A DNA stretch of 64,000 nucleotides. Source: a virus. Positions 1 through 64,000 of the stretch are shown here, piece after piece (position 1 is the first letter of the stretch; each line of letters opens with the position of its first letter). The translations under genes and the position numbers were made by a program. The stretch is from positions 1 through 64,000 of IMG/VR virus record IMGVR_UViG_3300037222_000100. One strand, written 5' to 3'. The notes beneath the pieces are model-generated. The model saw only the letters and a list, made by a program, of their open reading frames with translations, did no database searches and had not been told where the DNA came from.

Positions 1-1227
1 ATCGCTTGCGGCCGTCTTAGCGATGTACTCGCCGCTTACGCCGCTGATCTGAGGAAAGAGCCCGCGATTGGCCAGCATCTTGTAGATGATGTTGGACTCG
101 GCATAGTCGCCCTTGCCCTTCTTCATGTCGATCTGGCGTTTCTTGTGGATCGAGTGCCAGAAGCGAATCGCCGCGTCGGGCTCGTAGCGCAGAAGGCGTT
201 CCATCTTGTCTGCCATCTGGAGCGCCCATGCGTAGAAGCCTCCTTGTTCTGATTTCACATCATGCACGCGGTTCTTCTCGGGAGGCACGATCCACTGGTT
301 CGTGTCGATGTCATAGCCGGAACGCAGTCCCGGCTTGTATAGGTCATTGGGCTTGATACCTCCGCCGACCACGAAGTCTTGAAGAGGAAACGGCGTTCCC
401 GGCATCTGTCTGCCATCGAGCTTATCTACCATGAGCGCGATCATCTCTGCGCGGGACCACTCAGGAAAAATACGACTGTCGATAAACAAGCTCACGTCGC
501 AGTCCGAGTCCTCTGAATACTGGTACGTAGTCAAACTTCCCGTCAGCACAAGAGTGAGCCAATCCTCCACGTTTGTGTAACCCGCATGTTCGAGTGTATC
601 GTAAATCGACTTCTTGATCCAGTGCGCGTGGAGAGGCTTGAGGACTGGCTTGGTCGCGGCGGGGTTGTCCCATACCAAGGGTGACAGTTCTGCATGGATT
701 TCATCAAGGATGTTGGCTGTGCGAGAGATGTGCCCGCGACCCCGGAACATGTTTGCCGTGTCTTCCATCGAGTGCGTGCCCTCTCCATACCCAATGAGAT
801 GGTCAGCTAGCTCCTCATCATCGCTTGGGGCGATCTGGCCGTACCCATTTTCATGCAGGAAGTGATGGGTCAACCAATAGGCTGTACGCTTGTTGCCATC
901 CTCAAACGCTTGCGCCTGTCCTACGCCATGAGCGAGTGCCGCTGCTGCGTTGGCCATGCTGCCCGTATAGTTGTACTGGTTCTGTGCGCGGCCTAGAGCG
1001 CCCTGTAGGACCTCGGGACGAAGAAGAGCATGGTTGGCCTGCCCATGGGCCGCGAAAGATGCCCGATTGGCTTCTACTGCATCCTCGGCAGTCGGGAAGT
1101 AGGGATCATCTATTTGAGCTTGGCCATTGCCCTCGGGGCTTTCGGCCAGTGTGCTTTGATGTGTGCCCCAACCGGGACCTTCGGGCGTTTCATAGAGACT
1201 CCTTGGTTGTTCGTTTATCCTCGGCAT
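1..1227 (-). CDS. Multi-domain protein, partial (runs off left edge): Fic/Doc-like domain + Pol-beta-type nucleotidyltransferase domain
   Basis: Manually translated open frame from ATG 1227 to window edge (409 codons, missing from ORF track). Contains QAFEDGNKRTA (Doc-type motif) and LTGSLTTYQYSEDSDCDV (GS...DxD NTase motif). Confidence 0.8.
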   Translation of the reverse strand, partial: MPRINEQPRSLYETPEGPGWGTHQSTLAESPEGNGQAQIDDPYFPTAEDAVEANRASFAAHGQANHALLRPEVLQGALGRAQNQYNYTGSMANAAAALAHGVGQAQAFEDGNKRTAYWLTHHFLHENGYGQIAPSDDEELADHLIGYGEGTHSMEDTANMFRGRGHISRTANILDEIHAELSPLVWDNPAATKPVLKPLHAHWIKKSIYDTLEHAGYTNVEDWLTLVLTGSLTTYQYSEDSDCDVSLFIDSRIFPEWSRAEMIALMVDKLDGRQMPGTPFPLQDFVVGGGIKPNDLYKPGLRSGYDIDTNQWIVPPEKNRVHDVKSEQGGFYAWALQMADKMERLLRYEPDAAIRFWHSIHKKRQIDMKKGKGDYAESNIIYKMLANRGLFPQISGVSGEYIAKTAASD

Positions 1228-1235
1228 TACACTCT

Positions 1236-1433
1236 TTATGAACTAGCATGAACGTCTGATCTCGTGTCTTGATGCCAGCGCATAGAAAGCGCCTCGGCAA
1301 TTCGTCGGTCGGGATGAACAAGATGGATGCAGAAGATTTCTTCAAGCGCCCCATCGGCTCGCTTGACGAAATAACGTTTAGGCCGTCGGCTGACATTGAT
1401 GTACTTGATCCTACTCGGAAGACCCAGGGGCAT
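1236..1433 (-). CDS. Hypothetical protein, 65 aa
   Basis: ATG 1433 follows a TGCTACACT box; fills the gap between neighbours. Confidence 0.5.
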   Translation of the reverse strand: MPLGLPSRIKYINVSRRPKRYFVKRADGALEEIFCIHLVHPDRRIAEALSMRWHQDTRSDVHASS

Positions 1434-1860
1434 GGTATTCTGCTCTGAGTGTAGCATAGCGGTCGTAAATACGCAAGCGCTCCTCGGCGTGCGGATTCCC
1501 ACCCCGCCCAAAACGATTGCCTTGGTGATGCGTAAGCTCTAGCTGAAGTTCTGCCAACGGTTTCTTGACAACAAGGAACGGCAACACCAACGTTAGAGTA
1601 TTCGCCACATCCTCATTGGCGGTCACCTGCCACTCATAGACACGCTTGCCCGTACTTGTTCGCGCCTTTCGTTCCCGATACGTGCCACCGAATAGACCAT
1701 GTAGCTTTTCAATGGGCGCAGCATACACGGCTTGATTTGCCATAACATGAGAACGAACCGTCAAGTACTTCCCACGGGTCAATCGCTTGTCCATGTAAAA
1801 ACTTCCCTCGCCGTCAAGAAAGCCCGCCGCCCAAATGTAGTCCGTAAACGCTGAAATCAC
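1411..1860 (-). CDS. LAGLIDADG homing endonuclease (start uncertain, ORF extends to 1929)
   Basis: YIWAAGFLDGEGSF motif; LFGG and PFLVVKK segments typical of single-motif LAGLIDADG enzymes. Confidence 0.85.
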   Translation of the reverse strand: MISAFTDYIWAAGFLDGEGSFYMDKRLTRGKYLTVRSHVMANQAVYAAPIEKLHGLFGGTYRERKARTSTGKRVYEWQVTANEDVANTLTLVLPFLVVKKPLAELQLELTHHQGNRFGRGGNPHAEERLRIYDRYATLRAEYHAPGSSE

Positions 1861-1867
1861 AGTTGTT

Positions 1868-4800
1868 CTACGTATTAGGCTGCGCTTGAGCGTATTCTGT
1901 AGCCCTCTGTAGCAACGCAGGGCGCTCATTCAAGGCGGGATTCTCTACTACGTCATTTGTCAACTGTCGCAAAACGGTGCCTATCTGAGGTCCTTTGAGC
2001 CCCAGAACAAGCAAATCGCTTCCGTTCACAGAGATCATCGATTGGGTGGTCGGAGCACCGGCTTGGCGAGCTTGCTCAACCAGTTCGCGCTGCTGATCAA
2101 CCGTTGCTTGATTGCGCTTGTTCTCTGCACCCTTTCCGGCAATGTCCGCTTCACGCAAGGTCATCAAATCATCTGCCGAATCTCCCACTCGATTCAAAAA
2201 ACGTCTTGCGCCCTTAGGAGAACTGAAATCGGGATACATGTGATGGCTGATGAGATTGTGGACGTTACGAATCTTCGAGACGGGGTAGTTGTACGTTTCA
2301 CGGAGACGTTGCTCGGCGATGTCTGCGCCCACTTTCGCGTGATCGGCACCGACCGGCTGGCCGTCGATCATGCCGGGGTAGTAATGCGTAACCTCTGTCG
2401 CAGGATCGACCCATGATGAAGCTGGCTTGCCAACATCGTGGAGGAGAGCCGCGAGACGGACCTCGGGATCATCTGTCAGATGCGATACGTTGTCGAGCAC
2501 GTTCAGGCTGTGCTCACCAAGGGAGTAGTTGTGATGCGGGTTGCGCTGATCGTAGTCGAAGTTGTTCGCTAGCTCCGGGAACATGTGATGCAGCACGCCA
2601 GTTTCCTGCGCGAGGCGTAGTGCTCCGGCAGGATTGGGGCTTGCGAGGAGCTTGTCTAGTTGCTGCTTGAGCGCATCTGGCGACTCGTTGTCGAGTCGGT
2701 AGGCGTGTTCCTCCATCTCCTTGCGGGTGCGCTCATCCGGCACCAACCCGTGCCGTGAAGCAGCAACGAGAGCGCGTACCAAACGCGTCGGGTCCTCGTC
2801 AAAGGAATCGGGGTGAGTAGTACGGAGGGTATGGGACTCAATATCCTTCGCTCCCCCGTAAGGATCGACAAGTCGTCCCGTCTCAAGGTCAACCGCCATC
2901 GAGTTCGCTGTGAAGTCTCTACGCGCAAGGTCTTTCTCCACTGGTAGGTTATGGTCTACGGTGATTTTGCCCTGGCCTCGTCGTCCACCCTCTTCGTAGG
3001 TGTCCGTGCGCGGCAGAGCGATCTCCACTTCCTGTCCTTTGGTGCGGTACTTGTATGTGCCGAAGCGCTTGCCCTCCCAGTTGACGCTGCCCGGAAGCTT
3101 GTCGAGCACATTCTCAACCTGCTCAGCCGGGAGGCCCGACACCATGAAGTCAATGTCACGCGGCTCCTTCTGAAGTAGAGCATCGCGTATGGCACCGCCC
3201 ACGACGTAGACATGACCCCCGGCCTTACGTAGCGCCTGGAAGGCGTTCCAGGCTGCTCCATCGGCCGCAGTGAGTGTCTTGACGTAGGAGCCAACGTCCG
3301 CCGTGGCGAGCTTCTGTGCCTTACCCTGCTGATTTTCAAGTTCGAGGCTCGTGATCTCCATGTGAGGATGGCTCCAGTACCAAAGCTGCATCATGTGATA
3401 GGTCGAGTACGGCATCGTGGTCGTCGTGTTGATGACGATCTTGCCACCGGGCTCGTAGTAGCCCTCCACGATACCACCCGGCGTGAACTGTCCCATGATG
3501 TCCGAGGTCTTCATACCAGGATGACCTACCGTGATGTAGTCTTTGTCGATGTCGTAGACGAACGGAAGAGGCGCTTCGAGCAGGTCCTTTGGTTCCTTGC
3601 CGCCCGCTGCGGTCACGTAGCGATGCCCGCTCGTATTGACCATGCCCATGCGGCGCACGAGCCGTTCTCCCTCTGGCGAGTCTGCATGCGTGTACGCATT
3701 CGGGTAGTGAAGCAGCATCCGTTGCAAAAGGGCCGTGCCTACGCCTCGGTTATGCACTGCCGAATGCACCATGACAACCTCCGCCTCGTCCTCGCCGGGG
3801 CGCACAACGCCATAGCCGACGATCTGACCATCGAGATAGCCGCCGTAGAAGACATAGCCCTCGTCGCGATTGTAACCCCAGAGCTTGGAGTAGAGGTCGA
3901 AGTCTTCGACAGTCGAAGCTTCGCGGAAGGAAGCTAGCGGTTGCGCCGTAGGTTCGCTGTTGCGAAGACGAAGAGGAAGAACGTCGTCTTTGTCGTTGAG
4001 CGTTGGGAAGTGACCGTCATCCAGGTAAGCGGGAGCCGCATCTAGGGGATCATGTTGCTTGTTGTGCAACACGTACTGGCGAAAGTTCGGCAGCACGACA
4101 CCGCATGTCGAACACGTTAGCTCACCCTGCGGCTCGCCATCGAATGCCTTCTGGGGCTCGGCTTCCGGGTTGCCCTTGTCGTATTCCTCCGTCCACTCCT
4201 TGTTCTTCATGCGGTCGTTCATGTCCGTGCCGCCGGGATACTCGGCTAGACGAAGACCGAAGTCGTCAGCCCATTCCTCTAGCCCCGCTCGTGCGGCCGG
4301 GTTGAGCTTGCCCTGAATCTTCGCCATCTTGCCTTCGACCACGATACGTCCCTTGCTGCCACGGAACGGTGCCTCGCTTAGCTTGAGTCCGCCCTTGGTG
4401 GTGTACCAGTAGGACTTCTTGGCTCCAAAGTCATCGTGGATGGGTTGACCGCTACCGTCCACGAGCCCGCCCCAAGTCCAACCCACGCGCTTGCCGTAGT
4501 CCTGAAGCTCTTTGACGAGCCCGCGCAGTGCGATGTTGCCTTCTACGCTCCAGAGAGCATCACGCCCTCGCACAGTGACGTAGCCCACCGCCATAGGACC
4601 CTCATGGTTCGCCGGAGTCCCAGAGTGATCGCGTAGTTCATCGTGGCTATGCATCGGCGAGACATGAAGCTGACCATTGCCGTAGAAGAACTTGTACTCC
4701 TTCTCGTTTGGTTTCTCCATCGAAAGCTCCAGATCGCTGCGCGTATCGTGGAAGTAGCGATTTTCGAAGTCTTGATTGGCCTGCGGCTCTTCGCCGGGGT

Positions 4801-5317
4801 ATGCGTCTCCCCACTCGCCGCTATCCGCCTGCTTAGGGATGCCTCGCTCCAGTGCCGCATTGGCTCGACGTGCGAACGTTTCTGCACGCGGATGATCCGG
4901 ATATGTCTTGATGCGGAAGTCACGATAGAGAGGGCTGTCTGCGCGTGTGTAGATAATCGGCCCTGAGCGATGGCGCTTCTGTTCGGGCTCGAAGTCATAT
5001 GGCTCGTCGTCCTCATCCAACAGACTCGTCTTTGCGGTCGTCGGCTCGTAAGAGTTCTCGTCACCAGTGAGATCGATAACGTACTGCTTGTCCGGAGACA
5101 CCCAAAAGTAGTGACCGTGCTTAGTACCCACAAAGCCACCGAGCTTGTCGGCTAGCCACTGCGACGTGACGAAGCACTGACCGGCACTAGCCTGAGGGTG
5201 TCCCTGGAAGTCAGGATGACGCGTCTCGTCTCCCCAGGCGTGTTCGGCCGCACTACGCAGTTCGTGCAGTTTGTCCTGGGTGATGGTATCGGGATCAAAG
5301 CCCATACTCATTACCAC
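1868..5317 (-). CDS. 1149-aa polyprotein: papain/transglutaminase(YunG)-like N-domain, C2H2 finger, GNAT acetyltransferase, class II CCA-adding enzyme + HD domain
   Basis: GQCFVTS..HYF..IDLT; CSTC..H..H; HNRGVGTALL; VGGAIRDALL..DIDF, RRDFTAN, DEDPTRLVRA; LLHDVGK. Confidence 0.85.
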   Translation of the reverse strand: MVMSMGFDPDTITQDKLHELRSAAEHAWGDETRHPDFQGHPQASAGQCFVTSQWLADKLGGFVGTKHGHYFWVSPDKQYVIDLTGDENSYEPTTAKTSLLDEDDEPYDFEPEQKRHRSGPIIYTRADSPLYRDFRIKTYPDHPRAETFARRANAALERGIPKQADSGEWGDAYPGEEPQANQDFENRYFHDTRSDLELSMEKPNEKEYKFFYGNGQLHVSPMHSHDELRDHSGTPANHEGPMAVGYVTVRGRDALWSVEGNIALRGLVKELQDYGKRVGWTWGGLVDGSGQPIHDDFGAKKSYWYTTKGGLKLSEAPFRGSKGRIVVEGKMAKIQGKLNPAARAGLEEWADDFGLRLAEYPGGTDMNDRMKNKEWTEEYDKGNPEAEPQKAFDGEPQGELTCSTCGVVLPNFRQYVLHNKQHDPLDAAPAYLDDGHFPTLNDKDDVLPLRLRNSEPTAQPLASFREASTVEDFDLYSKLWGYNRDEGYVFYGGYLDGQIVGYGVVRPGEDEAEVVMVHSAVHNRGVGTALLQRMLLHYPNAYTHADSPEGERLVRRMGMVNTSGHRYVTAAGGKEPKDLLEAPLPFVYDIDKDYITVGHPGMKTSDIMGQFTPGGIVEGYYEPGGKIVINTTTTMPYSTYHMMQLWYWSHPHMEITSLELENQQGKAQKLATADVGSYVKTLTAADGAAWNAFQALRKAGGHVYVVGGAIRDALLQKEPRDIDFMVSGLPAEQVENVLDKLPGSVNWEGKRFGTYKYRTKGQEVEIALPRTDTYEEGGRRGQGKITVDHNLPVEKDLARRDFTANSMAVDLETGRLVDPYGGAKDIESHTLRTTHPDSFDEDPTRLVRALVAASRHGLVPDERTRKEMEEHAYRLDNESPDALKQQLDKLLASPNPAGALRLAQETGVLHHMFPELANNFDYDQRNPHHNYSLGEHSLNVLDNVSHLTDDPEVRLAALLHDVGKPASSWVDPATEVTHYYPGMIDGQPVGADHAKVGADIAEQRLRETYNYPVSKIRNVHNLISHHMYPDFSSPKGARRFLNRVGDSADDLMTLREADIAGKGAENKRNQATVDQQRELVEQARQAGAPTTQSMISVNGSDLLVLGLKGPQIGTVLRQLTNDVVENPALNERPALLQRATEYAQAQPNT

Positions 5318-6094
5318 CTAGAAGGGGAGATCATCCTCGGGTGGCTGCGGGGCTGGCGCATCCGGTGCGGGATGATGGGGGTCCATGAACGGGTTCTTGA
5401 ATGGGACCTGCTCCAGAAGGCGTTCACCCGCGTTGGTGCGGAAAGAAGAAATGCCCTGGTAAGTCTGTCCTTGCGAGTTCTTCCACGGTTCAAGCGGCAT
5501 CTCTTTGACATAGATGGTGGCCATGCTCGTGCGGAAGTTGAGCATGACGAGAATGCCAAGGATGCCCTGGAGTCCCATCTCGCCCGCTTCGCGGTTCTTG
5601 GCTTCACGCTCAACAGGTCGTCCCGGATCGAAACGATGGTGTGTGGCGTCAAAGCCTCGCGTCTTGACCTCAATCCCCCATTGGGCGGTCGCCCCATCAA
5701 GAGGGGACCCAGAGTTCGCTGAGCCAGGGTGCCACCAGAGGATCGGTCCATACCCAGGTAGGCTGCCAAGGCCCTGAATGAGCTTCTCGCCGATTTCTCC
5801 CTGCTCATCCATCGTGAGTCCGATACGTGTTTTGCCGCCTGCAAGCCACTCGCCAGGGGACTCGAAATCAGCGCCGTGCCATGGCATCTCGTCGGCGAGT
5901 AGATCGGCCGACCATTTGCATTTGGGGCAGGTGTAGTAGCCACGATCCTGGTGGCTTGCGATGGTCTGTTGCGTATCTGGCGCGATATGGAAATTACACT
6001 GAGAGTTAGCACACGGAGCATAGTCCGAGTTCTTCAGTGATTCCGCATGTTCAGGGCTAACGGCCGGAATGCCTTCTTCAGGACTCAGCAGCAT
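5318..6094 (-). CDS. Zn-ribbon + PD-(D/E)xK-like nuclease domain protein
   Basis: CANSQC and CPKC; SPLDG..GIEVKT motif; GAGAGG before ATG 6094. Confidence 0.55.
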   Translation of the reverse strand: MLLSPEEGIPAVSPEHAESLKNSDYAPCANSQCNFHIAPDTQQTIASHQDRGYYTCPKCKWSADLLADEMPWHGADFESPGEWLAGGKTRIGLTMDEQGEIGEKLIQGLGSLPGYGPILWWHPGSANSGSPLDGATAQWGIEVKTRGFDATHHRFDPGRPVEREAKNREAGEMGLQGILGILVMLNFRTSMATIYVKEMPLEPWKNSQGQTYQGISSFRTNAGERLLEQVPFKNPFMDPHHPAPDAPAPQPPEDDLPF

Positions 6095-6293
6095 CGACCT
6101 CTCGCCTTCTAGCCGTCGCAGCAGCGATGTCATGCACCGGCCCATCACAGTACGGGCAGGTGGCTACCGCCGCGTGATATCGCATCGTGAAGCTAGGAAG
6201 CGAGACAAGGGCAATGGGAGGCTTACCAGCCTTCTCCCACCGCTCTTCACAGTTCGAGCAGATATCGCCTGCCTGTTGGAACTCGTCGGCCAT
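6078..6293 (-). CDS. Small Zn-binding protein
   Basis: CSNC...CPYC; packed with neighbours. Confidence 0.55.
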   Translation of the reverse strand: MADEFQQAGDICSNCEERWEKAGKPPIALVSLPSFTMRYHAAVATCPYCDGPVHDIAAATARRREVDAAES

Positions 6294-6295
6294 GC

Positions 6296-6931
6296 TTAGC
6301 CATTGGTATCCTGCTTGAGTGCGCTTTCCAAAGCGCGATCCTGAAGCGATGCCAGTAGATGACCAAGCTGCGACTGTGCGATCATGCGAAGCTTTTCGTC
6401 ACGGGCATTGACCATGATGTACGGTACAACGATAGTTGGACCATCCTCGCCCTCACCCTGCCGCTCGTCCAGGGCGATCACGATGTATGCTGGAGAGTTC
6501 AAGACTGCGTTAGCGGCCTCGCGCGCAGCTTCCGTCCAATGCTCCTCGACGGCCCCCTCTGCTACCACGGGCTCCGACTTAGCCGGACCCTCTCCACCAT
6601 CGATGATTGAGACGACGCCCTTGACGAACGTCTCAGCTAGCGTCTGAAGCGCCTCATCGCGTTGGTTTTTATCTGGTGTCTCGCTCATATTTGCATCCTC
6701 TGCGATTTCGAAGTGACCCTCCCAGGTCCAGCCATCCGGCTGGCCGTTGTAGGCCCAGTGATCCTTGTCCCACTCTACTAGGACTTGAGGGTACCCGTAC
6801 TTGTCTAGTTTTCTCTTCCTGACCCATCCCTCGTTGCCGACGCGACTGAATCCGTTGTAGAAACCAGGATCAACCCCCTCGCGTAGTCGGACGCGAGCGT
6901 TAGCCTTGAATCGTTGCTGTGGCTCCTGCAC
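6296..6931 (-). CDS. Hypothetical protein
   Basis: GTG 6931 after AGGAG; open frame. Confidence 0.6.
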   Translation of the reverse strand: MQEPQQRFKANARVRLREGVDPGFYNGFSRVGNEGWVRKRKLDKYGYPQVLVEWDKDHWAYNGQPDGWTWEGHFEIAEDANMSETPDKNQRDEALQTLAETFVKGVVSIIDGGEGPAKSEPVVAEGAVEEHWTEAAREAANAVLNSPAYIVIALDERQGEGEDGPTIVVPYIMVNARDEKLRMIAQSQLGHLLASLQDRALESALKQDTNG

Positions 6932-6953
6932 GTTGATCTCCTGCTTCCACACA

Positions 6954-7226
6954 TTATGCCCCCGGAGTGGCGTAACTGAAAGGCCCACCCTGACGCAGGC
7001 GCACTTTGATACCCAGAATGCGCCAACGGAACCACTGGTTGCTCGGTGGCCACCAGTAGAACGAGAACGGGTACCAGGTGCAGAATCCACGGTTCTTCGA
7101 GTACTGGGTGTAGTTGAGTTTGAGCCGGTTCCAGCCGATTTCAAGCTCCCAAGTATCCTCGTACCGATGCCCCGGTATATAGGGGTTGCCGTCATCGTGC
7201 TGGCGCTTGATCGTCAAGAGATTCAT
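6954..7226 (-). CDS. Hypothetical Trp-rich protein
   Basis: Start overlaps upstream stop. Confidence 0.5.
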   Translation of the reverse strand: MNLLTIKRQHDDGNPYIPGHRYEDTWELEIGWNRLKLNYTQYSKNRGFCTWYPFSFYWWPPSNQWFRWRILGIKVRLRQGGPFSYATPGA

Positions 7227-7585
7227 CAGGATGTCTCCGCTGGCGGGCCAGGGTCCTTTGGGTCCAGCGCGAGCCTGTTGTGATCCTGTGGCTGAAGAGC
7301 AGTGGCAACTGCCAAAGCGCCTTGTCCGGCGAGACGCCCGTTCGTCACGATGGCGCTGTTGACCGCATTGACGATACGCACAACAATGTGAATCACGAAG
7401 AAGAACGCGACAGCCCAGTATACGTTGGTGGCGAGGGCCAACGCTACACTAGCGAAGAAGGTGCTCGTGATCGTCAGGTCTGTTAGTCCGCCAAGGAGAA
7501 GCCCAACAACGTAATTGATGAGGTAAGCAGGAGCGCCCCGAAGGATGTCCCAGAATGTTAGCTCTTGTCCCTTTTGTGATGTCAT
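7226..7585 (-). CDS. Membrane protein
   Basis: 2-3 hydrophobic segments; ATGA overlap. Confidence 0.65.
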   Translation of the reverse strand: MTSQKGQELTFWDILRGAPAYLINYVVGLLLGGLTDLTITSTFFASVALALATNVYWAVAFFFVIHIVVRIVNAVNSAIVTNGRLAGQGALAVATALQPQDHNRLALDPKDPGPPAETS

Positions 7586-8061
7586 TGCGTGCCAGCGATA
7601 ATCGTGACGGAAGCGTACTTCTCGTCTAGGATATCACATCGCGCTTGCTGGTACTTCTTGAGCATTCCCTGCTGAGCATCCTCGGGCACAAGAGCGTATC
7701 CCTCGCGCTGTGCATTACGATGCAACGCCTGCGAGGGATTGTCGAAGAAGACCAGGTGGGCCTCTACTCCGCGCAGATGGGCAGTGCGCAAAAGCTCGTA
7801 ACGGGCCGCAGATGCCAAAGAGGTCGCATCCGCCACGGCATCATTGTCATGGCGCAAGAGGAAATCGATCCGAGTGTGGAACTCTCGAAAGACCTCATCG
7901 TTGCGCTCTGCTTTGTATGGCTCGCCGGGCCACTTGACCTCGCGAATGGCATCGGTGCTGACGATCAGCCGAGGTTCGAAAAAGGTCCGCGCCCATGTGC
8001 TCTTTCCGCAGCCGGGTACCCCGGCCAAAATGAACAGGCGTGGCCTGACGCGTCCCATCAT
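7582..8061 (-). CDS. Polynucleotide kinase-like P-loop kinase (AAA_33 type)
   Basis: GVPGCGKSTWA Walker A, VSTDAIRE, VADAT, RNAQR lid as in the T4 Pnk kinase domain. Confidence 0.8.
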   Translation of the reverse strand: MMGRVRPRLFILAGVPGCGKSTWARTFFEPRLIVSTDAIREVKWPGEPYKAERNDEVFREFHTRIDFLLRHDNDAVADATSLASAARYELLRTAHLRGVEAHLVFFDNPSQALHRNAQREGYALVPEDAQQGMLKKYQQARCDILDEKYASVTIIAGTQ

Positions 8062-8327
8062 CGCAAGTACCTATAGATCGAGTCACGGAGATCGGCGACC
8101 TCCTCGTCTTCGTTGCCCTGGTGTACCAGGTCATTGAGGACGTGATACCACTCCTCTAGTTCACGCTTGCTCGGGCCTGCGTCAATTGAAGCTGCTATCC
8201 GCGTCTCCGGAGGACCGGGTTTCGTGTGCTCAGTGATCGTACGAGGAACGGCGCGCTCGACGCGCACTGGACGCTCCTGGGAGAAACTACTCATCCTCGG
8301 AAATACTGTCTCGATCTTGTCGCTCAT
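8058..8327 (-). CDS. Hypothetical protein
   Basis: Operon packing. Confidence 0.55.
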   Translation of the reverse strand: MSDKIETVFPRMSSFSQERPVRVERAVPRTITEHTKPGPPETRIAASIDAGPSKRELEEWYHVLNDLVHQGNEDEEVADLRDSIYRYLR

Positions 8328-8625
8328 CTTCGTCCTCCTCGTCTAGGAACCCCAGGTACCCTTCGAGTCTATTTGCAACGCGCATCAGTTGCTCAGACAG
8401 CTTCGACGTTCGTGATACCTCGCGCCTGTCACGGTAGGCTTCAGCGATATCTTCTGCCGACTGTTTGCCAAGGGCGTTATGAATGCTCAGTAGCGTGTCA
8501 TGCAGATGATGCCGCATCACCGGAATGTATTCGGTTGGGTCCCAATCGGGAACCCCTGTCTCCTCTGTCTCCTCGATCTCAGGCTCGTCGGGCAGCCGTT
8601 GATCAGGAGCCGAAATGTTGCTCAT
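8287..8625 (-). CDS. Hypothetical acidic protein
   Basis: Operon packing. Confidence 0.55.
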   Translation of the reverse strand: MSNISAPDQRLPDEPEIEETEETGVPDWDPTEYIPVMRHHLHDTLLSIHNALGKQSAEDIAEAYRDRREVSRTSKLSEQLMRVANRLEGYLGFLDEEDEDERQDRDSISEDE

Positions 8626-8927
8626 CAGGACTGCTCCAACGGTTGCACGATAGCTCCGAAGAGCTTGAAGCGGGCGTCTTCGTGCGCCCGAATGTCATTG
8701 TCCACGTTGTCCGCCTTGGTCACATCCAAGCCATAGCCCTCGGCAAAGATCATGCCCTCGGGGTCCTCACGATAGTCCCAGACGCCGCTCAGCGTCTCCT
8801 CGCCTGTCTCGTCATCGACCGTAACCTCTAGGGCCAGACCGAGGGGATGGAAGAAGCGCCGATTGGCCTCCTGGAGGTATCCGCGCTCGCGGAACTCCTT
8901 GATGCTGATGTGCTTGATGTCGGCCAT
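8625..8927 (-). CDS. Hypothetical phage protein
   Basis: ATG 7 nt after TGCTACACT (leaderless); GYLQEANRRFFHPLGLAL. Confidence 0.65.
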   Translation of the reverse strand: MADIKHISIKEFRERGYLQEANRRFFHPLGLALEVTVDDETGEETLSGVWDYREDPEGMIFAEGYGLDVTKADNVDNDIRAHEDARFKLFGAIVQPLEQS

Positions 8928-8932
8928 GGGCC

Positions 8933-9280
8933 TCAGTGTAGCAGACTCTCGGGCAAGAAATCGCCCCTTGAACGCCCAAAGCTATCCCCGTCCTCCTCGT
9001 GCAACTCGTAGTGGCAGTTGGCGCAGAGGACGATGCACTTCGCAATCTCCCGCTTCAATGTCTCCCACGAATAGCTCATGCTACGACTCACGTTGAATCG
9101 CTTGTTGGAAGGATCGGTGTGGTGGAACGTCAATGCTAGAGCACACTTGTTGTACCCACAGCGCGAACAACCCACCGCCAACTTGTATTCCTGAACCCTG
9201 TCTTTGTTGGCTTTGTGGCGCTTCAGGATTGCGCTCTTGCGCTTGAGGTAGTAACTACTCGGCAAGAGTCCCCCAAACAT
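8933..9280 (-). CDS. HNH endonuclease
   Basis: CSRCG..LTFHHTDP..KCIVLCANCHYELH; start uncertain. Confidence 0.8.
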   Translation of the reverse strand: MFGGLLPSSYYLKRKSAILKRHKANKDRVQEYKLAVGCSRCGYNKCALALTFHHTDPSNKRFNVSRSMSYSWETLKREIAKCIVLCANCHYELHEEDGDSFGRSRGDFLPESLLH

Positions 9281-9515
9281 CTCCGTTTTCGCTGCGCTTC
9301 TTCGCCTCATAGGGTTTGACCACGCGCTCGATGAGGTCCAACTTGCAACCCTCAAGCGCGCCAAGGCACTCAGCAAGCTGCTGATAGCGAAGACCGTGTT
9401 CCTCTAGGTACTCGCGCAGCGCTTGCTGAAGCTTGTAGGTTAGCTCCCCCACATTAGCGGGGGGAGTACCCATGTCCACGTCCTTCTGATGCTCGGGCGT
9501 GATGTACGGCATCAA
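9255..9515 (-). CDS. Hypothetical phage protein
   Basis: MPYI..GELTY..GALE..PYE.KK..NGDV pattern; operon packing. Confidence 0.6.
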   Translation of the reverse strand: MMPYITPEHQKDVDMGTPPANVGELTYKLQQALREYLEEHGLRYQQLAECLGALEGCKLDLIERVVKPYEAKKRSENGDVWGTLAE

Positions 9516-9940
9516 ACACCCTCGAAGAGGAAACCGTAGGCTTTCTTGATTTCCTGTGCCGTAACCGGTTGGAGATCAGCGTCTTTGAGGATCGGGAGCC
9601 CAAGGAGACGCGCGATGAAGACCTCCAGGCGTCCGCCCTTCGACAGGTACCATTCCTCCAAGCAGATGATGGCCTCGATGCCTTCGTCTGCGATGAGCTT
9701 GACATCGCGGGCCAGGAAGTCGCCCCACGTCTCGCCGTTGTTCGATCCGGAGCCCGGTGAACCGTCCGGAGAAGCCAGTGCGGCTACTCGCGTTTTCGGA
9801 TCATCTAGCTCGGCAGGGGACACGATGTCCCAGTCGCCCGTGCTGTGCCAGTGCGCTGCGCGTTCATCGAACCGTGGGAAGTTGAACTGCGGAATGCCGC
9901 TCATCCGCCCACATAGGTATGCCTTCGTTTTTGTTTTCAT
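9512..9940 (-). CDS. DUF4406 / nucleoside deoxyribosyltransferase-like protein
   Basis: YLCGRMSGIPQFNFPRF..SPAE..W..SKGGRLE. Confidence 0.75.
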   Translation of the reverse strand: MKTKTKAYLCGRMSGIPQFNFPRFDERAAHWHSTGDWDIVSPAELDDPKTRVAALASPDGSPGSGSNNGETWGDFLARDVKLIADEGIEAIICLEEWYLSKGGRLEVFIARLLGLPILKDADLQPVTAQEIKKAYGFLFEGV

Positions 9941-9949
9941 GGTCCCTCC

Positions 9950-10084
9950 TTATAGCAGAAGGAGCGCGTTAGCCGTCGCAAGACAGACTGTCGCGACTCC
10001 CACCTTGGGATTGCCTTCTACGAAGCTTACGACGCCCAGGAGCGCGAAGCCAACGCAGGTCACGTAGATCAGTAGGAGCTTCAT
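9950..10084 (-). CDS. Small membrane protein, 44 aa
   Basis: MKLLLIYVTCVGFALLGVVSF...; two hydrophobic stretches. Confidence 0.5.
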   Translation of the reverse strand: MKLLLIYVTCVGFALLGVVSFVEGNPKVGVATVCLATANALLLL

Positions 10085-10089
10085 GCGAC

Positions 10090-10467
10090 CTATCGGTCCT
10101 CCAAGCTCACTGGTTCGCTCTGGTCTTGAGATGCGAAGCGATCATCCAGGTCCGGGTGATTGTCTTCGAAGTACATCAGGGCCAAAGCGTGAAACACGAC
10201 GGAGGTCAAGTGGTGACATTGGGTTTCTGGATCGAGAGCCTCGCCTTCCCAGAATGCCTTGGCGTGCCGAATGAGCGATGCGAATGACAAGGACCAGAGA
10301 TACCCTTTGCGCCAGTTGTGGTCGGCGTACTTGGTTGCACCAAAGGCGTAGAGTGCAGCCACCTTGTCCATCTCGGTCCAAGGGATCAGGTCGTAGCGCT
10401 GCAACTTCTGTCCCTTTTGCCCCCCGGTCTTCTCGTTGGTGATGCGAACCTCCGCCGTGTCACTCAT
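10090..10467 (-). CDS. dATP/dGTP diphosphohydrolase-like protein (DUF5664)
   Basis: RYDLIP..FGATKY..HNWRKG..SLIRH..DPET..HHL. Confidence 0.8.
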   Translation of the reverse strand: MSDTAEVRITNEKTGGQKGQKLQRYDLIPWTEMDKVAALYAFGATKYADHNWRKGYLWSLSFASLIRHAKAFWEGEALDPETQCHHLTSVVFHALALMYFEDNHPDLDDRFASQDQSEPVSLEDR

Positions 10468-10829
10468 GCCGTCTGCTCCTTCAATGTCGATAGTTGAATG
10501 TAGTGTCCGACGCGCTTGGTCGGACGTTGTTGCTCCGGGTCATCAGACTGCTTTGGCTCCGTCGTCAAGTCCTCAACCATGACGAGGGCACACGCAGCCC
10601 GCTTGCTGTGCTTGCGTCCGCAACGCTTACACCAGGTTGGTGTGCGCTCCGGCTTGTGCAGACGAACTGGACAAACGACGCTTGCTACCTTCGTCCACCA
10701 GGGGATGAGGGGATTCGCAAAGAACTCCTTGACGTTCTCCTCATACTCGTCGCGATCCTTCTGCTGCTCTTTCGGCAGATCACCGGCCGGGATGAACTTC
10801 AGCTTGTTGAGTTTGGCTAGCTTGCTCAT
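10464..10829 (-). CDS. Hypothetical protein
   Basis: Operon packing; CKRC. Confidence 0.5.
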   Translation of the reverse strand: MSKLAKLNKLKFIPAGDLPKEQQKDRDEYEENVKEFFANPLIPWWTKVASVVCPVRLHKPERTPTWCKRCGRKHSKRAACALVMVEDLTTEPKQSDDPEQQRPTKRVGHYIQLSTLKEQTA

Positions 10830-11041
10830 CAGTCAGGACCGCCTCCTGGTACCGAATATACCACAGGCTCACGACGGTACGCAGGTTGTGTCGCCACATG
10901 TAGGTTCAACCTGCCATCGTTCGCACTCATCGACCACTCGATCAATGCGAACTCGGGAGCATCCTCCCGCAGGTCGCGCTCCAGCATCCTCACAAGCACT
11001 TTCTCTAGGCGCTCGATGGGAGTACGGCGACGGAACCTCAT
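10829..11041 (-). CDS. Hypothetical protein
   Basis: Overlapping start/stop with neighbours. Confidence 0.5.
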   Translation of the reverse strand: MRFRRRTPIERLEKVLVRMLERDLREDAPEFALIEWSMSANDGRLNLHVATQPAYRREPVVYSVPGGGPD

Positions 11042-11235
11042 GTCGTCGCAATGCTCAGGAGGACATTGGGGTGCTGCTGCGCGACTCGCAGAGCATCTTC
11101 TTCGAACTCCTCCCGCGCGAGGGGACTCAGCGTCTCGCCGGTCGTGTCATAGAGGGTGATACAGACCGCATTCTGCTTCTGCTGGTACGTCTGGCCCTTC
11201 GACCTCTTGCCCTTCTTGACTGTTGGGACAGGCAT
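11038..11235 (-). CDS. Hypothetical protein
   Basis: AGGAGAGAGG upstream. Confidence 0.55.
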   Translation of the reverse strand: MPVPTVKKGKRSKGQTYQQKQNAVCITLYDTTGETLSPLAREEFEEDALRVAQQHPNVLLSIATT

Positions 11236-11283
11236 CGTGCCTCTCTCCTTGTGACTGGACTTGACGGCCCGCGTAGCGGACCC

Positions 11284-11541
11284 TTATACCTGCGGTTGCT
11301 CTGAACTCTCGACCAGACGCCACGGACAATCCGTCTCGCCTGCCTCCACTACATCAACCACGGGCCAATCGATGCGCGCGTGGGTGATGAAACCCTCCGC
11401 CATCTCTTCACTAAGGCCCTCGGTGGCTCTTGTGCCGAACGTATTGACCAGACGTGACGAACTGAAAGAACCCCGGTGCGTACTAACGGTCACCGTGCCT
11501 ACGTTCGTGTCGCCCTTGTATATGTCGTACGTGGTCATCAT
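11284..11541 (-). CDS. Hypothetical protein
   Basis: Downstream of TGCTACACT box. Confidence 0.5.
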   Translation of the reverse strand: MMTTYDIYKGDTNVGTVTVSTHRGSFSSSRLVNTFGTRATEGLSEEMAEGFITHARIDWPVVDVVEAGETDCPWRLVESSEQPQV

Positions 11542-11594
11542 CTATTATTGCCTCGGGATCGATAAAAGATTACGTGTTCGCGCAGTGTAGCAGC

Positions 11595-12926
11595 CTACTT
11601 GTAGCGTTGATCACGCCAGAGCAGAACGCCATTGACGTAGGTCGCATGCTCGATGCGGAAGAGCCCATCCGGGTGCAGCGTGACCGTAGCAAAGCCCTGC
11701 TGCCAGTCCGGAAGGACGGAGAAGTCCGGGAACTTCCGAACGCCTTTACCGCCCTGCTGATCGATCCGGCACATGCAGCCTGCTTCGGCTGCGGTCAGGG
11801 TCGTGGTGCCACCCTCGATGTCGTGCGTCGTCTTGTAGACGAGGGACTGCCGATGGGAGTGGCCGACAATGACGCTGTAGCCCAGGTGTTCGAGAGTGGC
11901 CAGTGCCGTAACGCCAGAGCCCTGTCGAGCGATCCAACCGTGACGCACGGCGAGCTTGCTGCTTAGGCTGATCTGCGCCATGTCGTATGGCCCTTCCGGA
12001 TCGACATACGTGATGCCTAGCTCATCTAGACGTAGCAGATGCGGGAGCGTGAGAACCTTCTCGTCCTCCTCGCCCTCGGGAGTCGCACGCTTGACGCCAT
12101 AGAGAGGCTGTACCGATGGCTTGTCGAGAAGGATGTTACGGATGCGCTCGTCGTGGTTACCCGGCATGAAGAGCCACTCGGTATCGAGGCTCGCCGTGCG
12201 ATAGCCGCGAAATAGATCGTAGCCCGACTGGACACACTCGTTGACCTTAGCGGTGTTCTCGGGATCGAGCCTGTGTCGGCTGATGTCCGGGAAGTCCACT
12301 TTGTCGCCGAGAGCTACGCCCTGGTCCGGCTCGTTCTCTTCTAGCCAACCACAGAACAGGTAATGCAGCTTCTCGTCATGGAAGGGTGCTTGCTGATCGC
12401 CCGTGACGACGATAAGCTTGGTCTTGTTGTTCGAGGCTTTCGCTCGCGGAGGGGCGGTCCATCCATCGGAGCGCGCAGGGAAGACTTGTAGCTCAGGACG
12501 CTTACGCTTGATATGGAGCTTCGCCTGGTGATAGGTGACCGGTCCCTCTTGGCTCGGTCCATCCCACTCGTTGACAGTCGCGCCGTCGATCACCCAGTCT
12601 TTGGGATTCAGACCGCGCTCACGCAACATCGTATCCGGGTCATCCAGCACAAGCCCAGTCCCGGCTGGCGTGGTCACGTCGGCCTGATCGCCATCGTGAT
12701 AACGCACGCTGCCCTTTCGTGAGTCCACCGGACATGGTGCTCCGATGTGATTGCGTTTCCGGAACCTACGAATTGACTTCTCGGTGGTCGGCAGATCGAG
12801 GTCTTCAGTGATGCGATGTGCCACTTCGCTGTTGGTGTCGCCTGCCTCTATCAACTGCTTGGCGAGAGAGAAGTATGGCTCCTGGTCAAGACGACTCTGG
12901 CTCTGTTGACTCACTCTTGTCATCAT
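11595..12926 (-). CDS. Calcineurin-like metallophosphoesterase with N-terminal HTH
   Basis: GDQQAPFHD, LGDKVD, GNHD, RHG, GHSHR motifs. Confidence 0.8.
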   Translation of the reverse strand: MMTRVSQQSQSRLDQEPYFSLAKQLIEAGDTNSEVAHRITEDLDLPTTEKSIRRFRKRNHIGAPCPVDSRKGSVRYHDGDQADVTTPAGTGLVLDDPDTMLRERGLNPKDWVIDGATVNEWDGPSQEGPVTYHQAKLHIKRKRPELQVFPARSDGWTAPPRAKASNNKTKLIVVTGDQQAPFHDEKLHYLFCGWLEENEPDQGVALGDKVDFPDISRHRLDPENTAKVNECVQSGYDLFRGYRTASLDTEWLFMPGNHDERIRNILLDKPSVQPLYGVKRATPEGEEDEKVLTLPHLLRLDELGITYVDPEGPYDMAQISLSSKLAVRHGWIARQGSGVTALATLEHLGYSVIVGHSHRQSLVYKTTHDIEGGTTTLTAAEAGCMCRIDQQGGKGVRKFPDFSVLPDWQQGFATVTLHPDGLFRIEHATYVNGVLLWRDQRYK

Positions 12927-15516
12927 CCTTTGGGTCGAGGTCTAAATCTGGGTCGATGTCGGCGTGAAGGCTGTCGATGATCGAGTACTTCTTCTGCTGC
13001 TCGATTCGAACGCGACGCTTGCTTGGGGTTTCCACAATGTACTCATCGCCGCTGGCAGTCTTCTGAAGCTCTTGGTTGTCCTTCAAGACGAACTCTGTCT
13101 CTGCTGGTGCGTCCACTATAGCAGCGGTCTTCTCCGTATCCTCGCGCTCCTCGGTAGCCCTAGCCTCCACAATGCGCCAAGCGATCTCATCAGAGACTTT
13201 CTGCTGATACGTCGCGGCATCCTTCGGCCAGTCTGCGTGAATGTCCTCTAGTTCCTCACGCGAGAGGTCCGCGTACTCGGTCGTCGTGCGATCAGCGATG
13301 AAGTCCGTGAACGCGAGGCCGAGGTCCGGGTTCTCCTCCATGAAGGCATCGAAGTCCGATTCCTTGCGTGCGCTGATCTTCCACATCGTCTCGCCCGTCT
13401 CCGGATGCATGGCCGTGTTGTAGGTCAAACCAGGACGGCGCTCGTTGGATACCTGGGGTACGGTACCAGCCGGTCCAGGGGCCATCGGGCTAGCTGCGGG
13501 TGGTCCGCCCCCTGGAGGCGCTGTGCCCGGACCGGCTCCCAATCCAGGCGGTGCTGGCGGCATGACTATCCCTGCGCCTCCTGGGCCTGCTCCTGCGCCT
13601 CCTGCGGCCCCACCTGGGGGTGCGCCTCCACCTGGTCCACCAGGACCCGGCATGCCCTGCTCTGCGCCCTGCGGGGCTCCGCCTCCAGCGCCCGGACCGT
13701 GGACCAGCACAGACTCGCACTCAGCCTTGAGGTCGAGCGGCACCGGCAAGCCCTGGACGGTAAGCGCGTAGTACGTCTCCATCTTCGCACGCTGCTGCGC
13801 GATGGTCTGTTCCTTCAACTCGCGATTGTAGGCTTCGAACTTGTCCTTGTACTTCCACTCGACGCCGATCAAGAGGTCCTCGTTCGGGAGCGGCACGCCC
13901 ATCTGACGTAGCTCCATGAGGAACTGACGCTCGGTCTGCTCGTCGCGTAGATCGAAGGTCGAGAATTTCAACTCGGGCACGAGAAGCTTCGGGACCTCCT
14001 TGATTTCCTTGTTGCCCTCCTCGTCGTAGATGACGACCCTTTCGAAGATCGGGACGCGTGTCGAGCCCTTCATTTCGTAGTCCTGATGACCCTGTGCCTC
14101 GGCGACAACCAGAGCGCGCTCTTTGTAGTGGTTCTTGAGCATGTTCTGGAAGGTCTTCAAGACCTGATTCATGAACTCGGCCTGGAGGGCGCTCGAAGCA
14201 TACGGCTGCGAGTTCGAGCCTGCGGAGAGGAGCGACGGGTTGACGCCGAAGACCTGCATGATGCGACGCTCGATGCGGTCGAAGTCGTCGCCCAGACGCG
14301 GCATCTGCTCGCGCCCGAAGACCGATGTGATGTCGAGCCCGAAGTGGTGGACCATGAGGCGGAAGTCCGACGACAACGCGATGTCGAGGTCGTCTCGAAC
14401 GGACTCAAGCTCAGAAGGCGTCGGCAACCACGGCGGTAGGCCATCGCCCATGTCCATGATGCCAAGCTTCGCTAGGATGAGCGGCGAGTACAAGCGCTCG
14501 GCGATAGCTTCCTGAGACGCGAGTAGCTTTTCCTCGTAGAGCAGCGTGCGGAGTCCACGCAGGAGGATCGGCGTGCCGTGGTCGTCCCAGTTGTTCATCT
14601 TGTTGGCAACCTGGCGGATCATCACCGGAGAGATCGGAATGTGCTCGCCCTTGAGCAAGTACGGGATGAGGTCCGTGTACTGCTCCTGGAGTAGGTACCA
14701 CTCTCGCGCGGGACTCTTGGTCTGAGCGATGCGGCGCAGGTAGTCCGGTGGAACGATCTTCAACTGCTGCGTATTGAGGAACGGGAAGTTGTCGATCACG
14801 ACATCCTCCGGGTTGATCAACTCCTCGTGCTCCCAGACGCCGAGGTCCTCATCGAAGGAGCCGAGCGGGAATGCCTCGCCAACGCACCAGTACTCGCGAC
14901 CGAGGGCCACGAGGAAGTCAGCGTATTTGAGGTTGTTGAGGAATATCTCCTCGTAGACATCGGTGAGCCCTTTGTCCTTGCACTCTAGCTCCATGCCGAT
15001 CAACGGGAAGCGAGTGAAGATGTCGATCAGCGTCGGCACCAGGTAATGGGTCGCGTAGTACAGACGTAGCCACTTGTGAAGCTTGTGGCGATGGCCCTCG
15101 TCCGCGACGTTCCACGGGAGGCCCGATAGGTCCCAGTACTCCAGTGGGTCATAGAAGCGCGGAATCGCGTTGTAGGCGTCGCCGCCCATTGGCGAGGAAG
15201 GATTGATACCCCCCGTGCGCTGCATCTTCTTCGAGAGGATGCGTTTACTGCCCATGGCCTGTACCTTGGCCTCGTTCTCCTTGAGCATCCTACGGACCTC
15301 AGGAGAGTTGAGATCGTCGCCGTCTCTGATCGGCTTGCCGACTGAGTAAGACAGCTTGTCAAGACCCACCCCTGCGGCGCGCTGAAGACGACGGGTCGTG
15401 TCAACGGCCTCACCGTATGACTGCGCGGCACGACCAGAGTGCCGGGGCATCACTAGACCATTTTGCCGAAGACGCTGCAACTCGGCGTCCAACCGCTTTG
15501 AATCATACTCGGGCAT
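12886..15516 (-). CDS. Portal protein with Gly/Pro-rich and acidic C-terminal extension
   Basis: Position downstream of terminase; LGREYWCVGEAF, GTPILLRGLR, RIMQVFGVNPSLL are portal-like. Confidence 0.75.
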   Translation of the reverse strand: MPEYDSKRLDAELQRLRQNGLVMPRHSGRAAQSYGEAVDTTRRLQRAAGVGLDKLSYSVGKPIRDGDDLNSPEVRRMLKENEAKVQAMGSKRILSKKMQRTGGINPSSPMGGDAYNAIPRFYDPLEYWDLSGLPWNVADEGHRHKLHKWLRLYYATHYLVPTLIDIFTRFPLIGMELECKDKGLTDVYEEIFLNNLKYADFLVALGREYWCVGEAFPLGSFDEDLGVWEHEELINPEDVVIDNFPFLNTQQLKIVPPDYLRRIAQTKSPAREWYLLQEQYTDLIPYLLKGEHIPISPVMIRQVANKMNNWDDHGTPILLRGLRTLLYEEKLLASQEAIAERLYSPLILAKLGIMDMGDGLPPWLPTPSELESVRDDLDIALSSDFRLMVHHFGLDITSVFGREQMPRLGDDFDRIERRIMQVFGVNPSLLSAGSNSQPYASSALQAEFMNQVLKTFQNMLKNHYKERALVVAEAQGHQDYEMKGSTRVPIFERVVIYDEEGNKEIKEVPKLLVPELKFSTFDLRDEQTERQFLMELRQMGVPLPNEDLLIGVEWKYKDKFEAYNRELKEQTIAQQRAKMETYYALTVQGLPVPLDLKAECESVLVHGPGAGGGAPQGAEQGMPGPGGPGGGAPPGGAAGGAGAGPGGAGIVMPPAPPGLGAGPGTAPPGGGPPAASPMAPGPAGTVPQVSNERRPGLTYNTAMHPETGETMWKISARKESDFDAFMEENPDLGLAFTDFIADRTTTEYADLSREELEDIHADWPKDAATYQQKVSDEIAWRIVEARATEEREDTEKTAAIVDAPAETEFVLKDNQELQKTASGDEYIVETPSKRRVRIEQQKKYSIIDSLHADIDPDLDLDPKDDDKSESTEPESS

Positions 15517-15970
15517 CTACTATTACCCCTCTGTTTCGGGCATTCTTGCTGGAGTTGCACAGGTTACAAGCGGGACGCAAATTGGCAGGCCAGCTAGAAC
15601 CGCCTCGACTCACGGGCTTTACGTGATCGATGGTTTTGTAACGTTGGCCCAGAAGGACATTGGCCTTAGTCGGCAGAGCTTCCCAATCACACCCGCAGAG
15701 ATAACACAACCCACCCCAAAAAATTACCCGCGCCATCAATTGATCATCTGTGTACGACCCCTCCGACGCGCGTCGAATATGGTTTTGTCGGCGTTGTGAA
15801 GCACGTACCTTTTCACGATTGTCACTACGCCATCGACGATCTTTAGCCAAACGAACCGCTTTTTCGCGGATTTGGGTTTGAGGCTTAGCCCGATATCGTT
15901 CTTTGCTTTCTTTATCAACGCCAGGATGACGTTGACGATATTCTCGCATCTTTTGTGCAGGCTGAATCAT
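15503..15970 (-). CDS. HNH endonuclease
   Basis: CYLCG..TIDHVKPVSRGG..NLRPACNLCNSSK. Confidence 0.9.
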   Translation of the reverse strand: MIQPAQKMREYRQRHPGVDKESKERYRAKPQTQIREKAVRLAKDRRWRSDNREKVRASQRRQNHIRRASEGSYTDDQLMARVIFWGGLCYLCGCDWEALPTKANVLLGQRYKTIDHVKPVSRGGSSWPANLRPACNLCNSSKNARNRGVIVDARV

Positions 15971-16132
15971 GCACCATGATCATAGCAGGTAACGAATCTA
16001 TTCAAGCCCAGGCGGACGGAAAGATCGTTGTACCCGGCTGATCAAGACGCTGCTTTTTCTCCTGAATCATCCTAAACAGCATCTCCGCTTCGTGTTGATC
16101 ACCGAAAGCCACAGCGTTTTTATACGCTTGTT

Positions 16133-16678
16133 CTAGCTGGTCGGGCTCCTGTGGGGGGGGGGCAGAGTGCCCAACACGCGTTGCACAGTCGCAACCGGCA
16201 CAAATCCGCCAAAATCACTGTGAATGATCTCTGCAACTGGATTCTTGTCAACGTCATCGGCGTGACCAATCACAGGAATCTGAACGCCCTCGGTGTTCTG
16301 TCCCTGCTGTGCGCGCTCCATCATTTCCGTCTGCTGTTCCTGTGCGGCTGCCATCGCAGCCTGGGGAGTAGCGCCCTGCTGCACGGCGCGTTCATACTTG
16401 AACTGTGCTGCCGGATGCATCTGATCCACCATGCCCTCGTATGCGCCCGGATTGTACGGCTGTGCCTGTGCAGCCTCGGGGGCGGGTCCGGCCTCGGGAG
16501 GCATAGATGGACCAGCAGTCTTGCTTTCAAGTGCGTCTAGGACACTCGCGCCATGACACTGCGAGCAGGCACATGAAGAGCCCTTGCACCCAGAGCAGTC
16601 GCCATCCTTACATGCGGCACATGTCTTCGCCATCTTGAGGAATTCATCTCGTTCGCTTTTGTTGAAGCGACTGGGCAT
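16133..16678 (-). CDS. Head-region protein with Cys cluster; probably extends to 16002 across a C10 frameshift
   Basis: ATG 16678 right after upstream stop; CAACKDGDCSGCKGSSCACSQC; C10 tract 16153-16162. Confidence 0.6.
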   Translation of the reverse strand: MPSRFNKSERDEFLKMAKTCAACKDGDCSGCKGSSCACSQCHGASVLDALESKTAGPSMPPEAGPAPEAAQAQPYNPGAYEGMVDQMHPAAQFKYERAVQQGATPQAAMAAAQEQQTEMMERAQQGQNTEGVQIPVIGHADDVDKNPVAEIIHSDFGGFVPVATVQRVLGTLPPPHRSPTS

Positions 16679-16679
16679 G

Positions 16680-18035
16680 CTAGCGCCCCGGTGTAGCGAC
16701 CTGGCCGGGGTCCCATTCAGTGCGCATGTTATCCGGTGGCGCTTGTGAAGCCACCGATCCGGTGCCCTGACAATCGTTGCATCCCTGTCCCTTGCAACGC
16801 GGACAGATTTCCTTACCCTGCGGCATCTCGGCAACGACACGAGTAGCGCTCCATCGCGCTGCTTTCTCAAGCGTCGGCTGAGTCACAGGACTAGTCTGTG
16901 GTCCCTTGGGGAAGGTTTTCGTAGCTGGCCCGAAGTCCTCGCCGCCGCCCTGGAAACCGGAGTTCTCTGACTCAGACGGAAGTGTCTCCTGCGTAGTTGT
17001 CTGCTCACCGATCTCCTTGATGGCGCTTGCGTCGCCTGGAGGACCCTGGTTCTTTTTGACCTGTACCTCGGTCGGGTCCTTCTGCTTGGTCGGGTGTTTC
17101 GTGCTCGGCACATCGATAGGTTTGACGCTCTCAGGAGTCCAGCGCTTCTTGTCTATCTTCGGCGATGGACCACCTAGATCGGTATTACCTGCGTCAGACT
17201 GCTTGGTCGATGCCGCTACCGCTAAAGGGACGGCATCCGCGACCGGCTCTACTACCGACTCCCCGATCTCATCGCCAGATGGGAACTCGATGATCTCGGC
17301 CTCGGGCTCTGTCTCAAGGACCGGAGTCTCCTCGTAGTCGCCTGGTTCATCCTGCGGAAGATCAATGACGTTCTCCTGCCCCTGGTCAGCCCGCTCCTGA
17401 CGGCGCTCGTCAAGCTGCTTCTGGCGGTCGTCCCAGTAAGACTGTGTGACCATCTCGCGCTTGAACTTACACTTGCCGCCCTCCCAGGCCCCCTGACAGT
17501 GATTATCGCCCCACGCGTGACTGGCCATCGCACTGTAACCCGCCTGCGGGTCCCCCGTCGCCAGACCGATGTCTACGATCTCGTGGTGGTAAGGACACAT
17601 CTTAGGCATGCGCGCCTCGTGGACCGATGACTCCTTCTTGTCGTCATCATCGTCCTTCTTGCCGAACGGCGGAGCTTTGTGATCGTCCTCGTCGTCATCC
17701 TTGTGCTCGTGCTTCTCATCCGACTCGTCGTCATCGTCGTTCTCCAGCCACGGCGGCTTGCCCGCGTGGCGGTAATGAGCGTGAAGAGACTTGATGAGGC
17801 CGTTTGCGTCCTCGTGCCCTACCTCGTCAGCAGCGACACGAACGATGGAAGCGAAATCTGCGCCGACCAGCGCGTAGCGAGAGTCGAACTCGTCGCGAGA
17901 CTGTGCTGCGACGAGGAACGTGCCAAGACGCTGGTCAATGCGCGTTCGCGCTAGCACAAGTGCCTTGCGCGAAGCTAGACGACTATCGCTGTCGTCTGAA
18001 GCTAGTACTTCGAAGATGCCTGCGTGGGCGCTCAT
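16680..18035 (-). CDS. Acidic low-complexity head-region protein (scaffold/internal-protein-like)
   Basis: Between terminase and portal; KPPWLE..DDD tracts; C-terminal CPRCKGQGCNDCQGTG. Confidence 0.55.
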   Translation of the reverse strand: MSAHAGIFEVLASDDSDSRLASRKALVLARTRIDQRLGTFLVAAQSRDEFDSRYALVGADFASIVRVAADEVGHEDANGLIKSLHAHYRHAGKPPWLENDDDDESDEKHEHKDDDEDDHKAPPFGKKDDDDDKKESSVHEARMPKMCPYHHEIVDIGLATGDPQAGYSAMASHAWGDNHCQGAWEGGKCKFKREMVTQSYWDDRQKQLDERRQERADQGQENVIDLPQDEPGDYEETPVLETEPEAEIIEFPSGDEIGESVVEPVADAVPLAVAASTKQSDAGNTDLGGPSPKIDKKRWTPESVKPIDVPSTKHPTKQKDPTEVQVKKNQGPPGDASAIKEIGEQTTTQETLPSESENSGFQGGGEDFGPATKTFPKGPQTSPVTQPTLEKAARWSATRVVAEMPQGKEICPRCKGQGCNDCQGTGSVASQAPPDNMRTEWDPGQVATPGR

Positions 18036-19033
18036 TAGCTGAACAGAGCCTCATCCGGAAAGTCATCGCTGGCCTCCTTCGCCACAGCCGCCTCCTTGAC
18101 GTGCTGCTTACGATCCTTCAACTCGTCACGGCGGGCTAGCTCAACTTTGGCTAGGAACTGGCTACGGTACTTCTCAAGCTCCTCGCCGCGAAGTCCAGCA
18201 GTCTTCGAAACGATGTGCGAGAGAGCAAGCTCGCGCGTTACTGCTGCATCGCCGAGTGCGCCTGTATCAAGCTCAGTGACGAACTGTCCAGGCTCCTCGG
18301 TGAGTAGCTTGTCAAAGTCCTGTGCCTCGCTCTCAGCAACCATCTCGTCCACCGTGTCATCAAGCCACGTACCATTGCTGCGTCCAAGGTCGGCCTGCTC
18401 AGCTACGCCGAAGTCATACGGAGCAGGCGGCGAGAATGTCTCAGCGTCAGCCTGCTCTAGGTGCTCAAGAGCTTCCTTGACCTCGCGCTTCTCGTGCTCG
18501 GCTGCGATGACGATATCGTTGAGCTTGATCTCGTCTGCGTTAGCCACGCCACTCTGAATGACGGAGCCCGCCTTGACGACTAGTCCGTCGAGGACGGTAA
18601 TGCGATGAGCAAGCGACTCCTTGCTGCCCTCAGGGACCTCGTTGAGGGTTTTCTCCAAGTACTCCAGCGCGCTCTCGGACTGTGCAGCCTCGATGCGCTG
18701 GTAGTCGATCTTCTCGTCGTTGCCTGCATGCGCCTCATAACGCGCAATGCGGCCATTCTCTAGGCGGACGGTGATGAGCTTCTCTCCCCATTGGCCATCG
18801 TGCCTGCCAAGGATTTCACCCTTGAGCCCGCTGGGAGTGACGATGTGTGTCGCTGACGACTTTTTCTTCTCCGCCGCTACGCCATCGCGCTCCTTGCTCA
18901 GGTTATCAAGGTAGTCAACTGCGCTCTCCTCCACCTTCGCAAAGCTGGTGCCAGAGGCAATAACTCGATCCTCGAAGAAGGCGAGAATCTGTGATCCCTC
19001 GCGAACGAACGTGGGTGTGTAGGTTGCCATCAC
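18035..19033 (-). CDS. Head-region hypothetical protein
   Basis: 332-aa ORF overlapping the next start. Confidence 0.6.
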   Translation of the reverse strand: MMATYTPTFVREGSQILAFFEDRVIASGTSFAKVEESAVDYLDNLSKERDGVAAEKKKSSATHIVTPSGLKGEILGRHDGQWGEKLITVRLENGRIARYEAHAGNDEKIDYQRIEAAQSESALEYLEKTLNEVPEGSKESLAHRITVLDGLVVKAGSVIQSGVANADEIKLNDIVIAAEHEKREVKEALEHLEQADAETFSPPAPYDFGVAEQADLGRSNGTWLDDTVDEMVAESEAQDFDKLLTEEPGQFVTELDTGALGDAAVTRELALSHIVSKTAGLRGEELEKYRSQFLAKVELARRDELKDRKQHVKEAAVAKEASDDFPDEALFS

Positions 19034-19036
19034 TCG

Positions 19037-19462
19037 TTATGAGCTAGTTCGCGCGCGATATAAAGGTGTGATGCCCTTACGTTGATTACACGCCCTACAG
19101 GCCGGACGCAGGTTAGCTGGCCAATTGGTACCGCCCTGACTAAGCGGGATCACATGCTCAATGGTTTTATCCCATGATGACAACGTATCCCAGTCGCAGC
19201 CACACAAATAGCAGCGCCGCCCATAGAAGTCGATCCGGGCCTGAAGCTGCCTCTCCGTGTAATGGCCTACGGCACCCGTCTCCAGAGCACGACGGCGATG
19301 ACGTTTGGCTCTGACCTTGAGTGGATTATTCGCTTCCCAATTGCGTAAAGACGCTTTGAACTTTTCGGGATTTTTAGCCTGCCACTTACGTACGGCTCGT
19401 AAATGAATCTCTTTGCGACGTTGATACCGTTCACGAGCCTTACGTCTTTCAGCCTCAGTCAT
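19037..19462 (-). CDS. HNH endonuclease
   Basis: CYLCG..TIEHVIPLSQGG..NLRPACRACNQRK. Confidence 0.9.
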   Translation of the reverse strand: MTEAERRKARERYQRRKEIHLRAVRKWQAKNPEKFKASLRNWEANNPLKVRAKRHRRRALETGAVGHYTERQLQARIDFYGRRCYLCGCDWDTLSSWDKTIEHVIPLSQGGTNWPANLRPACRACNQRKGITPLYRARTSS

Positions 19463-19464
19463 GG

Positions 19465-21609
19465 TTACCAGCGCGCTCGGTTACCCCGTCGTCCGCTACG
19501 GCCTCCACCGCCGAGCACTCCGCGTGCCGGGTTCTGATACGCGTCGGCCGCACGCTCCTTGTTTGTAGGATAGTGATATGAGCCTGCCGCACCCATTGGA
19601 TCACCACCGCGCTGGAAGGGATCGGGGTCTACACCGATTCCGAAACCCCCTTGTGCGCCTCCGTATATCGCCGACTGCGAGAGGCGCTCGCGCGTACGGT
19701 TCATGATCTTGTTGCCGATCAAGGTGTTGATGCACTCGGCCACACAGTCTGCCATATCCTTTGTCTGCACAGGACCGATTTCTTGACGATCCACTTTCGG
19801 GAACTTGCCTGTGCCGCCCTGTATCTGGAGGAACTTCAACTCCTGTGAGCACCAGCGTGCGTCCTCTGTGTCGTTAGGAGCATGCACGACCCCTGCATAG
19901 ATCGATGTCTTGCAGACCTCCCAACGCCGCCAGTTGAGTTCGGCAGTAGCGGGCTTCAAGAAGACGCGCGTGGTCTGGTTTTTTTCCTGGAGTTTCTCCT
20001 GGAGTTCTTGAATCGGCTGAACCGACTCGTGCTGGTCGAAGGTGATCTCAAACGGATGGAAGGCTTCGGCTAGCTGCATGACCTCCTGCAACACCGTAGG
20101 CCAGCGAATGACTTTGCCAGGGAATCTCTCCGGCTGCCACCGTTTGATCACGTCAAAGACGACATGTTCCTCATCTACGCCCTGATGGTCGGCGATGATC
20201 TCCGTGTGCGCAATGGCGAATCCGAAGCCCGCTGTCGTAGATGACGGGTCCAGGTGGAACTTGTACCTGAACATGTTCGTCGCGCCCTTGCCCCAGTTGG
20301 TGTTGAAGGGTTCAAGACGCATCTTAGGCGGCTCGTCTGGGCCGTTCTCGTATATCCACTCGGCTGGCAGCCCGCCGAACATCTGATCGACTCGCGCCGG
20401 ATTGATGTAGGCATCGGTGACCTCGGCGAATTTTCCTCGACGCTCGACCTTGTACGACTCCGGGTTAGCCTGCTCCTTGGCACGAGCGGCGCGGATGAGC
20501 AGTTTGTCTTTGTCATTCCATAGCTCCTCGCCCTTCTCATCTACTTCATCGACATCCCACTCCGGGCAACCCATGAGGACGTGTTTGAGCTTTTTGCGAT
20601 TCTTCGATTTCTGGTAGCCCTGGAAGAGTAGCCAAGAGGGGAACTGGAGCGTGAAGATGCGCGGGTTGCCGTTGAGGTCTTTGATGTCGATGTCGCCCTC
20701 CTCACCTGCTGCGACGATCTCATCGATGGGGCGTTCGGGGTCGAATTTGACCAGGGCAGCCTCGTGGCGTTCGAAGAACATCCCCACCTTGGTGTACGGA
20801 GACGAGTTGCAGAACATCATGCCGTCCGCACCGAACTGGTCGAGCGACGGGTCCGCCGCCTCGTACACCTTATCTGCGGCAGCCTTCGACTCGCCAGGGA
20901 TCATGTGCGCCATCTCGTCTATGCAGATGCACATGGTCGCTGATCCACGCAGCGTACCAGCGTTCGCAGCAAGAGCCTTGCCACGAAGTCGAGCGATGTC
21001 CTTCTGAATGCGGTTGCCTCGGCTTTTCTCCTGCGTGATGCGCCTCAGGTCCGCGTTGGTAGCAACGCGAATCTCCGTCTCCAACGACTTGACGAGATAG
21101 GGATCGAACGACTTGCACGTCTCGACCGTGGACGAGAAGTCGGCATACTGGAACTCCTTCGCCTGTTCCTCAGAACCGGCGACGCATGAGAAGTAGATTT
21201 CCTTCTCTGGGTCGATTCCGTAGTGAGAGCCGGGGTCCTGAAGCTGAAGGCAGTCCCACATGGTCTTGGCCATGGAGATACCGGTGCAGAATCCCTTGGA
21301 GCTACGACGACCACCTACCAAGATGATCTCGCGGAAGTGGGGGTAGCCCTCATCGCGTAGCCACTGAACGCGCTCCCGGATGTTGGGAGAAATGAGAACC
21401 TCCGTACCGTTGCGACCGCCCGCGATCCAGTTATCGAGAATGTCCTCCTCTGGCCCAGTTAGCTCCTCCAGGAAGATCGTCTTGAGCAGGACAGCCTGGC
21501 CAGGATACAGCGGTTTGTTGCAGTACTCATCACTCTCGGCGAACTCCTCGACGCTGACGTGCTTTGGCGCTAGCTGGTTGAGCGCTTGGTCGAGTAGATC
21601 AGCGGCCAT
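19465..21609 (-). CDS. terL: Terminase large subunit
   Basis: VGGRRSSKG Walker A, CIDEMAH Walker B, CNSSP, HLDPS and KDMAD nuclease acidic motifs. Confidence 0.9.
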   Translation of the reverse strand: MAADLLDQALNQLAPKHVSVEEFAESDEYCNKPLYPGQAVLLKTIFLEELTGPEEDILDNWIAGGRNGTEVLISPNIRERVQWLRDEGYPHFREIILVGGRRSSKGFCTGISMAKTMWDCLQLQDPGSHYGIDPEKEIYFSCVAGSEEQAKEFQYADFSSTVETCKSFDPYLVKSLETEIRVATNADLRRITQEKSRGNRIQKDIARLRGKALAANAGTLRGSATMCICIDEMAHMIPGESKAAADKVYEAADPSLDQFGADGMMFCNSSPYTKVGMFFERHEAALVKFDPERPIDEIVAAGEEGDIDIKDLNGNPRIFTLQFPSWLLFQGYQKSKNRKKLKHVLMGCPEWDVDEVDEKGEELWNDKDKLLIRAARAKEQANPESYKVERRGKFAEVTDAYINPARVDQMFGGLPAEWIYENGPDEPPKMRLEPFNTNWGKGATNMFRYKFHLDPSSTTAGFGFAIAHTEIIADHQGVDEEHVVFDVIKRWQPERFPGKVIRWPTVLQEVMQLAEAFHPFEITFDQHESVQPIQELQEKLQEKNQTTRVFLKPATAELNWRRWEVCKTSIYAGVVHAPNDTEDARWCSQELKFLQIQGGTGKFPKVDRQEIGPVQTKDMADCVAECINTLIGNKIMNRTRERLSQSAIYGGAQGGFGIGVDPDPFQRGGDPMGAAGSYHYPTNKERAADAYQNPARGVLGGGGRSGRRGNRARW

Positions 21610-22068
21610 CTACTTCTTCCTCTTGTGTTTGCCCTTCTGGCCGTAGTAGTTCTCGCCCCGCTCTGTCGCATGCTGGACCTCCCATGTCTTCTTGTCATGA
21701 TCGAAGCCCTCTTTAGCAATCGAGTGAGATGGCAACGCGCCCATGAACTCAACGATGGGTCCCTCGCCTTCAAAGACCGGTGAAGGATCGACGGTGGCAT
21801 AGACGTGCAGCCTGGTTGCCAGTTCGTACTTCAACTCCTCTTCAAATTCGTCCAGGGCTTCAAGGGCTTCTTCGGGGGTGAAGATGCCACCGCTAAAGCG
21901 ACGAACGAATTTCTCGTGCCACTTTTCCGTGATGCGGATCGTCAACTCGAACGCCTGCTTGATCTCCTCATCGGTAAGCTCCTGTGTCAGGGCATCAGAG
22001 AATTGCTTGGCCGACGTAACGATTCCGTCGTCGGTCGGGAGAGTAGGGGAGGTAACGATGTCAGACAT
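21610..22068 (-). CDS. Hypothetical protein adjacent to terL
   Basis: Abuts terL start. Confidence 0.6.
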   Translation of the reverse strand: MSDIVTSPTLPTDDGIVTSAKQFSDALTQELTDEEIKQAFELTIRITEKWHEKFVRRFSGGIFTPEEALEALDEFEEELKYELATRLHVYATVDPSPVFEGEGPIVEFMGALPSHSIAKEGFDHDKKTWEVQHATERGENYYGQKGKHKRKK

Positions 22069-22077
22069 GTTTACCCA

Positions 22078-22434
22078 TTATAGCGCAGCAGCCTTCTGCA
22101 AGTTACAGAGCGGGTGTGCGGGCTGCACATTGACGTATCCGTGCATCCCGCCCTTGCTGAGCGGAATGACGTGATCTACGTGGAAATCGCCGACTATCAA
22201 CTCGTCACAGATGCCACAGCGCCCGCCATGCATGACGTAGACCGCATCGGGATCAACATCCTCTATGAACTGACCAAGCTGTCTTGCGCGGCGGCGAGCG
22301 GCTGCGATACGAGATTCCAATCGGTACTGCGCAAGATTGCGTTGCCGGTACGCCTGATAATAGAGGCGATTGGCCTCTCGGCACGCGGCGCATCGACAGC
22401 CGTGGTTCATGTATGTGCTTAGCCCGTGTTTCAT
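22078..22434 (-). CDS. HNH endonuclease
   Basis: CGIC..HVDHVIPLSKGG..NVQPAHPLCN; own TGCTATTCT box. Confidence 0.9.
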   Translation of the reverse strand: MKHGLSTYMNHGCRCAACREANRLYYQAYRQRNLAQYRLESRIAAARRRARQLGQFIEDVDPDAVYVMHGGRCGICDELIVGDFHVDHVIPLSKGGMHGYVNVQPAHPLCNLQKAAAL

Positions 22435-22502
22435 GGTCGCAGAATAGCAACGGGTCGCCCTATTACAGACGACCCGTTACCAACTGGGAGTGATGGAGCG
22501 AG

Positions 22503-23081
22503 TTACGCGCGAACGACGACGTTCGTCACGGTTGCAACTTCGGCTACGTCAGTTACTTTGACCGTAGCGAGCAATAGCTCTTTTTCGGGAGTCGCGGGTG
22601 CAACGGCTGCGCCTTTGAGGGCAGCGACGCCTGCCGTGATAGTAGGAGCCGATCCGCCAGCTTCTTTCACGGTCACGATGTCAATTCGTTCTTTGCCTGC
22701 CGCAGCAACTTTGATTTTTTTGGCTGCCAATTCAGGGAAGGCGAAGTACGCGTTCGTTGCGCGGTTGTTGACTTCACCGGCTGTGGTGGCAACTTTGGGT
22801 TCAGCTTCTTTGGTGGCTGTCGTTACGCCGCCTGTGCCGACCTCGACCCAATCGTTGTTGCTTGCCGTGATCGGACCAACGACGATGACTGCGCCGATGG
22901 CTACGTGGTTCTGAAGCTCCTTGAACGGAGAGTACGGCAGCGAGCTACCTGCCGGGATTCCGCCTGTTTCGACGGTGGATGCAAGATCGACGTACGTTGT
23001 CGTGCCGACCTTGACTGTCTGTTTGCCGATACGGACTCGCTGTGAGCGGTTGACCGCGCGGACGGGAAGGAATGGGGCCAT
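22503..23081 (-). CDS. Probable virion structural protein
   Basis: Ala/Thr/Val-rich beta-type protein in structural block; AAGGA RBS. Confidence 0.55.
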   Translation of the reverse strand: MAPFLPVRAVNRSQRVRIGKQTVKVGTTTYVDLASTVETGGIPAGSSLPYSPFKELQNHVAIGAVIVVGPITASNNDWVEVGTGGVTTATKEAEPKVATTAGEVNNRATNAYFAFPELAAKKIKVAAAGKERIDIVTVKEAGGSAPTITAGVAALKGAAVAPATPEKELLLATVKVTDVAEVATVTNVVVRA

Positions 23082-23205
23082 GGTATTTGTGTCCTTTGTT
23101 GTGTTGTTCTGAGTGACCCTAGTAGCGCCGCCTACTGCCTTACCAAGGGTTCGGAAGCTTCGGTGTCATCTATTCTTCGACGGGACTAGATGATTTCTAT
23201 GTGCA

Positions 23206-24189
23206 TTAGCGCACTCGCATTACGTATACGAGCCCAACGTAGGGGGGTGTCGTATCGATACCAGAGAGCCGCTCGTCGGTGTCCGCTCCGCCGCCACCAA
23301 GAGAACTGCCTCCCGTGGCTCCGCCGTGAGCGTGCTGGCCAGTAATCTCCATGACCACTTCCTGCTCGCCCGGAGATTCGGTGAAGGTATCCCAAACGCT
23401 CTGAAGTTCTTGCGCTCCTTCAACCTGTTTGTATTTCGTGACGCGCTGGAACAACTGATGGAACGGCCCGCCCGGTTTTCTAGCATCGGCAAATCCGTGG
23501 CGGTGATTGCCATCCCCGGAGATGAGATGATTGTGGGCAAGGGCAGAAGTCGATACGTTGTGATGATGTTTCAGATCGACGCTAGCATTGCCGCCAGTCG
23601 TACCGGTGCCGTTGACATCAGTGCCGCGAGCAAAGCGTCCACGCATGTCGGGAATCTGACCTTCGGTTAGTCCCCAGGCATTCGAGATTTCGTGCCAGTT
23701 GCGCCCGTCGCAGACCTCCCAAATGTCCCCCGGAGTTTCTTCTGGTTTCGCACGGAACCAGAGCATGACGCTACCGAGAGGCAGAATGCCAGGCTCGAAC
23801 TTGTCAATGGTGATCGTGTGTTCCTCGATGGCACGATCTTTGACCTGTTCATCACCAATGTGTTGATCGAGGACGTTTTTGTTCTTGATGTTTTCGGAGA
23901 AGACCTGTTGCAGACCTAGCTGCAAGTGACCGACAGCGCGCTGTTTGATCAGATATTTGGCAATGGCTTCAGGTTCGATGGCTCCCGTTTTGATTGCGAG
24001 TCCGCGCCCGGTTGCGACCCAATGACCCGTTTCGAGATTGCCTTCTTCATCAAACGTGGCTTCTTCGAGCGCACCAAGGTGGCTATGCTCATCAATGCGC
24101 ACCCAGTTATCAGCCAACTGCGAGTGTTCGAAGTCGTCGGACTCCAGGTCCCATGCCACGAGGCCGAGGTTGGAGGTTACGACGCTCAT
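23206..24189 (-). CDS. Tail fibre/collar-domain protein
   Basis: LPLGSVMLW..WEVCDG..IPDMRGRFARG..PPYVGLVYVMR collar signature. Confidence 0.75.
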   Translation of the reverse strand: MSVVTSNLGLVAWDLESDDFEHSQLADNWVRIDEHSHLGALEEATFDEEGNLETGHWVATGRGLAIKTGAIEPEAIAKYLIKQRAVGHLQLGLQQVFSENIKNKNVLDQHIGDEQVKDRAIEEHTITIDKFEPGILPLGSVMLWFRAKPEETPGDIWEVCDGRNWHEISNAWGLTEGQIPDMRGRFARGTDVNGTGTTGGNASVDLKHHHNVSTSALAHNHLISGDGNHRHGFADARKPGGPFHQLFQRVTKYKQVEGAQELQSVWDTFTESPGEQEVVMEITGQHAHGGATGGSSLGGGGADTDERLSGIDTTPPYVGLVYVMRVR

Positions 24190-24740
24190 TGGACTTTCCA
24201 AACCGAAAGGCGAGCGTTACTGAACGTACAGCTTGTCGTGTTGTCTGATTTGCACCCAACGGTAAGGATGTCGGCATTGCTCAGTTCTGCACGTACGAAG
24301 TTGGTCGTCGTCTGTTTCGCTTCTTTCGTTGCAGAAGCGAGGTCGAAGAGATCGAAAGTCGGAACCCCATTGATGCGGATCGAGCCAGTCAGGATTGCCA
24401 AAGTGTTGGCGTTGACCTCGCCTGTGAGTAGCAACCCGACTTCGTATTCGCCGGTCGCTTCTATGACGAGTTCTGGGCCACCGGGAAGGACTTTTTCTTC
24501 GGCAGCAGATAGCGTCAGCGTTCCGCCTACGGCTGAGACGACAGGGAAGATGGTGGGAGACAGGAGACGCGGTACGATAGCCTCGTCGGCGATTCCCTCG
24601 CTCGGAATAAGGACGCCTCGACCCGGCGTGTGATCATGCGCATCGACCTTAGCCCAGTTGTCCGCTAGCTGTTCGTGATCGTAGTTGTCGAGCAGCAGAT
24701 TCCAAATCCGCAGACCCATCTTGCTGGAAGTACGCATCAC
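24186..24740 (-). CDS. Minor tail/fibre protein
   Basis: N-terminus paralogous to the next gene (QLADNW..D.H.H). Confidence 0.6.
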   Translation of the reverse strand: MMRTSSKMGLRIWNLLLDNYDHEQLADNWAKVDAHDHTPGRGVLIPSEGIADEAIVPRLLSPTIFPVVSAVGGTLTLSAAEEKVLPGGPELVIEATGEYEVGLLLTGEVNANTLAILTGSIRINGVPTFDLFDLASATKEAKQTTTNFVRAELSNADILTVGCKSDNTTSCTFSNARLSVWKVQ

Positions 24741-24779
24741 TCGTTATGGGCTTGTTCTCGCCTACGAAAAAGCCCCGGC

Positions 24780-25109
24780 TCAACAAGAGATGGATGAGAG
24801 CCGATGACAATTCGCGCAAAGAGTTTCGTGATTAGACGGATCGTTATTGCGTTTGTTTTCGTCCTTGTGATGCACATCCAGTTGACACAGATGCTCAGGG
24901 ATAAACCCGCAACGCTCGCAATGATCACCAACGAAGGATCGCCAGTGCCGACTCTTTCCGCGATTATTGGCATCACCATTCACACAACGCCATTTGTTTG
25001 GACCTCGATTCGAGTTCTTTGCCTTGATGCGGGTTGGCCCACAGAACTCACAAAGAGCCGTACGGCTCTCAGAATCGATCTCACTCAGACGATGTACCCA
25101 CTTACCCAT
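24780..25109 (-). CDS. HNH endonuclease
   Basis: CERCG..LDVHHKDENKRNN..NHETLCANCH. Confidence 0.85.
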   Translation of the reverse strand: MGKWVHRLSEIDSESRTALCEFCGPTRIKAKNSNRGPNKWRCVNGDANNRGKSRHWRSFVGDHCERCGFIPEHLCQLDVHHKDENKRNNDPSNHETLCANCHRLSSISC

Positions 25110-25124
25110 CTCCTATTAGGACAC

Positions 25125-25160
25125 AGAAAAGCCCCGGTAGAAAGTCCTACCAGGGCTTCT
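25125..25160 (-). terminator. Intrinsic terminator after lysis genes
   Basis: AGCCCTGGTAG/CTACCGGGGCT hairpin followed by TTTC TGT on - strand. Confidence 0.7.
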
Positions 25161-25178
25161 CCTGCTGCGTTTGACGAG

Positions 25179-25394
25179 CTACTTTGCCGGTGCGACTTTG
25201 GAGCGAGTAACCTCGCCGCCAAGGAGAATCACCAGCAGCGCCGCCACAGCGGTCGTAACGTTTGCTTCTTGGACCACAAGGCCGAAGTTTGCCGCTACGA
25301 ACACAACCGCTCCGGTCGCCGCAGAGATGACGCGAGCAGGCTCAGTGGCCCACAGCTTCTTCACCGCGATGACGAGATTCGTGACTACTAACAT
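25179..25394 (-). CDS. Holin
   Basis: Two TM segments, EPAR..RSKVAP pattern, directly after endolysin. Confidence 0.7.
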   Translation of the reverse strand: MLVVTNLVIAVKKLWATEPARVISAATGAVVFVAANFGLVVQEANVTTAVAALLVILLGGEVTRSKVAPAK

Positions 25395-25458
25395 GCTTTC
25401 CTTCTTTCTCTAGAGAAATGCTACCTGTACCCCGATTATGTAACGGCGCGTTGATCCT

Positions 25459-26175
25459 TTACAGAAACCAGGGCTGACACAGGCTGGCGTCATAGTTATG
25501 CCCAGCCGTTTCGACGCTCTCGTACTGCGTTGCGTCGGAGCCTGGCTCGATATGCGGGACGCCCGTGTAATGGGCGGTCCAGACCAGATATTCGTCGCGC
25601 TTGATCGAGTCATGCTCTAGTGCGGCAACGACCGCTGGCATCGTGCTCGTGTTGGCGTAGACGACCGGGCGCTTGACACCGCGAGCGTGCTGACGCCGGA
25701 CCCAGGCAGGAGCCTGGTCAGGAGTAGCGTCTCCTGTCTCGACATCGAGGCAGCGAGCGTCAGCGCTTGTGTTGACTGCGATAGAGAGATGTTTCGCGCC
25801 CGGATAGCGTTTGACCAGTCCGTTGTAGGAAGGCCATTTGCCGTTGACGTAGCCCGCGACGGCCTCCGGGTGAGAAACCGGCAGGCCGGTGTTCACGTCC
25901 GTCGAGTCGTACATCGTGAATCGCTGAGCCGGTGGTTTCGGCTGCGGTTTCGGCGGAACGGGCTTTGGCGCAGGCTTGTGTTCGAGACGCGCAAGTTCAG
26001 CCCGGCGCTTGAAGTTCAGTGCTTTGAGGCCCGCCAGCAGAGCGCGCTTAGCTGCGACCTGAGGAATCCAACCGCGAGGCTTTGCACTTCGGAGATGCTT
26101 GATTTCTGCTTCGAGCTTGACGCCGTGTTGGTGCGTCTGGCCGATCAGTTCCTTGAGTCTAGCGATGGTAGCCAT
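25459..26175 (-). CDS. Endolysin (GH25-like TIM-barrel muramidase) with basic N-terminal helix
   Basis: MYDS, AGYVNG, LDVETGD, PVVYAN, WTAHY, ATQY. Confidence 0.7.
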   Translation of the reverse strand: MATIARLKELIGQTHQHGVKLEAEIKHLRSAKPRGWIPQVAAKRALLAGLKALNFKRRAELARLEHKPAPKPVPPKPQPKPPAQRFTMYDSTDVNTGLPVSHPEAVAGYVNGKWPSYNGLVKRYPGAKHLSIAVNTSADARCLDVETGDATPDQAPAWVRRQHARGVKRPVVYANTSTMPAVVAALEHDSIKRDEYLVWTAHYTGVPHIEPGSDATQYESVETAGHNYDASLCQPWFL

Positions 26176-26299
26176 CTGTCATCCTCTCGTGTGGGCGGAC
26201 CTTGTGACAGCGCAGACAGACATCCCACCATTCGCCTCGATAGACTTCGTACGAAGCCCAAGCGTGCTTCCGGAGAAGCCAACAGATGAGGCGAAGCAT
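26159..26299 (-). CDS. Small Cys/His protein, 46 aa
   Basis: LICWLLRKH...CLRC. Confidence 0.45.
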   Translation of the reverse strand: MLRLICWLLRKHAWASYEVYRGEWWDVCLRCHKVRPHERMTDGYHR

Positions 26300-26360
26300 T
26301 TAGATGGGTCCCGTTCCATGATGTCACCCATTATGGGAGAGGTCGCGCCCGGATTGTTAG

Positions 26361-26429
26361 TCGCTCCCGCTGGAATCGAACCAGCGCCTAGAGGGTATGA
26401 TCCTCCTTGGCACCCATAGCCTGAGAGCG
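26361..26429 (-). tRNA. tRNA with CAU anticodon (Met or Ile2), short D-arm
   Basis: Cloverleaf, GGTTCGATTCC T-loop, loop AUCAUAC. Confidence 0.7.
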
Positions 26430-26565
26430 TGGCTTTCCCCTACCGCTTGCACGGGATAGCGGGTACTCGTGTAACACGTCATCTACGTGCTCCCTGATCC
26501 GGGGTGCGGCACATAGCAAGGATGACGTGAGTTAGAGCAGCGTCCTCTTGCGAAGGTCTGTTCTC

Positions 26566-26745
26566 CTAACCGTGTTTCTTCTGACCTGGCTCACCAGGTC
26601 CAAGAGGCTTACCAACGCGGGCGCGGTAGCGCTCGCACTTGGTTTTGTTGCGGCCCCACTTACGGTCGCCACCGCTTTTGCGGCGGTTGTTCCTTTTCAT
26701 CAACTTGGCGTGAGTTACGTCAAGCGGGTTTGCCCGATTGGGCAT
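26566..26745 (-). CDS. Highly basic 59-aa protein
   Basis: AAGGAG RBS; MPNRANPLDVTHAKLMKRNNRRKSGGDRKWGRNKTKCERYRARVGK... Confidence 0.6.
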   Translation of the reverse strand: MPNRANPLDVTHAKLMKRNNRRKSGGDRKWGRNKTKCERYRARVGKPLGPGEPGQKKHG

Positions 26746-26809
26746 GTGTATCTCCTTTGGCTAGGGTTACCTAGTCATGGGGATACCTCCTTGCGTTGGT
26801 TGATGTTGA

Positions 26810-26880
26810 AACGGATAGTCGGAATCGAACCGACATCAAGAGCGTGGAAGGCTCTTGTCATACCATTAGACCATACCCGC
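26810..26880 (-). tRNA. tRNA-Gly(TCC)
   Basis: Cloverleaf, loop CUUCCAC. Confidence 0.9.
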
Positions 26881-26962
26881 AGGTGCGCCATATCGTCCTA
26901 TCATCCGTAGGTACGGCACACACCTACGTAGGCTCGTTTTCACCGCATGCTGTTACTCACGA

Positions 26963-27034
26963 AGCCCACTCTCGGAATCGAACCGAGTTCGCCGGTTTAC
27001 AAGACCGGAGCATCACCATTTATGCTTAGCAGGC
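26963..27034 (-). tRNA. tRNA-Thr(TGT)
   Basis: Cloverleaf, loop CUUGUAA. Confidence 0.9.
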
Positions 27035-27038
27035 GAAT

Positions 27039-27423
27039 TGTATCGATAAGCCGGATTCTGTCATTGGACGATCATCCATCTCAGCCTTAGCTGCCGCCTC
27101 ACAACTGCGGTTCCCCAACCCGATATGACCGTAGGCTTTCCAACCCCTTCAATAGGTGGCCCGTTTTGCGGTATAGCCCTTGCGGACAACAAGCCTGCTC
27201 ATCGCAGACACGGCTTTCGCCATCAGGGGTACCACCGCCCTTAGGTTTCTCTGTATGGGTTTCATCCTCGACGCTTTGCGTGCGGTACAAACGCCTCTCG
27301 GCTCCCGCCTCTTTTCGCGATGTCTGTTGATCGCGGCTTCCTCAGCCGCAGACCGAGTTTCCTCGGCCAGGATGTCCGGACTTTCCTCTGGAGGGATCGG
27401 ACCTCCAGCGACCGTCTGATACA
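27039..27423 (-). ncRNA. rnpB: RNase P RNA (phage-encoded, atypical)
   Basis: CR-I GAGGAAAGUCCGG, CR-IV AGAUGGAUGA, CR-V ACAGAAUCCGGCUUA, terminal helix UGUAUC/GAUACA, P3 hairpin CUGGAGG/CCUCCAG. Confidence 0.9.
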
Positions 27424-27424
27424 G

Positions 27425-27494
27425 AGCGGTAGATGGGACTCGAACCCACAACCTCCACCATGGCTATAGTGGGTACCTCGCCTGAGGCTACCGC
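27425..27494 (-). ncRNA. tRNA-like RNA (Gly-like acceptor) with abnormal anticodon loop
   Basis: GCGGUAG/CUACCGC acceptor, canonical T-arm, minimal D-arm, stem CCACUAU/AUGGUGG closing AGCC. Confidence 0.65.
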
Positions 27495-27599
27495 TGTTCC
27501 TACTGAATGTTCACGCACTGCCCAGGATGACCTCCGCCTGGAACCGCTCGTTGTTCTGCTTCGCACGCACGACGCTTAGCCCCTATGTCGGGTTGCCCT

Positions 27600-28259
27600 T
27601 CAGGCGTATTCGGCGGTTCGGCGGTTTCCGGCGTCACCTGTGATTCCCTCGGATTTACGGCTAAAGCGACCTTCCTTCCAATCGTTCAAAAGGGTGTACT
27701 CGTAACTCGTGATGTCTCCGTGGGCGATCAGGTCGAAGAGGACGGGCCTCTCCTCCTTCAAGCTTGCAACAAGGTGCTCTGCAATGTCCCTCTCGGCCTC
27801 CGTGAGGTAAGGCGCAATGGATTTGCCATTGCCGCCATCTCGTTTGTGCAGGTCCCGATGCCAACCGACGCAGGCGGGGATCGTGCAGAACGACCGAGGC
27901 GCGTAGCTGATGTAGTCTGGAAGCTCCAGCATCAGCCAGCGAGGAACGAAGTGGTGTCGTGTAATGCGGCCGTCGCACTCGCCCTCCTCGCCGTGGTAGC
28001 GACAGATAGGAGAATGCTGCGTGCCAAGTACGCGTTCCTTCTTGGCCTCGATCACATCATGCGGGATCAGCCCACTGCTGTGATTGAGGCGGTACAGGAC
28101 CGCTTTCGTGGAGAGGCGTTCATCGAGTAGATCATCGATGTCCGCGTCCTCGACCTCCGCGACGAGTTCTAGCTGCTCGACCGTAGCTTCGCCGTCATAC
28201 GAGTCGAACCAGTAGACCTGTCCCGTGACGGGATGGGTCCAATCTCGTGCTCGCGACAT
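27600..28259 (-). CDS. HNH-like endonuclease
   Basis: CRYH..CDGRITRHHFVP..TIPACVGWHRDLH; ATG just after TATACT. Confidence 0.6.
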   Translation of the reverse strand: MSRARDWTHPVTGQVYWFDSYDGEATVEQLELVAEVEDADIDDLLDERLSTKAVLYRLNHSSGLIPHDVIEAKKERVLGTQHSPICRYHGEEGECDGRITRHHFVPRWLMLELPDYISYAPRSFCTIPACVGWHRDLHKRDGGNGKSIAPYLTEAERDIAEHLVASLKEERPVLFDLIAHGDITSYEYTLLNDWKEGRFSRKSEGITGDAGNRRTAEYA

Positions 28260-28285
28260 GCCTACAGTATACAGCACACGTCAAG

Positions 28286-28357
28286 TAGCCCGACAGGGAG
28301 TCGAACCCTGGTTACGGCGCTGAGAACGCCGCGTTCTAACCGCTGAACTACCGGGCC
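28286..28357 (-). tRNA. tRNA-Glu(CTC)
   Basis: Cloverleaf, loop UUCUCAG. Confidence 0.9.
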
Positions 28358-28493
28358 ATACAGGGGAGCGCTCTACTGCTGACGCTACACGCCACAAGCA
28401 TCGCTGATCGGGCGATCCTTTCTTTCGTCGTAGTACTCCGACTTCAGACTTCGGTGACATGACAGGAATTGCACCTGCGACCTCTCCCCGTAA
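28358..28493 (-). ncRNA. Circularly permuted tRNA-like RNA
   Basis: Order: GGGAG, T-arm, 3' acceptor CAUGUCAC, ~58-nt insert, 5' acceptor GUGGCGUG, D-arm, CUCCC. Confidence 0.7.
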
Positions 28494-28502
28494 GGAGTGA
28501 AG

Positions 28503-28575
28503 TAGTCCCTCTCGGATTCGAACCGAGAACCAACCGCTCATAAGACGGGTGCTCTAACCATTGAGCTAAAGGACC
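28503..28575 (-). tRNA. tRNA-Ile(TAT)
   Basis: Cloverleaf, loop CUUAUGA. Confidence 0.85.
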
Positions 28576-28603
28576 ATATGGGCCTCTCGCGAGGCCCAAG
28601 GGG

Positions 28604-28972
28604 TCAAAGATGCGATACCGCCTTTGGAGCAATTTCAGCCAAGGCCGGTGTTTGTGTTGTTTCGTTGTGCGTTGTCGTCCCACAGTCAATTTTGCTGACC
28701 CCGTAGTAGGGACGTTCGCCGTACCATGGTTCGCGATATGGTCGCGGATATGGTACTGGGTATGGGAGAGGATACGGTCGTGGAACCGAGATGGGCTGAT
28801 TCGCCAGTTCCTTCTTTAGGAGCCGAATGCAGTCCACCGTGGTCGGATTCCGACCGTGCCCTTTCCAGTCGAGCCCGCAGAGCGAGCAGACCGTCGATAC
28901 TGCGACGGGTTCAGGTTTGGTTGCTTTCTTTTGCGTTGCCATGATTGGTGACGAGTCCCTTTGACACTTCAC
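28604..28972 (-). CDS. Hypothetical protein with PYP repeats (start uncertain)
   Basis: CSLC; PRPYPLPYPVPYPRPY. Confidence 0.5.
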   Translation of the reverse strand: MKCQRDSSPIMATQKKATKPEPVAVSTVCSLCGLDWKGHGRNPTTVDCIRLLKKELANQPISVPRPYPLPYPVPYPRPYREPWYGERPYYGVSKIDCGTTTHNETTQTPALAEIAPKAVSHL

Positions 28973-29168
28973 CGCGATTTTCTCGTTTCTCGGTCATGCC
29001 GCCCCAAACACGTCCACGGGCAGAGTCGAGCACATGGCCCGCCTGCGTCGTACTCATGTTGAGCGCGTGACTGATCTGCGGGACGGTACTGCCCTCAAAG
29101 TACATCTTGAAGGCATCGTATTCGCTCGCGTTGAGACAATACACCGATTCGATGTCTCGCCTCGCCAT
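28911..29168 (-). CDS. Sigma-70 region 4-like HTH protein
   Basis: LNASEYDAFKMYFEGSTVPQISHALNMS; AGGAGGG RBS. Confidence 0.6.
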   Translation of the reverse strand: MARRDIESVYCLNASEYDAFKMYFEGSTVPQISHALNMSTTQAGHVLDSARGRVWGGMTEKRENRGEVSKGLVTNHGNAKESNQT

Positions 29169-29205
29169 TTCACCCTCCTTTAGGATGTTGGTTTTGGTAA
29201 TGCAG

Positions 29206-29278
29206 GGTGGCCGGAGGGAATCGAACCCTCATCGCGTGGATCACAACCACGAGTTCTAACCGTTGAACTACGGTCACC
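29206..29278 (-). tRNA. tRNA-His(GTG)
   Basis: Cloverleaf with G-1:C73. Confidence 0.9.
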
Positions 29279-29282
29279 ATGA

Positions 29283-29360
29283 TGCGCCGAGGGGTTTAGG
29301 TCCTTCCCCATCCGGGATTCGATGTACCCGTGCTCTTGAACCCGGTTGAGCTACCGACGC
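29283..29360 (-). ncRNA. Degenerate tRNA-like RNA
   Basis: Acceptor and D-arm present; enlarged anticodon loop; non-canonical T-loop. Confidence 0.5.
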
Positions 29361-29362
29361 GA

Positions 29363-29437
29363 TGCCCCCTCTGGAAGTCGAATCCAGACTATGGACGGGT
29401 TTAGACCGTATCCCTCTGCCAATTGGGGTAAGGGGGC
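29363..29437 (-). tRNA. tRNA-Leu(TAA), short variable arm, C33
   Basis: Leu-type D-arm; loop UCUAAAC. Confidence 0.75.
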
Positions 29438-29546
29438 GTAAACCCTGCCGACTTGCCATTACTTGTCGCGCCCTGACGGGCGCAGTACAGTGGTTGGTTC
29501 ACTACTCGGCTGAACGAGCATCAGCGTCAAGTCGAATCAGGGCTAG

Positions 29547-29617
29547 CTGCGGGTCAGGGATTCGAACCCCGATTGACTGGTTCAAGGCCAGCGGTCCTGC
29601 CGTTGGACGAACCCGCA
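29547..29617 (-). tRNA. tRNA-Gln(TTG), C33
   Basis: Loop CCUUGAA. Confidence 0.85.
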
Positions 29618-29776
29618 AAGGATCGTTGCATCTGCGGATTCTTGACACGTAGAAGCTCCTCAGTCAGCATCCGCACAATACTGTATTTGTACCGATGGAC
29701 AGCGGTTTCACGTTCTTGCACGATCCGCTCGTGCCTCTTCTTGGTGATGAACCACATGGGTCCAGTATAGCGAAAG

Positions 29777-29848
29777 CTGCGGGACAAGGATTCGAACCTC
29801 GATCCTCTGGCTCAGAACCAGATCACTTGCCGTTAGTACGATCCCGCA
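29777..29848 (-). tRNA. tRNA-Gln(CTG)
   Basis: Loop UUCUGAG. Confidence 0.9.
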
Positions 29849-29882
29849 ATGCGGCCCGGAAAGAATCTCCGGGCCAATTCTG

Positions 29883-29969
29883 TTACGACGTGAGACGCTC
29901 GACCGTCCAAGAGACTAGACCGGCGCTGAGCCAAGCGAGAACGCTACCGCCGCCTATGGTTACTGCCAT
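29883..29969 (-). CDS. 28-aa hydrophobic peptide
   Basis: GAGGGGGTG RBS; MAVTIGGGSVLAWLSAGLVSWTVERLTS; downstream hairpin. Confidence 0.5.
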   Translation of the reverse strand: MAVTIGGGSVLAWLSAGLVSWTVERLTS

Positions 29970-29989
29970 GTTTCACCCCCTCAAAGGGA

Positions 29990-30062
29990 TAGCAGTCCCC
30001 GGATTCGAACACGGGCTCTCAAGGTTATGGGCCTTGAATGGTCACCAGACCACCTGACTGCA
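29990..30062 (-). tRNA. tRNA-Met(CAT), initiator-like 1:72 mismatch, C33
   Basis: U1/U72 mismatch; loop CCCAUAA. Confidence 0.75.
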
Positions 30063-30064
30063 AG

Positions 30065-30138
30065 TACTCTCCCTCGGATTCGAACCGAGACTGGACCGGG
30101 CTTGAACCGGCTTCCTCTACCAATTGGGATAGGAGAGC
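30065..30138 (-). tRNA. tRNA-Leu(CAA), short variable arm
   Basis: Loop UUCAAGC. Confidence 0.85.
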
Positions 30139-30147
30139 ATATACGAA

Positions 30148-30187
30148 GTGATTATGCTAACCTCACACATGCGCGAGGCGTAAATTT
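30148..30187 (-). promoter_or_regulatory. Internal promoter/operator copy 1
   Basis: AAATTT..GCCTCGCGcATG..GAGG..cATAATCAC, similar to 35992-36033. Confidence 0.5.
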
Positions 30188-30260
30188 CCGGAGGAAGCAA
30201 CCGCTTTCGGTAGAGGCCCTAGGGGGTCCCCTCCAAATTTTTTGGCTACGATCAGCCGAG

Positions 30261-30335
30261 TCCTGTCGGGAGGATTTGAACCTCCGACTCCTCGCGTATC
30301 AGACGAGTGCTCTAACCAGACTGAGCTACGACAGG
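30261..30335 (-). tRNA. tRNA-Ile(GAT)
   Basis: Loop CUGAUAC. Confidence 0.9.
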
Positions 30336-30407
30336 TAGTTTGGGACTCCGCCGCGTCACTTCGGCAGTTTCTAGCACCGGGGCTTAGTCCGGGTCCCGAG
30401 AGTGCAG

Positions 30408-30475
30408 AGCCGACGCAGGAATCGAACCTGCCGGACCCCGGTGCATGCACCTAGTCTGGACCCCAGTCGTCGCAC
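30408..30475 (-). ncRNA. tRNA-like RNA lacking an anticodon loop
   Basis: Canonical T-arm GCAGGUUCGAUUCCUGC; palindromic GGUGCAUGCACC in place of the anticodon arm. Confidence 0.5.
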
Positions 30476-30482
30476 TACACAG

Positions 30483-30556
30483 CGGACCCAGGCGGAATCG
30501 AACCGCCGACACCTGCCTTTTCAGGGCAGTGCTCTACCTGACTGAGCTACAGGTCC
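30483..30556 (-). tRNA. tRNA-Phe(GAA)
   Basis: Loop CUGAAAA. Confidence 0.9.
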
Positions 30557-30823
30557 CTACTTTTGCCCGGCCAAGATGTCTTCGACCTGATCGAGCACCT
30601 TGGGCATGGACTCCTCTACTTCGCAGTCGATGCACTTCTTGCTGCCTCTGATTGCACGCTTCACGCAATGAGGTTCCTCACAAAGGATTCTCGTGGGCCG
30701 CATGAACTCTGGAATGTCGAAGTCTTCTTGCATCTTCATCTTTCGTCGTCTCAGGCCCGCCAGCAGAACGATGATCGCGCCTCCAGCGAGGAGGTTCTTC
30801 TGCTCTTGGTACATGCCACCCAT
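30557..30823 (-). CDS. Small Cys-rich protein (start uncertain)
   Basis: CEEPHC..CIDC; TGCTATCAT upstream. Confidence 0.45.
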   Translation of the reverse strand: MGGMYQEQKNLLAGGAIIVLLAGLRRRKMKMQEDFDIPEFMRPTRILCEEPHCVKRAIRGSKKCIDCEVEESMPKVLDQVEDILAGQK

Positions 30824-30849
30824 TAGGCGACGGATGATAGCACTTTCAG

Positions 30850-30934
30850 CGGAGGGACAAGGAATCGAACCCTCAGGACGCAAGCCCTGGCCTAGTTTTC
30901 AAGACTAGTTGCCGACCATTCAGCGCGGCCCTCC
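30850..30934 (-). tRNA. tRNA-Ser(TGA)
   Basis: Long variable arm; loop CUUGAAA. Confidence 0.9.
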
Positions 30935-30986
30935 AGGAGCGGACCGCCCCGAGAGCCATTTCAGGCCGGGAGACGCTACCGCTCTA

Positions 30987-31057
30987 AGGCGTCGTCCGGA
31001 TTCGAACCGGAGTGAGTCGGGTTGCAGCCAACTGCGTAGCCTCTCCGCCACGACGCC
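30987..31057 (-). tRNA. tRNA-Cys(GCA)
   Basis: Loop CUGCAAC; U73. Confidence 0.9.
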
Positions 31058-31063
31058 AATGTA

Positions 31064-31429
31064 CTACAGCACTACAAGACCTTCTTCGACCTCGGTGTGA
31101 CAGTTGCCGCAGAGAAGAGCACACTTCGCGGCCTCTGCCTGAACCGTCTTCCAGGCGCGAGTAAATCCCTTGGCCGCAATGCCAAAGGACTTCGTGGTCG
31201 GATCGAGATGATGAAATTGAAGAGCACCTTCGCACCGATCATACCCACACACTTCACATCGACCACCATGTTCTGCGACTAATTTCCGCTTGATCTCGCG
31301 TCGCTTCTCAGCGATGCGGTCGCTCTCGCACGGACGACAACGCCAACTGTTAGCGGCGTCAGGTCGCCTCCAATGAGACACGTCGCCGTGCCTCTTGCAG
31401 GTCTTGATCTGTTGCTCCACCTGTGGCAT
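31064..31429 (-). CDS. HNH endonuclease
   Basis: CEVCGY..LQFHHLDP..KCALLCGNCH. Confidence 0.85.
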   Translation of the reverse strand: MPQVEQQIKTCKRHGDVSHWRRPDAANSWRCRPCESDRIAEKRREIKRKLVAEHGGRCEVCGYDRCEGALQFHHLDPTTKSFGIAAKGFTRAWKTVQAEAAKCALLCGNCHTEVEEGLVVL

Positions 31430-31457
31430 TATACCATGGTGTACGCCAGACTTGTAG

Positions 31458-31532
31458 CTCACGGCGCTGGAATCGAACCAGCCTCATACTCGGGTAACAG
31501 CCGAGCGCATTCGCCTTGATTGCTAGCCGTGA
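31458..31532 (-). tRNA. tRNA-Asn(GTT)
   Basis: Loop CUGUUAC. Confidence 0.85.
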
Positions 31533-31545
31533 ATGCAGAGGAAGA

Positions 31546-31764
31546 TCACTCTTCCTCGTCCAGCTTGATGCAATTTGCGCAGTTACACAGCGCGGGCCGA
31601 CCTACTCCTCGCTCGCCTTCATGCGTCAGGCTATGGAGAGGGGCTGACCTACGAGTTCCTCGCTTGGGATGGATGCTCTTGATGCGCTCGTTGAGCACGG
31701 GGCATCGATAGAGATGCCCCTGTCCCGATGGGTACGACTTGTGACAGTACGAGCACCAATCCAT
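31546..31764 (-). CDS. Small Cys/His-rich protein
   Basis: CSYC..H..C, CNCANC; leaderless after TATCCT. Confidence 0.5.
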   Translation of the reverse strand: MDWCSYCHKSYPSGQGHLYRCPVLNERIKSIHPKRGTRRSAPLHSLTHEGERGVGRPALCNCANCIKLDEEE

Positions 31765-31788
31765 GTGGATAGGATATCAGAAATGAAG

Positions 31789-31873
31789 CGGAAGGTGTGG
31801 GATTCGAACCCACGGTGGCTTTCACCACGCCGAGTTAGCAACCCGGTACATTCGGCCTCTCTGCCAACCTTCC
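31789..31873 (-). tRNA. tRNA-Ser(GCT)
   Basis: Long variable arm; loop UUGCUAA. Confidence 0.9.
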
Positions 31874-32000
31874 AAATGGTGGACGTGCCCGGACCAGAGG
31901 CCCGAAAACTTTTGCCCTTTCGTGCTGGTATGTTCGTCACATTCAGCCGGGTTACCATACCAGTGGTACCCAACCTGATTCAGGGCATTCTGTACGTCCA

Positions 32001-32073
32001 AGCCCTTGGCGGGATTCGAACCCGCGCAAACCCGCTTAGGAACCGGGCACTCTGTCCGCTGAGTTACAAGGGC
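32001..32073 (-). tRNA. tRNA-Arg(CCT)
   Basis: Loop UUCCUAA. Confidence 0.85.
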
Positions 32074-32084
32074 GTACTACGAAG

Positions 32085-32490
32085 TGGACCCTGTGGGAAT
32101 CGAACCCACGTCTCCGGCATTCGTATTGCGTTACTATCTAGCAGCTTTGGGACAGGCTTGGCCCGTCTCCACCACTCGGTTTACGTCCGAGAACGGCACC
32201 GGGCCGAAGCCCGACTGATGCACCACCTGGTTTGAGTCCAGGAACTTGTCGCGGGGTGCTACCAACCGTTTTCTGTTCCGAGGCGTACGGTGACCCGGCT
32301 CTGACTAAACCAGAGCGAGAGTTGCCTCGCGAGCCGAGAGCGACGGGGAGTGCCCCGGTACGGGGTCTTCCATGAAGCTCGCGGGGATCGCGAGGGTGTC
32401 TGTGTTGCCTGTTATGGCTTGTGTCAGGTAGGTGTGACGACCGCTGCGTAACAACAACCGAGTCTTACCAGATCGATACCTGTAAGGCCC
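32085..32490 (-). ncRNA. ssrA: tmRNA
   Basis: GGGCCUU/AGGGUCC-A acceptor with G3:U, T-arm GUGGGUUCGAUUCCCAC, AUAACA before resume codon, tag ORF 32409-32305. Confidence 0.9.
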
Positions 32491-32629
32491 ATGCGGGGGC
32501 GAGGCTAGATAGCACCCCGCCCGCCGATGCTACTCGACTAACTGGGTACTGCCTGGATCACCCCCTGTAAGTTGAAGGACAAGGTAACCTCAGATGGCCC
32601 GTCTAGAAAGGGCGAAGTCAGCTACCTAG

Positions 32630-32701
32630 TAGACGATACTGGATTCGAACCAGTGACTTCCACGTTGTCACCGTGGCGCTCTCCCACTGAGCTAATCGTC
32701 T
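32630..32701 (-). tRNA. tRNA-Val(GAC)
   Basis: Loop GUGACAA. Confidence 0.9.
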
Positions 32702-32771
32702 AGGCTGCCCGTTGCCACTGGTAGTCTAGTCCAGATGCCGGGCTCTCCACAGGCATTCAACCTGGGAGCAG

Positions 32772-32842
32772 TACTCGGTGAAGGAATCGAACCTTCGTCG
32801 TCACGGTGTAAACGTGATGCTAAACCACTCAGCTAACCGAGC
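32772..32842 (-). tRNA. tRNA-Val(TAC)
   Basis: Loop UUUACAC. Confidence 0.9.
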
Positions 32843-32898
32843 ATGTGCCCGCCCACAGAGGGACAGGCATCGCACGCCGGGCGAACCCTAAACGTGAG

Positions 32899-32972
32899 CG
32901 GGACCTACCGGACTCGAACCGGCGACCTCTGCCGTGACAGGGCAGCGCTCTAACCAACTGAGCTAAGGACCC
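32899..32972 (-). tRNA. tRNA-Asp(GTC)
   Basis: Loop CUGUCAC. Confidence 0.9.
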
Positions 32973-33050
32973 AAGGGTGCCCCTGCGGGAGTCATCGTAT
33001 TGGGGATGACGGGCAGGGGACTTGTATGCAATTGGCCGATCTAGTCGGCA

Positions 33051-33117
33051 GCGGGGCGAGAAGGAATCGAACCCTCGCCTGCGGGTTTGGAATCCGCAGG
33101 TCCATCCAGGCGTCCCG
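33051..33117 (-). tRNA. tRNA-Trp(CCA), degenerate D-arm
   Basis: Loop UUCCAAA; T-arm intact; imperfect acceptor. Confidence 0.55.
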
Positions 33118-33124
33118 ATTACTT

Positions 33125-33526
33125 TTACTGCGCAATCCCGCAAGCGGTCTTGATTTCGTCAATGATGTTCAGTGGAACGTGAGAAATCTGTTCAAATTCT
33201 GTAGCCGTGTAGAGAGCGGTAAGATGTTCCGTGGAACAGATGGCCTGCTGTTCAGTAAGAATGGGGGTCTTTTCCTTTTCGATCTTCCTCCGAAGTTCAA
33301 GGCTTCGTGTCGAAGACCAGGAACCTTCCTTACCAAGAAATCCTTCGCCTTGCTTAGGATGGGGTACGGCTACAGCTTCCTTCTGAAGTTCCTTTGAGGC
33401 GTGCGTCAAGCCACTCGTAAGTGCATTGACTACACGTTCCCGCTCAACTTCGTATCCAGCGAAGAAGCCAATACCACCTGCGACTAGCACTGCTACGACG
33501 ATGAGGAGCTTCGCTTTGGTTGTCAT
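33125..33526 (-). CDS. Membrane-anchored protein
   Basis: N-terminal TM; TTGACA-17-TAGACT promoter, leaderless. Confidence 0.7.
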   Translation of the reverse strand: MTTKAKLLIVVAVLVAGGIGFFAGYEVERERVVNALTSGLTHASKELQKEAVAVPHPKQGEGFLGKEGSWSSTRSLELRRKIEKEKTPILTEQQAICSTEHLTALYTATEFEQISHVPLNIIDEIKTACGIAQ

Positions 33527-33562
33527 GCCCGTAGTCTACCGAACCACCGCTTGCTTGTCAAG

Positions 33563-33631
33563 CGGGAGATCGAGGAATCGAACCCCGTCCTAGAGTTTTG
33601 GAGGCTCCTTGGCTGCCATAGCCTATCTCCC
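33563..33631 (-). tRNA. tRNA-Trp(CCA), short D-arm
   Basis: Loop CUCCAAA. Confidence 0.8.
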
Positions 33632-33952
33632 TCGTTGATACGTGCGCTCCCTGTGACAATTGGCGCAGACGACTTCGCACTTGGCGATCTCTGCCTTGAT
33701 TGTATCCCATGCCGCTGCAATCTTGGCAAAGCGGCTAACCTCACATCTCTTCTCTCCGCGTACATGATCGAACTCCATCACGTAGTAGGGGTAGGCCACC
33801 TTGCAATCAGCACATGGGCGATCCTTGGCCTCACGGATGAGACGCTTCTGAGCCTCTATTCTGACCCTTTTACGGGCCAGAAGAACTTCACGATTGTCTT
33901 TCTGGTACTGACGTTGATACTCGATCTTGGCTGTGCCTTCAAGCGCCATCAT
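33623..33952 (-). CDS. HNH endonuclease
   Basis: CADC..MEFDHVRGEK..KCEVVCANCHRERT. Confidence 0.85.
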   Translation of the reverse strand: MMALEGTAKIEYQRQYQKDNREVLLARKRVRIEAQKRLIREAKDRPCADCKVAYPYYVMEFDHVRGEKRCEVSRFAKIAAAWDTIKAEIAKCEVVCANCHRERTYQRGR

Positions 33953-34071
33953 CAGTTATGTAGGAGAAGGTCATGGTTTTATTTGGTCACCATGACCTTC
34001 ACCCCAAGAGGCCGGAGTCTGACGAAGTACTCGCGGGGTGATCAACTCCCCGACCGCTCCTCGTCCGGCCA

Positions 34072-34143
34072 AGCCAACACTCGGAGTCGAACCGAGTTCT
34101 CTCGCTTACGAAACGAGTGCATCACCAAGAATGCTTTGCTGGC
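34072..34143 (-). tRNA. tRNA-Thr(CGT)
   Basis: Loop UUCGUAA. Confidence 0.9.
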
Positions 34144-34265
34144 ATAGAACACAAGAGAGTGGCCCGGCAAACCCTGGTGACGGCGAAGGGGAGAACACCA
34201 CATTCACCCTTGAACTTCGACCGCAATGGTGTCCACGACATCTACTGGCGGACCTCCTGTGTTCA

Positions 34266-34337
34266 AGCCCACGTCGGGAATCGAACCCGAACCTCATCCT
34301 TACCATGGACGCATGCTACCTTTAGCACCACGCGGGC
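34266..34337 (-). tRNA. tRNA-Thr(GGT)
   Basis: Loop AUGGUAA. Confidence 0.85.
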
Positions 34338-34343
34338 ATCAAA

Positions 34344-34391
34344 GACCCGGCCGCATACCCCAGGTACCTGGGACAGAGGCGGGACCGGGCC
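34344..34391. repeat. ~49-nt hairpin repeat, copy 1
   Basis: GACCCGGCCGCATAC..CAGAGGCGGGACCGGGCC shared with 36038-36086. Confidence 0.8.
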
Positions 34392-34567
34392 GTACAACAG
34401 TCCTGTCCATGAGCCCTACGGCTGACGACAGGAGCGCTCCGTCCGCGATCCCTCTACCGGGGGCCGACCGAGCAATAGGCAAGGAGTAACCCGCCCTGAG
34501 GACGCTAGCGAGGTTAGATCGCGTCCACCACAGGGCTCACGCCTCGTGTTTCGTGTGTCACTCCTAG

Positions 34568-34641
34568 TCAGGATAGGAGGATTTGAACCTCCGCCCTCTT
34601 CGTTCCGAACGAAGCGCGCTACCAAGCTGCGCCATACCCTG
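34568..34641 (-). tRNA. tRNA-Pro(CGG)
   Basis: Loop UUCGGAA. Confidence 0.9.
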
Positions 34642-34787
34642 TAGATGCCGCATCGGGTAGACAGGTCCTTGCAGAATCCGCCTACGGCCTGGTGGCCGTG
34701 CGCAACTCATTCGGGACCCGTTACTTTCGATGTCCTCCGGGTCATGAGTCCCGTTGGATACGTCCCTCGCGATGGGATTTCCGACAG

Positions 34788-34882
34788 TGCGCAAGACGGG
34801 ATTCGAACCCGCATTCGCTGGTGTGAAAAACCAGTGCTGTGGAGACTGTTTGACGGCCTCTCTACCGTTCAGCTACTCACGC
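34788..34882 (-). tRNA. tRNA-Glu(TTC) with extra hairpin in D-loop
   Basis: Loop UUUUCAC; ~22-nt insert inside D-loop. Confidence 0.75.
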
Positions 34883-34945
34883 ATGTGCTGAGCCAGGCTT
34901 GGCCTCAGCGTGGATGGACATTTGAGTCTGCCATCGATCAGACTA

Positions 34946-35017
34946 TCGGGAATGCAGGAGTTGAACCTGCGCTAGAGCGTTCCAAACGCCCGGTGCGGCC
35001 ACCAACACTTATCCCCG
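34946..35017 (-). tRNA. tRNA-Pro(TGG)
   Basis: Loop UUUGGAA. Confidence 0.85.
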
Positions 35018-35060
35018 TAGTCGGCACGGGTTACCATGCCGAGGTCATACCGGTTGCTAC

Positions 35061-35363
35061 TTATTCGACAGGCGGCTCGACCGGCGCTGGCGGAGTTACT
35101 GCATCGTCAAGTGCAGTCGTGTTCGCCTCAACCTGAGATGTGCTTGCCGTGACCGTCGTCGTAGCCGCATCGACTGCGGCCTGAGTTGGGTCGTTCGTGA
35201 TCTTGTCAACGGCTGCGGTGACGGCCGTCGTGTTAGCCGCTACAGCGGCTTCGTTGGCGGCAACTGCCGCCGTGAGTGCATCGGTGTTTGCCACTAGCTT
35301 CCTCTGTTCTCGTAGTAGTTGCTCCAAAATCTCATGCTGAGATTTATGGCGTCTGTATTCCAA
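35061..35363 (-). CDS. Ala/Thr-rich coiled-coil protein (start uncertain)
   Basis: AAGGAGGG before TTG; heptad A-V-A-A-N repeats. Confidence 0.5.
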   Translation of the reverse strand: MEYRRHKSQHEILEQLLREQRKLVANTDALTAAVAANEAAVAANTTAVTAAVDKITNDPTQAAVDAATTTVTASTSQVEANTTALDDAVTPPAPVEPPVE

Positions 35364-35389
35364 TAGACCCTCCTTGATTGGATGGGCAG

Positions 35390-35462
35390 TGGACCTGGAG
35401 GGACTTGAACCCTCTACCTCCTGCTTGCAAGGCAGGCGCTCTCCCAGATGAGCTACAGGCCC
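35390..35462 (-). tRNA. tRNA-Ala(TGC)
   Basis: G3:U70; loop CUUGCAA. Confidence 0.9.
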
Positions 35463-35512
35463 ATACGGCACCCCTGTTCTGAGCCTTTATCTCTCAGCCA
35501 GGTGATGCCAAA

Positions 35513-35584
35513 TGCCCCCGTGGAGAATCGAACTCCAGCATCCGGGGTAAAAGCCCGGCGGTCTACCACTAACCATACGGAGGC
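35513..35584 (-). tRNA. tRNA-Lys(TTT)
   Basis: Loop CUUUUAC. Confidence 0.9.
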
Positions 35585-35693
35585 GAAGGCCCAGACCAGA
35601 GCGTAGACGCTTCAATGCTTTCGGCTCCACGTCTACGGTTAGCCTGGGGTGCTGCATCATACTCGTGTGTCGTTTGCCGGAGTCATGTCCGGA

Positions 35694-35768
35694 TGCGGCC
35701 CGTGGGACTCGAACCCACAAGCGACACGTTCTAAGCGTGCCAGGTATACCAATTCCCGTCAGAGCCGC
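35694..35768 (-). tRNA. tRNA-Leu(TAG), short variable arm
   Basis: Loop CUUAGAA. Confidence 0.85.
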
Positions 35769-35906
35769 GTGTCCTCCTGCTCTCGATGCTAGGAGGGGTA
35801 CTCTTCTGTATTCATTCTTCGACATCGAGAGCGTGCCGTCCCATCAACTCCCTGATTGGGTGGGCTAGGGAGGCCATCGGTCTTACACCCTAAAGACGAT
35901 TCTTGA

Positions 35907-35989
35907 TGCGCAGGGAGGGAGTCGAACCCTCACGAGCTTTCGCCCACCACGTCCTCAACGTGGCGTGTCTACCATTCCACCACCAGCGC
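35907..35989 (-). tRNA. tRNA-Leu(GAG)
   Basis: Long variable arm; loop UUGAGGA. Confidence 0.9.
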
Positions 35990-35991
35990 GG

Positions 35992-36033
35992 GTGATTATC
36001 ATAATGCCTCGCATACGCGAGGGCAAAATTTTT
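35992..36033 (-). promoter_or_regulatory. Internal promoter/operator copy 2
   Basis: TTGCCC-17-TATGAT with CCTCGC/GCGAGG inverted repeat in spacer. Confidence 0.55.
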
Positions 36034-36037
36034 CAAG

Positions 36038-36086
36038 GACCCGGCCGCATACTCTGTCCATGGACGAGCAGAGGCGGGACCGGGCC
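36038..36086. repeat. ~49-nt hairpin repeat, copy 2
   Basis: See 34344-34391. Confidence 0.8.
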
Positions 36087-36093
36087 ACTACAG

Positions 36094-36171
36094 TGCCAGC
36101 GGAAGGAATCGAACCTTCTTGCCGAGGCCACGGGTTTACAATCCGCTATCACTCCATGTGATCTCGCTGGC
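36094..36171 (-). tRNA. tRNA-Tyr(GTA)
   Basis: Loop UUGUAAA; variable arm. Confidence 0.8.
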
Positions 36172-36367
36172 ATGCTAGTTGGGTCCTTGATCTCCGGGCG
36201 CGATCCGACGAGCAACTTGATCCCACGCCACTACGCGTTTCGGGATCATGCGGTATGGTTACCGCTGCACTCAAGGGGTTTGCCCCAACTTGGAAGGCGT
36301 TGAATATGTACGGTGCCTTCTGTGCCGTTCGACGGGGACTATAGCAGATGCTCTGCTTCCCGTCTAG

Positions 36368-36440
36368 AGCCCCGTTCGGGAGTCGAACCCGATGATCGCG
36401 CTTTAGAAGAGCGCTGCCTTTTCCGTTTGGCTTACGAGGC
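36368..36440 (-). tRNA. tRNA-Arg(TCT)
   Basis: Loop CUUCUAA. Confidence 0.9.
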
Positions 36441-36470
36441 GTAGCCGATGATAACACATCTCCCTGCTGA

Positions 36471-36507
36471 AACAACAAGAGCCCCGAAGATTTTCTTCGG
36501 AGCCCCT
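36471..36507 (-). terminator. Terminator-like hairpin in leader of RNA operon
   Basis: GGGGCTCCGAAGA/TCTTCGGGGCTC + TTGTTGTTT. Confidence 0.6.
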
Positions 36508-36608
36508 AGATTGGCCTACTTCTGGCGCGTCTAGGGACTAAGGGCCGACCGTTTCTCCGGCCTGCTTGGCGTGGTCATTCAGTTTGGGGGACAAATACAT
36601 CATCACGT

Positions 36609-36638
36609 ATTCTAGCACGGGGTCCCCCTTAGTTTCAA
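36609..36638 (-). promoter_or_regulatory. Sigma-A-type promoter heading the RNA operon
   Basis: TTGAAA-18-TAGAAT with extended TG. Confidence 0.65.
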
Positions 36639-36690
36639 GGGTCCTCGGCGAAAACTTTTGCCGAAACAATTCTGAGGCGAAAGTTTGGGC

Positions 36691-36879
36691 TCAGCCCTCG
36701 GCCCAATATCTCACGTAGCGCTCGCGAAGCTCCCCCTCGGAACGCACGTCCTGATACCCGGTGGCCTCATCGATCAGAGCGTCCATCCCGACCTTGGCTT
36801 GGGCCATTAGCTCGCGACGATTTGATGGCTCGCACCACTCGCAGTCGCAGCATTCTTCATGGGGCAGTGGCTCAGGCAC
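36691..36879 (-). CDS. Small protein with P63C-like ALIDEATGYQ motif
   Basis: CCDCEWC; GMDALIDEATGYQDVR. Confidence 0.45.
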   Translation of the reverse strand: MPEPLPHEECCDCEWCEPSNRRELMAQAKVGMDALIDEATGYQDVRSEGELRERYVRYWAEG

Positions 36880-37594
36880 CGTGCTCCTTACCCTTGTCGT
36901 CGCCCTTGATCGTCGCCTTGAAGAGGGAGTTGCTGTGCTTGTGGTAGAGGACGACACCCTCCGGGTCCATGAAGCCCGGTGCTGCTCGCGACCCATCATC
37001 CTCCAAGGATGCGAGCGCTCCGATCACCGCATCCACCGCGAAGGTATCAGCTTCCGCCAGAACGGGCACAACATGACAACACTTTGGTCGAGGATTGACG
37101 ATCACCGTCTCGCCAAATCCGTTCGCCTCCTCGTACTCGCCCCACCGGGAGACGTTGAAGAGGCTAAAGCGCTTCTCGTCCAAGCCATATTTGCGCTGGA
37201 TGCCAGAGCCCCACCACTCACCGAAGTGAACGCCGACTCCGAGGCCAGCCGCTAGCTTGTGTGCGTTCTCGCGGACCCACTTGGCAAAGCCGAAGTTGTC
37301 CTGCTCCGGGCTGATGACTTGCTTGCGCGACTGCGCGTAGACATACACGGGGTCCCATCCATCGAAATGTCCTTCGAAGGGGGCCTTGTTCACGACGATG
37401 CCAGGACCGACGATCTCGTCCGCACCGTAGCCGTACAGAGATGTCTCGCTGACAACGACCGCCGAGTTGGTGCCGTCGATCTTCTCCGTGATCACGATGG
37501 GACGGAAGAGCCTGCTGATCTTCGGGAACTCAGTGAAGGATGCCTCCGGAACGAAAGACTCCTCCGGGACGCGCACATGTGCCAGTCCGGTCAT
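36872..37594 (-). CDS. RNA ligase (Rnl2-like adenylyltransferase domain)
   Basis: TEKIDGTN motif I, QSRK, FGEWWG, LFN, PEGVV, FKATIK. Confidence 0.8.
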   Translation of the reverse strand: MTGLAHVRVPEESFVPEASFTEFPKISRLFRPIVITEKIDGTNSAVVVSETSLYGYGADEIVGPGIVVNKAPFEGHFDGWDPVYVYAQSRKQVISPEQDNFGFAKWVRENAHKLAAGLGVGVHFGEWWGSGIQRKYGLDEKRFSLFNVSRWGEYEEANGFGETVIVNPRPKCCHVVPVLAEADTFAVDAVIGALASLEDDGSRAAPGFMDPEGVVLYHKHSNSLFKATIKGDDKGKEHGA

Positions 37595-38112
37595 TCGCCT
37601 GCCTCCCAGGTCACGCCACACATACCCTCCTCGTCCTCAATCTGGAGGGTGTCGAGCAGAAGCCACTCAACTGCGATGCTTGCGGGCGTGACACAACTCT
37701 CTTCCTTCATGCGCTCCAGAACATCCTCTGGCGTTGGGTGCGCAGGTCCATCGCCTTCCGGCCAGATGTCATCCTCGCTCAGGACCACGGCCGGAAACTT
37801 GATCGCGAAGGTCCGTTCGTCAGGTACCCGACCCTCTACGCCCCGCGTCTCTAGCATGTCACGAAACGCTGCGACATGATCGGTGCTCTGATGGAGTCCG
37901 AAGGTATCCTCATCCTCCCCAAGCCCGATAGTCACCCGAGAGGGATCAGCGAGACGTTCAGTTGCCGTGATCAGCTTAGCCAGCACCGGACTGAGCTTCT
38001 TGATTCCCTCGTTCAGGAATCGACCGGCCTCCGGCTCGCATGACTCGCGCAACCTTGTGCGTGCCTCTCGCGCAAGCGCGAGGACATCGCCTCCTGCATC
38101 TTCGAGTGACAT
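37591..38112 (-). CDS. Hypothetical protein
   Basis: Operon packing. Confidence 0.55.
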   Translation of the reverse strand: MSLEDAGGDVLALAREARTRLRESCEPEAGRFLNEGIKKLSPVLAKLITATERLADPSRVTIGLGEDEDTFGLHQSTDHVAAFRDMLETRGVEGRVPDERTFAIKFPAVVLSEDDIWPEGDGPAHPTPEDVLERMKEESCVTPASIAVEWLLLDTLQIEDEEGMCGVTWEAGE

Positions 38113-38835
38113 CTACCGAACCTGGTCCACAAAACCAAGCTTGAGAGCGCTGTCGGCGCTCAGCCACCAGTCCTTACGGTTCCAGTTGCGCTTGATGAAT
38201 GCCTTCGTCGTTTTGTTGTTGATCGGCTGCGCACGCTCCGCAAAGATCGACAGGATGCGCTCGTGGAAGATGTCCACCAGCTTGATCCGGTCCTCGACCT
38301 CGCCGTAGGAACCAACGGCTCCGAATGACGCCTCGTGAATCAGGAGGATGGAGTTCTTTCCCATGATGCGGTTGTCCGCAGCCTGGAGGATGACTCCTGC
38401 CATCGATGCCGCCATGCCGAGAGTCACGATGTCGATCTCGTGTCCCTTCTGACGGAGGTCGCTGAGGAAATCGATGAGCGCGAAGCCCTCGACTACATCG
38501 CCTCCGGGAGAGTTGATCTGAATCTCGATGGCACAGCCAGGCGTCTGGCGTGTCCATGCGGTTAGCTGATCGATGCACGCCTTGACTGACGATTCACCGA
38601 CCGGCTGGTCGAACACGTAGACATGGTTGTGCGCGTTCTTTGCAAGCTCATCCTTCTCGACGCGCTGCTTTGCGCGGAGAACGATCTCCTGCTGCTCAGC
38701 CTCGGCTACCTGGACGCGTGTTTCAGCCTCGAAGAGCGTTGCCTGGGACTCTGCCGCCTGGGCCTCGGCCAAGAACTTCTTCTTCTCCTCCGCTGAGGGA
38801 GGACGACTTGTGGATGTTGCGGTGGAGCTTCCCAT
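38113..38835 (-). CDS. clpP: ClpP-like serine protease
   Basis: INSPGG, AASMA (Ser), LIHE (His), KDWWLSA..ALKLGFVD (Asp). Confidence 0.85.
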   Translation of the reverse strand: MGSSTATSTSRPPSAEEKKKFLAEAQAAESQATLFEAETRVQVAEAEQQEIVLRAKQRVEKDELAKNAHNHVYVFDQPVGESSVKACIDQLTAWTRQTPGCAIEIQINSPGGDVVEGFALIDFLSDLRQKGHEIDIVTLGMAASMAGVILQAADNRIMGKNSILLIHEASFGAVGSYGEVEDRIKLVDIFHERILSIFAERAQPINNKTTKAFIKRNWNRKDWWLSADSALKLGFVDQVR

Positions 38836-38972
38836 TCTCTTGCGCCTTCCTTTTCTCTTTCGGTGTTTGTCTACGGGTGCTGTGGCCGATTCTTTTGACT
38901 CCTCTGAAGGGGGCCAGCCAAGGAAACCAGTCTGACATGCTGCGCACTATAGCAGCTACGCGTCGCGTCCCA

Positions 38973-39212
38973 TCATGCTAGCGATACCGTCTTCATATGC
39001 GAGCGCTCTTGCTCACGAGTGCTGCGATCAGCGGTCGCCTTCTCTTGTGCCGCATCGATAGCCTGCGTTTCGGTATCCTCTGAGCCATCGCCGACCTTGA
39101 TGCTCTGCGACCAGCGCTCGCCCGCGCGCGTAGAGACGAAGACGTAGTAGTTCCATCGTCTGTTCTCAAGCTCGTACAACTTGACCTCGTAACGCAGGTT
39201 GTCGAGGCTCAT
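38973..39212 (-). CDS. Hypothetical protein
   Basis: ATGA overlap. Confidence 0.55.
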   Translation of the reverse strand: MSLDNLRYEVKLYELENRRWNYYVFVSTRAGERWSQSIKVGDGSEDTETQAIDAAQEKATADRSTREQERSHMKTVSLA

Positions 39213-39511
39213 GGCTTGAAGACCACCACACGATCATCAGGGTGCTTCGCGAGCTTCTTGTCGAGGCCGTCCCAACGGAAAGGCTGCTCGCGCGTCACGT
39301 AGAACGTCTCGCCGCGTGCAGTTGCGACTGCCTGCAAGGTATCCTCGCTCGCGGTGAAGTCGATGTCTCCGTACCAGACGGGACGACGATCCTTGTCGAA
39401 CAGACAAGCATTGAAGAAGCAACGATGGCCCTCCGGACATTGCTTCATGCCATTGATCATCCGACCGCTGTGTAGACCAGCTTCCTCTAGGTCCTGGTTG
39501 AGCGTGCTCAT
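39209..39511 (-). CDS. Hypothetical protein
   Basis: GRMI..FNA..WYGDID pattern; ATGA overlap. Confidence 0.6.
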   Translation of the reverse strand: MSTLNQDLEEAGLHSGRMINGMKQCPEGHRCFFNACLFDKDRRPVWYGDIDFTASEDTLQAVATARGETFYVTREQPFRWDGLDKKLAKHPDDRVVVFKP

Positions 39512-39706
39512 GATCCCGAGCCTCCATCCTTTCCACGCGGGTGGTTGATGGGCGGCTTGTCGAGCGCGATGGGGTTCGGAGGCAACGTACGATACGCGGG
39601 CGCGTAGTCGCGGTTGTCAAGGAAATGCTGCCACCCTGAGGAGTCTCGCCGGATGGGTTTTGCTGAAGTTTTCTTGGTCACCGCCGCGCAGTGTAGCACG
39701 TCGAGA

Positions 39707-41416
39707 CTAGACTCCGCAAGCGCCGCCTTTGCATGCATCATCGCGATTGTCATCGAAGGTCACGCCGGTCATCCCAACAGCGTGCTCATATGGCACGGCC
39801 TCAAGTGGCTGGCCTGCACGCGTGCCGTCCGGGTAGCAGGTGATGCCACGCAGACGGGGCAGGTACTCCATCAGCGTCTCGCCGAACTGCTTGACCTCCT
39901 GCTCGTCCGTAATCGCGTACGGAAGATTGATCGTGCTAGCGATAGCGTGATCCACGTACCCCTGAAGGTCGGCCTGGAAGCGCAGGCGGCGCTCGACGTT
40001 GTAGCTCAACGAGTAAGCATCCTCGATCTGATCCGGATCGATGCCCTTCTCCTCGATCAGATGATGAGCGATAGGGTCGATGACGTACTGGAACTTCCAA
40101 CGCATGTCCGTATCGAGAAAGCGTCGTTTGTAAGCCACGCAGAAGAGGGGCTCACAACCCGTCGTGGTTTCACCGATGATCCCGATGGTGCCAGTCGGAG
40201 CGATGGCCCGTGTCTTGATCGGTCGGCTCAGGTTGTGCTTGTCAGCCCACTCTGCCGCCGTGTCAGTCGAGCCCGCATAAACCTCTAGCCATTCACGTAG
40301 CTCAGGTACCATCTCGTAGCGATACCCGCGCACGAGAAGCCACTCGTGTAGACCCATGAGCCCGAGGCCGAGGCGTCGGTTCTTCTCGCGCGTTACTCGG
40401 ACCTCATCGTGGGGGATGTCAGAGTAGACGGTCCCCGCGATGAGGAAAAGGGTTGCGAGTCGAACGATCTCTCGGAACTCATCGAGCGTCTCAACGCGAG
40501 CCATGTTGATCGAGCCGAGGTTACAGACATCGCTGTCATCCGCACTCGTGATCTCGGTGCAGGCGTTGCGCAGGTTCTCGCCCTCGTTCTCGCCGCAGTC
40601 GATGGAGAAGCCGGGCTCTCCGTGCGCGACCATGTGGGCCGTCGCCTTCCAGTAGACCTCGTGCGCTAGGTCGTGGCGAGGATGCCCATCGTCGCGGTAC
40701 GCCTCGAAGAATTCGTCATCCAAGATGACCGATATGTTGGTCATGTCGAGCGGAGCCATCACGTCCTGGTCTTTGCCTTCTTCGACGGCCTGGCGCTTCA
40801 TGTCCTTCACGTAGTCCGGCCAATCCTTCTCCACGATCCACGAGAAGATGTCCGGGTGGTTCCAGTGAAGCCCTGCCCAGATCGCGGCGCGTCGATTGCC
40901 TCCGCCGATGATCCTACGAGCAGCGTCGTTGACCATGTTGGCTGGCGTGAGCGGGCCGGTCGCTATGCCGCCCGTCTTGCGGATGCGCGTTCCGTATGGG
41001 CGCACGTCGGAGTACACCACGCCGATGCCTCCACCCGAGGAAAGAGCCATGCCGCACTTGGGCAGTAGCTCTTGGAACCATCCCTCGCGCGAGTCGCGGC
41101 AACGATAGAGGAAGCAGTTGTTGGTCTGGTGGTACTGGCGTCCAGCTTGTGCAAGCTTGCGGCCTCCAGGGATGACGATGCGTTCGGTGATCAGTTGGAC
41201 GAGACGCCGGAACTCCCAGTCGTGATCCGTGTAGCCAAGTGCGCCAAGTTCATGTCGCACAACGCGATAGGACGTGTCCGGCCAAATCTCTGTCGGCTCC
41301 CCATCCTCGTCCTTCCACGAGTACTTGTCGAGGTACTGCTTGTGAGCCCACTCGCTCATCATATCTGCATCTGCAAATTCAAAACCCGCCTCGGCGGGTA
41401 GTAATGCTGCCTCCAT
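39707..41416 (-). CDS. nrdJ: Class II (B12-dependent) ribonucleotide reductase
   Basis: TNNC, GGGIG, NACTEI, VCNLGSIN, RRLGLG, IAPTGT, C-terminal CKGGAC. Confidence 0.9.
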   Translation of the reverse strand: MEAALLPAEAGFEFADADMMSEWAHKQYLDKYSWKDEDGEPTEIWPDTSYRVVRHELGALGYTDHDWEFRRLVQLITERIVIPGGRKLAQAGRQYHQTNNCFLYRCRDSREGWFQELLPKCGMALSSGGGIGVVYSDVRPYGTRIRKTGGIATGPLTPANMVNDAARRIIGGGNRRAAIWAGLHWNHPDIFSWIVEKDWPDYVKDMKRQAVEEGKDQDVMAPLDMTNISVILDDEFFEAYRDDGHPRHDLAHEVYWKATAHMVAHGEPGFSIDCGENEGENLRNACTEITSADDSDVCNLGSINMARVETLDEFREIVRLATLFLIAGTVYSDIPHDEVRVTREKNRRLGLGLMGLHEWLLVRGYRYEMVPELREWLEVYAGSTDTAAEWADKHNLSRPIKTRAIAPTGTIGIIGETTTGCEPLFCVAYKRRFLDTDMRWKFQYVIDPIAHHLIEEKGIDPDQIEDAYSLSYNVERRLRFQADLQGYVDHAIASTINLPYAITDEQEVKQFGETLMEYLPRLRGITCYPDGTRAGQPLEAVPYEHAVGMTGVTFDDNRDDACKGGACGV

Positions 41417-41713
41417 CTAGGTGCCTATCTGTCGTGATCCGGTGCCAGTTATCGTTCGCCCACCACGATAGCAACGTGGGTAGCTGGCCTGCTACCCCGG
41501 CACAAAAATCTGGAGGCAAGATCGGCCTGCTAATATCGCGCGCACGCCCGAAAACGCTTTGTATAGATAAGGACAGCAGCCTGAATTCCCATTGGTCCTC
41601 TCCCGAACTCGTGGCCCACCGCTCCACAAGACGGCCCTAGCTAGATTCTTCAGCCTGAACTAGGAAGACTCGCGATTCACGCGCGAAGCTAGGCTGCTAC
41701 ACTGTCGCTCGAA

Positions 41714-42028
41714 ATGTCGCTAATCATGACGCAGAGATGTCTTTCGGCCGAGCCTTGGTTCGTGGTCGAGGTTCTATCTCAGTTGAAGGAGGGGGTCGTT
41801 TACAAGGTCTTGGTTCCCTACCCTGATGATCCGATAGATGAACTCACTTGCGAATGTCCAGGCTTCGTTTTTCGAGGGGCGTGCAGACATCAGGATGAGG
41901 TCTTTGAGACGTTGTGTCGATGGACCTCAGTCGAGGGACCGGAGGCACAGACCGTTGACCAGAGACGCAAACACATCTGTCCTCGATGCGGTGGCGAGAC
42001 AAAGAGTGAGGCCGAGTGGGTGCTATAG
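41714..42028 (+). CDS. SWIM zinc-finger protein
   Basis: CECPGF..ACRH; CPRC; TGCTACACT upstream. Confidence 0.7.
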   Translation: MSLIMTQRCLSAEPWFVVEVLSQLKEGVVYKVLVPYPDDPIDELTCECPGFVFRGACRHQDEVFETLCRWTSVEGPEAQTVDQRRKHICPRCGGETKSEAEWVL

Positions 42029-42036
42029 TCGCAGCC

Positions 42037-42669
42037 ATGGACCTCGACACGATCACCACCAAACTAGGCAAGGTTTACCGCACCAGCAAGGACTCCGAAA
42101 AGGAACTCAAGGTTGAGAGACAGGAGTTCTTCAAGGCTTGCACGGAGGCCGTCGAAACCGATTACACGCTAGCCCAGAAGACGATCAAAATCCCTCCTCA
42201 TGGACAGGGAGATGTCGAGGCGTACATAGCAAAGTGGTATCCGGGTTGGCAGATCATTACTGCCAAGGCCAAGACGGCAGTGATCGAGGAGGACCCGGCG
42301 TATCAGAAGTTCATCCATGTCAACCTCACGGACGGTCAGGTCTACAACCGCAACGTCACGCAAGCAACCGACTCCTTGGATGACGAGTTGCTTCAGGCGA
42401 AAGACCCAACCCTATGGAATCGCATCACTCGACCTTCGATGGCGCGGTTCAATTGTCTCCTGGAATTCGAGGAGTGGGCCGATGATGAGGTCATCAAAGG
42501 ACGAGTCAAGGATTTCCTCGCGACGCAAGAAGAGAAGCGCGAACTCATCTCCCTCGATGAGCTATCCGAGAAGGATATCGATGCGTTGGCTGAGTACGTC
42601 GTGCCTGGTCCTTTGTCGCTCAAGCTAGAACCCGTCCGCAAAGCAAAGCCGAGTGAGTTGGATGGCTAG
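42037..42669 (+). CDS. Hypothetical protein
   Basis: ATG 7 nt after TGCTATAGT. Confidence 0.65.
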   Translation: MDLDTITTKLGKVYRTSKDSEKELKVERQEFFKACTEAVETDYTLAQKTIKIPPHGQGDVEAYIAKWYPGWQIITAKAKTAVIEEDPAYQKFIHVNLTDGQVYNRNVTQATDSLDDELLQAKDPTLWNRITRPSMARFNCLLEFEEWADDEVIKGRVKDFLATQEEKRELISLDELSEKDIDALAEYVVPGPLSLKLEPVRKAKPSELDG

Positions 42670-42672
42670 CTT

Positions 42673-42966
42673 GTGCGCACCACTACCCGCACAAACTGGC
42701 GATTCAGCTTCACAATTTCGGACCTGGGCCGCTTCCTATGCAAGAGCCCGGTCACATTGCGAGGATGGGAGAGCCGGGGATTCATTGCGATCCCTCGCGA
42801 CTCTTCTGGAGATCGAAGACTCACCACCGACGACATCAGACACATCTCAGAGCACGCCTACGCCAATCGACGCATCAGCAAGCATCGAGCAGAGCTAGTC
42901 GCTGCTACGATGACGATGGTCGAGATGATCGAGCACGAAAACAACCGGAAAGCCAAACAACGATGA
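42673..42966 (+). CDS. MerR-like HTH DNA-binding protein
   Basis: FTISDLGRFL..SPVTLRGWESRGFI..PRDSSGDRRLT. Confidence 0.75.
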   Translation: MRTTTRTNWRFSFTISDLGRFLCKSPVTLRGWESRGFIAIPRDSSGDRRLTTDDIRHISEHAYANRRISKHRAELVAATMTMVEMIEHENNRKAKQR

Positions 42967-43196
42967 ACGACGAGCGAGCGATGAAGATTTTCAGTGACGG
43001 GACCCGCTTCGGCACGAAGGTCTACGTGGTGGACGGGAAGCATCTGGTCGAGGTCCCGTACGTACAGCGCGTCTCTTGGGAGTTGGATGTCGAGACGGGC
43101 CTCGCTACAGCTACGCTTACATGCGTCAAAGTCGAAACAGATGTCGAGGTCGAGGTCGAGGGTAAGCGCGTCATTCACAACGAGGTCAGCCGATGA
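42963..43196 (+). CDS. Hypothetical protein
   Basis: ATGA overlaps on both sides. Confidence 0.55.
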   Translation: MNDERAMKIFSDGTRFGTKVYVVDGKHLVEVPYVQRVSWELDVETGLATATLTCVKVETDVEVEVEGKRVIHNEVSR

Positions 43197-43828
43197 AGAT
43201 CGCATTGCTAGGGGCACCGGGAGCAGGCAAGAGCACCTTTGCTACCAAGTTGGCCACCGCCCTTCGTGAGCAGAAAGGCGAGGTCAAACGACAGACGGTG
43301 AAGATCGTGGACAAGTACGTAGATCGTCTCATCAAGGACACGGGCTACGCCTACGGCATATTCGCTACCTATCCCCAGAACTTCCAAATCCTTTTTGAGC
43401 GCTGGAGTGCTGAACAACGAGCAGAAAACGCTGGGGCTGAGACGATCATCACCTGCGGCTCGTTGTACGAGACGGTCTTGTACACAGCGTTGCGGGTCAA
43501 CTCGAATGTCGCCCTCAAAGAGGACCAGGAGTTGATCGTACACGGGCGCGTAGCCATGGAAGCCCTTGGTATGATCGAGAAGGAGATCGCCGATCACGAC
43601 CTGCTCTTCTTCCTCCCGTACAGCGAGAAGACATTGGCTGTCAAGGGTCGCTCATATGACACGGTGATCAATGAGAAGATACCGGAGGTCGTCTCCGGAT
43701 ACTTCAAGAATCTCGTTGCGCTCGACGGAACTTCCAAGAAGAAAGTCAAGGATGCCCTCAGAACCATCGACGCTTATGCCGCGTGGGCGACCGAAGTCGC
43801 TTCCGCTGATGAGCAACCAGCAATTTGA
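43193..43828 (+). CDS. P-loop nucleotide kinase-like protein
   Basis: MKIALLGAPGAGKST. Confidence 0.7.
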   Translation: MKIALLGAPGAGKSTFATKLATALREQKGEVKRQTVKIVDKYVDRLIKDTGYAYGIFATYPQNFQILFERWSAEQRAENAGAETIITCGSLYETVLYTALRVNSNVALKEDQELIVHGRVAMEALGMIEKEIADHDLLFFLPYSEKTLAVKGRSYDTVINEKIPEVVSGYFKNLVALDGTSKKKVKDALRTIDAYAAWATEVASADEQPAI

Positions 43829-44600
43829 TGAAGTCGATACGCTGATTACAGCGTCTCCCACGAAGAAGAATGAATGCCCGACCTGCGGAGCCAAGGCCGT
43901 CGAAGTTGCTCCGGGCGTCACCCAATGGGCACCGAGTACCTACCGCCTCAACGGCGAGGAGCATCTCTGTAACTGTGAAGAACAGGAGACGCTGTTCCGA
44001 CACTACCTCCTAGCGCGCATCCCGCAGGAGTACATGACGCTCTCGTTGAAAGAGTACACGGGAGACAAGGCTGCTCTCAAGGTAGTGAAGAGCTACCTGG
44101 AGAACTGGTCCAACATGCGCAAGCATGGCCTGAGCCTGGGCTTCTATGGAGAGCAGGGCACAGGCAAGACCTTCCTCGCTACCTGGCTCGCGCGAGAGCT
44201 AATCAAGGCCGGTGAGTCTGTGTACTACGTCTACTTTCGCCAGGTCGTCAATACCTTTGAGCTACCGTACGAGGCGCGCAAGGATGTGGAGGATCGTCTA
44301 CGTGATTGCACCGTGCTAGTATTGGATGAGCTTACTCGACCGATCTCGGATGCGCAACGCGCGTTGTTCGGAGAGAAGTTCGAGGAGTTGATCCGGCACC
44401 GGAGCAACTACAACAAAGTCACGATGATCACAACGAACTTGACGCCGGATGAGCTTGGCAAGGTGTACCCGCGTACGTATTCCCTCTTGGCAGCCAAGGA
44501 GAAGCCCGTCAACGTCAATGGTGGCGACAAGCGTAGGGAAAGCATCGGAATGCTGAACATTGAACTAGCGGAGAACGGAGAGGTAAGGCCAATCACATGA
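43809..44600 (+). CDS. DnaC/IstB-like helicase loader
   Basis: CPTC..CNC; GEQGTGKT; LVLDEL; MITTN. Confidence 0.85.
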   Translation: MSNQQFDEVDTLITASPTKKNECPTCGAKAVEVAPGVTQWAPSTYRLNGEEHLCNCEEQETLFRHYLLARIPQEYMTLSLKEYTGDKAALKVVKSYLENWSNMRKHGLSLGFYGEQGTGKTFLATWLARELIKAGESVYYVYFRQVVNTFELPYEARKDVEDRLRDCTVLVLDELTRPISDAQRALFGEKFEELIRHRSNYNKVTMITTNLTPDELGKVYPRTYSLLAAKEKPVNVNGGDKRRESIGMLNIELAENGEVRPIT

Positions 44601-44878
44601 GCACCAAGGACGAACGGATACAAGAACTGAGTGCCGACCTGGACCAGGCCGAAGGCGAAAAGGAGGAAGGCGACCTCGCGTTGGCTCAAGCTGAGGCGGA
44701 GATCGAGTGCTGGCAGGAGGAGGTTGATCGACGTGACGAGGACAACGAAGTCATGAAGGACCTCGCTCACGCGTCTATCAATTTCGCTTACGCGATACAC
44801 AAAGCCGCGAACCACGCTCTTCAGCGCGAGCTACTCGATGCCTTCGGAGTGGAGCTAGCCGATGTTGATGAGGGCTAA
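44597..44878 (+). CDS. Coiled-coil hypothetical protein
   Basis: Operon packing. Confidence 0.55.
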   Translation: MSTKDERIQELSADLDQAEGEKEEGDLALAQAEAEIECWQEEVDRRDEDNEVMKDLAHASINFAYAIHKAANHALQRELLDAFGVELADVDEG

Positions 44879-45542
44879 GACTCATCGGCGCATCCTGGGC
44901 GAAGCCGCGCACGATCATCAGAAGCAACTGAACGGATGTCGCGCTGACCTCGCAACGCGGGATGCTCGCATTCGTGAGTACGTCAAGCTGGAGAGTAATC
45001 CTGAGGCCATCGCACGATGGACAAGTCCTGATGGCAAGCGTGTACTCAACGATCTTCAGTCGGCGCTGCGCCTGATCCAGGAATACCAGCGCTCGCTCTC
45101 TGTGGTCCTTGCTGCAGACCCTCACTATCGAGAAGCCGATGCTCTCTTGGAGCAATGGGGCATGAAGGGGGACCCGGCCAAAGTAGTGGCGGGCTTCCAG
45201 AACATCCAGACTCCGCCCTCCGTGATCGAGGTCAACGAGCGAGGCAAGGCGGTAAGTTCTCGTCGCGATGTGGTCACCGGAGCCTGCGAGCCTATCGTAC
45301 GCGCCCACGTTGGGAACGAGGAAGAGATCGAGAAGCGCACGCAGGGCGACGCCGCACTCTATGGTGACCAAGCCTACGGACAGGAGACTGCGACCCTCGT
45401 GGCCGAGCGCACGCCAGAGGGAGATCGTCTGTACTTCGTTCGCAAGGATGAGCAGGTCCCAGAGGACGTGCAGGCGGCGCGAGCTACGACCGCATGCGCT
45501 CCGGGTTCAGGGCAGGTCGAAGTTGACGATTCGCCCAAGTAG
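44862..45542 (+). CDS. Hypothetical protein
   Basis: 226-aa ORF in operon. Confidence 0.55.
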   Translation: MLMRAKTHRRILGEAAHDHQKQLNGCRADLATRDARIREYVKLESNPEAIARWTSPDGKRVLNDLQSALRLIQEYQRSLSVVLAADPHYREADALLEQWGMKGDPAKVVAGFQNIQTPPSVIEVNERGKAVSSRRDVVTGACEPIVRAHVGNEEEIEKRTQGDAALYGDQAYGQETATLVAERTPEGDRLYFVRKDEQVPEDVQAARATTACAPGSGQVEVDDSPK

Positions 45543-45559
45543 TCTGCTAGCGTAGACTT

Positions 45560-46783
45560 GTGCCCAACCTCGACCCTGACAAAGAGCTACTCTCTCATCT
45601 GCCAGACTCCGATTCGTGGTTGGTGCTACGGGCAGAAGGCTTCCGCGATGTCCTGATTCAGGACGAGGAGATTCGGGAAGTCTACCAGTGGGCGGACAAC
45701 CATCTGCGCGAGTATGGCGAGGTAGCAACGGCCCTTGTCCTGGAGGATGAGTTCGACATCGAGTTCACGGAGCCGCAGACGGCTATCGGTGATCTCATCG
45801 ACCGCATGCGCCTGCGGTACATGCACAACGAGGGGCGCGAGGCGCTCAAGGCGATCACCCAACAGTACAAAGAGGATGCATCGCTTGTCCCGAAGCTCCT
45901 CCTCCGTCACGGCAAGGAGCTAACCGAACTCCTCACTCGACGCGGCGAAACGTACGGCAACGGAGACTTCGAACGTGCGATCCAGCGCTACCTCGACAGA
46001 GCGACTCAGGGCGTCGGCCCGAGCTTTGGATTCGAAGAGCTAGACGAGTACTTCCATGGAATGCGAGGCGTGTCCATCTACCTGGGTCCCCCCAAGACCT
46101 GGAAGAGTTGGTTCATGGTCAAAGCTCATCTCTCGAATGCCATCGCAGGCAAATACCCGTGGCTCTTTTCTCTGGAGCTTCCGGCCGAGGAAACCTACCT
46201 GCGCACATGCTGCATGATGGCTGACATACCATGGTGGAAACACACCCACAATGCCTTGTCTCCTGACGAGCGGAAGCTGATGGACGAGGCCATGATGGCA
46301 CTTGACAGCGAAGGGGCGCACAAGATCATGAAGCCCCCGCAAGGCGAGCGCTCGCTGGAGGAGATGGTCGGCCGTGCCAAAGACAATGGAGCCGGGGTCG
46401 TCCTCATCGATCAGCTTCAGTACGTCGAGGTTGATGGCAAGTCTCTCGGTGCTTGGAACAAGACCGAGAAGTACTTCGATGTGCTCGACCATGCACGCAA
46501 CTTGTCCGACGAGATACCGATCTGCTTCGCCCATCAGTTCAATCGCACGACACTCAACGCCGAGGAGATGCCGGTTGTGCAGCAGGCCAAGGGATCGTCT
46601 GCCATTGAGGAGACATCGACCGTGGTCCTGGGACTCTGGGCCAGCAAAGACATGCGCAAGTCGGGGCTCATGGAAATCGGAGTGCTCGCGGCGCGCAATC
46701 ACAACTTCCGCAATTGGAGGGTGGATGTCGATCTCTCGAAACGATGCAGCTTCGAGATTACAGGAGTCGTAGAGGATGACTAG
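45560..46783 (+). CDS. DnaB-like replicative helicase
   Basis: GPPKTWKS, FSLEL, LIDQLQ, HQFNR, GSSAIEE, ARN. Confidence 0.85.
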   Translation: MPNLDPDKELLSHLPDSDSWLVLRAEGFRDVLIQDEEIREVYQWADNHLREYGEVATALVLEDEFDIEFTEPQTAIGDLIDRMRLRYMHNEGREALKAITQQYKEDASLVPKLLLRHGKELTELLTRRGETYGNGDFERAIQRYLDRATQGVGPSFGFEELDEYFHGMRGVSIYLGPPKTWKSWFMVKAHLSNAIAGKYPWLFSLELPAEETYLRTCCMMADIPWWKHTHNALSPDERKLMDEAMMALDSEGAHKIMKPPQGERSLEEMVGRAKDNGAGVVLIDQLQYVEVDGKSLGAWNKTEKYFDVLDHARNLSDEIPICFAHQFNRTTLNAEEMPVVQQAKGSSAIEETSTVVLGLWASKDMRKSGLMEIGVLAARNHNFRNWRVDVDLSKRCSFEITGVVEDD

Positions 46784-47057
46784 AATCCCTGCGCGCATTA
46801 TCCGACGCAAGGCTTCGGATGATCCTACGCCGATTCCTAACTGGATGGACGACTCCGAACAAGTTGGTCCCTGTCCCTGCGGCGAGCCATTCGATCCCGA
46901 CGATTGCATTGTGGTCGAAGGCGACGCAGAACTAGCTCGCTGGTTCCATGAGGAGTGCATCAATTGGTTGGAGTATGAGATGACAGACGAGGAACTTGAG
47001 GCCAAACGAGAGTATGAAGAGTACCGACGCCTCATGGACGAGGACGACGATGAGTAA
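46776..47057 (+). CDS. Small Zn-binding protein
   Basis: CPCG..HEEC. Confidence 0.5.
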   Translation: MTRIPARIIRRKASDDPTPIPNWMDDSEQVGPCPCGEPFDPDDCIVVEGDAELARWFHEECINWLEYEMTDEELEAKREYEEYRRLMDEDDDE

Positions 47058-48144
47058 ACGCCCTGTAAAGTACAGCACCTTCGCTGATCAGATCGATGTG
47101 GACGCCTTCGAGGAAGCCATCGACTTCGAGCCCCTAGATCATCTCAAGGGTGAGGATGTGGGCTATTGTCCCGATCTCTGGGGCATGCATAAGCACGGTG
47201 ACTCTACCGGTAAGTTCGCGATCAACCGCGAGAAGCGCGTCTATCACTGTTGGGTCTGCGGTGGAGGTAACTTCCTGTCGCTCGCGATGGAGTTCTTGGG
47301 CGAAGATGAAGAGGCCGCGACCGAGTGGCTCAAGCAATTCGCGCACGGGGACATCCGCTCTGACTCTGATTTCGCCGACGACATCCTCGATGTACTGGCC
47401 AAGCACGAGGCTCGCAAAGCGGAACGCATGCCCTACTTCAATGAGCATGTCCTGGGTCAGTTCGATGCCAAGGGAGAGGACCATGTGTTCTTCAAGGAAT
47501 GGTGCGCTAGCCGAGGCATCGACTACTCCGTCATGGTCACCCACAAACTGGGCTACAGCAGCAGCCATAGGCGTTCGGCCCCCTTGGAAGGCGGCGAGAA
47601 AATCGATGACGACTTCTTTGGACGCGTAGCGGTCTTCCCCCACTACTGGGAAGGACGGCTCGTCGGATGGCAGCAGCGGTGGATAGACTTCAGCAAGGAT
47701 GATCCGGACTGGCCCAAGTGGCTGCCCAAGTACACGAACACGAGCGACTTTCCGAAAACGACGACGCTTTACAACTACGTTCACGCTCTCAAGAGCAGCG
47801 AGAAGGTGGTCGTGGTCGAGTCTGTACCAACCGTCCTCTTCCTAGAGAGCATGGGGGTCAATGCCGTAGCCACATTCGGTTCCGGCGCGGTTGAGAGCCA
47901 ACTGCGTCTCTTGCGCGACTTCACACAGGGCGTCATCATCGCCCCAGACAACGATGCTCCGGGTGAGAAGTTCGCGCAGGGCGCGACCCAATATCTAGAG
48001 CGCTACGTCGAGGTCACTGTACTGCCCCCAGTCAAGCTCAAACCAGGTGCAGACCTAGGCGACTACATGGACGTGGATGATCCCGTGGACGCCCTCTACG
48101 ATCACTTGCAAAAGGGCGAGGTTTCGGGCCTCTCCGTAGAGTAG
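47050..48144 (+). CDS. DNA primase (CHC2 Zn finger + TOPRIM)
   Basis: CP..H..HCWVCG; KYTN; VVES; PDNDAPG. Confidence 0.85.
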   Translation: MSKRPVKYSTFADQIDVDAFEEAIDFEPLDHLKGEDVGYCPDLWGMHKHGDSTGKFAINREKRVYHCWVCGGGNFLSLAMEFLGEDEEAATEWLKQFAHGDIRSDSDFADDILDVLAKHEARKAERMPYFNEHVLGQFDAKGEDHVFFKEWCASRGIDYSVMVTHKLGYSSSHRRSAPLEGGEKIDDDFFGRVAVFPHYWEGRLVGWQQRWIDFSKDDPDWPKWLPKYTNTSDFPKTTTLYNYVHALKSSEKVVVVESVPTVLFLESMGVNAVATFGSGAVESQLRLLRDFTQGVIIAPDNDAPGEKFAQGATQYLERYVEVTVLPPVKLKPGADLGDYMDVDDPVDALYDHLQKGEVSGLSVE

Positions 48145-48150
48145 AGGTCA

Positions 48151-48552
48151 ATGGCACTCTCTCAAGCTGAACGCGATGCTCGATACTACAAGCGCCACAA
48201 AGCAGCCATCCTTGCACGGCGCGATCTGAGCAAGATCATTGCTTGGCAGAAGAGACACGCGGCGAGATTCAAAGCCGCCCAACGACGCTACGGTGCGAGT
48301 CCAAAGGGCAAACGGACTATGCGCGCTAGCGCTGCCAATCGCAGGGCTCGTAAGCTGGATCAATTCATTGAGAACGTCGATCCTGAGATCGTCTACGAGA
48401 TGCATGGCGGCATGTGCGGCATCTGCAAGAAGTTTATCGACGGCGACTTCCACGTCGATCATGTCATCCCGCTCGTCAAGGGCGGCATGCATGGCTATGT
48501 CAATGTTCAGCCTGCGCATCCTAGCTGTAATCTACGCAAGGGCGCGACATAA
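48151..48552 (+). CDS. HNH endonuclease
   Basis: CGIC..HVDHVIPLVKGG..NVQPAHPSCN. Confidence 0.9.
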   Translation: MALSQAERDARYYKRHKAAILARRDLSKIIAWQKRHAARFKAAQRRYGASPKGKRTMRASAANRRARKLDQFIENVDPEIVYEMHGGMCGICKKFIDGDFHVDHVIPLVKGGMHGYVNVQPAHPSCNLRKGAT

Positions 48553-48558
48553 TAGGTG

Positions 48559-48720
48559 ATGGTGATGACGAAGTATCAGAGCGTTGAGAAGGCGGAGGTC
48601 TTGACCCCCGACGAGCATCGACGCATTGAGGCAGGCTTGCATCGCCTAGGCAAGACCTCTGCGCAAGACCTCACTGAGGAGCAGCGTCAGCAGGTTCTTA
48701 GCCGTCCCGAGCAGAAGTAG
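48559..48720 (+). CDS. Hypothetical protein, 53 aa
   Basis: Fills intergenic gap. Confidence 0.45.
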   Translation: MVMTKYQSVEKAEVLTPDEHRRIEAGLHRLGKTSAQDLTEEQRQQVLSRPEQK

Positions 48721-48807
48721 CCGGAACCCCTTTTGGGGACCTGCTATGCTCAACGAGATCAATCGGGCTGACGGTCTTAGACCGGCCCAAGAACGGAGAC
48801 AAATAGC

Positions 48808-49950
48808 ATGTCTGAGATACGCAGAGGAGCAGCAGCAATCCAGGAGGCAGCAGAATCTTCTGGCCAGGGCGGTTCGTGGAGGCCCTACCTACCTTCCATC
48901 TTCTGGAAGGAGGACAAAGAGGAGCGGTATGTCCTCTTCCTGAACGAGGTCGATGACATCCCGACCTTCGACATGATTCAGTTCATCCCGACCGAGAACG
49001 AATTTTACCAGGAAGCGGTGGCAAAGACTTCTGAGCCATTCAGCGAGCGGTACGACTTGTTCGAGAAGCAGTGGGACGCCAAGGCCGTTCAGCGCAGCGT
49101 CGCCATCGCGGTCGAGCTAGAGCCGGTCATCGAGGTCGTCAACGTCAACGGCAAAAACCGACGCAAGCCGGTTGGGTTCGAGGTCAAGACGGTCGAGTAC
49201 GAGCGTCGCATCCTTGACGAGGATGGCGAGGTCACTGACGAAACAGAAGAGGTCACGGCTCCGGCCATCGGGTACATCTCTCAGTCCCCGAACAACTTCT
49301 TCAACCACGTCACCAACTACGATGCGAATGATGCACCGATCACGGTGACGGCGCTGAAGATCACTCGCCTTGGCAAGGACAAGTCCACGTCCTACTCCGT
49401 TCAGGGGTATGACGAACAGCCCATCGACCTGTCGAATCTCGTTGCGTTCGTGGATGGCATCAGCTATCTCACCGACGAGATGGACGAGGTTGTTGAGACG
49501 GTTACGGAGCAATCCCCAGAGGATGCTGCGGCCTACCTCGGCAAACTCCTCCTCGACAAGCGCGAGGGAGAACTGTTGGACGACGACCGCTACCAGGAGT
49601 TGCTAGAGGGTGTCACGGAGTCGATGGACATCTACGGCAACAAGAAAGGTCGCAAAGGCAAGGGCAAAGACACCAAAGAGGGACGGCAGCCCCGTAGCTC
49701 ACGACGTAGCGCTACTCGCGCAGCGGCGGAGGCCGAGGATGCTGACGAGCCCAACGAGGAGTCCAGTGACCCGGAGCCTACGGAGGAGGTCGCTCCAAAG
49801 GGACGTACCCGGAAAACGGCTACGAAACCAGCAGCCAAAACGGCCAAAGCTAAAACAGCAGCCAAAAAATCCGCAACCAAACAGACTCCGCAGGAGCGGA
49901 TGAAGGAGTTGCGCGCACGCGCGGCTGAGAAAGCGGCTGCAAAGGCATAA
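48808..49950 (+). CDS. Probable ssDNA-binding protein with Lys/Ala-rich tail
   Basis: Replication context; LKITRLGKDKSTSY is gp32-like; TKPAAKTAKAKTAAKK tail. Confidence 0.55.
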   Translation: MSEIRRGAAAIQEAAESSGQGGSWRPYLPSIFWKEDKEERYVLFLNEVDDIPTFDMIQFIPTENEFYQEAVAKTSEPFSERYDLFEKQWDAKAVQRSVAIAVELEPVIEVVNVNGKNRRKPVGFEVKTVEYERRILDEDGEVTDETEEVTAPAIGYISQSPNNFFNHVTNYDANDAPITVTALKITRLGKDKSTSYSVQGYDEQPIDLSNLVAFVDGISYLTDEMDEVVETVTEQSPEDAAAYLGKLLLDKREGELLDDDRYQELLEGVTESMDIYGNKKGRKGKGKDTKEGRQPRSSRRSATRAAAEAEDADEPNEESSDPEPTEEVAPKGRTRKTATKPAAKTAKAKTAAKKSATKQTPQERMKELRARAAEKAAAKA

Positions 49951-49953
49951 CGG

Positions 49954-50361
49954 GTGCTCAACCCGAAGAACATCGTTAGCCTGTGCGAGTGCGGGTGTAA
50001 TCAACCCGCCTCGCCAGGTAAGCGATTCATTAGTGGACACAATCGTCGGGGTAATGGAACCCGTGATCTGTTCTGCAAGAAGGGCCGTTGGTATGTCACT
50101 ACACGCATCTCCAATCAGCACATGCCCTGGTCCCATGTCGTCATGTGGGACAAGACGGGAACGCCGGTTGGTCCCGGTGAAATCGTCCATCACGAAGACG
50201 AAGATTTCCGCAACGACGACCCCGATAATTTGGTCCTCTATGCCTCTCAGACCGAGCACATGCTTGCCTGTCATCCTCAGGAGTGGGCGTGGCAGATGCT
50301 CAAAGCAGCCGTACGGGAGTTGGGTACCGACGCCGTTCGAGGTTACCTTGATGCTCAATAA
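49954..50361 (+). CDS. HNH endonuclease
   Basis: CECGC..FISGHN; VHHEDEDFRNDDPDNL..H. Confidence 0.8.
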   Translation: MLNPKNIVSLCECGCNQPASPGKRFISGHNRRGNGTRDLFCKKGRWYVTTRISNQHMPWSHVVMWDKTGTPVGPGEIVHHEDEDFRNDDPDNLVLYASQTEHMLACHPQEWAWQMLKAAVRELGTDAVRGYLDAQ

Positions 50362-50794
50362 CAAGAAAGGAATCGCGCTCTTCACCGATGGGTCGGCCTA
50401 TCACAAGGACGGCTCCGGTGGATGGGCGTGGGCAGCCATCGACTGTTTCGGCGGCGAAGAAATTGGTAGCGGCAGCGCTTCCGATGTCACGAACAATCAG
50501 ATGGAGATGACAGCATGGATCAAGGGGCTCGATCACCTGTTCGAGTCGCTTGGTTCATGCGATGTCCTCGTGTACAGCGATAGCCAGTACGTCGGATACG
50601 GCGCGATGGATAGGAAGCGAGCACGACGCAGGAACAAGGGCCTCTGGGTCAGCATCGACCTGGCGATAGATCAGCATCGCTACATCGAGTTCGTCTGGGT
50701 CAAGGGTCATCACGACAGCCACTACAATCAGTTGGTAGACGAGCTAGCCGGGAATGCCCGGAAGCAAGGACGCAATGAGCCTACACGTACATAG
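50351..50794 (+). CDS. rnhA: Ribonuclease HI
   Basis: FTDGS, TNNQME, YSDSQY, WVKGH..N..VDELA. Confidence 0.9.
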   Translation: MLNNKKGIALFTDGSAYHKDGSGGWAWAAIDCFGGEEIGSGSASDVTNNQMEMTAWIKGLDHLFESLGSCDVLVYSDSQYVGYGAMDRKRARRRNKGLWVSIDLAIDQHRYIEFVWVKGHHDSHYNQLVDELAGNARKQGRNEPTRT

Positions 50795-53700
50795 CGAGTT
50801 CTCTTCCCTCGACGGCTGGTCCACAGTCGATGAGATCGGCGACCGCATGGTGGACATCGGCTGCCCCTTCTGCGGGCTGACCGATCACGGCGTTGTCGCT
50901 GGCCACATCGACTTCGACAAAGCCATGCGCAAGCGGGACATCAATCCCGTGTTCGGGGCCGAGCTATACCACGGCATAGACTTCGAGGGACTCAAGAAAC
51001 AAGACCGCGACCAGGCCCATCTCATCGCCCTCGCGATGACGGATGAAGGATTGAAGAACCTCTGGCGACTCGTCAACGCGACAGCCGACCACGATCACTT
51101 CCATCACGTTGGACGTGTGACAAACGAGGACATCGTGAAGTACAAGGAGGGCATCATGTTCACGTCGGCTTGCCCATTGGGGCTCGTGCCCAAGGGCCTG
51201 CTCCGAGGGGACACGACATACCTCAACTGGTACCTGGACAACCTGGGTGACAACTTCCGCATGGAGATCACGACGTACCCTGGCGATGCGGAGTGGCGAG
51301 ACAGAGACTCGGAGGATGAGGAGGCCGTCATCACCCCTCGCCTCATCAACGAACTCGTCATCGAGGCGGCTGACGAGCGAGGCGTACCGATCACCTATGG
51401 AGACGACGGACACTATGCCCGCCCAGATCAGTACCCGGAACATGACATGTACCTTGCTGCGCAGACACGGCAGTCGATCTACACGCCTGTCGAGGAGCGC
51501 AAGATGTGGCATCCGCCTAACGCGGTGTGCATCAAGGACGAGGGAATGGTGCGCGAGGCACTGCATTATCTATCAGAGGAGAGGGTAGATGAAGTACTAG
51601 CCAACACACGCGAGGTCGGAGAACGAGCCGATGCACATCTGCCTGCCGTAGATCGGCCGCATCTGCCGGTGTTCATTCCGCAGGACTGTCCATGGGTGGA
51701 GGAAGACGAGGAGCGCAACGCCACCGATCTCTTCATCGATCTCGTCGGCGAGGGCATCGACCGCATCTACGGCGGTACCGAGCGTGAGGAGGAGGCTTGG
51801 GCGAAAGCCACGCACGAGATGGAAGTGCTCATCGAGGACGGCCTGGAGCACTACTTCCTCATGGCATGGGATGTGGTCCAGTTCTGCAAGCTGGAACGGA
51901 TCAACATCGGTCCCGGAAGAGGCTCTTCCGCAGGAGCCATCGTCGCATACGCACTCGGCATCACGGACGTAGACCCGCTGCACTACGACTTGTACTTCGA
52001 GCGCTTCTGGAACAAGGGCCGTACCGAGGGCTTTCCTGACATCGACACGGACTTCGCCAAGTCTCGACGCGAAGAGATTCGCGAGTACCTGATCGAGCGA
52101 TGGGGTGAGAAGCGCGTCTGCTCCATCGGGACGATCACTCGCATGAAGCCCATCGCCGTCATCGAGAAGCTCGCTGTGGCTTGTGAAATCGGTCACGGGG
52201 ACATGGAACACCTGAAGAAAATCGTCAAGCAGACGAAGGACATCGAGATTCACGGCCACGAACAGATCGGTTGGAGCCCCGAGCGCGAGCCAGACAAGGT
52301 GATCTACATCAACTCTTCCACGGAGCAGAACCCGGAGGGGGACAAGGTAGGACAGGAAATCGAGGAGTGGATCGGGACAGACAAGAAGCGACGCAAGTAC
52401 ATCGAGATGTGCGAAGCTGCTTGCTCCCGGAACTCGAACTACGGCATCCATGCTTCCGGAATAGTCGTGTCGGATATCGATCTGGAAGACTACGCTCCTG
52501 CGTATCTGCGCGGAGGTAAGGCGGAGGGTATTCCAGCCACGCTCTTCCCGATGAGCGAGATCGACAAGCTCAAGCTGATGAAGCTCGATGTCCTGGGACT
52601 CAAGACGCTCGACACCCTCGCCGAGTGGGACATTCTCATGGAGGAGAAAGGCGTTACGACCGAGTGGTCTGGGCTCGACCGCGAGAAGCATCCTGAGGAG
52701 ATGTGGGACCTCATGGAAGAAGGATTCGTGTCCGGCGTCTTCCAGTGCGAGACGCACGCGGGCAAGGACCTGGCAGAACGACTCAAAATGCGCTCTATCG
52801 AGGACCTTGGTGTGCTCGTGGCGCTCAACCGTCCGGGTCCGCAGCGTGCGGGTGTGCCGAACCGCTACATCGCACGCAAAGAGGGGCGGAGTGAGATCAC
52901 CTACCCGCACCCGATGCTCGAAGAACTGCTCAAGCCGACCTATGGACTGTTCGTCTATCAGGAGCAGATCATTAGGTTCATGGGGGCGCTTGGCTACTCC
53001 CTCGGCGACGCTGATGCCATGCGCAAGATACTTGGTAAGAAGCAGCCCGAGAAGCTGACCGCGTTGCTCCAGGGTAAGGGTGAATGGAAGGGCAAGGGCT
53101 TCCTGGAGACGGCTGTGGAGAAAGGCTTCACGAAGAGCCAGGCCAAAGCGGTGTGGGATGACATCGTAGGCTTCGCGAGCTACTCGTTCAACAAGAGTCA
53201 CTCCATCGCCTACGCGATCATCGCGTTCCGTTGCCTGTACGCCAAGTACTACGGCCCGCAAGAGTTCTACATCGCTTGCATCCGTACGGTGGCTAAGGAC
53301 AAACGAGCAGAACTGACGCCGGAGTACATCAAGGAGGCTCGTCGTATGGACATCAAGGTATTGCCTCCAGACATTCGTCACTCGAAGAGTCAGGTGGACG
53401 TACATGACGGCAACATCTACTTCGGGTTCTCGGACATCAAGGGCGTGGGCATAGGCGGTGCGTATCTCGTCAAACTACGCGACGAGAAGGGTCTGGACGT
53501 GTCGTCTCCTGAGGCTCTAGAGGAGGCACTGAACGAGTTCAACGAAGAAGAGCTTACAGCCAAGAAGGAAGCGCTCAAGGAGGGCCATCCCTTTCCCGCC
53601 GATTGGAAGTCACCAAAGCAGGTCCTCAATGAGAAGAAGCTCTCCCTCGTGTGTGCGGTTGGCGCATGGGATGCGCTAGAGGGCTCCATCGATCTGAGAT

Positions 53701-54164
53701 CGAAGCAGAAGTTCGAGCAGGAGTTCCTCAACGTGATCCTGACCGACGACACGGAGGAGATACTAGAAGCTCACGCAGAGGAGATCGAGGAGAAGTGTGA
53801 CGACTTCCGAGTCGCTGCTATGGCATGGGAGGATCGAGAAAGCGATCCGGAATTGGAGTACGAGTGGGTGGACGGCGATGGAGATGAGATTCCGATGAAG
53901 GATCGGCATCGAGAATTCCGCGTATGTGGTATCATCACTGGTGTAAAACCAACCAAGGTGAGGGCCACCGGTAAGGCGATGGGCATCGTCACAATTGAGA
54001 GCGGACGACATGAGTTGACCTTCGCGTGCTTCTCGAACAAGTGGCCTACGAACAAGGCTCTCTTCAGACCACACAGCGTCGGTATCTTCACTATTCGTCA
54101 CTCCCCTCCAAGCGGCAAACGCGGCGAGGGCTACAACTTCGAGAAGGGGCATCTACTGAAATGA
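50775..54164 (+). CDS. dnaE: DNA polymerase III alpha subunit
   Basis: LHVHSEFSSLDG, TDHG, GPGRGSSAG, PDIDTD, HASG, FNKSHS. Confidence 0.95.
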   Translation: MSLHVHSEFSSLDGWSTVDEIGDRMVDIGCPFCGLTDHGVVAGHIDFDKAMRKRDINPVFGAELYHGIDFEGLKKQDRDQAHLIALAMTDEGLKNLWRLVNATADHDHFHHVGRVTNEDIVKYKEGIMFTSACPLGLVPKGLLRGDTTYLNWYLDNLGDNFRMEITTYPGDAEWRDRDSEDEEAVITPRLINELVIEAADERGVPITYGDDGHYARPDQYPEHDMYLAAQTRQSIYTPVEERKMWHPPNAVCIKDEGMVREALHYLSEERVDEVLANTREVGERADAHLPAVDRPHLPVFIPQDCPWVEEDEERNATDLFIDLVGEGIDRIYGGTEREEEAWAKATHEMEVLIEDGLEHYFLMAWDVVQFCKLERINIGPGRGSSAGAIVAYALGITDVDPLHYDLYFERFWNKGRTEGFPDIDTDFAKSRREEIREYLIERWGEKRVCSIGTITRMKPIAVIEKLAVACEIGHGDMEHLKKIVKQTKDIEIHGHEQIGWSPEREPDKVIYINSSTEQNPEGDKVGQEIEEWIGTDKKRRKYIEMCEAACSRNSNYGIHASGIVVSDIDLEDYAPAYLRGGKAEGIPATLFPMSEIDKLKLMKLDVLGLKTLDTLAEWDILMEEKGVTTEWSGLDREKHPEEMWDLMEEGFVSGVFQCETHAGKDLAERLKMRSIEDLGVLVALNRPGPQRAGVPNRYIARKEGRSEITYPHPMLEELLKPTYGLFVYQEQIIRFMGALGYSLGDADAMRKILGKKQPEKLTALLQGKGEWKGKGFLETAVEKGFTKSQAKAVWDDIVGFASYSFNKSHSIAYAIIAFRCLYAKYYGPQEFYIACIRTVAKDKRAELTPEYIKEARRMDIKVLPPDIRHSKSQVDVHDGNIYFGFSDIKGVGIGGAYLVKLRDEKGLDVSSPEALEEALNEFNEEELTAKKEALKEGHPFPADWKSPKQVLNEKKLSLVCAVGAWDALEGSIDLRSKQKFEQEFLNVILTDDTEEILEAHAEEIEEKCDDFRVAAMAWEDRESDPELEYEWVDGDGDEIPMKDRHREFRVCGIITGVKPTKVRATGKAMGIVTIESGRHELTFACFSNKWPTNKALFRPHSVGIFTIRHSPPSGKRGEGYNFEKGHLLK

Positions 54165-55246
54165 GTAGGGACACACAACGGAAGCAGCTTGAAAAGATTC
54201 GTCACAAGACGGTGGAGAACTTCGGCCTGCATTCGTCCGTCCTCGGCAGTGAGAAGTACACGCTCAACGTCGTCCCGTCCCCATCATTGATGTTGGACTT
54301 CAAGCTAGGCCGAGGCGGATTCCCTTACGGAGGCATGGTCGAGGTATTCGGGGGCAACGGCTTGGGCAAGACCACTTGCATCGGTTACGGCACGCTCGCT
54401 AACGTGCAGCGCCAGGGTAAGCTCCCGGCACTCATCGCCATGGAGCCTAACTGGGACGCCGACTGGGCGTTCAAACTTCACGGGCTCGATCCCGACCTCA
54501 TCCTGGTCCAGCGTCCTGACAACGTACAAGAGGCGTTTGCCATGCTCTACGATCTCGTGTACGAGACGGACATCGACTACATCTTGGTCGATTCCATTGG
54601 GGCGATGGGCGATCAGTCCGTACAGGGCGAGGATGTCAAGACGAAGGCGTATGGGGTGTCCGGAGCAGTCACGTCGGGACTCAATGCCATCATGCCTCGG
54701 CTCTTCAAGTCGAACAAGGGCCTCATGCTTCTCAATCAGCAACGCCAGGGCTCTGGTGGTACACAGACGTGGTACGAGTCTCCCGGCGGTGAGGCGCTCA
54801 AGCATCACGCGCTCGTACGCATCCAACTGAAGCCTGGTGACAAGAAATACAAAGCGAAAATCGATGGCAAGGATGTCCTCGTCGGACGCGAACTCAAGTG
54901 TGTGTTCAAGAAGAACAAGATGGCGCAGGCAGCCAGCAAGTCAGCCGAGTTCGATTTCTACAACATCGAATCGGAGGATTACGGCATCCTCGGCGTGGAC
55001 CGTGTGTCCGATGTCATCAAGACGGCGAAGGTGGCGGGCGTCATCAAAGGAAGCAGTTGGCTGGAGCACCAGGTCTTCCCCAAAGGCAAAGTTCAGGGCA
55101 TTGTCAAGGCCCGGAAATTCTTCCAGGCCAATCCCGAGGCATTTGATGTGATCCGCAGCGATGTGATGGCCGTGATGATTCAGAACGAGCTACTCGCAGC
55201 CGAGGCGAATGGCGAGCGGCCTGCGCTCAAGGTAGTCGAGGCGTGA
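54161..55246 (+). CDS. recA: RecA-like recombinase
   Basis: VEVFGGNGLGKTT, VDSIG, NQQR, SPGGEALKH, KNK. Confidence 0.9.
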   Translation: MSRDTQRKQLEKIRHKTVENFGLHSSVLGSEKYTLNVVPSPSLMLDFKLGRGGFPYGGMVEVFGGNGLGKTTCIGYGTLANVQRQGKLPALIAMEPNWDADWAFKLHGLDPDLILVQRPDNVQEAFAMLYDLVYETDIDYILVDSIGAMGDQSVQGEDVKTKAYGVSGAVTSGLNAIMPRLFKSNKGLMLLNQQRQGSGGTQTWYESPGGEALKHHALVRIQLKPGDKKYKAKIDGKDVLVGRELKCVFKKNKMAQAASKSAEFDFYNIESEDYGILGVDRVSDVIKTAKVAGVIKGSSWLEHQVFPKGKVQGIVKARKFFQANPEAFDVIRSDVMAVMIQNELLAAEANGERPALKVVEA

Positions 55247-55585
55247 ATGGCCCATCGAGGCACTGTCAAGCGCCTCTCGGTTGATCACGAGGAACACGTC
55301 GCTCGTCTCTACGGAGGAAAGCGGTCACCATCGTCCGGGGGTGCCGGACATGACAATGGCGATGTCAGATGTCCGACACTGCTGGTAGAGTGTAAGGCCA
55401 CGATGAACGCTCGCCCCAAGGTCCTCAAAGAGTTCGAAAAGATCGCCAAGGAGGCATATGCTGAGGGCCGCACGCCCGCTCTGGCTCTCCGCTATTTCGC
55501 CCCCGAGAGCATTCTTGCTGACGTGGGCGGTTGGGTGGACTTGATCGTGTACAACGTGAAGGACGACCATGATCAAGCTCGATAA
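55247..55585 (+). CDS. Hjc-like PD-(D/E)xK resolvase/nuclease
   Basis: HEEHVA..SGG..GDV..LVECK. Confidence 0.7.
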   Translation: MAHRGTVKRLSVDHEEHVARLYGGKRSPSSGGAGHDNGDVRCPTLLVECKATMNARPKVLKEFEKIAKEAYAEGRTPALALRYFAPESILADVGGWVDLIVYNVKDDHDQAR

Positions 55586-56324
55586 GGGAATCGACAAGGA
55601 CAAGATCGTCCGCAACCTCGGCAAGAAGTACAAGCTCGTGCCGCATCTGGAGCGTGCATTCAAAGACTTCGAGGACGCGTGGGAGTTTCGCTACGAGGAA
55701 AAGGAGCACGATCAGGCGTGGCATCCTTCGGGCCATTGCACAGAGCCCCCGACCCTGCTCTACAAGATCGCGACCGGCGAGACAGACGGCTTTGGTGAGA
55801 TATCTACGTCACTCCGCAAGACCTTCCAGGTCGGTCACTTCTGGCATCAGCTTCTCCAGTACGTCGTGGTCAACAAACTGGAGATGTGTAGGCCGGAGGC
55901 TGTCGAGCGCGTAGCCACGAAGGACTGGTCCGCTAAGAAGGACCAGCAACCCTATCACTGGGTACGAGGCTCCGGCGACCTCGCTCCGGTAGAAACCCCT
56001 AGCTGGAAGGGACTCGTAGACTTCAAGACCATGCACGCGCAGGCGTTCAAAGAGGCACGGATACCCGCGCGGTTCGAGGCCAAGTATGAGTGCCAGATCA
56101 ACATCTACATGGACCTGTTTGATGAGGATGAAGCGATCATCCTTCCTATCAACAAGGATAGTGGAGAATTCAAGGAGTTCCTCTACGAGCGCAATCAGGA
56201 CCTCATCGATGTGATCTACGAGAAGTGGGAATTCGTATCGGCCTGCGTCGATGCTGGTGAACCACCCACAGACATGGATGACGAGATGTTCCCACTCCCT
56301 CTAACGGGACCGATCTCCGTATGA
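55569..56324 (+). CDS. Cas4/RecB-like PD-(D/E)xK exonuclease
   Basis: HPS..C, GHFWH, GSGD, VDFKT, QINIY. Confidence 0.75.
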   Translation: MIKLDKGIDKDKIVRNLGKKYKLVPHLERAFKDFEDAWEFRYEEKEHDQAWHPSGHCTEPPTLLYKIATGETDGFGEISTSLRKTFQVGHFWHQLLQYVVVNKLEMCRPEAVERVATKDWSAKKDQQPYHWVRGSGDLAPVETPSWKGLVDFKTMHAQAFKEARIPARFEAKYECQINIYMDLFDEDEAIILPINKDSGEFKEFLYERNQDLIDVIYEKWEFVSACVDAGEPPTDMDDEMFPLPLTGPISV

Positions 56325-56857
56325 GCAACATCATGGCCATGGACCCCGGTGCCACGCGCGCAGGGTGGGCTATCCTCGGTGACTATCCTCCTGCGCCACC
56401 GACTTACATAGCCTCCGGCGTCGAGCACTGTCCCCGACTGAGCAAGAAGCACCCATTTCAGAAGTACCGCATGGAACTGACCGATTACTGGGTAGGCAAG
56501 GCCCACGAGTTGATTGAAGAGTACAACCCTAGCCTTCTGATCTCCGAGACGGTCCCTTCGCGCGGCGCTGGCATCCCTGAGCAGTTGTACGTGGCCAACG
56601 TGATGATCACCACCGTTCACGCAATTGCCATTGCCTACGGCATTCCTGTGGAGCAGGTATCGGCGCGTACAGTGCAGGCGAAAATGGCTCTGCGCAAGCC
56701 AAATGTGAAAGTGACGAAACCTCAGGTCCGCAACGGTGTACTTACTCATCTACCGGAAATGAAGGAGAGGTTGATGAAGAATGTCAAAGTATTCGAGGAG
56801 TCTGATGCACTAGCCATAGGGTTGTGGTACCTAGGGGTACAAACCAATGTGCTATAG
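56321..56857 (+). CDS. ruvC: RuvC-like Holliday junction resolvase
   Basis: MAMDPG..GWA, ISE, ESDALAIG. Confidence 0.85.
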   Translation: MSNIMAMDPGATRAGWAILGDYPPAPPTYIASGVEHCPRLSKKHPFQKYRMELTDYWVGKAHELIEEYNPSLLISETVPSRGAGIPEQLYVANVMITTVHAIAIAYGIPVEQVSARTVQAKMALRKPNVKVTKPQVRNGVLTHLPEMKERLMKNVKVFEESDALAIGLWYLGVQTNVL

Positions 56858-56866
56858 TGGACACAA

Positions 56867-57262
56867 ATGGTCGCTGCAAAAAAGAGCAACAAACCTACCG
56901 CGCCCATCCCGCTGCATCGAATACTCCGCGAGGTTCTAAGGCACTACACCGAGTATCGTGAACTGGTCAACTCGGACGGTCGGCTTCACGTCCTCGACTA
57001 TGGGTACTGGGTCTACAACGAGGATGGCACGCGCTCTCACAAGGAGCACGTCTCAATCTCCTTCTGGGACCTGCACAACGGTCTTCAGGAACTAGCCCCT
57101 CGCAAGCGCGAGGCGATCTTTTACAACGTCATCCTTGACATGAAGCAGAAGGATGTTGCCAAGATCATGGGTATAACTACCGTGAGCATTGGTCAGTACG
57201 TCGAGGCAGGCACGATCCAACTCGCCAAGAAGTACTTCGCAGAGGTACCCGATGGCGACTGA
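56867..57262 (+). CDS. Sigma-70 region 4-like HTH protein
   Basis: LAPRKREAI..MKQKDVAKIMGITTVSI. Confidence 0.7.
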   Translation: MVAAKKSNKPTAPIPLHRILREVLRHYTEYRELVNSDGRLHVLDYGYWVYNEDGTRSHKEHVSISFWDLHNGLQELAPRKREAIFYNVILDMKQKDVAKIMGITTVSIGQYVEAGTIQLAKKYFAEVPDGD

Positions 57263-57815
57263 GGTCGAGGACGAGGATTACGACATCCTTGAGGCTGAAG
57301 AGCAGGATGCCGTCTTTGACCCGGCCCGGAAGTACACGTCGGAAGAGCTAGTTGCCTTTGCCGACCAACTCCTTCGCGAGGATTCGAACCGAGAGTTATG
57401 CCGCAAGTGCAAGGCGAAGGATGACGACGGAGACTGGCTGCCCTACGGAGAAGAGACGGGTCAGGTCGAGTCCGTTCCGCAATACGACGATGGAGGGGAG
57501 CCGCTTCTCGATGACGAGGGCAACCAGCTATACTTGGAGTTCCCCGAACTGAAGTGCGAGAAAGGGCACAGGTGGTTCCACGGAGAGGGTCAGCGCCGGG
57601 ACATCCGAGGACCGAATCCGATCCTCTTTGAGAGTCACTTGTACAATCGCAAACGTCGAGAGATTTACACAGAGTCAGGCACACCCGATCCAGCGTTCAC
57701 AATGGATAGGCACGGTAGACCCACACAGGGCATGTACAATCGCAGTCACCCCGAGGGACGCAAGATCAATACTAAGACTCAGCGCGCCAAAAACGGAGCC
57801 AGTTACTATCGTTAG
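57252..57815 (+). CDS. Hypothetical protein
   Basis: CRKC..CEKGH. Confidence 0.6.
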   Translation: MATEVEDEDYDILEAEEQDAVFDPARKYTSEELVAFADQLLREDSNRELCRKCKAKDDDGDWLPYGEETGQVESVPQYDDGGEPLLDDEGNQLYLEFPELKCEKGHRWFHGEGQRRDIRGPNPILFESHLYNRKRREIYTESGTPDPAFTMDRHGRPTQGMYNRSHPEGRKINTKTQRAKNGASYYR

Positions 57816-57860
57816 ACTGATGTGCTATACCCCCAACAACAAACGATAGAAGGAGAAGTG

Positions 57861-58295
57861 ATGAAGACAACAGAGATGAACGGTCCAGCGCTACTTGAAT
57901 GGTGTGGCACTGACGCCGCTCGATGGGCACAAGCATTCGCCGAACATTCACCTGCCGGTCCCGATGAGAAATGGGACGAGGGCTTTTTGATCGGGTGGTT
58001 CGCCAACGCCATGTGCATGGCAGACGAGGAGCGACGTGCCAAGGAGGAGAAGACGACCATCGAAACCCTCGGCTTGCTCTCAGCCGTATTGGCCGACCAC
58101 AGTGGCGCATGGGACGGGCTCGCGCCCAACTGGTTCCCACAGCCACCCGAGTGGCTTCAGCTATGGCGAGAGTGCGAGGACGTAATCACCTGCGATCCTG
58201 ATGCACCCGACAAGCCGACGATCACCTACAAGGTCGCTCCAGGACCGGGCCACGCACAGGCGTTCCTAGATCGACTCGAAGCGATAGATGGATAA
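57861..58295 (+). CDS. Hypothetical protein
   Basis: AAGGAG RBS. Confidence 0.55.
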   Translation: MKTTEMNGPALLEWCGTDAARWAQAFAEHSPAGPDEKWDEGFLIGWFANAMCMADEERRAKEEKTTIETLGLLSAVLADHSGAWDGLAPNWFPQPPEWLQLWRECEDVITCDPDAPDKPTITYKVAPGPGHAQAFLDRLEAIDG

Positions 58296-59043
58296 CGTCG
58301 AGGCACAAGAACTCGGCGTCTCTGACGACGAGCGAGCGAAGCGCCGGAACGTACTTGAGAAACGTTCCGGCGCTGATCTCAAGAAGAAGTGGGAGCAGAG
58401 CGACCGCGCTGCACTAGAGCGGCGTGAAAACGAAATCGCTCCCGAAACCATCACATCGCCACGGTGTAGCGTCTGCCAGAGCGAACACCGCGAATGGATC
58501 GAGATCGCCCTCATCAAAGGGCACTCGTACAAATCGATAGCCGACCGCGTACCCCCTGACGAGGACGGTAAAGGCATCGACCGGCGCTCGATAGCCAATC
58601 ACTATCAGCACCACATGGATGTGGAGCGCATGGTGATCCGAGGAGAGCTTGAGGCCGAGGCCAGGGCGCTGCAACAGAATGTCGAGGAGGGAGTGCAAGG
58701 TGCGCTCACCGACCGAGGCATGCTCAAAGTCCTGGCACGCAAAGCATTCGATGATGTTATCAAGGGCGTCACGACGGTTGAACCCAAGGACCTCATTCAG
58801 ATCATCAAGCTCCTCCACGATCTCAATGAGAACACGGCCAACGTCAAGGCCGAGGAGAACGAGATCGCGCTGCGTACATTCGTGCGCTCTGTACAGGTCG
58901 TGTGCGACCAACACACCATCCAGAAGATCGTCCTCGAAGCCGAACGCATACGCAAACAAGACGACGTACAGTACGCCATGGAGGGTATCCTGGAGAAGCC
59001 TCTGCCCGAGCTAATCGAGGGGACGGTTGTCGATGGAGACTGA
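58288..59043 (+). CDS. HTH/Zn protein, possible terminase small subunit
   Basis: CSVC..H..I..ALIKG.SYKSIA..SIANH..HH. Confidence 0.45.
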   Translation: MDNVEAQELGVSDDERAKRRNVLEKRSGADLKKKWEQSDRAALERRENEIAPETITSPRCSVCQSEHREWIEIALIKGHSYKSIADRVPPDEDGKGIDRRSIANHYQHHMDVERMVIRGELEAEARALQQNVEEGVQGALTDRGMLKVLARKAFDDVIKGVTTVEPKDLIQIIKLLHDLNENTANVKAEENEIALRTFVRSVQVVCDQHTIQKIVLEAERIRKQDDVQYAMEGILEKPLPELIEGTVVDGD

Positions 59044-59177
59044 ATTCAACAAGTGCGAGCACTGCGGAACGTGGCACGAGATCAAAACGACCACGTTCGG
59101 CGGCGTACCGGTCAAGACATGCCCATATATCCCCAGTAGCATAACGGGGTACTGGTATACTGGGCTAAGGGACCCCG

Positions 59178-61133
59178 ATGAAGAGAACCCGATATCAGCT
59201 TCTTACAACCCCACTCTTGGACAAGATCGAGAGCTTGTCTCGTGACGAGCAAGCTCAGTATCTCTTCCTGAGCACGAGCGACGAGTTCAAAGGTCGCTGG
59301 CAGGTCACGGCGCTCTGGCCCGACTTCTTCTTCGATTTCGAGGACATCATCGGGCACTATCGCACGGTGTCTCCAGCCAAGCTGGACGAATTCCTGTCGT
59401 TCGCAGATGAGACGGGTTACGTCATCGTCTTCGAGGACCCACCCGAGGCTATCTTGGAAGCATACGAGAGTCTGAAAGACCCTCCACCATTCTCTCTCAA
59501 TTCCTCCCTTGAGAACACAGTCAACGGGATGTTTTCGTGGCAGACGGAAGGGTTCAACAAGCTCATACGTGACGAAGACCTTCAGGCGGGACTTGTGGTC
59601 TGGGATACGGGTACCGGGAAGACGGCATTCATCGCAGCGGCCTTGAAGTGGCATGAGGAATGGGGACACCCATATGACCTCGCTCTCATCGTCGTAAAGA
59701 AGAACAACAAGATCGACATGCAACGTAAGATCAAGGCGCTTGCCGGGTTCGAGTCGTTCGTGGTCGAGGGTCCGCCCAAAAAGCGTGACCCCGTGTATGC
59801 GGCTATCTCTGATGCTCTCGCGGAGAAACGATCACCGATCATGATCACCAACTACGAGAAATTCCGAGACGATGACGAGATGTTCAAGTGGCTCATGGGA
59901 GGGCGTGACTGTCTCGTCTTCTGGGATGAGATGCCGACACGCCTGAGTGAACGCACAACGAAAGTCTACGAGGCCGTGCAGAAGTGTCTCTGGAAGGTCT
60001 TCCAACCCAAGAGAGGGCGACCCACAGCACGACCCAAATGGATGCGTCAGTGGGAGCTAACCGCCACTCCCATCGAGAACTCTCCTGCGGGGGTCTTCAA
60101 CTGCATTCGGCTCATGGTGCCGTGGCTACTGGGTACGGTCACTAAGTTCGAGAAGGAGTATGTGGCAGGGCGCAATGAAATTTCGAGGAAGCCCGAGCAC
60201 TGGCGACACCTAGATCGTCTGGAGGGACAGATCGAGCACATGACCCATCGCGTGAGTCGGGATGACCCCGAGGTAGCAAAGCTATTTCCTGAGGTCATGG
60301 AAGACCCGCTGATCATCGACTGGGATATGCGCGACCGTGCGGTCTACGACATGCTTGCTAGCAACGCAGTGAAAATACTCGAAGAGGAATCTGAGTCGGA
60401 CGAATTCAATGTGCTCGCGATGATCCAGGTCATGCAGATGCTCTGCGATGCGCCCTCTATGATCGGTCAGTCGGCCGAGCATCGCAAAGAGTTCCTTCAG
60501 ACCATCGCAGACCTTGGTGACGAGGACGATCTCCCCCGGCTGGATGGACCCAAAGGCTCCGAGATCGCATTGCGTCTTGTCGAATCGCTCAAACGAGCGC
60601 CAACTGACGACCACCACACTAAGTTCGACACCCTGCACGAAATCCTCACAGAGAAACATCCCAATGAGAAAGTGCTCGTGTACATGACGTGGGCAAGCTA
60701 CGGCTATGGTCCGTTGACGGCCAAGCTAGATGAGTGGGGCATCTCCTACGTCGCGTACACCGGGACTGACAAACAGCGACAGGAGGCAAAGGATGCCTTT
60801 CGCAGCGATCCGGATATCCGAGTCTTCCTCTCATCGGACAAGGGGAGCGACTCCATCGACCTACCTGAGGCTGCCGTTGGCGTCAACTACAACCTCCCTT
60901 GGACGTGGACCCGTAAGCGCCAGCGTCAAGGGCGCAACGACCGAGTGGATTCTAAGCTAGAGACAACCTGGTGGTACGATCTCATCATGGCCAACAGCGT
61001 CGAGGAGCGCAAGCGAGAAATCATCGAGATCAAGAAGGGCTACCACAAGGTTCTCTTTGACGGGCATGCAGTCGAGGACGCTATCTCCGCCAAGCTCACC
61101 CGCGAGGACCTGATGTTCATCCTTACGGGCTAG
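59178..61133 (+). CDS. SNF2-family helicase
   Basis: DTGTGKT, FWDE, LTATP, RQGRNDR. Confidence 0.85.
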   Translation: MKRTRYQLLTTPLLDKIESLSRDEQAQYLFLSTSDEFKGRWQVTALWPDFFFDFEDIIGHYRTVSPAKLDEFLSFADETGYVIVFEDPPEAILEAYESLKDPPPFSLNSSLENTVNGMFSWQTEGFNKLIRDEDLQAGLVVWDTGTGKTAFIAAALKWHEEWGHPYDLALIVVKKNNKIDMQRKIKALAGFESFVVEGPPKKRDPVYAAISDALAEKRSPIMITNYEKFRDDDEMFKWLMGGRDCLVFWDEMPTRLSERTTKVYEAVQKCLWKVFQPKRGRPTARPKWMRQWELTATPIENSPAGVFNCIRLMVPWLLGTVTKFEKEYVAGRNEISRKPEHWRHLDRLEGQIEHMTHRVSRDDPEVAKLFPEVMEDPLIIDWDMRDRAVYDMLASNAVKILEEESESDEFNVLAMIQVMQMLCDAPSMIGQSAEHRKEFLQTIADLGDEDDLPRLDGPKGSEIALRLVESLKRAPTDDHHTKFDTLHEILTEKHPNEKVLVYMTWASYGYGPLTAKLDEWGISYVAYTGTDKQRQEAKDAFRSDPDIRVFLSSDKGSDSIDLPEAAVGVNYNLPWTWTRKRQRQGRNDRVDSKLETTWWYDLIMANSVEERKREIIEIKKGYHKVLFDGHAVEDAISAKLTREDLMFILTG

Positions 61134-61917
61134 CTACATCTGTCGTGGTGGCGGTGTCTTCCACTGTGCGCCGTCGATGTACCTGTCGTGTCGGTGCTGC
61201 ATCGACGGTTACGGCCCCCTCTCCTGTGCTTTCCCGGTGCAAGTGCGTCGTGCGTGTCGCCACGTCACTTGCCAAAGCCACATCGCCGGTCCTACGCTGT
61301 GCATGGGTCGTACCGCTTGCCGCATCATGCGTGAGGGCAGCATCATTGACATCGCGCACTCGTTTGCCTCCACGATGTATCCATTCGGGCGTTGCTGGAC
61401 CATCATCTGCTAGTGCGACATCGGACGTTTCTGCCACGCTTTTGACCGGCGGTTCTTCGGTGTTTTCTCCCCGGATCACATAGGGCGAGACGAATCCAAA
61501 TGCCTCATAAACGAGATTGACTGGGCGAGCAACCGACCAGCGCTGATTACGCGAGTCGATGACGGTGAGAGTAACTTCGATGTTCGGGTCTACGACCTCG
61601 AACGTATGTGTGACGGTCGGTCCAAAGCCTTCAGTGCCATCACCAAAGGTCCAGTGGTACTCCAGAATCGTGACTCCCGGAGGCGTGCGGACGTAAGGAC
61701 GTTTCGGATGCGCTGGATTGAACTCGGCTTCGAACACGACAGGGAGATGCACGGGCGTAGTGTTGAGCAGGTAACGCGTGTCACCTTCATATAGGGGTTC
61801 GTACGGGTAGGTGTCGCCGTCGTATGTAACGGAACCTGTCGGCCCATCCTGTTTGAAGAAGAAGTCGGCCTCAACATCGAGTGGCGGGAACGGAGGGTCG
61901 TTGATGATGGAGGCCAT
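61123..61917 (-). CDS. PKD-domain virion protein with C-terminal repeats
   Basis: YHWTFGDG..THTF..VTLTV; ~20-aa D-x-A repeats. Confidence 0.7.
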   Translation of the reverse strand: MASIINDPPFPPLDVEADFFFKQDGPTGSVTYDGDTYPYEPLYEGDTRYLLNTTPVHLPVVFEAEFNPAHPKRPYVRTPPGVTILEYHWTFGDGTEGFGPTVTHTFEVVDPNIEVTLTVIDSRNQRWSVARPVNLVYEAFGFVSPYVIRGENTEEPPVKSVAETSDVALADDGPATPEWIHRGGKRVRDVNDAALTHDAASGTTHAQRRTGDVALASDVATRTTHLHRESTGEGAVTVDAAPTRQVHRRRTVEDTATTTDVASP

Positions 61918-64000
61918 TAGACTACCACTATCGTTTCAGTGGACTCGCTGCGTAGACCATTGCGGTCGGTCACGACGAGAGTTGCGTGATAGGTACCTTC
62001 CTGCGTGTACCTGTGTTCAACGACCGTACTATCTCCTGCCTCGATGGCTCCATCTCCAAACAGCCACTCGCGTGAGATGATCGACGCAGTACCGTCTGTG
62101 GATTCATCAATGAATTCGAAGGTGCTAGGGTTCGTGCCATTGATGGTGAGTTTTGCGGTCGGCCCAATCTTGCCCGTGAGCTTTTCCTCAGGAAACACGA
62201 GACGCCCTAGCTGTGCGTATCGAGGGATGATCTTTGGACTTCTGATCGTGGCGTTCTGCCGCAGCGCTCGACCGCGTAGCTGTAGCTCTTTGCCACGCGG
62301 CGAGAGAAGAATACCCTTGCGATTGACGTTTACGATCTCCCGGAAGTCGGTCCAGGGAGCATAGTTGCTCTTCCATGGATCGTCCACGACTGATCGTGCG
62401 CTCCATTGCACGGCTCGCTCGAAGATCGAGACGCTATCGACCCACCAAGTAGAAGCCACTTTGGTCGGCTGGAGAATCTGAAGGGCATAGCGACCCGTCT
62501 GGAGGATCAGGTTATCCGGAATGCGCAAGATGACCTCCTGCCATTGATTCGTTTCGAGTTCGGGGATACCGAGCCTGTAGACAACGCCCTGGTCACTCAC
62601 GAGGTTAGCGATGATGTTGCTCTCCATGACCTCATCGATGCTCGTGTACCCTTTGCTTGGGAAGAACGGCGGAAACAGGTGCGGACTAGGCAGCGTCGGC
62701 GCATGTACGGTTTCGACTCTTTCGACCTGCCTCGGTTCGCCCGCGAACCAGAGGTTGAAACGAATCTCGAATTGCGAGAAGTCAACGACTTCGAAGAGGT
62801 TGGTTTCGAGCCCAACGTTGTTGGTTGTACCGTCTGTGTCTACACGGAAGCTTTCGCCACTGGTTGTACGAGCTTTGTCTCGCGTGAGTCGCAGCGCTTT
62901 GGATTCTGCGGGGTACTGCTTGAACCCTTGGTCCCAGAGTTCTTCGTTGCCCGTGAAGCTGGCAAAGAGTTGCGCGCCATCGACGGGTGTGCGGCTCTCC
63001 AGCGGGGCACTCTCGTATTCGGCGAAGCATACGCTCCGGGGCCTGATATTTTGGACATAGGCATCCGCATCCCCTAGGGTGGCCTGCCAACCGACGCGCC
63101 CCTTGCGCCTGCGGAAGATGCCGTCATCATCGATGACCGTTGAATCGAAGATGGGCTCCTGGATAACCGTTTTGTCGTTGTTGAGACGATAGATGCGAAG
63201 GCGTGCGGTTGACCCCGCTAGCGATGCAACCAATAGGTAGTTAGCGTTGCTATCGAGCGGTTCTGGGAGTTTCGGGAACACGTAGCCAGGACTTGTGGAG
63301 TTGGCCATGGTGATACTCGTTTTGACGGCATCCCATTTGAGCGTGAAGAAAACCCAACTCTGCTCGACGGGGTTTTCAACCGCGATACGCTCAAGGTCCT
63401 CCATCGTCTCTAGGTGATCAAACTGTTCCATGGGGCGTTTGTCGAATTCGCCCACTGTACGAGGGAGGAACTCGACAGTACCTAGATCGGGCTGAGGCTT
63501 ACCGTCGAGGTCAGACATAGTGATCCCAATGAGGTCTAGCTGGTTCTGGAAGATCATCGACTCCTCGCGGAAGAAGAGTGTGATGCTGTTGTCGTGCAGC
63601 GCTGACCCCGTATTGAAGGCAACCCCGAACTCCGTGTCGATTGGCGTCGGATCGTTGATCCCTGGCAATGGTGACGCTCGCCAGAGTGTGCTCTGGATGA
63701 AGAGAGGTCCGCTAGAGACGTTGCCATCGAGCGGCGTTGGTTTGCGGAGTCTACCGTTCCAGTTATCGAAGTCCACTGTGCTCACGACCCAACCCGGCTT
63801 GGCGGTCGGGGCAAGAACGAGCTTGAGGCCCATGATGATGAGTGAAGTGGGTTCATTGGCCACGACCCTGAAACGAACGCCGGTGATCTTCGACAGATCG
63901 ATTGCGTTCTGCTGGAATGCAGAACGCAAAACCCGGAATTTGCAACTGCCTTCGATGAGCGCATCGAGGCTAGCTTTGAAGGTAACCGATGCCGTGACAG
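61917..64000 (-). CDS. Large tail/baseplate protein with C-terminal PKD domain (partial, frame open to right edge)
   Basis: REWLFGDG..HRY..GTYHATLVVTD; no stop in frame up to 63998. Confidence 0.7.
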   Translation of the reverse strand, partial: VTASVTFKASLDALIEGSCKFRVLRSAFQQNAIDLSKITGVRFRVVANEPTSLIIMGLKLVLAPTAKPGWVVSTVDFDNWNGRLRKPTPLDGNVSSGPLFIQSTLWRASPLPGINDPTPIDTEFGVAFNTGSALHDNSITLFFREESMIFQNQLDLIGITMSDLDGKPQPDLGTVEFLPRTVGEFDKRPMEQFDHLETMEDLERIAVENPVEQSWVFFTLKWDAVKTSITMANSTSPGYVFPKLPEPLDSNANYLLVASLAGSTARLRIYRLNNDKTVIQEPIFDSTVIDDDGIFRRRKGRVGWQATLGDADAYVQNIRPRSVCFAEYESAPLESRTPVDGAQLFASFTGNEELWDQGFKQYPAESKALRLTRDKARTTSGESFRVDTDGTTNNVGLETNLFEVVDFSQFEIRFNLWFAGEPRQVERVETVHAPTLPSPHLFPPFFPSKGYTSIDEVMESNIIANLVSDQGVVYRLGIPELETNQWQEVILRIPDNLILQTGRYALQILQPTKVASTWWVDSVSIFERAVQWSARSVVDDPWKSNYAPWTDFREIVNVNRKGILLSPRGKELQLRGRALRQNATIRSPKIIPRYAQLGRLVFPEEKLTGKIGPTAKLTINGTNPSTFEFIDESTDGTASIISREWLFGDGAIEAGDSTVVEHRYTQEGTYHATLVVTDRNGLRSESTETIVVV

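Follow-up and report, generated by a model that had tools for sequence, protein, structure and literature searches.

The prohead proteases of T4 and SPN3US are known to cleave head proteins that are ejected (PMC10052503), and packaging, processing and injection have been proposed for the polyvalent proteins (PMC5512222), an account in which the words 'CCA' and 'papain' are absent. In PMC7824862 the CCA enzymes of phages appear as repair factors. tRNAs are frequently destroyed by host defences, and the usual assumption is that phage repair enzymes are synthesized once infection has begun. Here we describe a phage gene in which a CCA-type enzyme is joined to unrelated modules and whose product, judged from sequence and genomic context, we take to be head cargo that is cut by the prohead protease and not by itself, with a probability of roughly 0.55. 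Each ingredient of this reading has a precedent. The window analyzed comprises 64,000 nt and is the start of a phage contig (G000) of 167,869 bases.

Architecture of the polyprotein gene and its relatives

The gene is a single open frame on the minus strand (1868-5317) with 1,149 codons, of which GTG 5317 is the first. Translation probably begins at ATG 5305, giving 1,145 aa: this codon is preceded at a distance of 8 nt by an AGGTGG box, and the relatives of the polyprotein start at the equivalent position. The modules follow each other in the order of a YunG-family Cys-His-Asp domain, two alpha/beta modules, a zinc finger, a GNAT domain, module 6, a class II nucleotidyltransferase and an HD domain (Table 1). 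Pfam domains were found at aa 17-100 (YunG), 466-563 (GNAT), 703-832 (PolyA_pol), 861-918 (RNA-binding), 934-1030 (HD; PF01966, over the cut-off) and 1085-1137 (tail).

Table 1. Positions in the window of the polyprotein gene, its modules and associated features
Feature	Position	Strand	Remarks
Polyprotein ORF	1868..5305	minus	1,145 aa from likely start; residue numbers count from 5317
Module 1, YunG-family domain	4838..5305	minus	papain/transglutaminase-like Cys48-His69-Asp82 fold
Joint motif J1 (K-Q-A, aa 162-164)	4826..4834	minus	start of predicted disordered linker
Module 2, alpha/beta domain, aa 204-297	4427..4708	minus	
Module 3, small domain ending in J3 (R-L-A)	4244..4423	minus	
Zinc finger (C402, C405, H418, H/E422)	4046..4126	minus	
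GNAT acetyltransferase fold, aa 454-572	3602..3958	minus	variable; absent from about one relative in four
Module 6, ending in J6 (K-L-A, aa 669-671)	3305..3595	minus	usually precedes CCA enzyme in the family
Class II nucleotidyltransferase, head and neck	2558..3292	minus	D721, D723, E765, RRD, loop, EDxxR intact
HD phosphohydrolase domain	2132..2542	minus	H936, H960-D961, H993, H1026, D1058
C-terminal 120 aa, allele A	1871..2229	minus	allele B at contig end, G000 167324-167737
Neighbouring cargo-type gene, Fic/Doc and Pol-beta-type nucleotidyltransferase	1..1227	minus	same joint motifs; cut by contig start
Portal gene	12886..15516	minus	
32 tRNA genes, none with encoded 3' CCA	26360..36440	minus	likely substrates

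An independent Logan assembly contains a 1,162-aa version of the protein with the same sequence through aa 1029. The end of the contig repeats window positions 2230-2362, which gives a circular genome of about 165.5 kb with window positions 1-2229 as a side branch. As the contig closes at 2230-2362, aa 1030-1149 in the window represent one of two alleles; the reading frame is kept in both C-terminal alleles and the Logan protein carries allele B, which is contained in run SRR7151529. A frameshift or chimera artefact was ruled out by the Logan assembly together with the alignment of relatives, where modules 2 and 3, the zinc finger, module 6, the nucleotidyltransferase and the HD domain are kept together in 85 of 100 sequences.

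Residues 5-160 gave weak but consistent matches to papain/transglutaminase-like folds (2hly; Z 7.4, rmsd 5.9, 131 residues aligned), with further matches to protein glutaminase, arylamine acetyltransferase and LapG at Z about 5, and are assigned to YunG by the Atlas. Module 1 shares the Cys-His-Asp motif and the fold with the YunG family (PF24585, PF24591), its score (E 1e-3) being under the Pfam cut-off; no established function of this family was found in the literature searched. Where YunG is present in the 100-sequence alignment, the triad is nearly invariant (Cys48 in 68 of 69, His69 in 72 of 73 and Asp82 in 72 of 72 sequences), which makes an enzymatic function probable. A protease would be only one option, since a deamidase and acyltransferases are among the proteins of similar fold.

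The AlphaFold models of the N-terminal half are confident (pLDDT 86 and 88), and the predicted structure of aa 1-680 has a pTM of 0.77, which suggests that its modules are packed together. Module 3 is probably a shortened repeat of module 2 (hhalign, 81%). A single repeat comprising modules 2, 3 and 6 and shared with other cargo proteins was rejected, as only the pair of modules 2 and 3 was supported and none was found between 2 and 6. Profile searches found no second copy of these modules in the genome, fold searches with modules 2 and 3 gave nothing over Z 4.5, and module 6 had no Atlas match. In the zinc finger C402, C405 and H418 are conserved and the fourth ligand is either His or Glu. 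The GNAT fold was matched with Z 13.8 (rmsd 2.2, 116 residues aligned); its acetyl-CoA loop R/QxxGxG is present in the polyprotein, with the Gly in only about 55% of the relatives.

A total of 100 proteins match aa 1-680 of the polyprotein, none of them from a cultured phage. Although 491 phage records match the protein, none does so across more than 80% of its length, and the CCA enzymes of cultured phages align only with its C-terminal 40%. No relatives were found in prokaryote genomes, and therefore no host is assigned. The YunG domain is missing in 32 of the 100 aligned sequences, a few of which are possibly truncated. It is absent or encoded separately in about 30% of the relatives: it is a separate gene in two of them (L011 and L012), and in a third (L010) it was not seen within 8 kb of the gene. 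The gene is divided behind YunG in L012, behind the zinc finger in L013 and ahead of the CCA domain in L007, which makes the fusion optional.

The preliminary description had presented the ORF as a fusion of all these domains in one frame, and the 1,149 open codons, the second assembly and about 100 relatives bear this out. Its N-terminal Cys-His-Asp domain and its GNAT domain were likewise recovered, and the match of cultured-phage enzymes to the C-terminal 40% agrees with its statement that phage CCA enzymes normally stand alone. The term polyvalent protein is apt for a product of this size whose enzymatic modules are unrelated and shuffled, but the fusion is not obligatory.

The nucleotidyltransferase-HD enzyme and the tRNAs of the phage

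The roles of the catalytic and templating residues have been established for class II enzymes (PMC3925840, PMC2910056), and most of these residues are retained in the phage family. Motif A (GGxVRD, DxD) and the third carboxylate are present, with D721, D723 and E765 conserved in 89 of 90-91 sequences, and motif B is present as RRD. The EDxxR template of motif D is close to invariant (D842 in 90/90, R845 and R848 each in 89/89), and the basic/acidic motif R770-x-D772 is followed by a flexible loop of 23 residues. The HD metal ligands (H..HD..H..H..D) are also nearly invariant. The best NCBIfam match is TIGR02692 (E 1e-59), and no NCBIfam CCA model reaches its curated cut-off.

Two motifs of the neck differ. 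ERxxxE of motif E, a published mark of CC/CCA enzymes (PMC2910056), is replaced by DAxxxQ in the clade of this phage and altered in other clades too, while 60 of 192 family sequences retain it; the deeper family rows with ERxxxE share the same gene context. The match of ERxxxE to the bacterial consensus suggests that it is the ancestral state, in a family tree made in quick mode and midpoint-rooted without an outgroup. The Arg-Phe that follows EDxxR in the solved enzymes is Val-Ala here, and an Arg occurs at this position in none of the 192 family sequences. The enzyme is thus a class II tRNA nucleotidyltransferase with an HD domain, as first described, and the epithet 'complete' is right for the core motifs and the HD domain but not for these two neck motifs. 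The family provides natural variants of two motifs that are regarded as fixed in CCA enzymes.

Other specificities were considered. Poly(A) polymerase was ruled out, as the family has G-K-x-F-G-V in place of the hhGRRFxhhH-type signature, has no sRxxxE, scores lower with pcnB and is followed by an HD domain. The absence of the flexible loop characterizes a CC-adding enzyme, and this type was ruled out on motifs because both the loop and the basic/acidic motif are present. An A-adding enzyme is improbable, since its sRxxxE is lacking (there is no Arg at that position) and no CC-adding partner is encoded by the phage, whose genome has one class II nucleotidyltransferase only. Full CCA addition is therefore considered likely from the motifs; with the RF arginine and ERxxxE lost, membership among the CCA enzymes is not taken as proven. 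The HD domain of the E. coli enzyme is reported to heal 2',3'-cyclic phosphates (cited in PMC10673834), and by analogy that of the phage may heal cyclic-phosphate ends of tRNAs.

None of the tRNAs in three genomes of the family (0/32, 0/46 and 0/36) has an encoded CCA, and genes for a Pnk-like kinase and an RNA ligase are found near the polyprotein gene. The CCA-less tRNAs fit a role for a CCA enzyme without proving a need for it: phage I3 encodes CCA in 1 of its 32 tRNAs and yet has no CCA enzyme, which weakens this argument.

A motif at the joints and the genomic neighbourhood

The joints between the modules carry the motif [K/R/H]-x-[A/S]. It was found at J1 in 100%, at J3 in 81% and at J6 in 99% of the relatives compared to 31-42% in random windows, whereas at J2 and J4 the form K/R-x-A is poorly represented (8% and 48%). 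Relatives insert ART, Fic, GNAT-like and Zn modules at J3 or J6, each with a second copy of the motif, and they split the gene naturally at J6, which is retained in 12 of 13 proteins terminating at module 6. Among starts without YunG, 30 of 35 open with a short leader that carries the motif, against a mean of 8.3 and a maximum of 17 for random ORF starts. Free-standing YunG genes end before the motif, and the stand-alone CCA genes of relatives mostly keep the leader, which ends in R-x-S.

J1 is disordered in both AlphaFold models and is the best candidate cut site; J1 and J6 would be the likeliest cuts. The GNAT fold (aa 454-572) encloses J4 and J5, and predicted strands end at J3, J5 and J6, so that the conservation may in part have structural reasons.

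Within the phage, an excess of the motif is seen among head and cargo proteins (z 5.6-6.9) and not among replication or tail proteins, the pattern having been chosen after its proteins were seen. The independent test is that of phages I3 and E3, for which the pattern was fixed beforehand: their head proteins are enriched (z 5.1-6.8) and their other proteins are not (-0.5 to 1.0). Neither a YunG domain nor a CCA enzyme was found in I3 and E3. The leader of the capsid protein is only an imperfect match to the motif.

On the circular map the polyprotein gene is situated between the genes for the portal and for the head protease (G000 96235-98625). The interval between these two genes measures 3-7 kb in E3 and I3 and about 80 kb here, where it holds several polyprotein-like genes as well as many small non-structural genes. 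The encoded head maturation protease has its best match in gp77 of Rhodococcus phage E3, and a sequence search found no related solved structure. The capsid protein shares 57% identity with that of cluster C mycobacteriophages, and the phage is, by sequence, an uncultured relative of this cluster.

Proposed processing and packaging, and comparison with known systems

A long ORF in the head-assembly region thus joins a YunG-type putative thiol enzyme, a GNAT domain, a zinc finger, three further modules and a nucleotidyltransferase-HD enzyme, and as a sequence pattern its joints bear a motif common to the protease/scaffold, the portal and other head proteins. We consider it reasonably probable that the prohead protease acts inside the prohead and cuts after the Ala or Ser of the motif, with J1 and J6 as the most plausible sites; this would free the YunG domain and a CCA/HD enzyme of about 480 aa equal to the stand-alone form of relatives, whereas the middle modules may remain together as a folded carrier. 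The enzyme would then likely build or rebuild the CCA of tRNAs while its HD domain heals 2',3'-cyclic-phosphate ends. That it is ejected with the DNA and counters host attack on tRNA early is a more tentative step; soluble copies produced late would in addition serve to mature the tRNAs of the phage itself. Delivery of the enzymes by packaging and injection is suggested by the genomic context.

Self-processing through the N-terminal Cys-His-Asp domain, as the preliminary description had proposed, would draw on the near-invariant triad and the papain/transglutaminase-like fold. We reject it as very improbable, since the joint motif persists without the YunG domain in cis: the domain is missing or separately encoded in the relatives counted above, the head proteins of I3 and E3 are enriched in the motif without any YunG, and the pairing in cis of a Cys-His-Asp domain with candidate cut sites breaks down among relatives, I3 and E3. 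The bacterial YunG members, being fused to UDG, Ada and GNAT domains, do not suggest a maturation protease either. The prohead protease is favoured because the motif occurs in head proteins, because I3 and E3 have no YunG, because of the leaders, and because the gene lies between those for the portal and the protease.

The polyprotein could also be an uncut, soluble multidomain protein made in infection, in which the CCA domain works while fused and matures the phage tRNAs, the motifs being strand ends or relics of a head ancestry. We regard this as unlikely: J1 is conserved despite its disorder and survives as a leader, stand-alone CCA genes mostly retain a leader ending in R-x-S, insertions duplicate the motif, and its specificity for head proteins is seen in three phages. 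In its favour are the pTM of aa 1-680, the strands at J3, J5 and J6, the position of J4 and J5 within the GNAT fold and the persistence of J6 at protein ends, and the sets of 32, 46 and 36 CCA-less tRNAs present a need that arises after transcription and not at injection. A packaged and processed protein whose nucleotidyltransferase has changed its specificity, to A-only repair, extended C/A tails or the tagging of host tRNAs, appears improbable. The intact EDxxR, loop, basic/acidic motif and HD domain, the lack of a poly(A) polymerase signature, of sRxxxE and of an encoded CC-adding partner, and the deeper rows retaining ERxxxE in the same gene context all argue against it, although the RF arginine is found in 0 of 192 sequences, the published CC/CCA mark ERxxxE is DAxxxQ in the clade and altered in others, and no NCBIfam CCA model is matched at its cut-off. 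Changes in helix J reportedly made the Bacillus enzyme a poly(C,A) polymerase (work attributed to Cho et al. in 2007), which would also favour such a change.

Returning to processing by the prohead protease, the basic-x-Ala/Ser rule, if true, would predict the injected proteome and make capsid cargo readable from sequence, and it is testable in I3, Bxz1 and E3. A virion-borne CCA/HD enzyme would shift tRNA repair to the first moment of infection. The full proposal, that a large phage family packs a CCA-adding and end-healing enzyme in a capsid polyprotein, injects it with the DNA and repairs tRNA before phage genes are read, is doubtful as a whole. In the literature searched, neither virion proteomics bearing on cleavage at the joint motif nor a virion-borne phage CCA enzyme was found.

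E. coli Cca and M. tuberculosis Rv3907c (TIGR02692, PRK10885) share motifs A and B, EDxxR, the flexible loop and the HD ligands with the phage enzyme, which in contrast scores under all curated cut-offs, is without the RF arginine and ERxxxE and stands behind 670 aa. The stand-alone phage tRNA nucleotidyltransferases (phrog_2244; Iyer et al. 2021, PMC7824862) are alike in that the CCA enzyme is accompanied by many tRNA genes and by genes for RNA repair, whereas the polyprotein adds aa 1-680, which none of the 491 phage records matches. With the polyvalent proteins (Iyer et al. 2017, PMC5512222) it has in common the large fusion of unrelated enzymes, the variable architecture and several enzyme types, namely GNAT here and ART, Fic/Doc, 2H and Pol-beta nucleotidyltransferase in relatives and neighbours; it differs in that no MuF, ArdC or zincin peptidase was matched and in that processing would occur in trans at a short motif. 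The cluster C mycobacteriophages (Ceeclamvirinae, e.g. I3) and Rhodococcus phage E3 share the portal-protease-capsid order and the enrichment of the motif, and unlike this phage I3 and E3 are without the CCA enzyme and the YunG domain. The substrates of T4 gp21, phiKZ gp175 and SPN3US gp245 (AXE rule, PMC10052503) likewise have a short motif in the protease, scaffold, portal and internal proteins. In contrast to the Glu rule of those phages, the rule here would, from the sequences, be basic-x-Ala/Ser. Such a rule is presumably closer to that of the herpesvirus assemblin than to the Glu rule.

Alleles and surroundings of the polyprotein gene

Two alleles of the 3' end of the polyprotein gene are present, at window 1411-2229 and at positions 166858-167737 of the phage contig (G000), and their divergence point coincides with the conserved HD His-His-Met codons. 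The allele in the window is followed by an overlapping LAGLIDADG homing endonuclease gene, whereas the allele at the contig end is followed by a different one of the HNH type, also overlapping. Such an allele pair is as expected if free-standing endonucleases swapped the end of the gene.

The product of the conserved upstream neighbour contains a zinc ribbon and a D..ExK motif which looks like that of a restriction-endonuclease-like fold; a family search with this product gave no match. The relatives P0269-P0306 (protein sequences) form a group of 633-636 aa, on contigs of up to 135 kb, in which DDSSR and ETxxxE are present together with about 160 additional residues at the C-terminus. At one related locus (L011, 2916-12018), the polyprotein gene is flanked by an Acb5-like gene and by NAD salvage genes, namely an NMN transporter, AAA_28 and isochorismatase.

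tRNA, RNA repair and protease genes

Of the 32 tRNA genes (window 26360-36440), 20 have a C directly 3' of the discriminator; the base that follows this position is mostly T, and the same holds for two relatives. An additional tRNA-like match at window 34788-34882 was not called by ARAGORN. The ClpP-type protease is a second phage protease and a possible cutter of the polyprotein.

Locations of the annotated genes
Gene	Location	Strand	Remark
Next cargo gene, two allelic forms	window 1-1227; G000 162887-165691	(-) both	
Upstream neighbour	window 5318-6148	(-)	every syntenic locus
Pnk-like kinase	window 7582-8061		
RNA ligase	window 36872-37621		
ClpP-type protease	window 38113-38835		
Three further motif-jointed proteins	G000 133176-136826; 149071-151413; 118839-121334		same head interval (portal to protease)
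Genes with I3 gp102/E3 gp76 parts	G000 161131-162357; 100552-105231		

Other motif-jointed proteins

One form of the next cargo gene encodes a Pol-beta-type NTase preceded by Fic/Doc; in the other, this NTase comes before several domains, among them a 2H/Acb1-like and an ART-like one. Modules in both forms are linked by the same joint motif as in the polyprotein. PcfJ-like, ART-like and 2H/Acb1-like modules occur among the three further proteins. A tandem repeat with a 24-base unit (G000 146646-147057) lies within an ORF of 315 aa. The two conserved parts of gp102 of the mycobacteriophage I3 and gp76 of the Rhodococcus phage E3 are encoded in G000 by two genes located 60 kb apart.

Follow-up and report, generated by a model that had tools for sequence, protein, structure and literature searches.

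A tRNA array with a covarying RNase P RNA in an uncultured phage family: a probable host-assisted tRNA supply module

Introduction

How much of the production of its own tRNAs can a phage take over from its host? The question is raised by a window of 64,000 nucleotides (positions 1 to 64,000 of IMG/VR record IMGVR_UViG_3300037222_000100) from the 168-kb genome of an uncultured phage, in which a large tRNA array is accompanied by genes for tRNA maturation and possibly repair (Table 1). A sequence-only reading of this DNA had proposed that these parts form a self-contained system, largely independent of the host. RNase P RNA genes are regarded as cellular, and our literature search found no account of a phage-encoded one. 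The window belongs to a family of uncultured phages with genomes of ~145-170 kb, and the region is probably a host-assisted tRNA supply module. The genes are present in conserved order across the family, and selection acts on both the ribozyme core and the tRNA trailers. Part of tRNA maturation appears to be supplied by the phage; 3' trimming, charging and arginine decoding still appear to depend on the host.

Table 1. Features of the tRNA supply region, in window coordinates
Feature	Position	Strand	Remarks
Class II CCA-adding enzyme and HD domain	1868..3211	-	residues 703-1149
N-terminal part (690 aa) of the CCA/HD protein	3248..5317	-	multidomain
Stand-alone Pnk-type P-loop kinase	7582..8061	-	159 aa; GxxGxGKS, DxxR, lid arginines
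tRNA array	26360..36440	-	34 genes, 32 anticodons, without CCA, no CGN decoder
tRNA-Thr(UGU)	26963..27034	-	abuts P RNA 3' end
RNase P RNA	27035..27422	-	~388 nt; Rfam and helix reading
CR V of P4	27045-27062	-	P4 partner of CR I
CR IV	27069-27082	-	within P RNA
L15 GGU	near 27118-27120	-	within P RNA
CR I of P4	27374-27388	-	bulged U in P4
tRNA-like element	27424..27494	-	acceptor and T arms intact, D and anticodon arms aberrant
HNH-like protein	27600..28259	-	219 aa; conserved, in array upstream of P RNA
tmRNA	32085..32490	-	G3:U70, CU trailer, 34-residue tag
tmRNA tag frame	32305-32409	-	34 residues, ends LALV
tRNA-Trp(CCA)	33051-33116		relaxed scoring
tRNA-Glu(UUC)	34787-34882		relaxed scoring; long D arm
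Sigma-70-like promoter candidate	36609..36638	-	10/12 match, extended -10, array head
Rnl2-like ATP-dependent RNA ligase	36872..37594	-	240 aa, nucleotidyltransferase domain only

Results and Discussion

The tRNA array and its trailers

ARAGORN called 32 tRNA genes and relaxed scoring added two, which confirms the 34 genes first read from the sequence, together serving 20 amino acids and none with an encoded CCA. The claim of full coverage holds for amino acids but not for codons. No phage tRNA reads the four CGN arginine codons, which make up 89% of the arginine codons and leave 4.7% of all codons without a decoder even when superwobble is allowed.

In the window, 22 tRNA genes are followed by C74-U75 and 12 by U74. 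Across the family, U at position 74 or 75 (U74 or C74-U75) was found in 401 of 405 tRNA genes, none of which encodes CCA, against a background of 0.26, a pattern suggesting that host RNase Z trims the 3' ends. Such trailers are common to the phage family and a candidate host group. Pellegrini reportedly found in 2012 that U74 activates RNase Z. Precursors that lack CCA are substrates of this enzyme, and CC or CCA inhibits it (PMC1874595, PMC7479834). In Bacillus subtilis, these precursors pass through a pathway of RNase P, RNase Z and CCase, in which RNase P is able to precede RNase Z (PMC1874595). The phage shares with this pathway CCA-less genes with U-containing trailers; in the phage, however, nearly all genes obey the rule, and the virus apparently encodes two of the pathway's three activities. 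The U74/U75 rule allows dependence on host RNase Z to be recognised from sequence. At the other end of the tRNAs, U is the commonest base at N-1 in five family members.

The relatives were located using the 219-aa HNH-like protein of the array as an anchor, and no cultured phage in INPHARED matched the array or the P RNA. The tmRNA matches its Rfam model at E 1.8e-7, below the gathering score. It has tRNA-Ala-like ends (G3:U70 and T arm) and an internal frame whose 34-codon tag is homologous to those of the tmRNAs that ARAGORN called in relatives. Rfam at the gathering threshold and default ARAGORN missed both the tmRNA and the P RNA, which were found in E-value mode only. Candidate promoter sites in the region were no more numerous than in shuffles and a single operon for the array is therefore not supported.

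The RNase P RNA and its covarying core

The RNase P RNA matches RF00010 with 46.2 bits (E 2.8e-11) and does not reach the gathering score of 100. The copies of relatives score 57-63 bits or go undetected, one scores best as type B (RF00011), and Rfam is blind to the two most rewritten copies among those scanned; standard Rfam annotation thus undercounts phage P RNAs. A scan of the 168-kb genome for P4 pairing returned this site alone, and 30 shuffled genomes gave no hit. By a scan with exact motifs, P-like RNAs were located in viral tRNA arrays, 22 in all including some duplicates, of which 19 lie outside the family. The gene lies between the positions of tRNA-Gly(GCC) and tRNA-Thr(UGU) in the window and in all ten relatives with sequence across the site. 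An apparent absence in three distant relatives (L439, L440 and L442) was ruled out, as reading their sequences revealed compensated copies.

The core helices are 96% paired, a fraction favoured by the assignment of helices on the same sequences that were scored, and two-sided changes occur at 18 of 29 pairs, far above shuffled and slid controls. Helices P1, P2, P5 and P15 are each 90-100% paired, also with two-sided changes. In P4, 95 of 96 cells are paired and six of the eight pairs covary, such that the helix has been rewritten by compensatory pairs around an invariant first A-U pair, the bulged U and the next C-G pair. The bulged U is present in all 12 sequences on which the core motifs were counted, as are L15 GGU and the J5/15 A, both described as elements of RNase P RNA (PMC10731613). 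This covariation shows that structural selection acts on the P RNA core.

The same evidence bears on the idea that the gene is a decaying fragment of host rnpB that is carried passively. An Rfam score under half of the gathering score, a single-sequence fold z-score of only -1.4 and large insertions are what such a fragment might present. Nevertheless, this explanation is hardly credible: compensatory changes are found in P1, P2, P4, P5 and P15, the RNA is present in every covered relative, and its architecture is unlike that of candidate host rnpB, where P6 and CR II/III are present and P18 is absent. It is refuted in the main because the covariation exceeds that of the shuffled and slid controls.

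The P4 sequence changes unusually fast within the family, with most pairs swapped in some variants and the bulged U kept. In contrast, 51 of 51 P4 matches were canonical in a metagenome set that is biased, since it was picked by a canonical 3' pattern. In effect, nature has mutagenised the active-site helix in this family, which bears on the sequence-critical features of P4.

Helices P1-P5 and P15 are intact (P3 by inspection), the P16/17 region carries an insertion of ~130 nt and two hairpins precede CR IV. The specificity region, 104 nt long in the window and 71 to 233 nt across the family, is rebuilt without the standard CR II/III motifs: ACAGAR was found in none of 12 sequences and UGAAA in one of 12, with degenerate equivalents possible, and the CR II/III T-loops, P6 and P7 of type A were not recognised. 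The RNA shares P1-P5, P15, CR I/IV/V, the bulged U, the J5/15 A and L15 GGU with bacterial type A RNase P RNA (RF00010; E. coli M1 RNA, T. maritima), but it is encoded by a virus with no rnpA found in its genome and has an extra hairpin before CR IV. It resembles the type B and type C RNAs (RF00011; Thermomicrobium) in the hairpin right after P5 and the two helices between P15 and CR IV, whereas it retains an extended P16/17-like arm in L15 and scores far under the gathering threshold. An earlier virus-encoded RNA proposed as RNase P RNA-like was inactive in vitro; the phage RNA, by contrast, has a full conserved core with covariation.

Activity on pre-tRNA is possibly low or altered, given that the standard CR II/III motifs are missing from the specificity domain. 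Deletions of this domain are able to shift the substrate range of RNase P RNA (PMC11143913), and the rebuilt domain bears on whether the tRNA elbow is still read. The P RNA could accordingly be catalytic or structural with a main job elsewhere, cutting tRNA-like punctuation elements or tmRNA and mRNA precursors, or titrating host RnpA off host M1 RNA. The rebuilding of the specificity domain, the several tRNA-like elements within the array and the fast change of P4, as though evading recognition, would all agree with such a role. We consider it unlikely, however, as the invariant L15 GGU and J5/15 A, the fixed place among tRNA genes and the U-rich N-1 position all suit tRNA substrates, and a pure decoy would need neither the bulged U nor CR V.

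One of these tRNA-like elements abuts the 5' end of the P RNA, where relatives have tRNA-Gly(GCC), and we infer that it serves as a processing signal. On the other side, 5' cleavage of tRNA-Thr(UGU) would release the P RNA.

The CCA/HD enzyme

The CCA-adding enzyme forms the C-terminal part of a conserved multidomain fusion of 1149 aa, in which its matches (PF01743, PF12627 and PF01966) are confined to residues 703-1149. Its motifs are intact and conserved (GGxxRD, DxD, the RxD loop motif, RRD, EDxxR and HD), and the DxD, RRD and EDxxR motifs with a flexible RxD/E loop place it in class II. The domain, in which the flexible loop is present, is matched by solved enzymes of all three kinds (CCA-, CC- and A-adding). 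The N-terminal part combines a YunG-like Cys/His domain, unassigned alpha/beta domains, a Cys/His zinc-finger-like motif and an optional GNAT domain. Of 55 long homologs, 49 carry this part fused to a CCA domain. Foldseek recognised the GNAT domain and nothing else in the predicted fold of these 690 aa (pLDDT 84), and an Atlas search with them returned nothing above 0.76.

Dependence on the host

RnpA (PF00825) gave no match at E ≤ 1 in four genomes (G000-G003), and profile searches of the two complete genomes (G000 and G001) detected neither an RNase Z-type lactamase nor SmpB; cellular controls were matched in these searches, although a highly divergent RnpA or RNase Z could escape the profiles. 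Batch Pfam scans found no synthetases. Huge phages have been described with large tRNA sets, tmRNA and tRNA nucleotidyltransferase, RNase P being unmentioned (Al-Shayeb et al. 2020, PMC7162821). The tRNA set, tmRNA and nucleotidyltransferase are alike here, but synthetase and SmpB were not detected and the CCA enzyme is fused to its long N-terminus.

These results speak against the central proposal of the sequence-only reading when taken to its full extent, namely that a complete tRNA pool is matured and repaired without host processing enzymes. All five named parts occur in G000, G001 and G002, and the conserved HNH-like protein is free for a role. Yet four activities went undetected, the trailers are of the RNase Z type common to the candidate host group, and the CGN codons have no phage tRNA, for which reason self-sufficiency is already contradicted for decoding. 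We regard it as extremely improbable. A more radical possibility is an RNase P of a new structural type, in which the rebuilt specificity domain and rewritten P4 would act independently of host RnpA, either unaided or together with a phage protein (the HNH-like one, for example), and the CCA/HD enzyme would be delivered in a multidomain virion protein, making tRNA maturation orthogonal to that of the host; this is very unlikely.

The host-assisted pathway is, as a whole, the likely explanation. The array would be transcribed into multi-tRNA precursors, and tRNA punctuation would free the P RNA from them: one cut, of the 3' type, would fall past the Gly or Gly-like element upstream, and the other, of the 5' type, at tRNA-Thr. 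The P RNA and host RnpA would then assemble and remove 5' leaders, and a G-U wobble could let the invariant L15 GGU pair with N73-C74-U75. Host RNase Z would cleave before U74 or U75, after which the phage CCA/HD enzyme would add CCA or CA and may also heal damaged 3' ends. Host synthetases and SmpB would finally charge and use the phage tRNAs and tmRNA. The net effect would be extra phage capacity at the 5' and CCA steps when over 30 precursors lacking CCA appear in a pulse. As to the identity of the host, two samples of 401 genomes were drawn from the candidate class and order, and neither the terminase nor the array protein revealed a prophage in them.

The kinase and the ligase

Both putative repair genes that had been read from the sequence are borne out by profile matches. 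The kinase matches AAA_33 and the PHROG polynucleotide kinase, with the kinase module of C. thermocellum Pnkp as best solved match. It has the 5'-kinase module of T4-type Pnk but not the fused 3'-phosphatase module, its 159 aa covering only residues 3-145 of a 295-position profile. The ligase, which adjoins the array head, matches PF09414 with motifs I, III, IIIa, IV and V intact. Its nearest solved protein is T4 Rnl2 (E 2e-5), Rnl1 ranks 43rd by fold, and it does not belong to the Rnl1 family. It ends shortly past motif V, without the C-terminal domain of Rnl2 (335 aa in T4).

The analogy had been with T4 Pnk/Rnl; in the T4 tRNA repair pathway, the ligase is Rnl1. Shared with this pathway and with bacterial Pnkp are a P-loop RNA 5'-kinase with DxxR, an ATP-dependent RNA ligase and a tRNA-rich phage. 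In contrast, the phage kinase has no phosphatase, the ligase is an Rnl2-like adenylyltransferase domain, and the two genes are 29 kb apart. A T4-like repair function is still plausible, but the ligase type is common in phages without nearby tRNAs and both genes are patchily distributed. Co-occurrence among relatives, a check set beforehand, held for the array, tmRNA, P RNA and CCA enzyme but not for the ligase and kinase, which are absent from their syntenic positions in some.

The chances are about even that kinase and ligase are accessory genes in their own right, serving to repair other RNA or nucleic-acid nicks and unlinked to the tRNA module. Among 80 viral loci with this ligase, at least 14 tRNAs lie nearby in only four, three of which are the phage family, and homologs also occur in actinophages of 41-56 kb. 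No ligase precedes the array in L437 and one further relative record (the missing ligases in L436-L440 being local absences at the array only), no kinase homolog lies upstream of the CCA gene in L457, and the ligase is Rnl2-like rather than Rnl1-like. Conversely, the ligase lies directly ahead of the array in seven relatives, the DxxR of RNA 5'-kinases is kept, and the kinase is 2.3 kb from the HD-bearing CCA enzyme in G000, G001 and G002. Independence of the two genes is compatible with the best explanation of the P RNA and CCA enzyme. We tentatively suggest, with somewhat less confidence, that they may add anticodon-loop repair in one subclade.

An apparent terminal repeat of 2.9 kb was not treated as a true repeat because its copies are only 74-86% identical. 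A distance of 18-21 kb, spanning the terminase and portal genes, separates the array from the genes for the kinase and the CCA enzyme.

RNase P RNA in the tRNA array

We interpret an RNA within the tRNA array as a remodelled but functional RNase P RNA (P RNA) that is presumably catalytic. A scan of the whole genome for complementarity compatible with helix P4 recovered a single site, the P RNA of the window, and no site in 30 shuffles. Relatives were gathered by searching with the ligase, with an RNA motif and with a conserved protein of the array, and the P RNA was found between the positions of tRNA-Gly(GCC) and tRNA-Thr(UGU) in all ten relatives covering the site. In three viral loci (L439, L440 and L442), the P4 sequence, normally near-invariant, was rewritten on both strands: Rfam at E 0.001 yielded no P RNA match in L439 and L440, and the motif search missed all three.

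We aligned 12 P RNA sequences, including the related locus L078. P4 was paired in 95 of 96 cells and presented two-sided changes in six of its eight pairs; the bulged U was fixed, as were the initial A-U pair and the C-G pair that follows the bulge. Across helices P1, P2, P4, P5 and P15, 96% of the cells were paired, a fraction favored by the assignment of helices from the same sequences as those scored, and 18 of 29 pairs covaried. No shuffle equaled the observed pairing or covariation of these core helices, and slid controls dropped to 27-43%. Two-sided changes of this kind are hard to account for without selection. The GGU of loop L15 and the A of joint J5/15, which contact the substrate 3' end and N-1 (PMC10731613), were conserved in 12 of 12 sequences. 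The specificity region varies from 71 to 233 nt and the standard motifs of conserved regions (CR) II and III are missing; C-domains by themselves can be active (PMC11143913).

At its 5' end, the P RNA of the window directly follows a tRNA-like element, located at the tRNA-Gly(GCC) position, and the trailer of that element; at its 3' end, it runs up to the first base of tRNA-Thr. Several relatives present an intact Gly or a different tRNA-like element at the 5' position. Because of these flanking elements, we suggest that the P RNA is excised by the same two cuts through which tRNAs are matured.

Features of the window, the whole record (G000) and compared viral loci
Feature	Position	Strand	Remarks
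tRNA array	26360-36440	-	34 tRNA genes
RNase P RNA	27035-27422	-	Real; Rfam score below threshold; carries CR I, CR IV and CR V
Array protein	27600-28259	-	219 aa, HNH-like; invariant Cys and His
tRNA-Ile	28502-28575	-	UAU anticodon (AUA read without lysidine)
tRNA-Met	29987-30063	-	U1-U72 mismatch and C33
Further tRNA-like/cloverleaf elements	29285-29360, 30404-30466, 36182-36276	-	Between tRNA genes; aberrant anticodon arms
tmRNA	32085-32490	-	Real; Rfam score below threshold
tmRNA tag	32305-32409	-	Unusually long (28-34 aa across the family); conserved LAIPASF core
tRNA-Glu(UUC)	34787-34882	-	Hairpin inserted in D loop
ClpP-like gene	38113-38835		Two genes upstream of the ligase
Large G000 proteins (780 and 934 aa)	149071-151413, 162887-165691	-	Weak 2H-phosphoesterase/Acb1-like matches (E 2e-4, 7e-4)
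GOLLD-like RNA match	L439 1-259		In a relative's tRNA array
manA-like RNA match	L436 5828-6050		In a relative's tRNA array
L229 P RNA end	near 1012-1039	-	Apparent HNH-like reading frame interrupts specificity region
L078 P RNA	42-312	+	271 nt

Maturation of tRNA 3' ends and probable dependence on the host

The sequence-only reading had proposed an apparently self-contained phage system for tRNA production and repair, a proposal supported in part. Every item of its parts list exists: 34 tRNAs without CCA, the tmRNA, the P RNA, the CCA/HD enzyme, the kinase and the ligase. ARAGORN called 32 of the tRNA genes, to which we added Trp(CCA) and a Glu(UUC) whose D arm is enlarged; none of the 34 encodes CCA. 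Missing proteins, unread codons and trailers of RNase Z type argue against self-containment. RnpA, an RNase Z-type lactamase and SmpB had no match in G000 or in its 170-kb relative G001, with positive cellular controls, and batch Pfam scans of ~150 further proteins, covering all but a few ORFs (in one batch, 25 of 30 families listed), revealed no synthetase. The Arg codons CGU, CGC, CGA and CGG, which make up 89% of the Arg codons and 4.7% of codons overall, are unreadable by the tRNA set of the window; Arg(GCG or ACG), Arg(UCG), Lys(CUU) and Gly(GCC) are found directly upstream of the P RNA in relatives and are missing from the window genome.

U74 or C74-U75 was found in the trailers of all 137 genes of a first set and of 264 of 268 more, against a background of 0.26; CCA never occurred. 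In work from 2012 attributed to Pellegrini, a U at position 74 or just downstream reportedly activates Bacillus subtilis RNase Z. The U74 complex of this enzyme is confirmed in PMC8943300, and RNase Z matures precursors without CCA, whereas a CC or CCA sequence inhibits it (PMC1874595, PMC7479834). The phage trailers are strongly constrained, and the simplest reading of these sequences is that the host would trim the phage tRNA 3' ends. In most of the other viral P RNA arrays, CCA is encoded by many or all of the genes, so the trailer rule is typical of the window family and not a general trait of phage arrays that carry a P RNA. Overall, the region is fairly likely to be a tRNA maturation module that is semi-autonomous and host-assisted, with the remodelled P RNA at its centre, and full independence from the host is highly improbable.

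The CCA/HD enzyme, whose closest solved match is the CCA-adding enzyme of Thermotoga maritima, has intact catalytic, template and HD motifs and makes up the C-terminal 447 residues of a larger protein of 1149 aa. For the N-terminal portion of this protein, 133 homolog clusters were found; the CCA domain is also present in 49 of the 55 long ones, and a GNAT domain in only 12 of 51 homologs. Homologs span 900-2800 aa with variable modules, a pattern that we take to resemble phage polyvalent proteins; speculatively, the fusion might be delivered in the virion. Its gene is split in two in the related fragment G002.

Kinase, ligase and tRNA repair

The kinase, a match to the kinase module of Pnkp, retains DxxR and has no phosphatase domain. 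The HD domain of the CCA enzyme could supply 3' healing, presumably as in E. coli CCA-HD. The ligase, an Rnl2-like adenylyltransferase domain, lies directly ahead of the array in seven relatives and is missing there in L437 and one other relative record; occurrences of its family are mostly away from tRNA genes. In L457, the CCA gene has no kinase upstream of it. Given these local absences and the distribution of the ligase family, tRNA repair is possible in a subclade and is not a fixed part of the system. The expected co-occurrence among relatives holds for the array, the tmRNA, the P RNA and the CCA enzyme and fails locally for both repair genes; of the T4-like repair claim, the presence of kinase and ligase stood, and the missing phosphatase and Rnl2-like ligase type count against it. 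Anticodon repair by the phage is less likely than not.

Other features of the arrays

The array protein shows 45-77% identity over at least 155 homologs and was found within the tRNA array at each of the loci read, a co-occurrence partly due to its use as search anchor. This conservation is too high for a typical homing endonuclease, and the protein is a candidate factor in RNA processing. Several relatives also have Pth2, RF-1-like and NAD-salvage genes in their arrays. Long tRNA-like calls in the related fragments G002 and G003 match the position of tRNA-Glu(UUC), and a similar tRNA occurs in one Solirubrobacteraceae genome.

Genome setting and candidate host

The window covers the opening 64 kb of a virus record of 167,869 bp that is rated complete and encodes portal, terminase, baseplate and tail-collar proteins, DnaE, ribonucleotide reductase and RecA. 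G001 is syntenic with it (protein identity mostly 45-80%); searching cultured phages with the tRNA region yielded no match. The record's ends (1-2362 and 164962-167869) overlap at only 74-86% identity, with the end of the CCA gene partially present a second time; two strains have probably been joined here. The two large G000 proteins possibly carry anti-CBASS or cyclic-phosphate-opening domains.

Genome matches listed for the 18-nt CR I/P5 motif were mostly Solirubrobacterales. In one genome of this order, 29 of 31 trailers were of the phage type, with CCA absent, and the same genome has two tRNAs like those of the phage: a tRNA-Glu(UUC) carrying a hairpin in its D loop and a short-arm tRNA-Leu(UAA). 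RNase Z is encoded in five Solirubrobacterales genomes. Against this order, the tmRNA tags and rnpB architecture differ between phage and candidate host, and no prophage was found in two samples (401 genomes) of the candidate class and order. We give this order an even chance of being that of the host.

Related P RNAs in other viruses

No phage-encoded RNase P RNA was found in the literature searched, which included few subscription papers, and a huge-phage survey does not mention RNase P (Al-Shayeb et al. 2020, PMC7162821). One scan identified P-like RNAs in at least 22 viral tRNA arrays, and the window is therefore one member of a wider class. The present analysis adds the rewriting of P4 within one family, the finding of the P RNA wherever a relative covers the site, the trailer rule and the conservation of the CCA fusion. 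A separate clade (L228, L239, L246, L253, L258, L263 and L264) carries miniature P RNAs of ~250 nt adjoining tRNA genes; in its arrays large enough for scoring, tRNAs encode CCA and N-1 is A, not U. L078 shares its P15 region with the window family, and the trailer rule was observed in 14 of 14 tRNAs of its array.

Follow-up and report, generated by a model that had tools for sequence, protein, structure and literature searches.

A phage-encoded RNase P RNA homologue with a predicted tetraloop-receptor clamp, embedded in a tRNA array

RNase P RNA is usually regarded as a strictly cellular housekeeping ribozyme. In type B RNAs, a GAAA loop and an 11-nt receptor are used as the L12-P10.1 pair. 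The bacterial RNAs are divided by their peripheral helices, with P6, P16 and P17 marking type A, P5.1, P10.1, P15.1 and P15.2 marking type B, and P6, P16, P17, P10.1 and P15.2 marking type C (PMC7191817). P6 in type A and the L5.1-L15.1 contact in type B are the hallmark struts of the C-domain, and the contact between L8 and P4 has been called universally conserved (PMC5066622). CR-II and CR-III, which contact the D and T loops of tRNA, have also been described as universal (PMC4919922). In the phage RNA described here, CR-II/III were missing and no counterpart of the L8-P4 contact could be assigned. Reviews of large phages name tRNAs, tmRNA, CCA-adding enzymes and ligases, and RNase P is missing from their lists; no description of a phage RNase P RNA was found in the literature (most subscription papers being outside the coverage), the sole viral precedent located there being an RNA of camelpox virus.

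An RNase P RNA homologue among phage tRNA genes

The stretch of DNA analysed (the window; 64,000 nt) covers the opening 64 kb of a virus record that is 167,869 bases long and is rated complete, and the phage genome encodes a portal, terminase, tail fibre, ribonucleotide reductase and DNA polymerase. The terminase showed 33% identity to those of Rhodococcus phage E3 and cluster C mycobacteriophages and 47% identity to that of a provirus in Ca. Solirubrobacter pratensis, and on the basis of these relatives the host is a probable member of the Thermoleophilia. In five related loci (L081, L082, L085, L065 and L083) the terminase matches span 2.6-2.9 kb as compared to 2.1 kb, which suggests an intein or intron.

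A sequence-only reading of the window had proposed a phage-encoded RNase P RNA, and the motifs it named were found on the minus strand at 27039-27423, where a permissive Rfam scan returned an RF00010 match of 46.2 bits (E 4.4e-13; model positions 1-367 at 27031-27427), the sole such match in the phage genome. As this score falls under the RF00010 gathering cut-off of 100 bits, a routine Rfam scan reports tRNAs only. Of the two bacterial models that the reading had named, bact_a (RF00010) thus gave a significant match, although under the cut-off, and bact_b (RF00011, class B) gave none to the window RNA at E<=1. A blastn search of the RNA against 50,697 GenBank phages also returned no match. 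All 80 pairs of the model built for the window RNA are standard pairs, and the P4 strands, P1, P2, P3 and a 6-bp helix closing a 100-nt specificity region, each of which had been named from the letters, form within it. Because thermodynamic folding reached only z -1.86, weak evidence taken alone, support for the fold rests on covariation. Two ORFs overlapping the RNA, 27149-27451 (minus) and 27180-27419 (plus), were rejected as genes because the differences between orthologues consisted of many non-triplet indels and pair-preserving changes. A search with the neighbouring ORF at 27600-28277 returned no loci.

Orthologues were collected by terminase and motif searches. Ten relatives (L064, L067, L068, L070, L080, L084, L085, L103, L147 and L006) have an RNase P RNA at the corresponding site, where tRNA-Gly(GCC) or some other tRNA-like gene immediately precedes it and tRNA-Thr(UGU) follows. 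The window RNA nests with those of L080 and L103 (99/99 support) on a long branch. The RNA was present in every tRNA-rich relative with the locus covered, and searches of two near-complete relatives that possess 0 and 3 tRNAs did not reveal it; its presence tracks tRNA number among the relatives. Across nine aligned RNAs, 93.4% of cells were paired and 24 of 48 pairs had changed on both sides (counts from a MAFFT alignment, in which the 3' arm of the window RNA is misaligned, with anchor-based pairing). None of 500 shuffles scored as high, in a test uncorrected for kinship and with the structure derived from the same sequences, and slid controls paired 24-43%. P4 is formed by strands that lie 200-400 nt apart; in the 11 RNAs, 87 of its 88 cells were paired and the bulged U was always kept, and double-sided changes were seen at five of its eight pairs. 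P2 was 100% paired in the nine aligned RNAs. The covariation among phage homologues by which the proposal could be judged was strong, P4 included. With its homology, conserved fold and position established, the window RNA is almost certainly an RNase P RNA homologue under selection.

As had also been stated, this homologue sits among its own presumed substrates, an array of 32 tRNA genes (Table 1). None of these encodes CCA. The 3' ends of 20 read N73-C74-U75 (P about 3e-16) and the other 12 have U74, so that a pyrimidine occupies position 74 in 32 of 32; the bias recurs in related phages. The decayed tRNA-Gly(GCC) bordering the RNA folds with a perfect acceptor stem and T arm, a U discriminator, a 4-bp mini D hairpin and an enlarged anticodon loop with GCC; an intact tRNA-Gly(GCC) occupies the corresponding slot in L064, L068, L103 and L006, and no second tRNA-Gly(GCC) was present in the phage genome. 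Searches revealed no rnpA in this genome or in 11 related records, and neither an RNase Z-type lactamase fold nor WhiB in the phage genome. The Solirubrobacter genome contains rnpA and a canonical type A rnpB (246.6 bits), and the tmRNA of its provirus has a long tag of 27 residues. Genes for an RNA ligase (PF09414) and a ClpP-like protein lie immediately upstream of the array (36872-38835, minus strand), and a 95-nt tRNA with an insertion (34788-34882, minus strand) was detected by Rfam and missed by ARAGORN.

Table 1. Positions of the RNase P RNA, its structural elements and its surroundings in the window
Feature	Position	Strand	Remarks
1149-aa protein	1868-5317	-	GNAT domain fused to CCA-adding-type nucleotidyltransferase head, RNA-binding and HD domains
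Co-oriented array of 32 ARAGORN tRNA genes plus divergent tmRNA	26360-36440	-	RNase P RNA near array end
tRNA-Thr(UGU)	26963-27034	-	begins 4 nt past P1
RNase P RNA gene, P1 to P1	27039-27423	-	385 nt; RF00010, 10 syntenic orthologues, covariation
3' core	27048-27082	-	CR-IV 27074-27082; P2 3' strand; CR-V 27056-27066; P4 3' strand 27048-27055
Two hairpins after P15	27094-27110, 27083-27092	-	one C between; P15.1/P15.2-like, or P18 plus extra helix
L15 GGU	27118-27120	-	putative pairing site for pre-tRNA 3' end; 11/11 RNAs
11-nt receptor, 3' strand UACGG	27129-27133	-	only bulged third position varies
Multi-hairpin insertion, P17 tip	27137-27236	-	100 nt; unique to this genome; relatives 2-4 nt
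11-nt tetraloop receptor, 5' strand CCUAAG	27240-27245	-	in P16/P17; seven syntenic RNAs and L246
J5/15 (AAA) and 3-bp P15 5' strand	27257-27262	-	P15 3' strand 27114-27116; type B look-alike
Remodelled P10-P12 arm	27270-27324	-	conserved asymmetric loop, GA 27303-27304 opposite 7-nt strand 27286-27292
Second specificity-domain hairpin, P8- or P9-like	27333-27349	-	loop unconserved; variable sequence in close relatives
7-bp hairpin, GAAA loop 27358-27361	27351-27368	-	directly after P5; P5.1-like or P8 position; proposed clamp donor
P5 fused with 2-bp P7 remnant, 5' strand	27369-27374	-	3' strand 27263-27268; 65/66 cells paired, compensatory changes
CR-I and P4 5' strand, bulged U at 27380	27375-27387	-	
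P3, 7 bp, 7-nt loop	27388-27408	-	55/55 basal cells paired, 11 RNAs
P1 and P2 5' strands	27417-27423, 27410-27416	-	pair with 27039-27046 and 27067-27073
Decayed tRNA-Gly(GCC)	27425-27494	-	70 nt; ends 1 nt ahead of P1
Divergent tmRNA	32082-32490	-	27.7 bits, E 3.6e-8; missed by ARAGORN and by Rfam cut-off
Promoter-like site ahead of array	36609-36638	-	10/12, extended -10; consensus match only, site counts at shuffle level

Core, predicted clamp and specificity domain

The P4 pseudoknot with CR-I, CR-V and the bulged U was present in full, together with P1, P2, P3, P5 and CR-IV, and the AA of J5/15 was kept in 11 of 11 RNAs. A T-loop-like appearance of the P3 loop was dropped, being conserved in no more than four RNAs. 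The P15.1-like hairpin, the short P18 and the lack of P19 noted from the letters were seen again as two hairpins after P15 and no P19; the two-hairpin fold recurs in all 11 RNAs, with a second helix of 3 bp to over 100 nt, and P19 is present in two relatives. Helices thus exist at P5.1- and P15.1-like positions, which could equally be P8 and P18.

The P6 strand is missing because P5 runs as one 6-bp helix into the 7-bp hairpin: no free J5/7 strand remains, and the best P6 complement is 4 nt and unconserved, as compared to 5-6 nt in the host and several minimal phage RNAs. In the seven syntenic RNAs of one clade this hairpin always has a fully paired stem of 7 bp, five of its pairs having changed on both sides, and an invariant GAAA loop. 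Co-occurring with the loop in eight RNAs, which were collected by synteny or P4 motifs before the receptor strands were located by pattern, is an 11-nt receptor, CCUAAG opposite UANGG, in which the bulge varies (U in five, C, A and G in one each) and all else is constant. The receptor is embedded in a helix whose flanking pairs form and covary (AU, GC, UA), at a distance from P5 fixed at 18-19 nt in the seven syntenic RNAs. In four RNAs whose loop is a pentaloop, GCAAA or GCUAA, the receptor site is occupied by a different internal loop. In L084 (5205-5490, plus strand) 6 nt of the first S-domain hairpin loop complement L17 (shuffle P 0.008), which is a predicted 6-bp kissing-loop version of the same brace. 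The loops at the L5.1 and L15.1 positions hold no conserved type B-like sequence, and the evidence points to P16/17 as the partner. A receptor variant identical to that of the window has been probed, and its variable base was flipped out without loop contact (10.1101/2024.03.11.584472). No receptor was seen in 30 cellular Thermoleophilia RNAs. A scan with the receptor pattern found the same receptor hairpin in a group I intron, and otherwise yielded mostly chance matches and group I introns.

As the seven syntenic GAAA/receptor RNAs belong to one terminase clade, they count as one event. The eighth, that of L246, comes from a contig without a match to the terminase of this phage and groups with the pentaloop RNAs, which implies two changes in an RNA tree that is weak and was built with the trait columns included. 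Taken together, an intramolecular clamp between GAAA loop and receptor is predicted and considered likely. Since P6 and L5.1-L15.1 are the hallmark C-domain struts, this contact would represent a third strut solution. It was also considered that the enzyme is active with its GAAA loop touching P4 or P1, or with docking that joins two molecules. By junction order the hairpin takes the P8 position, the loop of which normally contacts P4 (PMC5066622), and the insertion in the window RNA holds another GAAA hairpin. However, the loop after P5 is the only invariant GAAA loop, its stem length and the P5-receptor distance are fixed, loop type and receptor type switch together, and L084 is predicted to kiss between the same two elements, making such arrangements rather unlikely.

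The specificity domain measures 100 nt in the window RNA and 72-239 nt in its relatives. CR-II/III, which the sequence-only reading could not map with confidence, were indeed absent in canonical form from the window RNA and all 10 orthologues (0/11); each of 30 cellular Thermoleophilia RNAs had both. In ten of the phage RNAs the missing motifs are replaced by an asymmetric loop, GA against a 7-nt strand, between covarying helices, the inner P10/P11 register of the window RNA being uncertain. The 7-nt strand may be a remnant of CR-III, with the CR-II strand reduced to 2 nt. With a partner of only 2 nt, the paired T-loops by which the elbow of tRNA is read cannot be built. The conserved L11/12 loop was compared by eye with a kink-turn, a bulged-G motif and a T-loop, none of which fitted all sequences.

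An insertion of some 130 nt had been placed between the P15 strands. About 135 nt do separate them; only 100 nt are inserted, however, and the rest is the conserved P16/P17 arm with the receptor. The inserted segment lies beyond the receptor, consists of several hairpins (fold z -1.5, insignificant) and had no homologue among the loci fetched. A potential 5-bp pairing of the insertion with the S-domain linker was dropped as expected by chance. Long insertions of the relatives sit in P12, the last hairpin or P19, and the periphery of the RNA can therefore be said to tolerate insertions; that of the window RNA is probably an expansion of this tolerated kind. In the distant orthologues L103 (4360-4813, minus strand) and L085 (573-1060, plus strand), and in L080 and L068, the last hairpin holds long insertions that resemble each other, which suggests module exchange or old inheritance.

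Possible role in tRNA maturation

The preferred reading is that the phage probably encodes a functional RNase P RNA descended from a type A bacterial gene. The RNA would be co-transcribed with the tRNA array and probably excised by tRNA processing: 3' trimming of the decayed tRNA-Gly, which lies one base upstream, would create its 5' end, and RNase P cleavage at +1 of tRNA-Thr its 3' end. Since the tRNA-Gly remnant stops 1 base before P1 and tRNA-Thr starts 4 after, the usual maturation of tRNAs would suffice to set the RNA free. As the phage encodes no RnpA, the RNA would pair up with that of the host, and activity of the two together is considered likely. The intact core centred on P4 would then trim the 5' leaders of phage pre-tRNAs, as extra capacity to, or a stand-in for, the host enzyme, while the GAAA loop, docked in the 11-nt receptor, would replace the P6 pseudoknot that ties the P5 region to P16/P17. 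Because the elbow platform of CR-II/III has been lost, the enzyme would lean more on the acceptor stem, J5/15 and pairing of L15 to the N73-C74-U75 ends of CCA-less precursors, where the L15 GGU could form one Watson-Crick and one wobble pair with C74-U75. The CCA-adding enzyme of the phage would subsequently complete the tRNA 3' ends. The C74-U75 bias may nevertheless be due to 3' processing enzymes rather than L15. Points against the preferred reading are also the Rfam score under the cut-off, the missing CR-II/III and L8-P4 contact, the long branch and lost P15 pair of the window RNA, and the canonical RNase P of the host (Solirubrobacter rnpB).

The host enzyme, the loss of CR-II/III and the inactivity in vitro of the RNase P-like RNA of camelpox virus (PMC3001073) would also suit a poorly or non-catalytic RNA that binds host RnpA or absorbs a host nuclease as a decoy. 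This is unlikely, as every catalytic-core and substrate-contact element is retained with compensatory change across P4, the L15 GGU would be unneeded for protein binding, and C-domains alone can cleave (PMC4919922). Equally improbable is that the main task of the RNA is to cut tRNA-like punctuation elements, thereby freeing the structured RNAs of the array, or to cut host RNAs, with specificity widened by loss of the elbow reader. Consistent with such a task, a decayed tRNA without a normal D arm adjoins the RNA, and the CR-II/III lost here contact the D and T loops (PMC4919922). However, the D and T loops of most array tRNAs are normal, the presence of the RNA tracks tRNA number and there is no evidence for a host target.

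Beyond the preferred reading of a tRNA-trimming enzyme, a wider view is put forward only tentatively, as it appears less probable than its converse. The family would then form a distinct active architectural class with an interchangeable brace (GAAA/11-nt receptor, pentaloop/variant receptor or kissing loop) and a replacement for CR-II/III, tuned to CCA-less N-C-U precursors and tRNA-like signals that lack a D arm, and serving a phage-run RNA punctuation that includes self-release of the ribozyme.

Origin, wider occurrence and relation to known RNase P RNAs

Throughout the phage family P16/P17 are present, P6 and P10.1 are absent, a hairpin follows straight after P5 and two hairpins follow P15. 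The new structural subtype that had been proposed is upheld, in that this architecture fits none of types A, B or C, and the family is most plausibly of type A descent, with convergence on some B-like features. The type B origin suggested for the P15 region, on the other hand, was not sustained. The B-like letters of J5/15 and J15/18 were found in the window RNA only (1/11), with AAA and a 3-bp P15 from which one pair has been lost, the other ten RNAs having CAA or UAA and a 4-bp P15; the window RNA nests with type A-like relatives, has a type A P4 and lacks an RF00011 match. As the motif is private to the window genome and the RNA is nested among type A-like relatives, it would have arisen by a few local changes. 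A true A/B chimera, formed by recombination with a Bacillota type B rnpB, might explain the resemblance of the P15 flanks and the two-hairpin 3' topology to the RF00011 consensus, and the relative L070 scored best with the class B model (38.5 bits). This origin is largely refuted and very improbable, since the window RNA has no class B match and no P10.1, retains P16/P17 and the type A P4, and carries the motif between segments common to its type A-like relatives. A host rnpB fragment misassembled into the contig, or a decaying relic, is refuted by synteny and covariation and can be given practically no credence: in some viral contigs the rnpB match is clearly DNA of the host, but here the same slot, flanked by phage tRNAs, terminase and portal, was found in ten independent assemblies, and the cellular RNAs of Thermoleophilia, in which CR-II/III are present, reach 179-300 bits.

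Scans of viral contigs showed that phage tRNA arrays contain many further RNase P RNAs of different build; carriage of RNase P RNA by phages is thus common, though apparently undescribed. When viral contigs were scanned with a type B-style pattern, 15 loci were returned, and in none of them was the motif pair complete. Further viral RNase P RNAs, several of them minimal with P6 kept, have a shifted P4 sequence with compensatory changes (L186, L195, L199, L208, L212, L215, L216, L221, L230, L232, L236, L244, L253, L265, L281, L288, L292, L297 and L298). High-GC tRNA-rich viral contigs (L001, L002, L009, L018, L042 and L043) carry near-canonical type A RNase P RNAs, possibly newer captures from actinobacterial hosts. 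One Thermoleophilia genome (G133) has two full-score rnpB copies (C2:83564-83907 and C6:107070-107420), attributable to contamination or a provirus. A 23-nt blastn match of the receptor hairpin of a short relative in Microbacterium phage Pumpernickel was rejected as not being an RNase P RNA. The same phage (NC_073468.1, about 82997-83141; L181:1464-1608, plus strand) has an unannotated tRNA-shaped RNA between two tRNA-Pro genes, comprising acceptor and T arms, an 11-nt receptor hairpin at the position of the anticodon arm and, in the variable arm, a helix capped by GAAA. An RNase P RNA of ~270 nt that RF00010 misses (L147:4438-4712, plus strand) lies in the provirus of Ca. Solirubrobacter pratensis URHD0082 (NZ_AUEK01000007.1), and its presence in a sequenced Solirubrobacter strain is a possible experimental handle.

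A selected phage RNase P RNA would complete the picture of phage-run tRNA maturation, and standard Rfam annotation is blind to the family. The family also offers a natural experiment on whether P6 and L5.1-L15.1 are interchangeable struts and on how dispensable CR-II/III are in a bacterial-type enzyme, both structural questions being testable with transcripts of 260-390 nt.

Among described systems, type A (RF00010; E. coli M1 RNA, T. maritima) is the best Rfam match to the phage RNA, sharing P1-P5, the P4 pseudoknot with its bulged U, CR-I/IV/V, J5/15, the L15 internal loop with GGU and the P15-P17 arm. Unlike type A, the phage RNA is viral, lacks P6, canonical CR-II/III, P13 and P14, has P7 reduced and fused to P5, and adds the GAAA/11-nt receptor in P16/17, a helix after P15 and the 100-nt P17 insertion. 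With type B (RF00011; B. subtilis) it shares the absence of P6, a hairpin right after P5 with a C-domain tertiary contact in place of P6 (predicted for the phage RNA), two hairpins after P15, the use of a GAAA/11-nt receptor pair and, in the window RNA only, a 3-bp P15 with A-rich flanks; it differs in keeping P16/P17 and a type A P4, in a contact predicted to be with P16/17 and not L15.1, and in having neither P10.1 nor CR-II/III. Type C (Thermomicrobium; Chloroflexi) provides a precedent for an A/B-intermediate architecture, but keeps P6 and has P10.1, whereas the phage RNA has neither (PMC7191817). Precedents for a reduced specificity domain and sub-threshold Rfam scores are found in type T/P (Pyrobaculum) and in CPR RNAs (PMC4919922, PMC8172020), type T being archaeal and without nearly the whole S-domain; none of type C, type T/P or the CPR RNAs is viral or has been described with a GAAA/receptor clamp. 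The GAAA/11-nt receptor itself is identical in sequence motif to that of Tetrahymena P4-P6 and group I introns, the window variant being the tested U-to-C form of the bulge, and its location is new, in that it lies within P16/17 of RNase P RNA, where it apparently stands in for a pseudoknot. Lastly, the RNase P-like RNA of camelpox virus is likewise virus-encoded and of partial structural likeness but inactive in vitro (PMC3001073); in comparison, the phage RNA retains the complete core, shows covariation and lies among tRNA genes.
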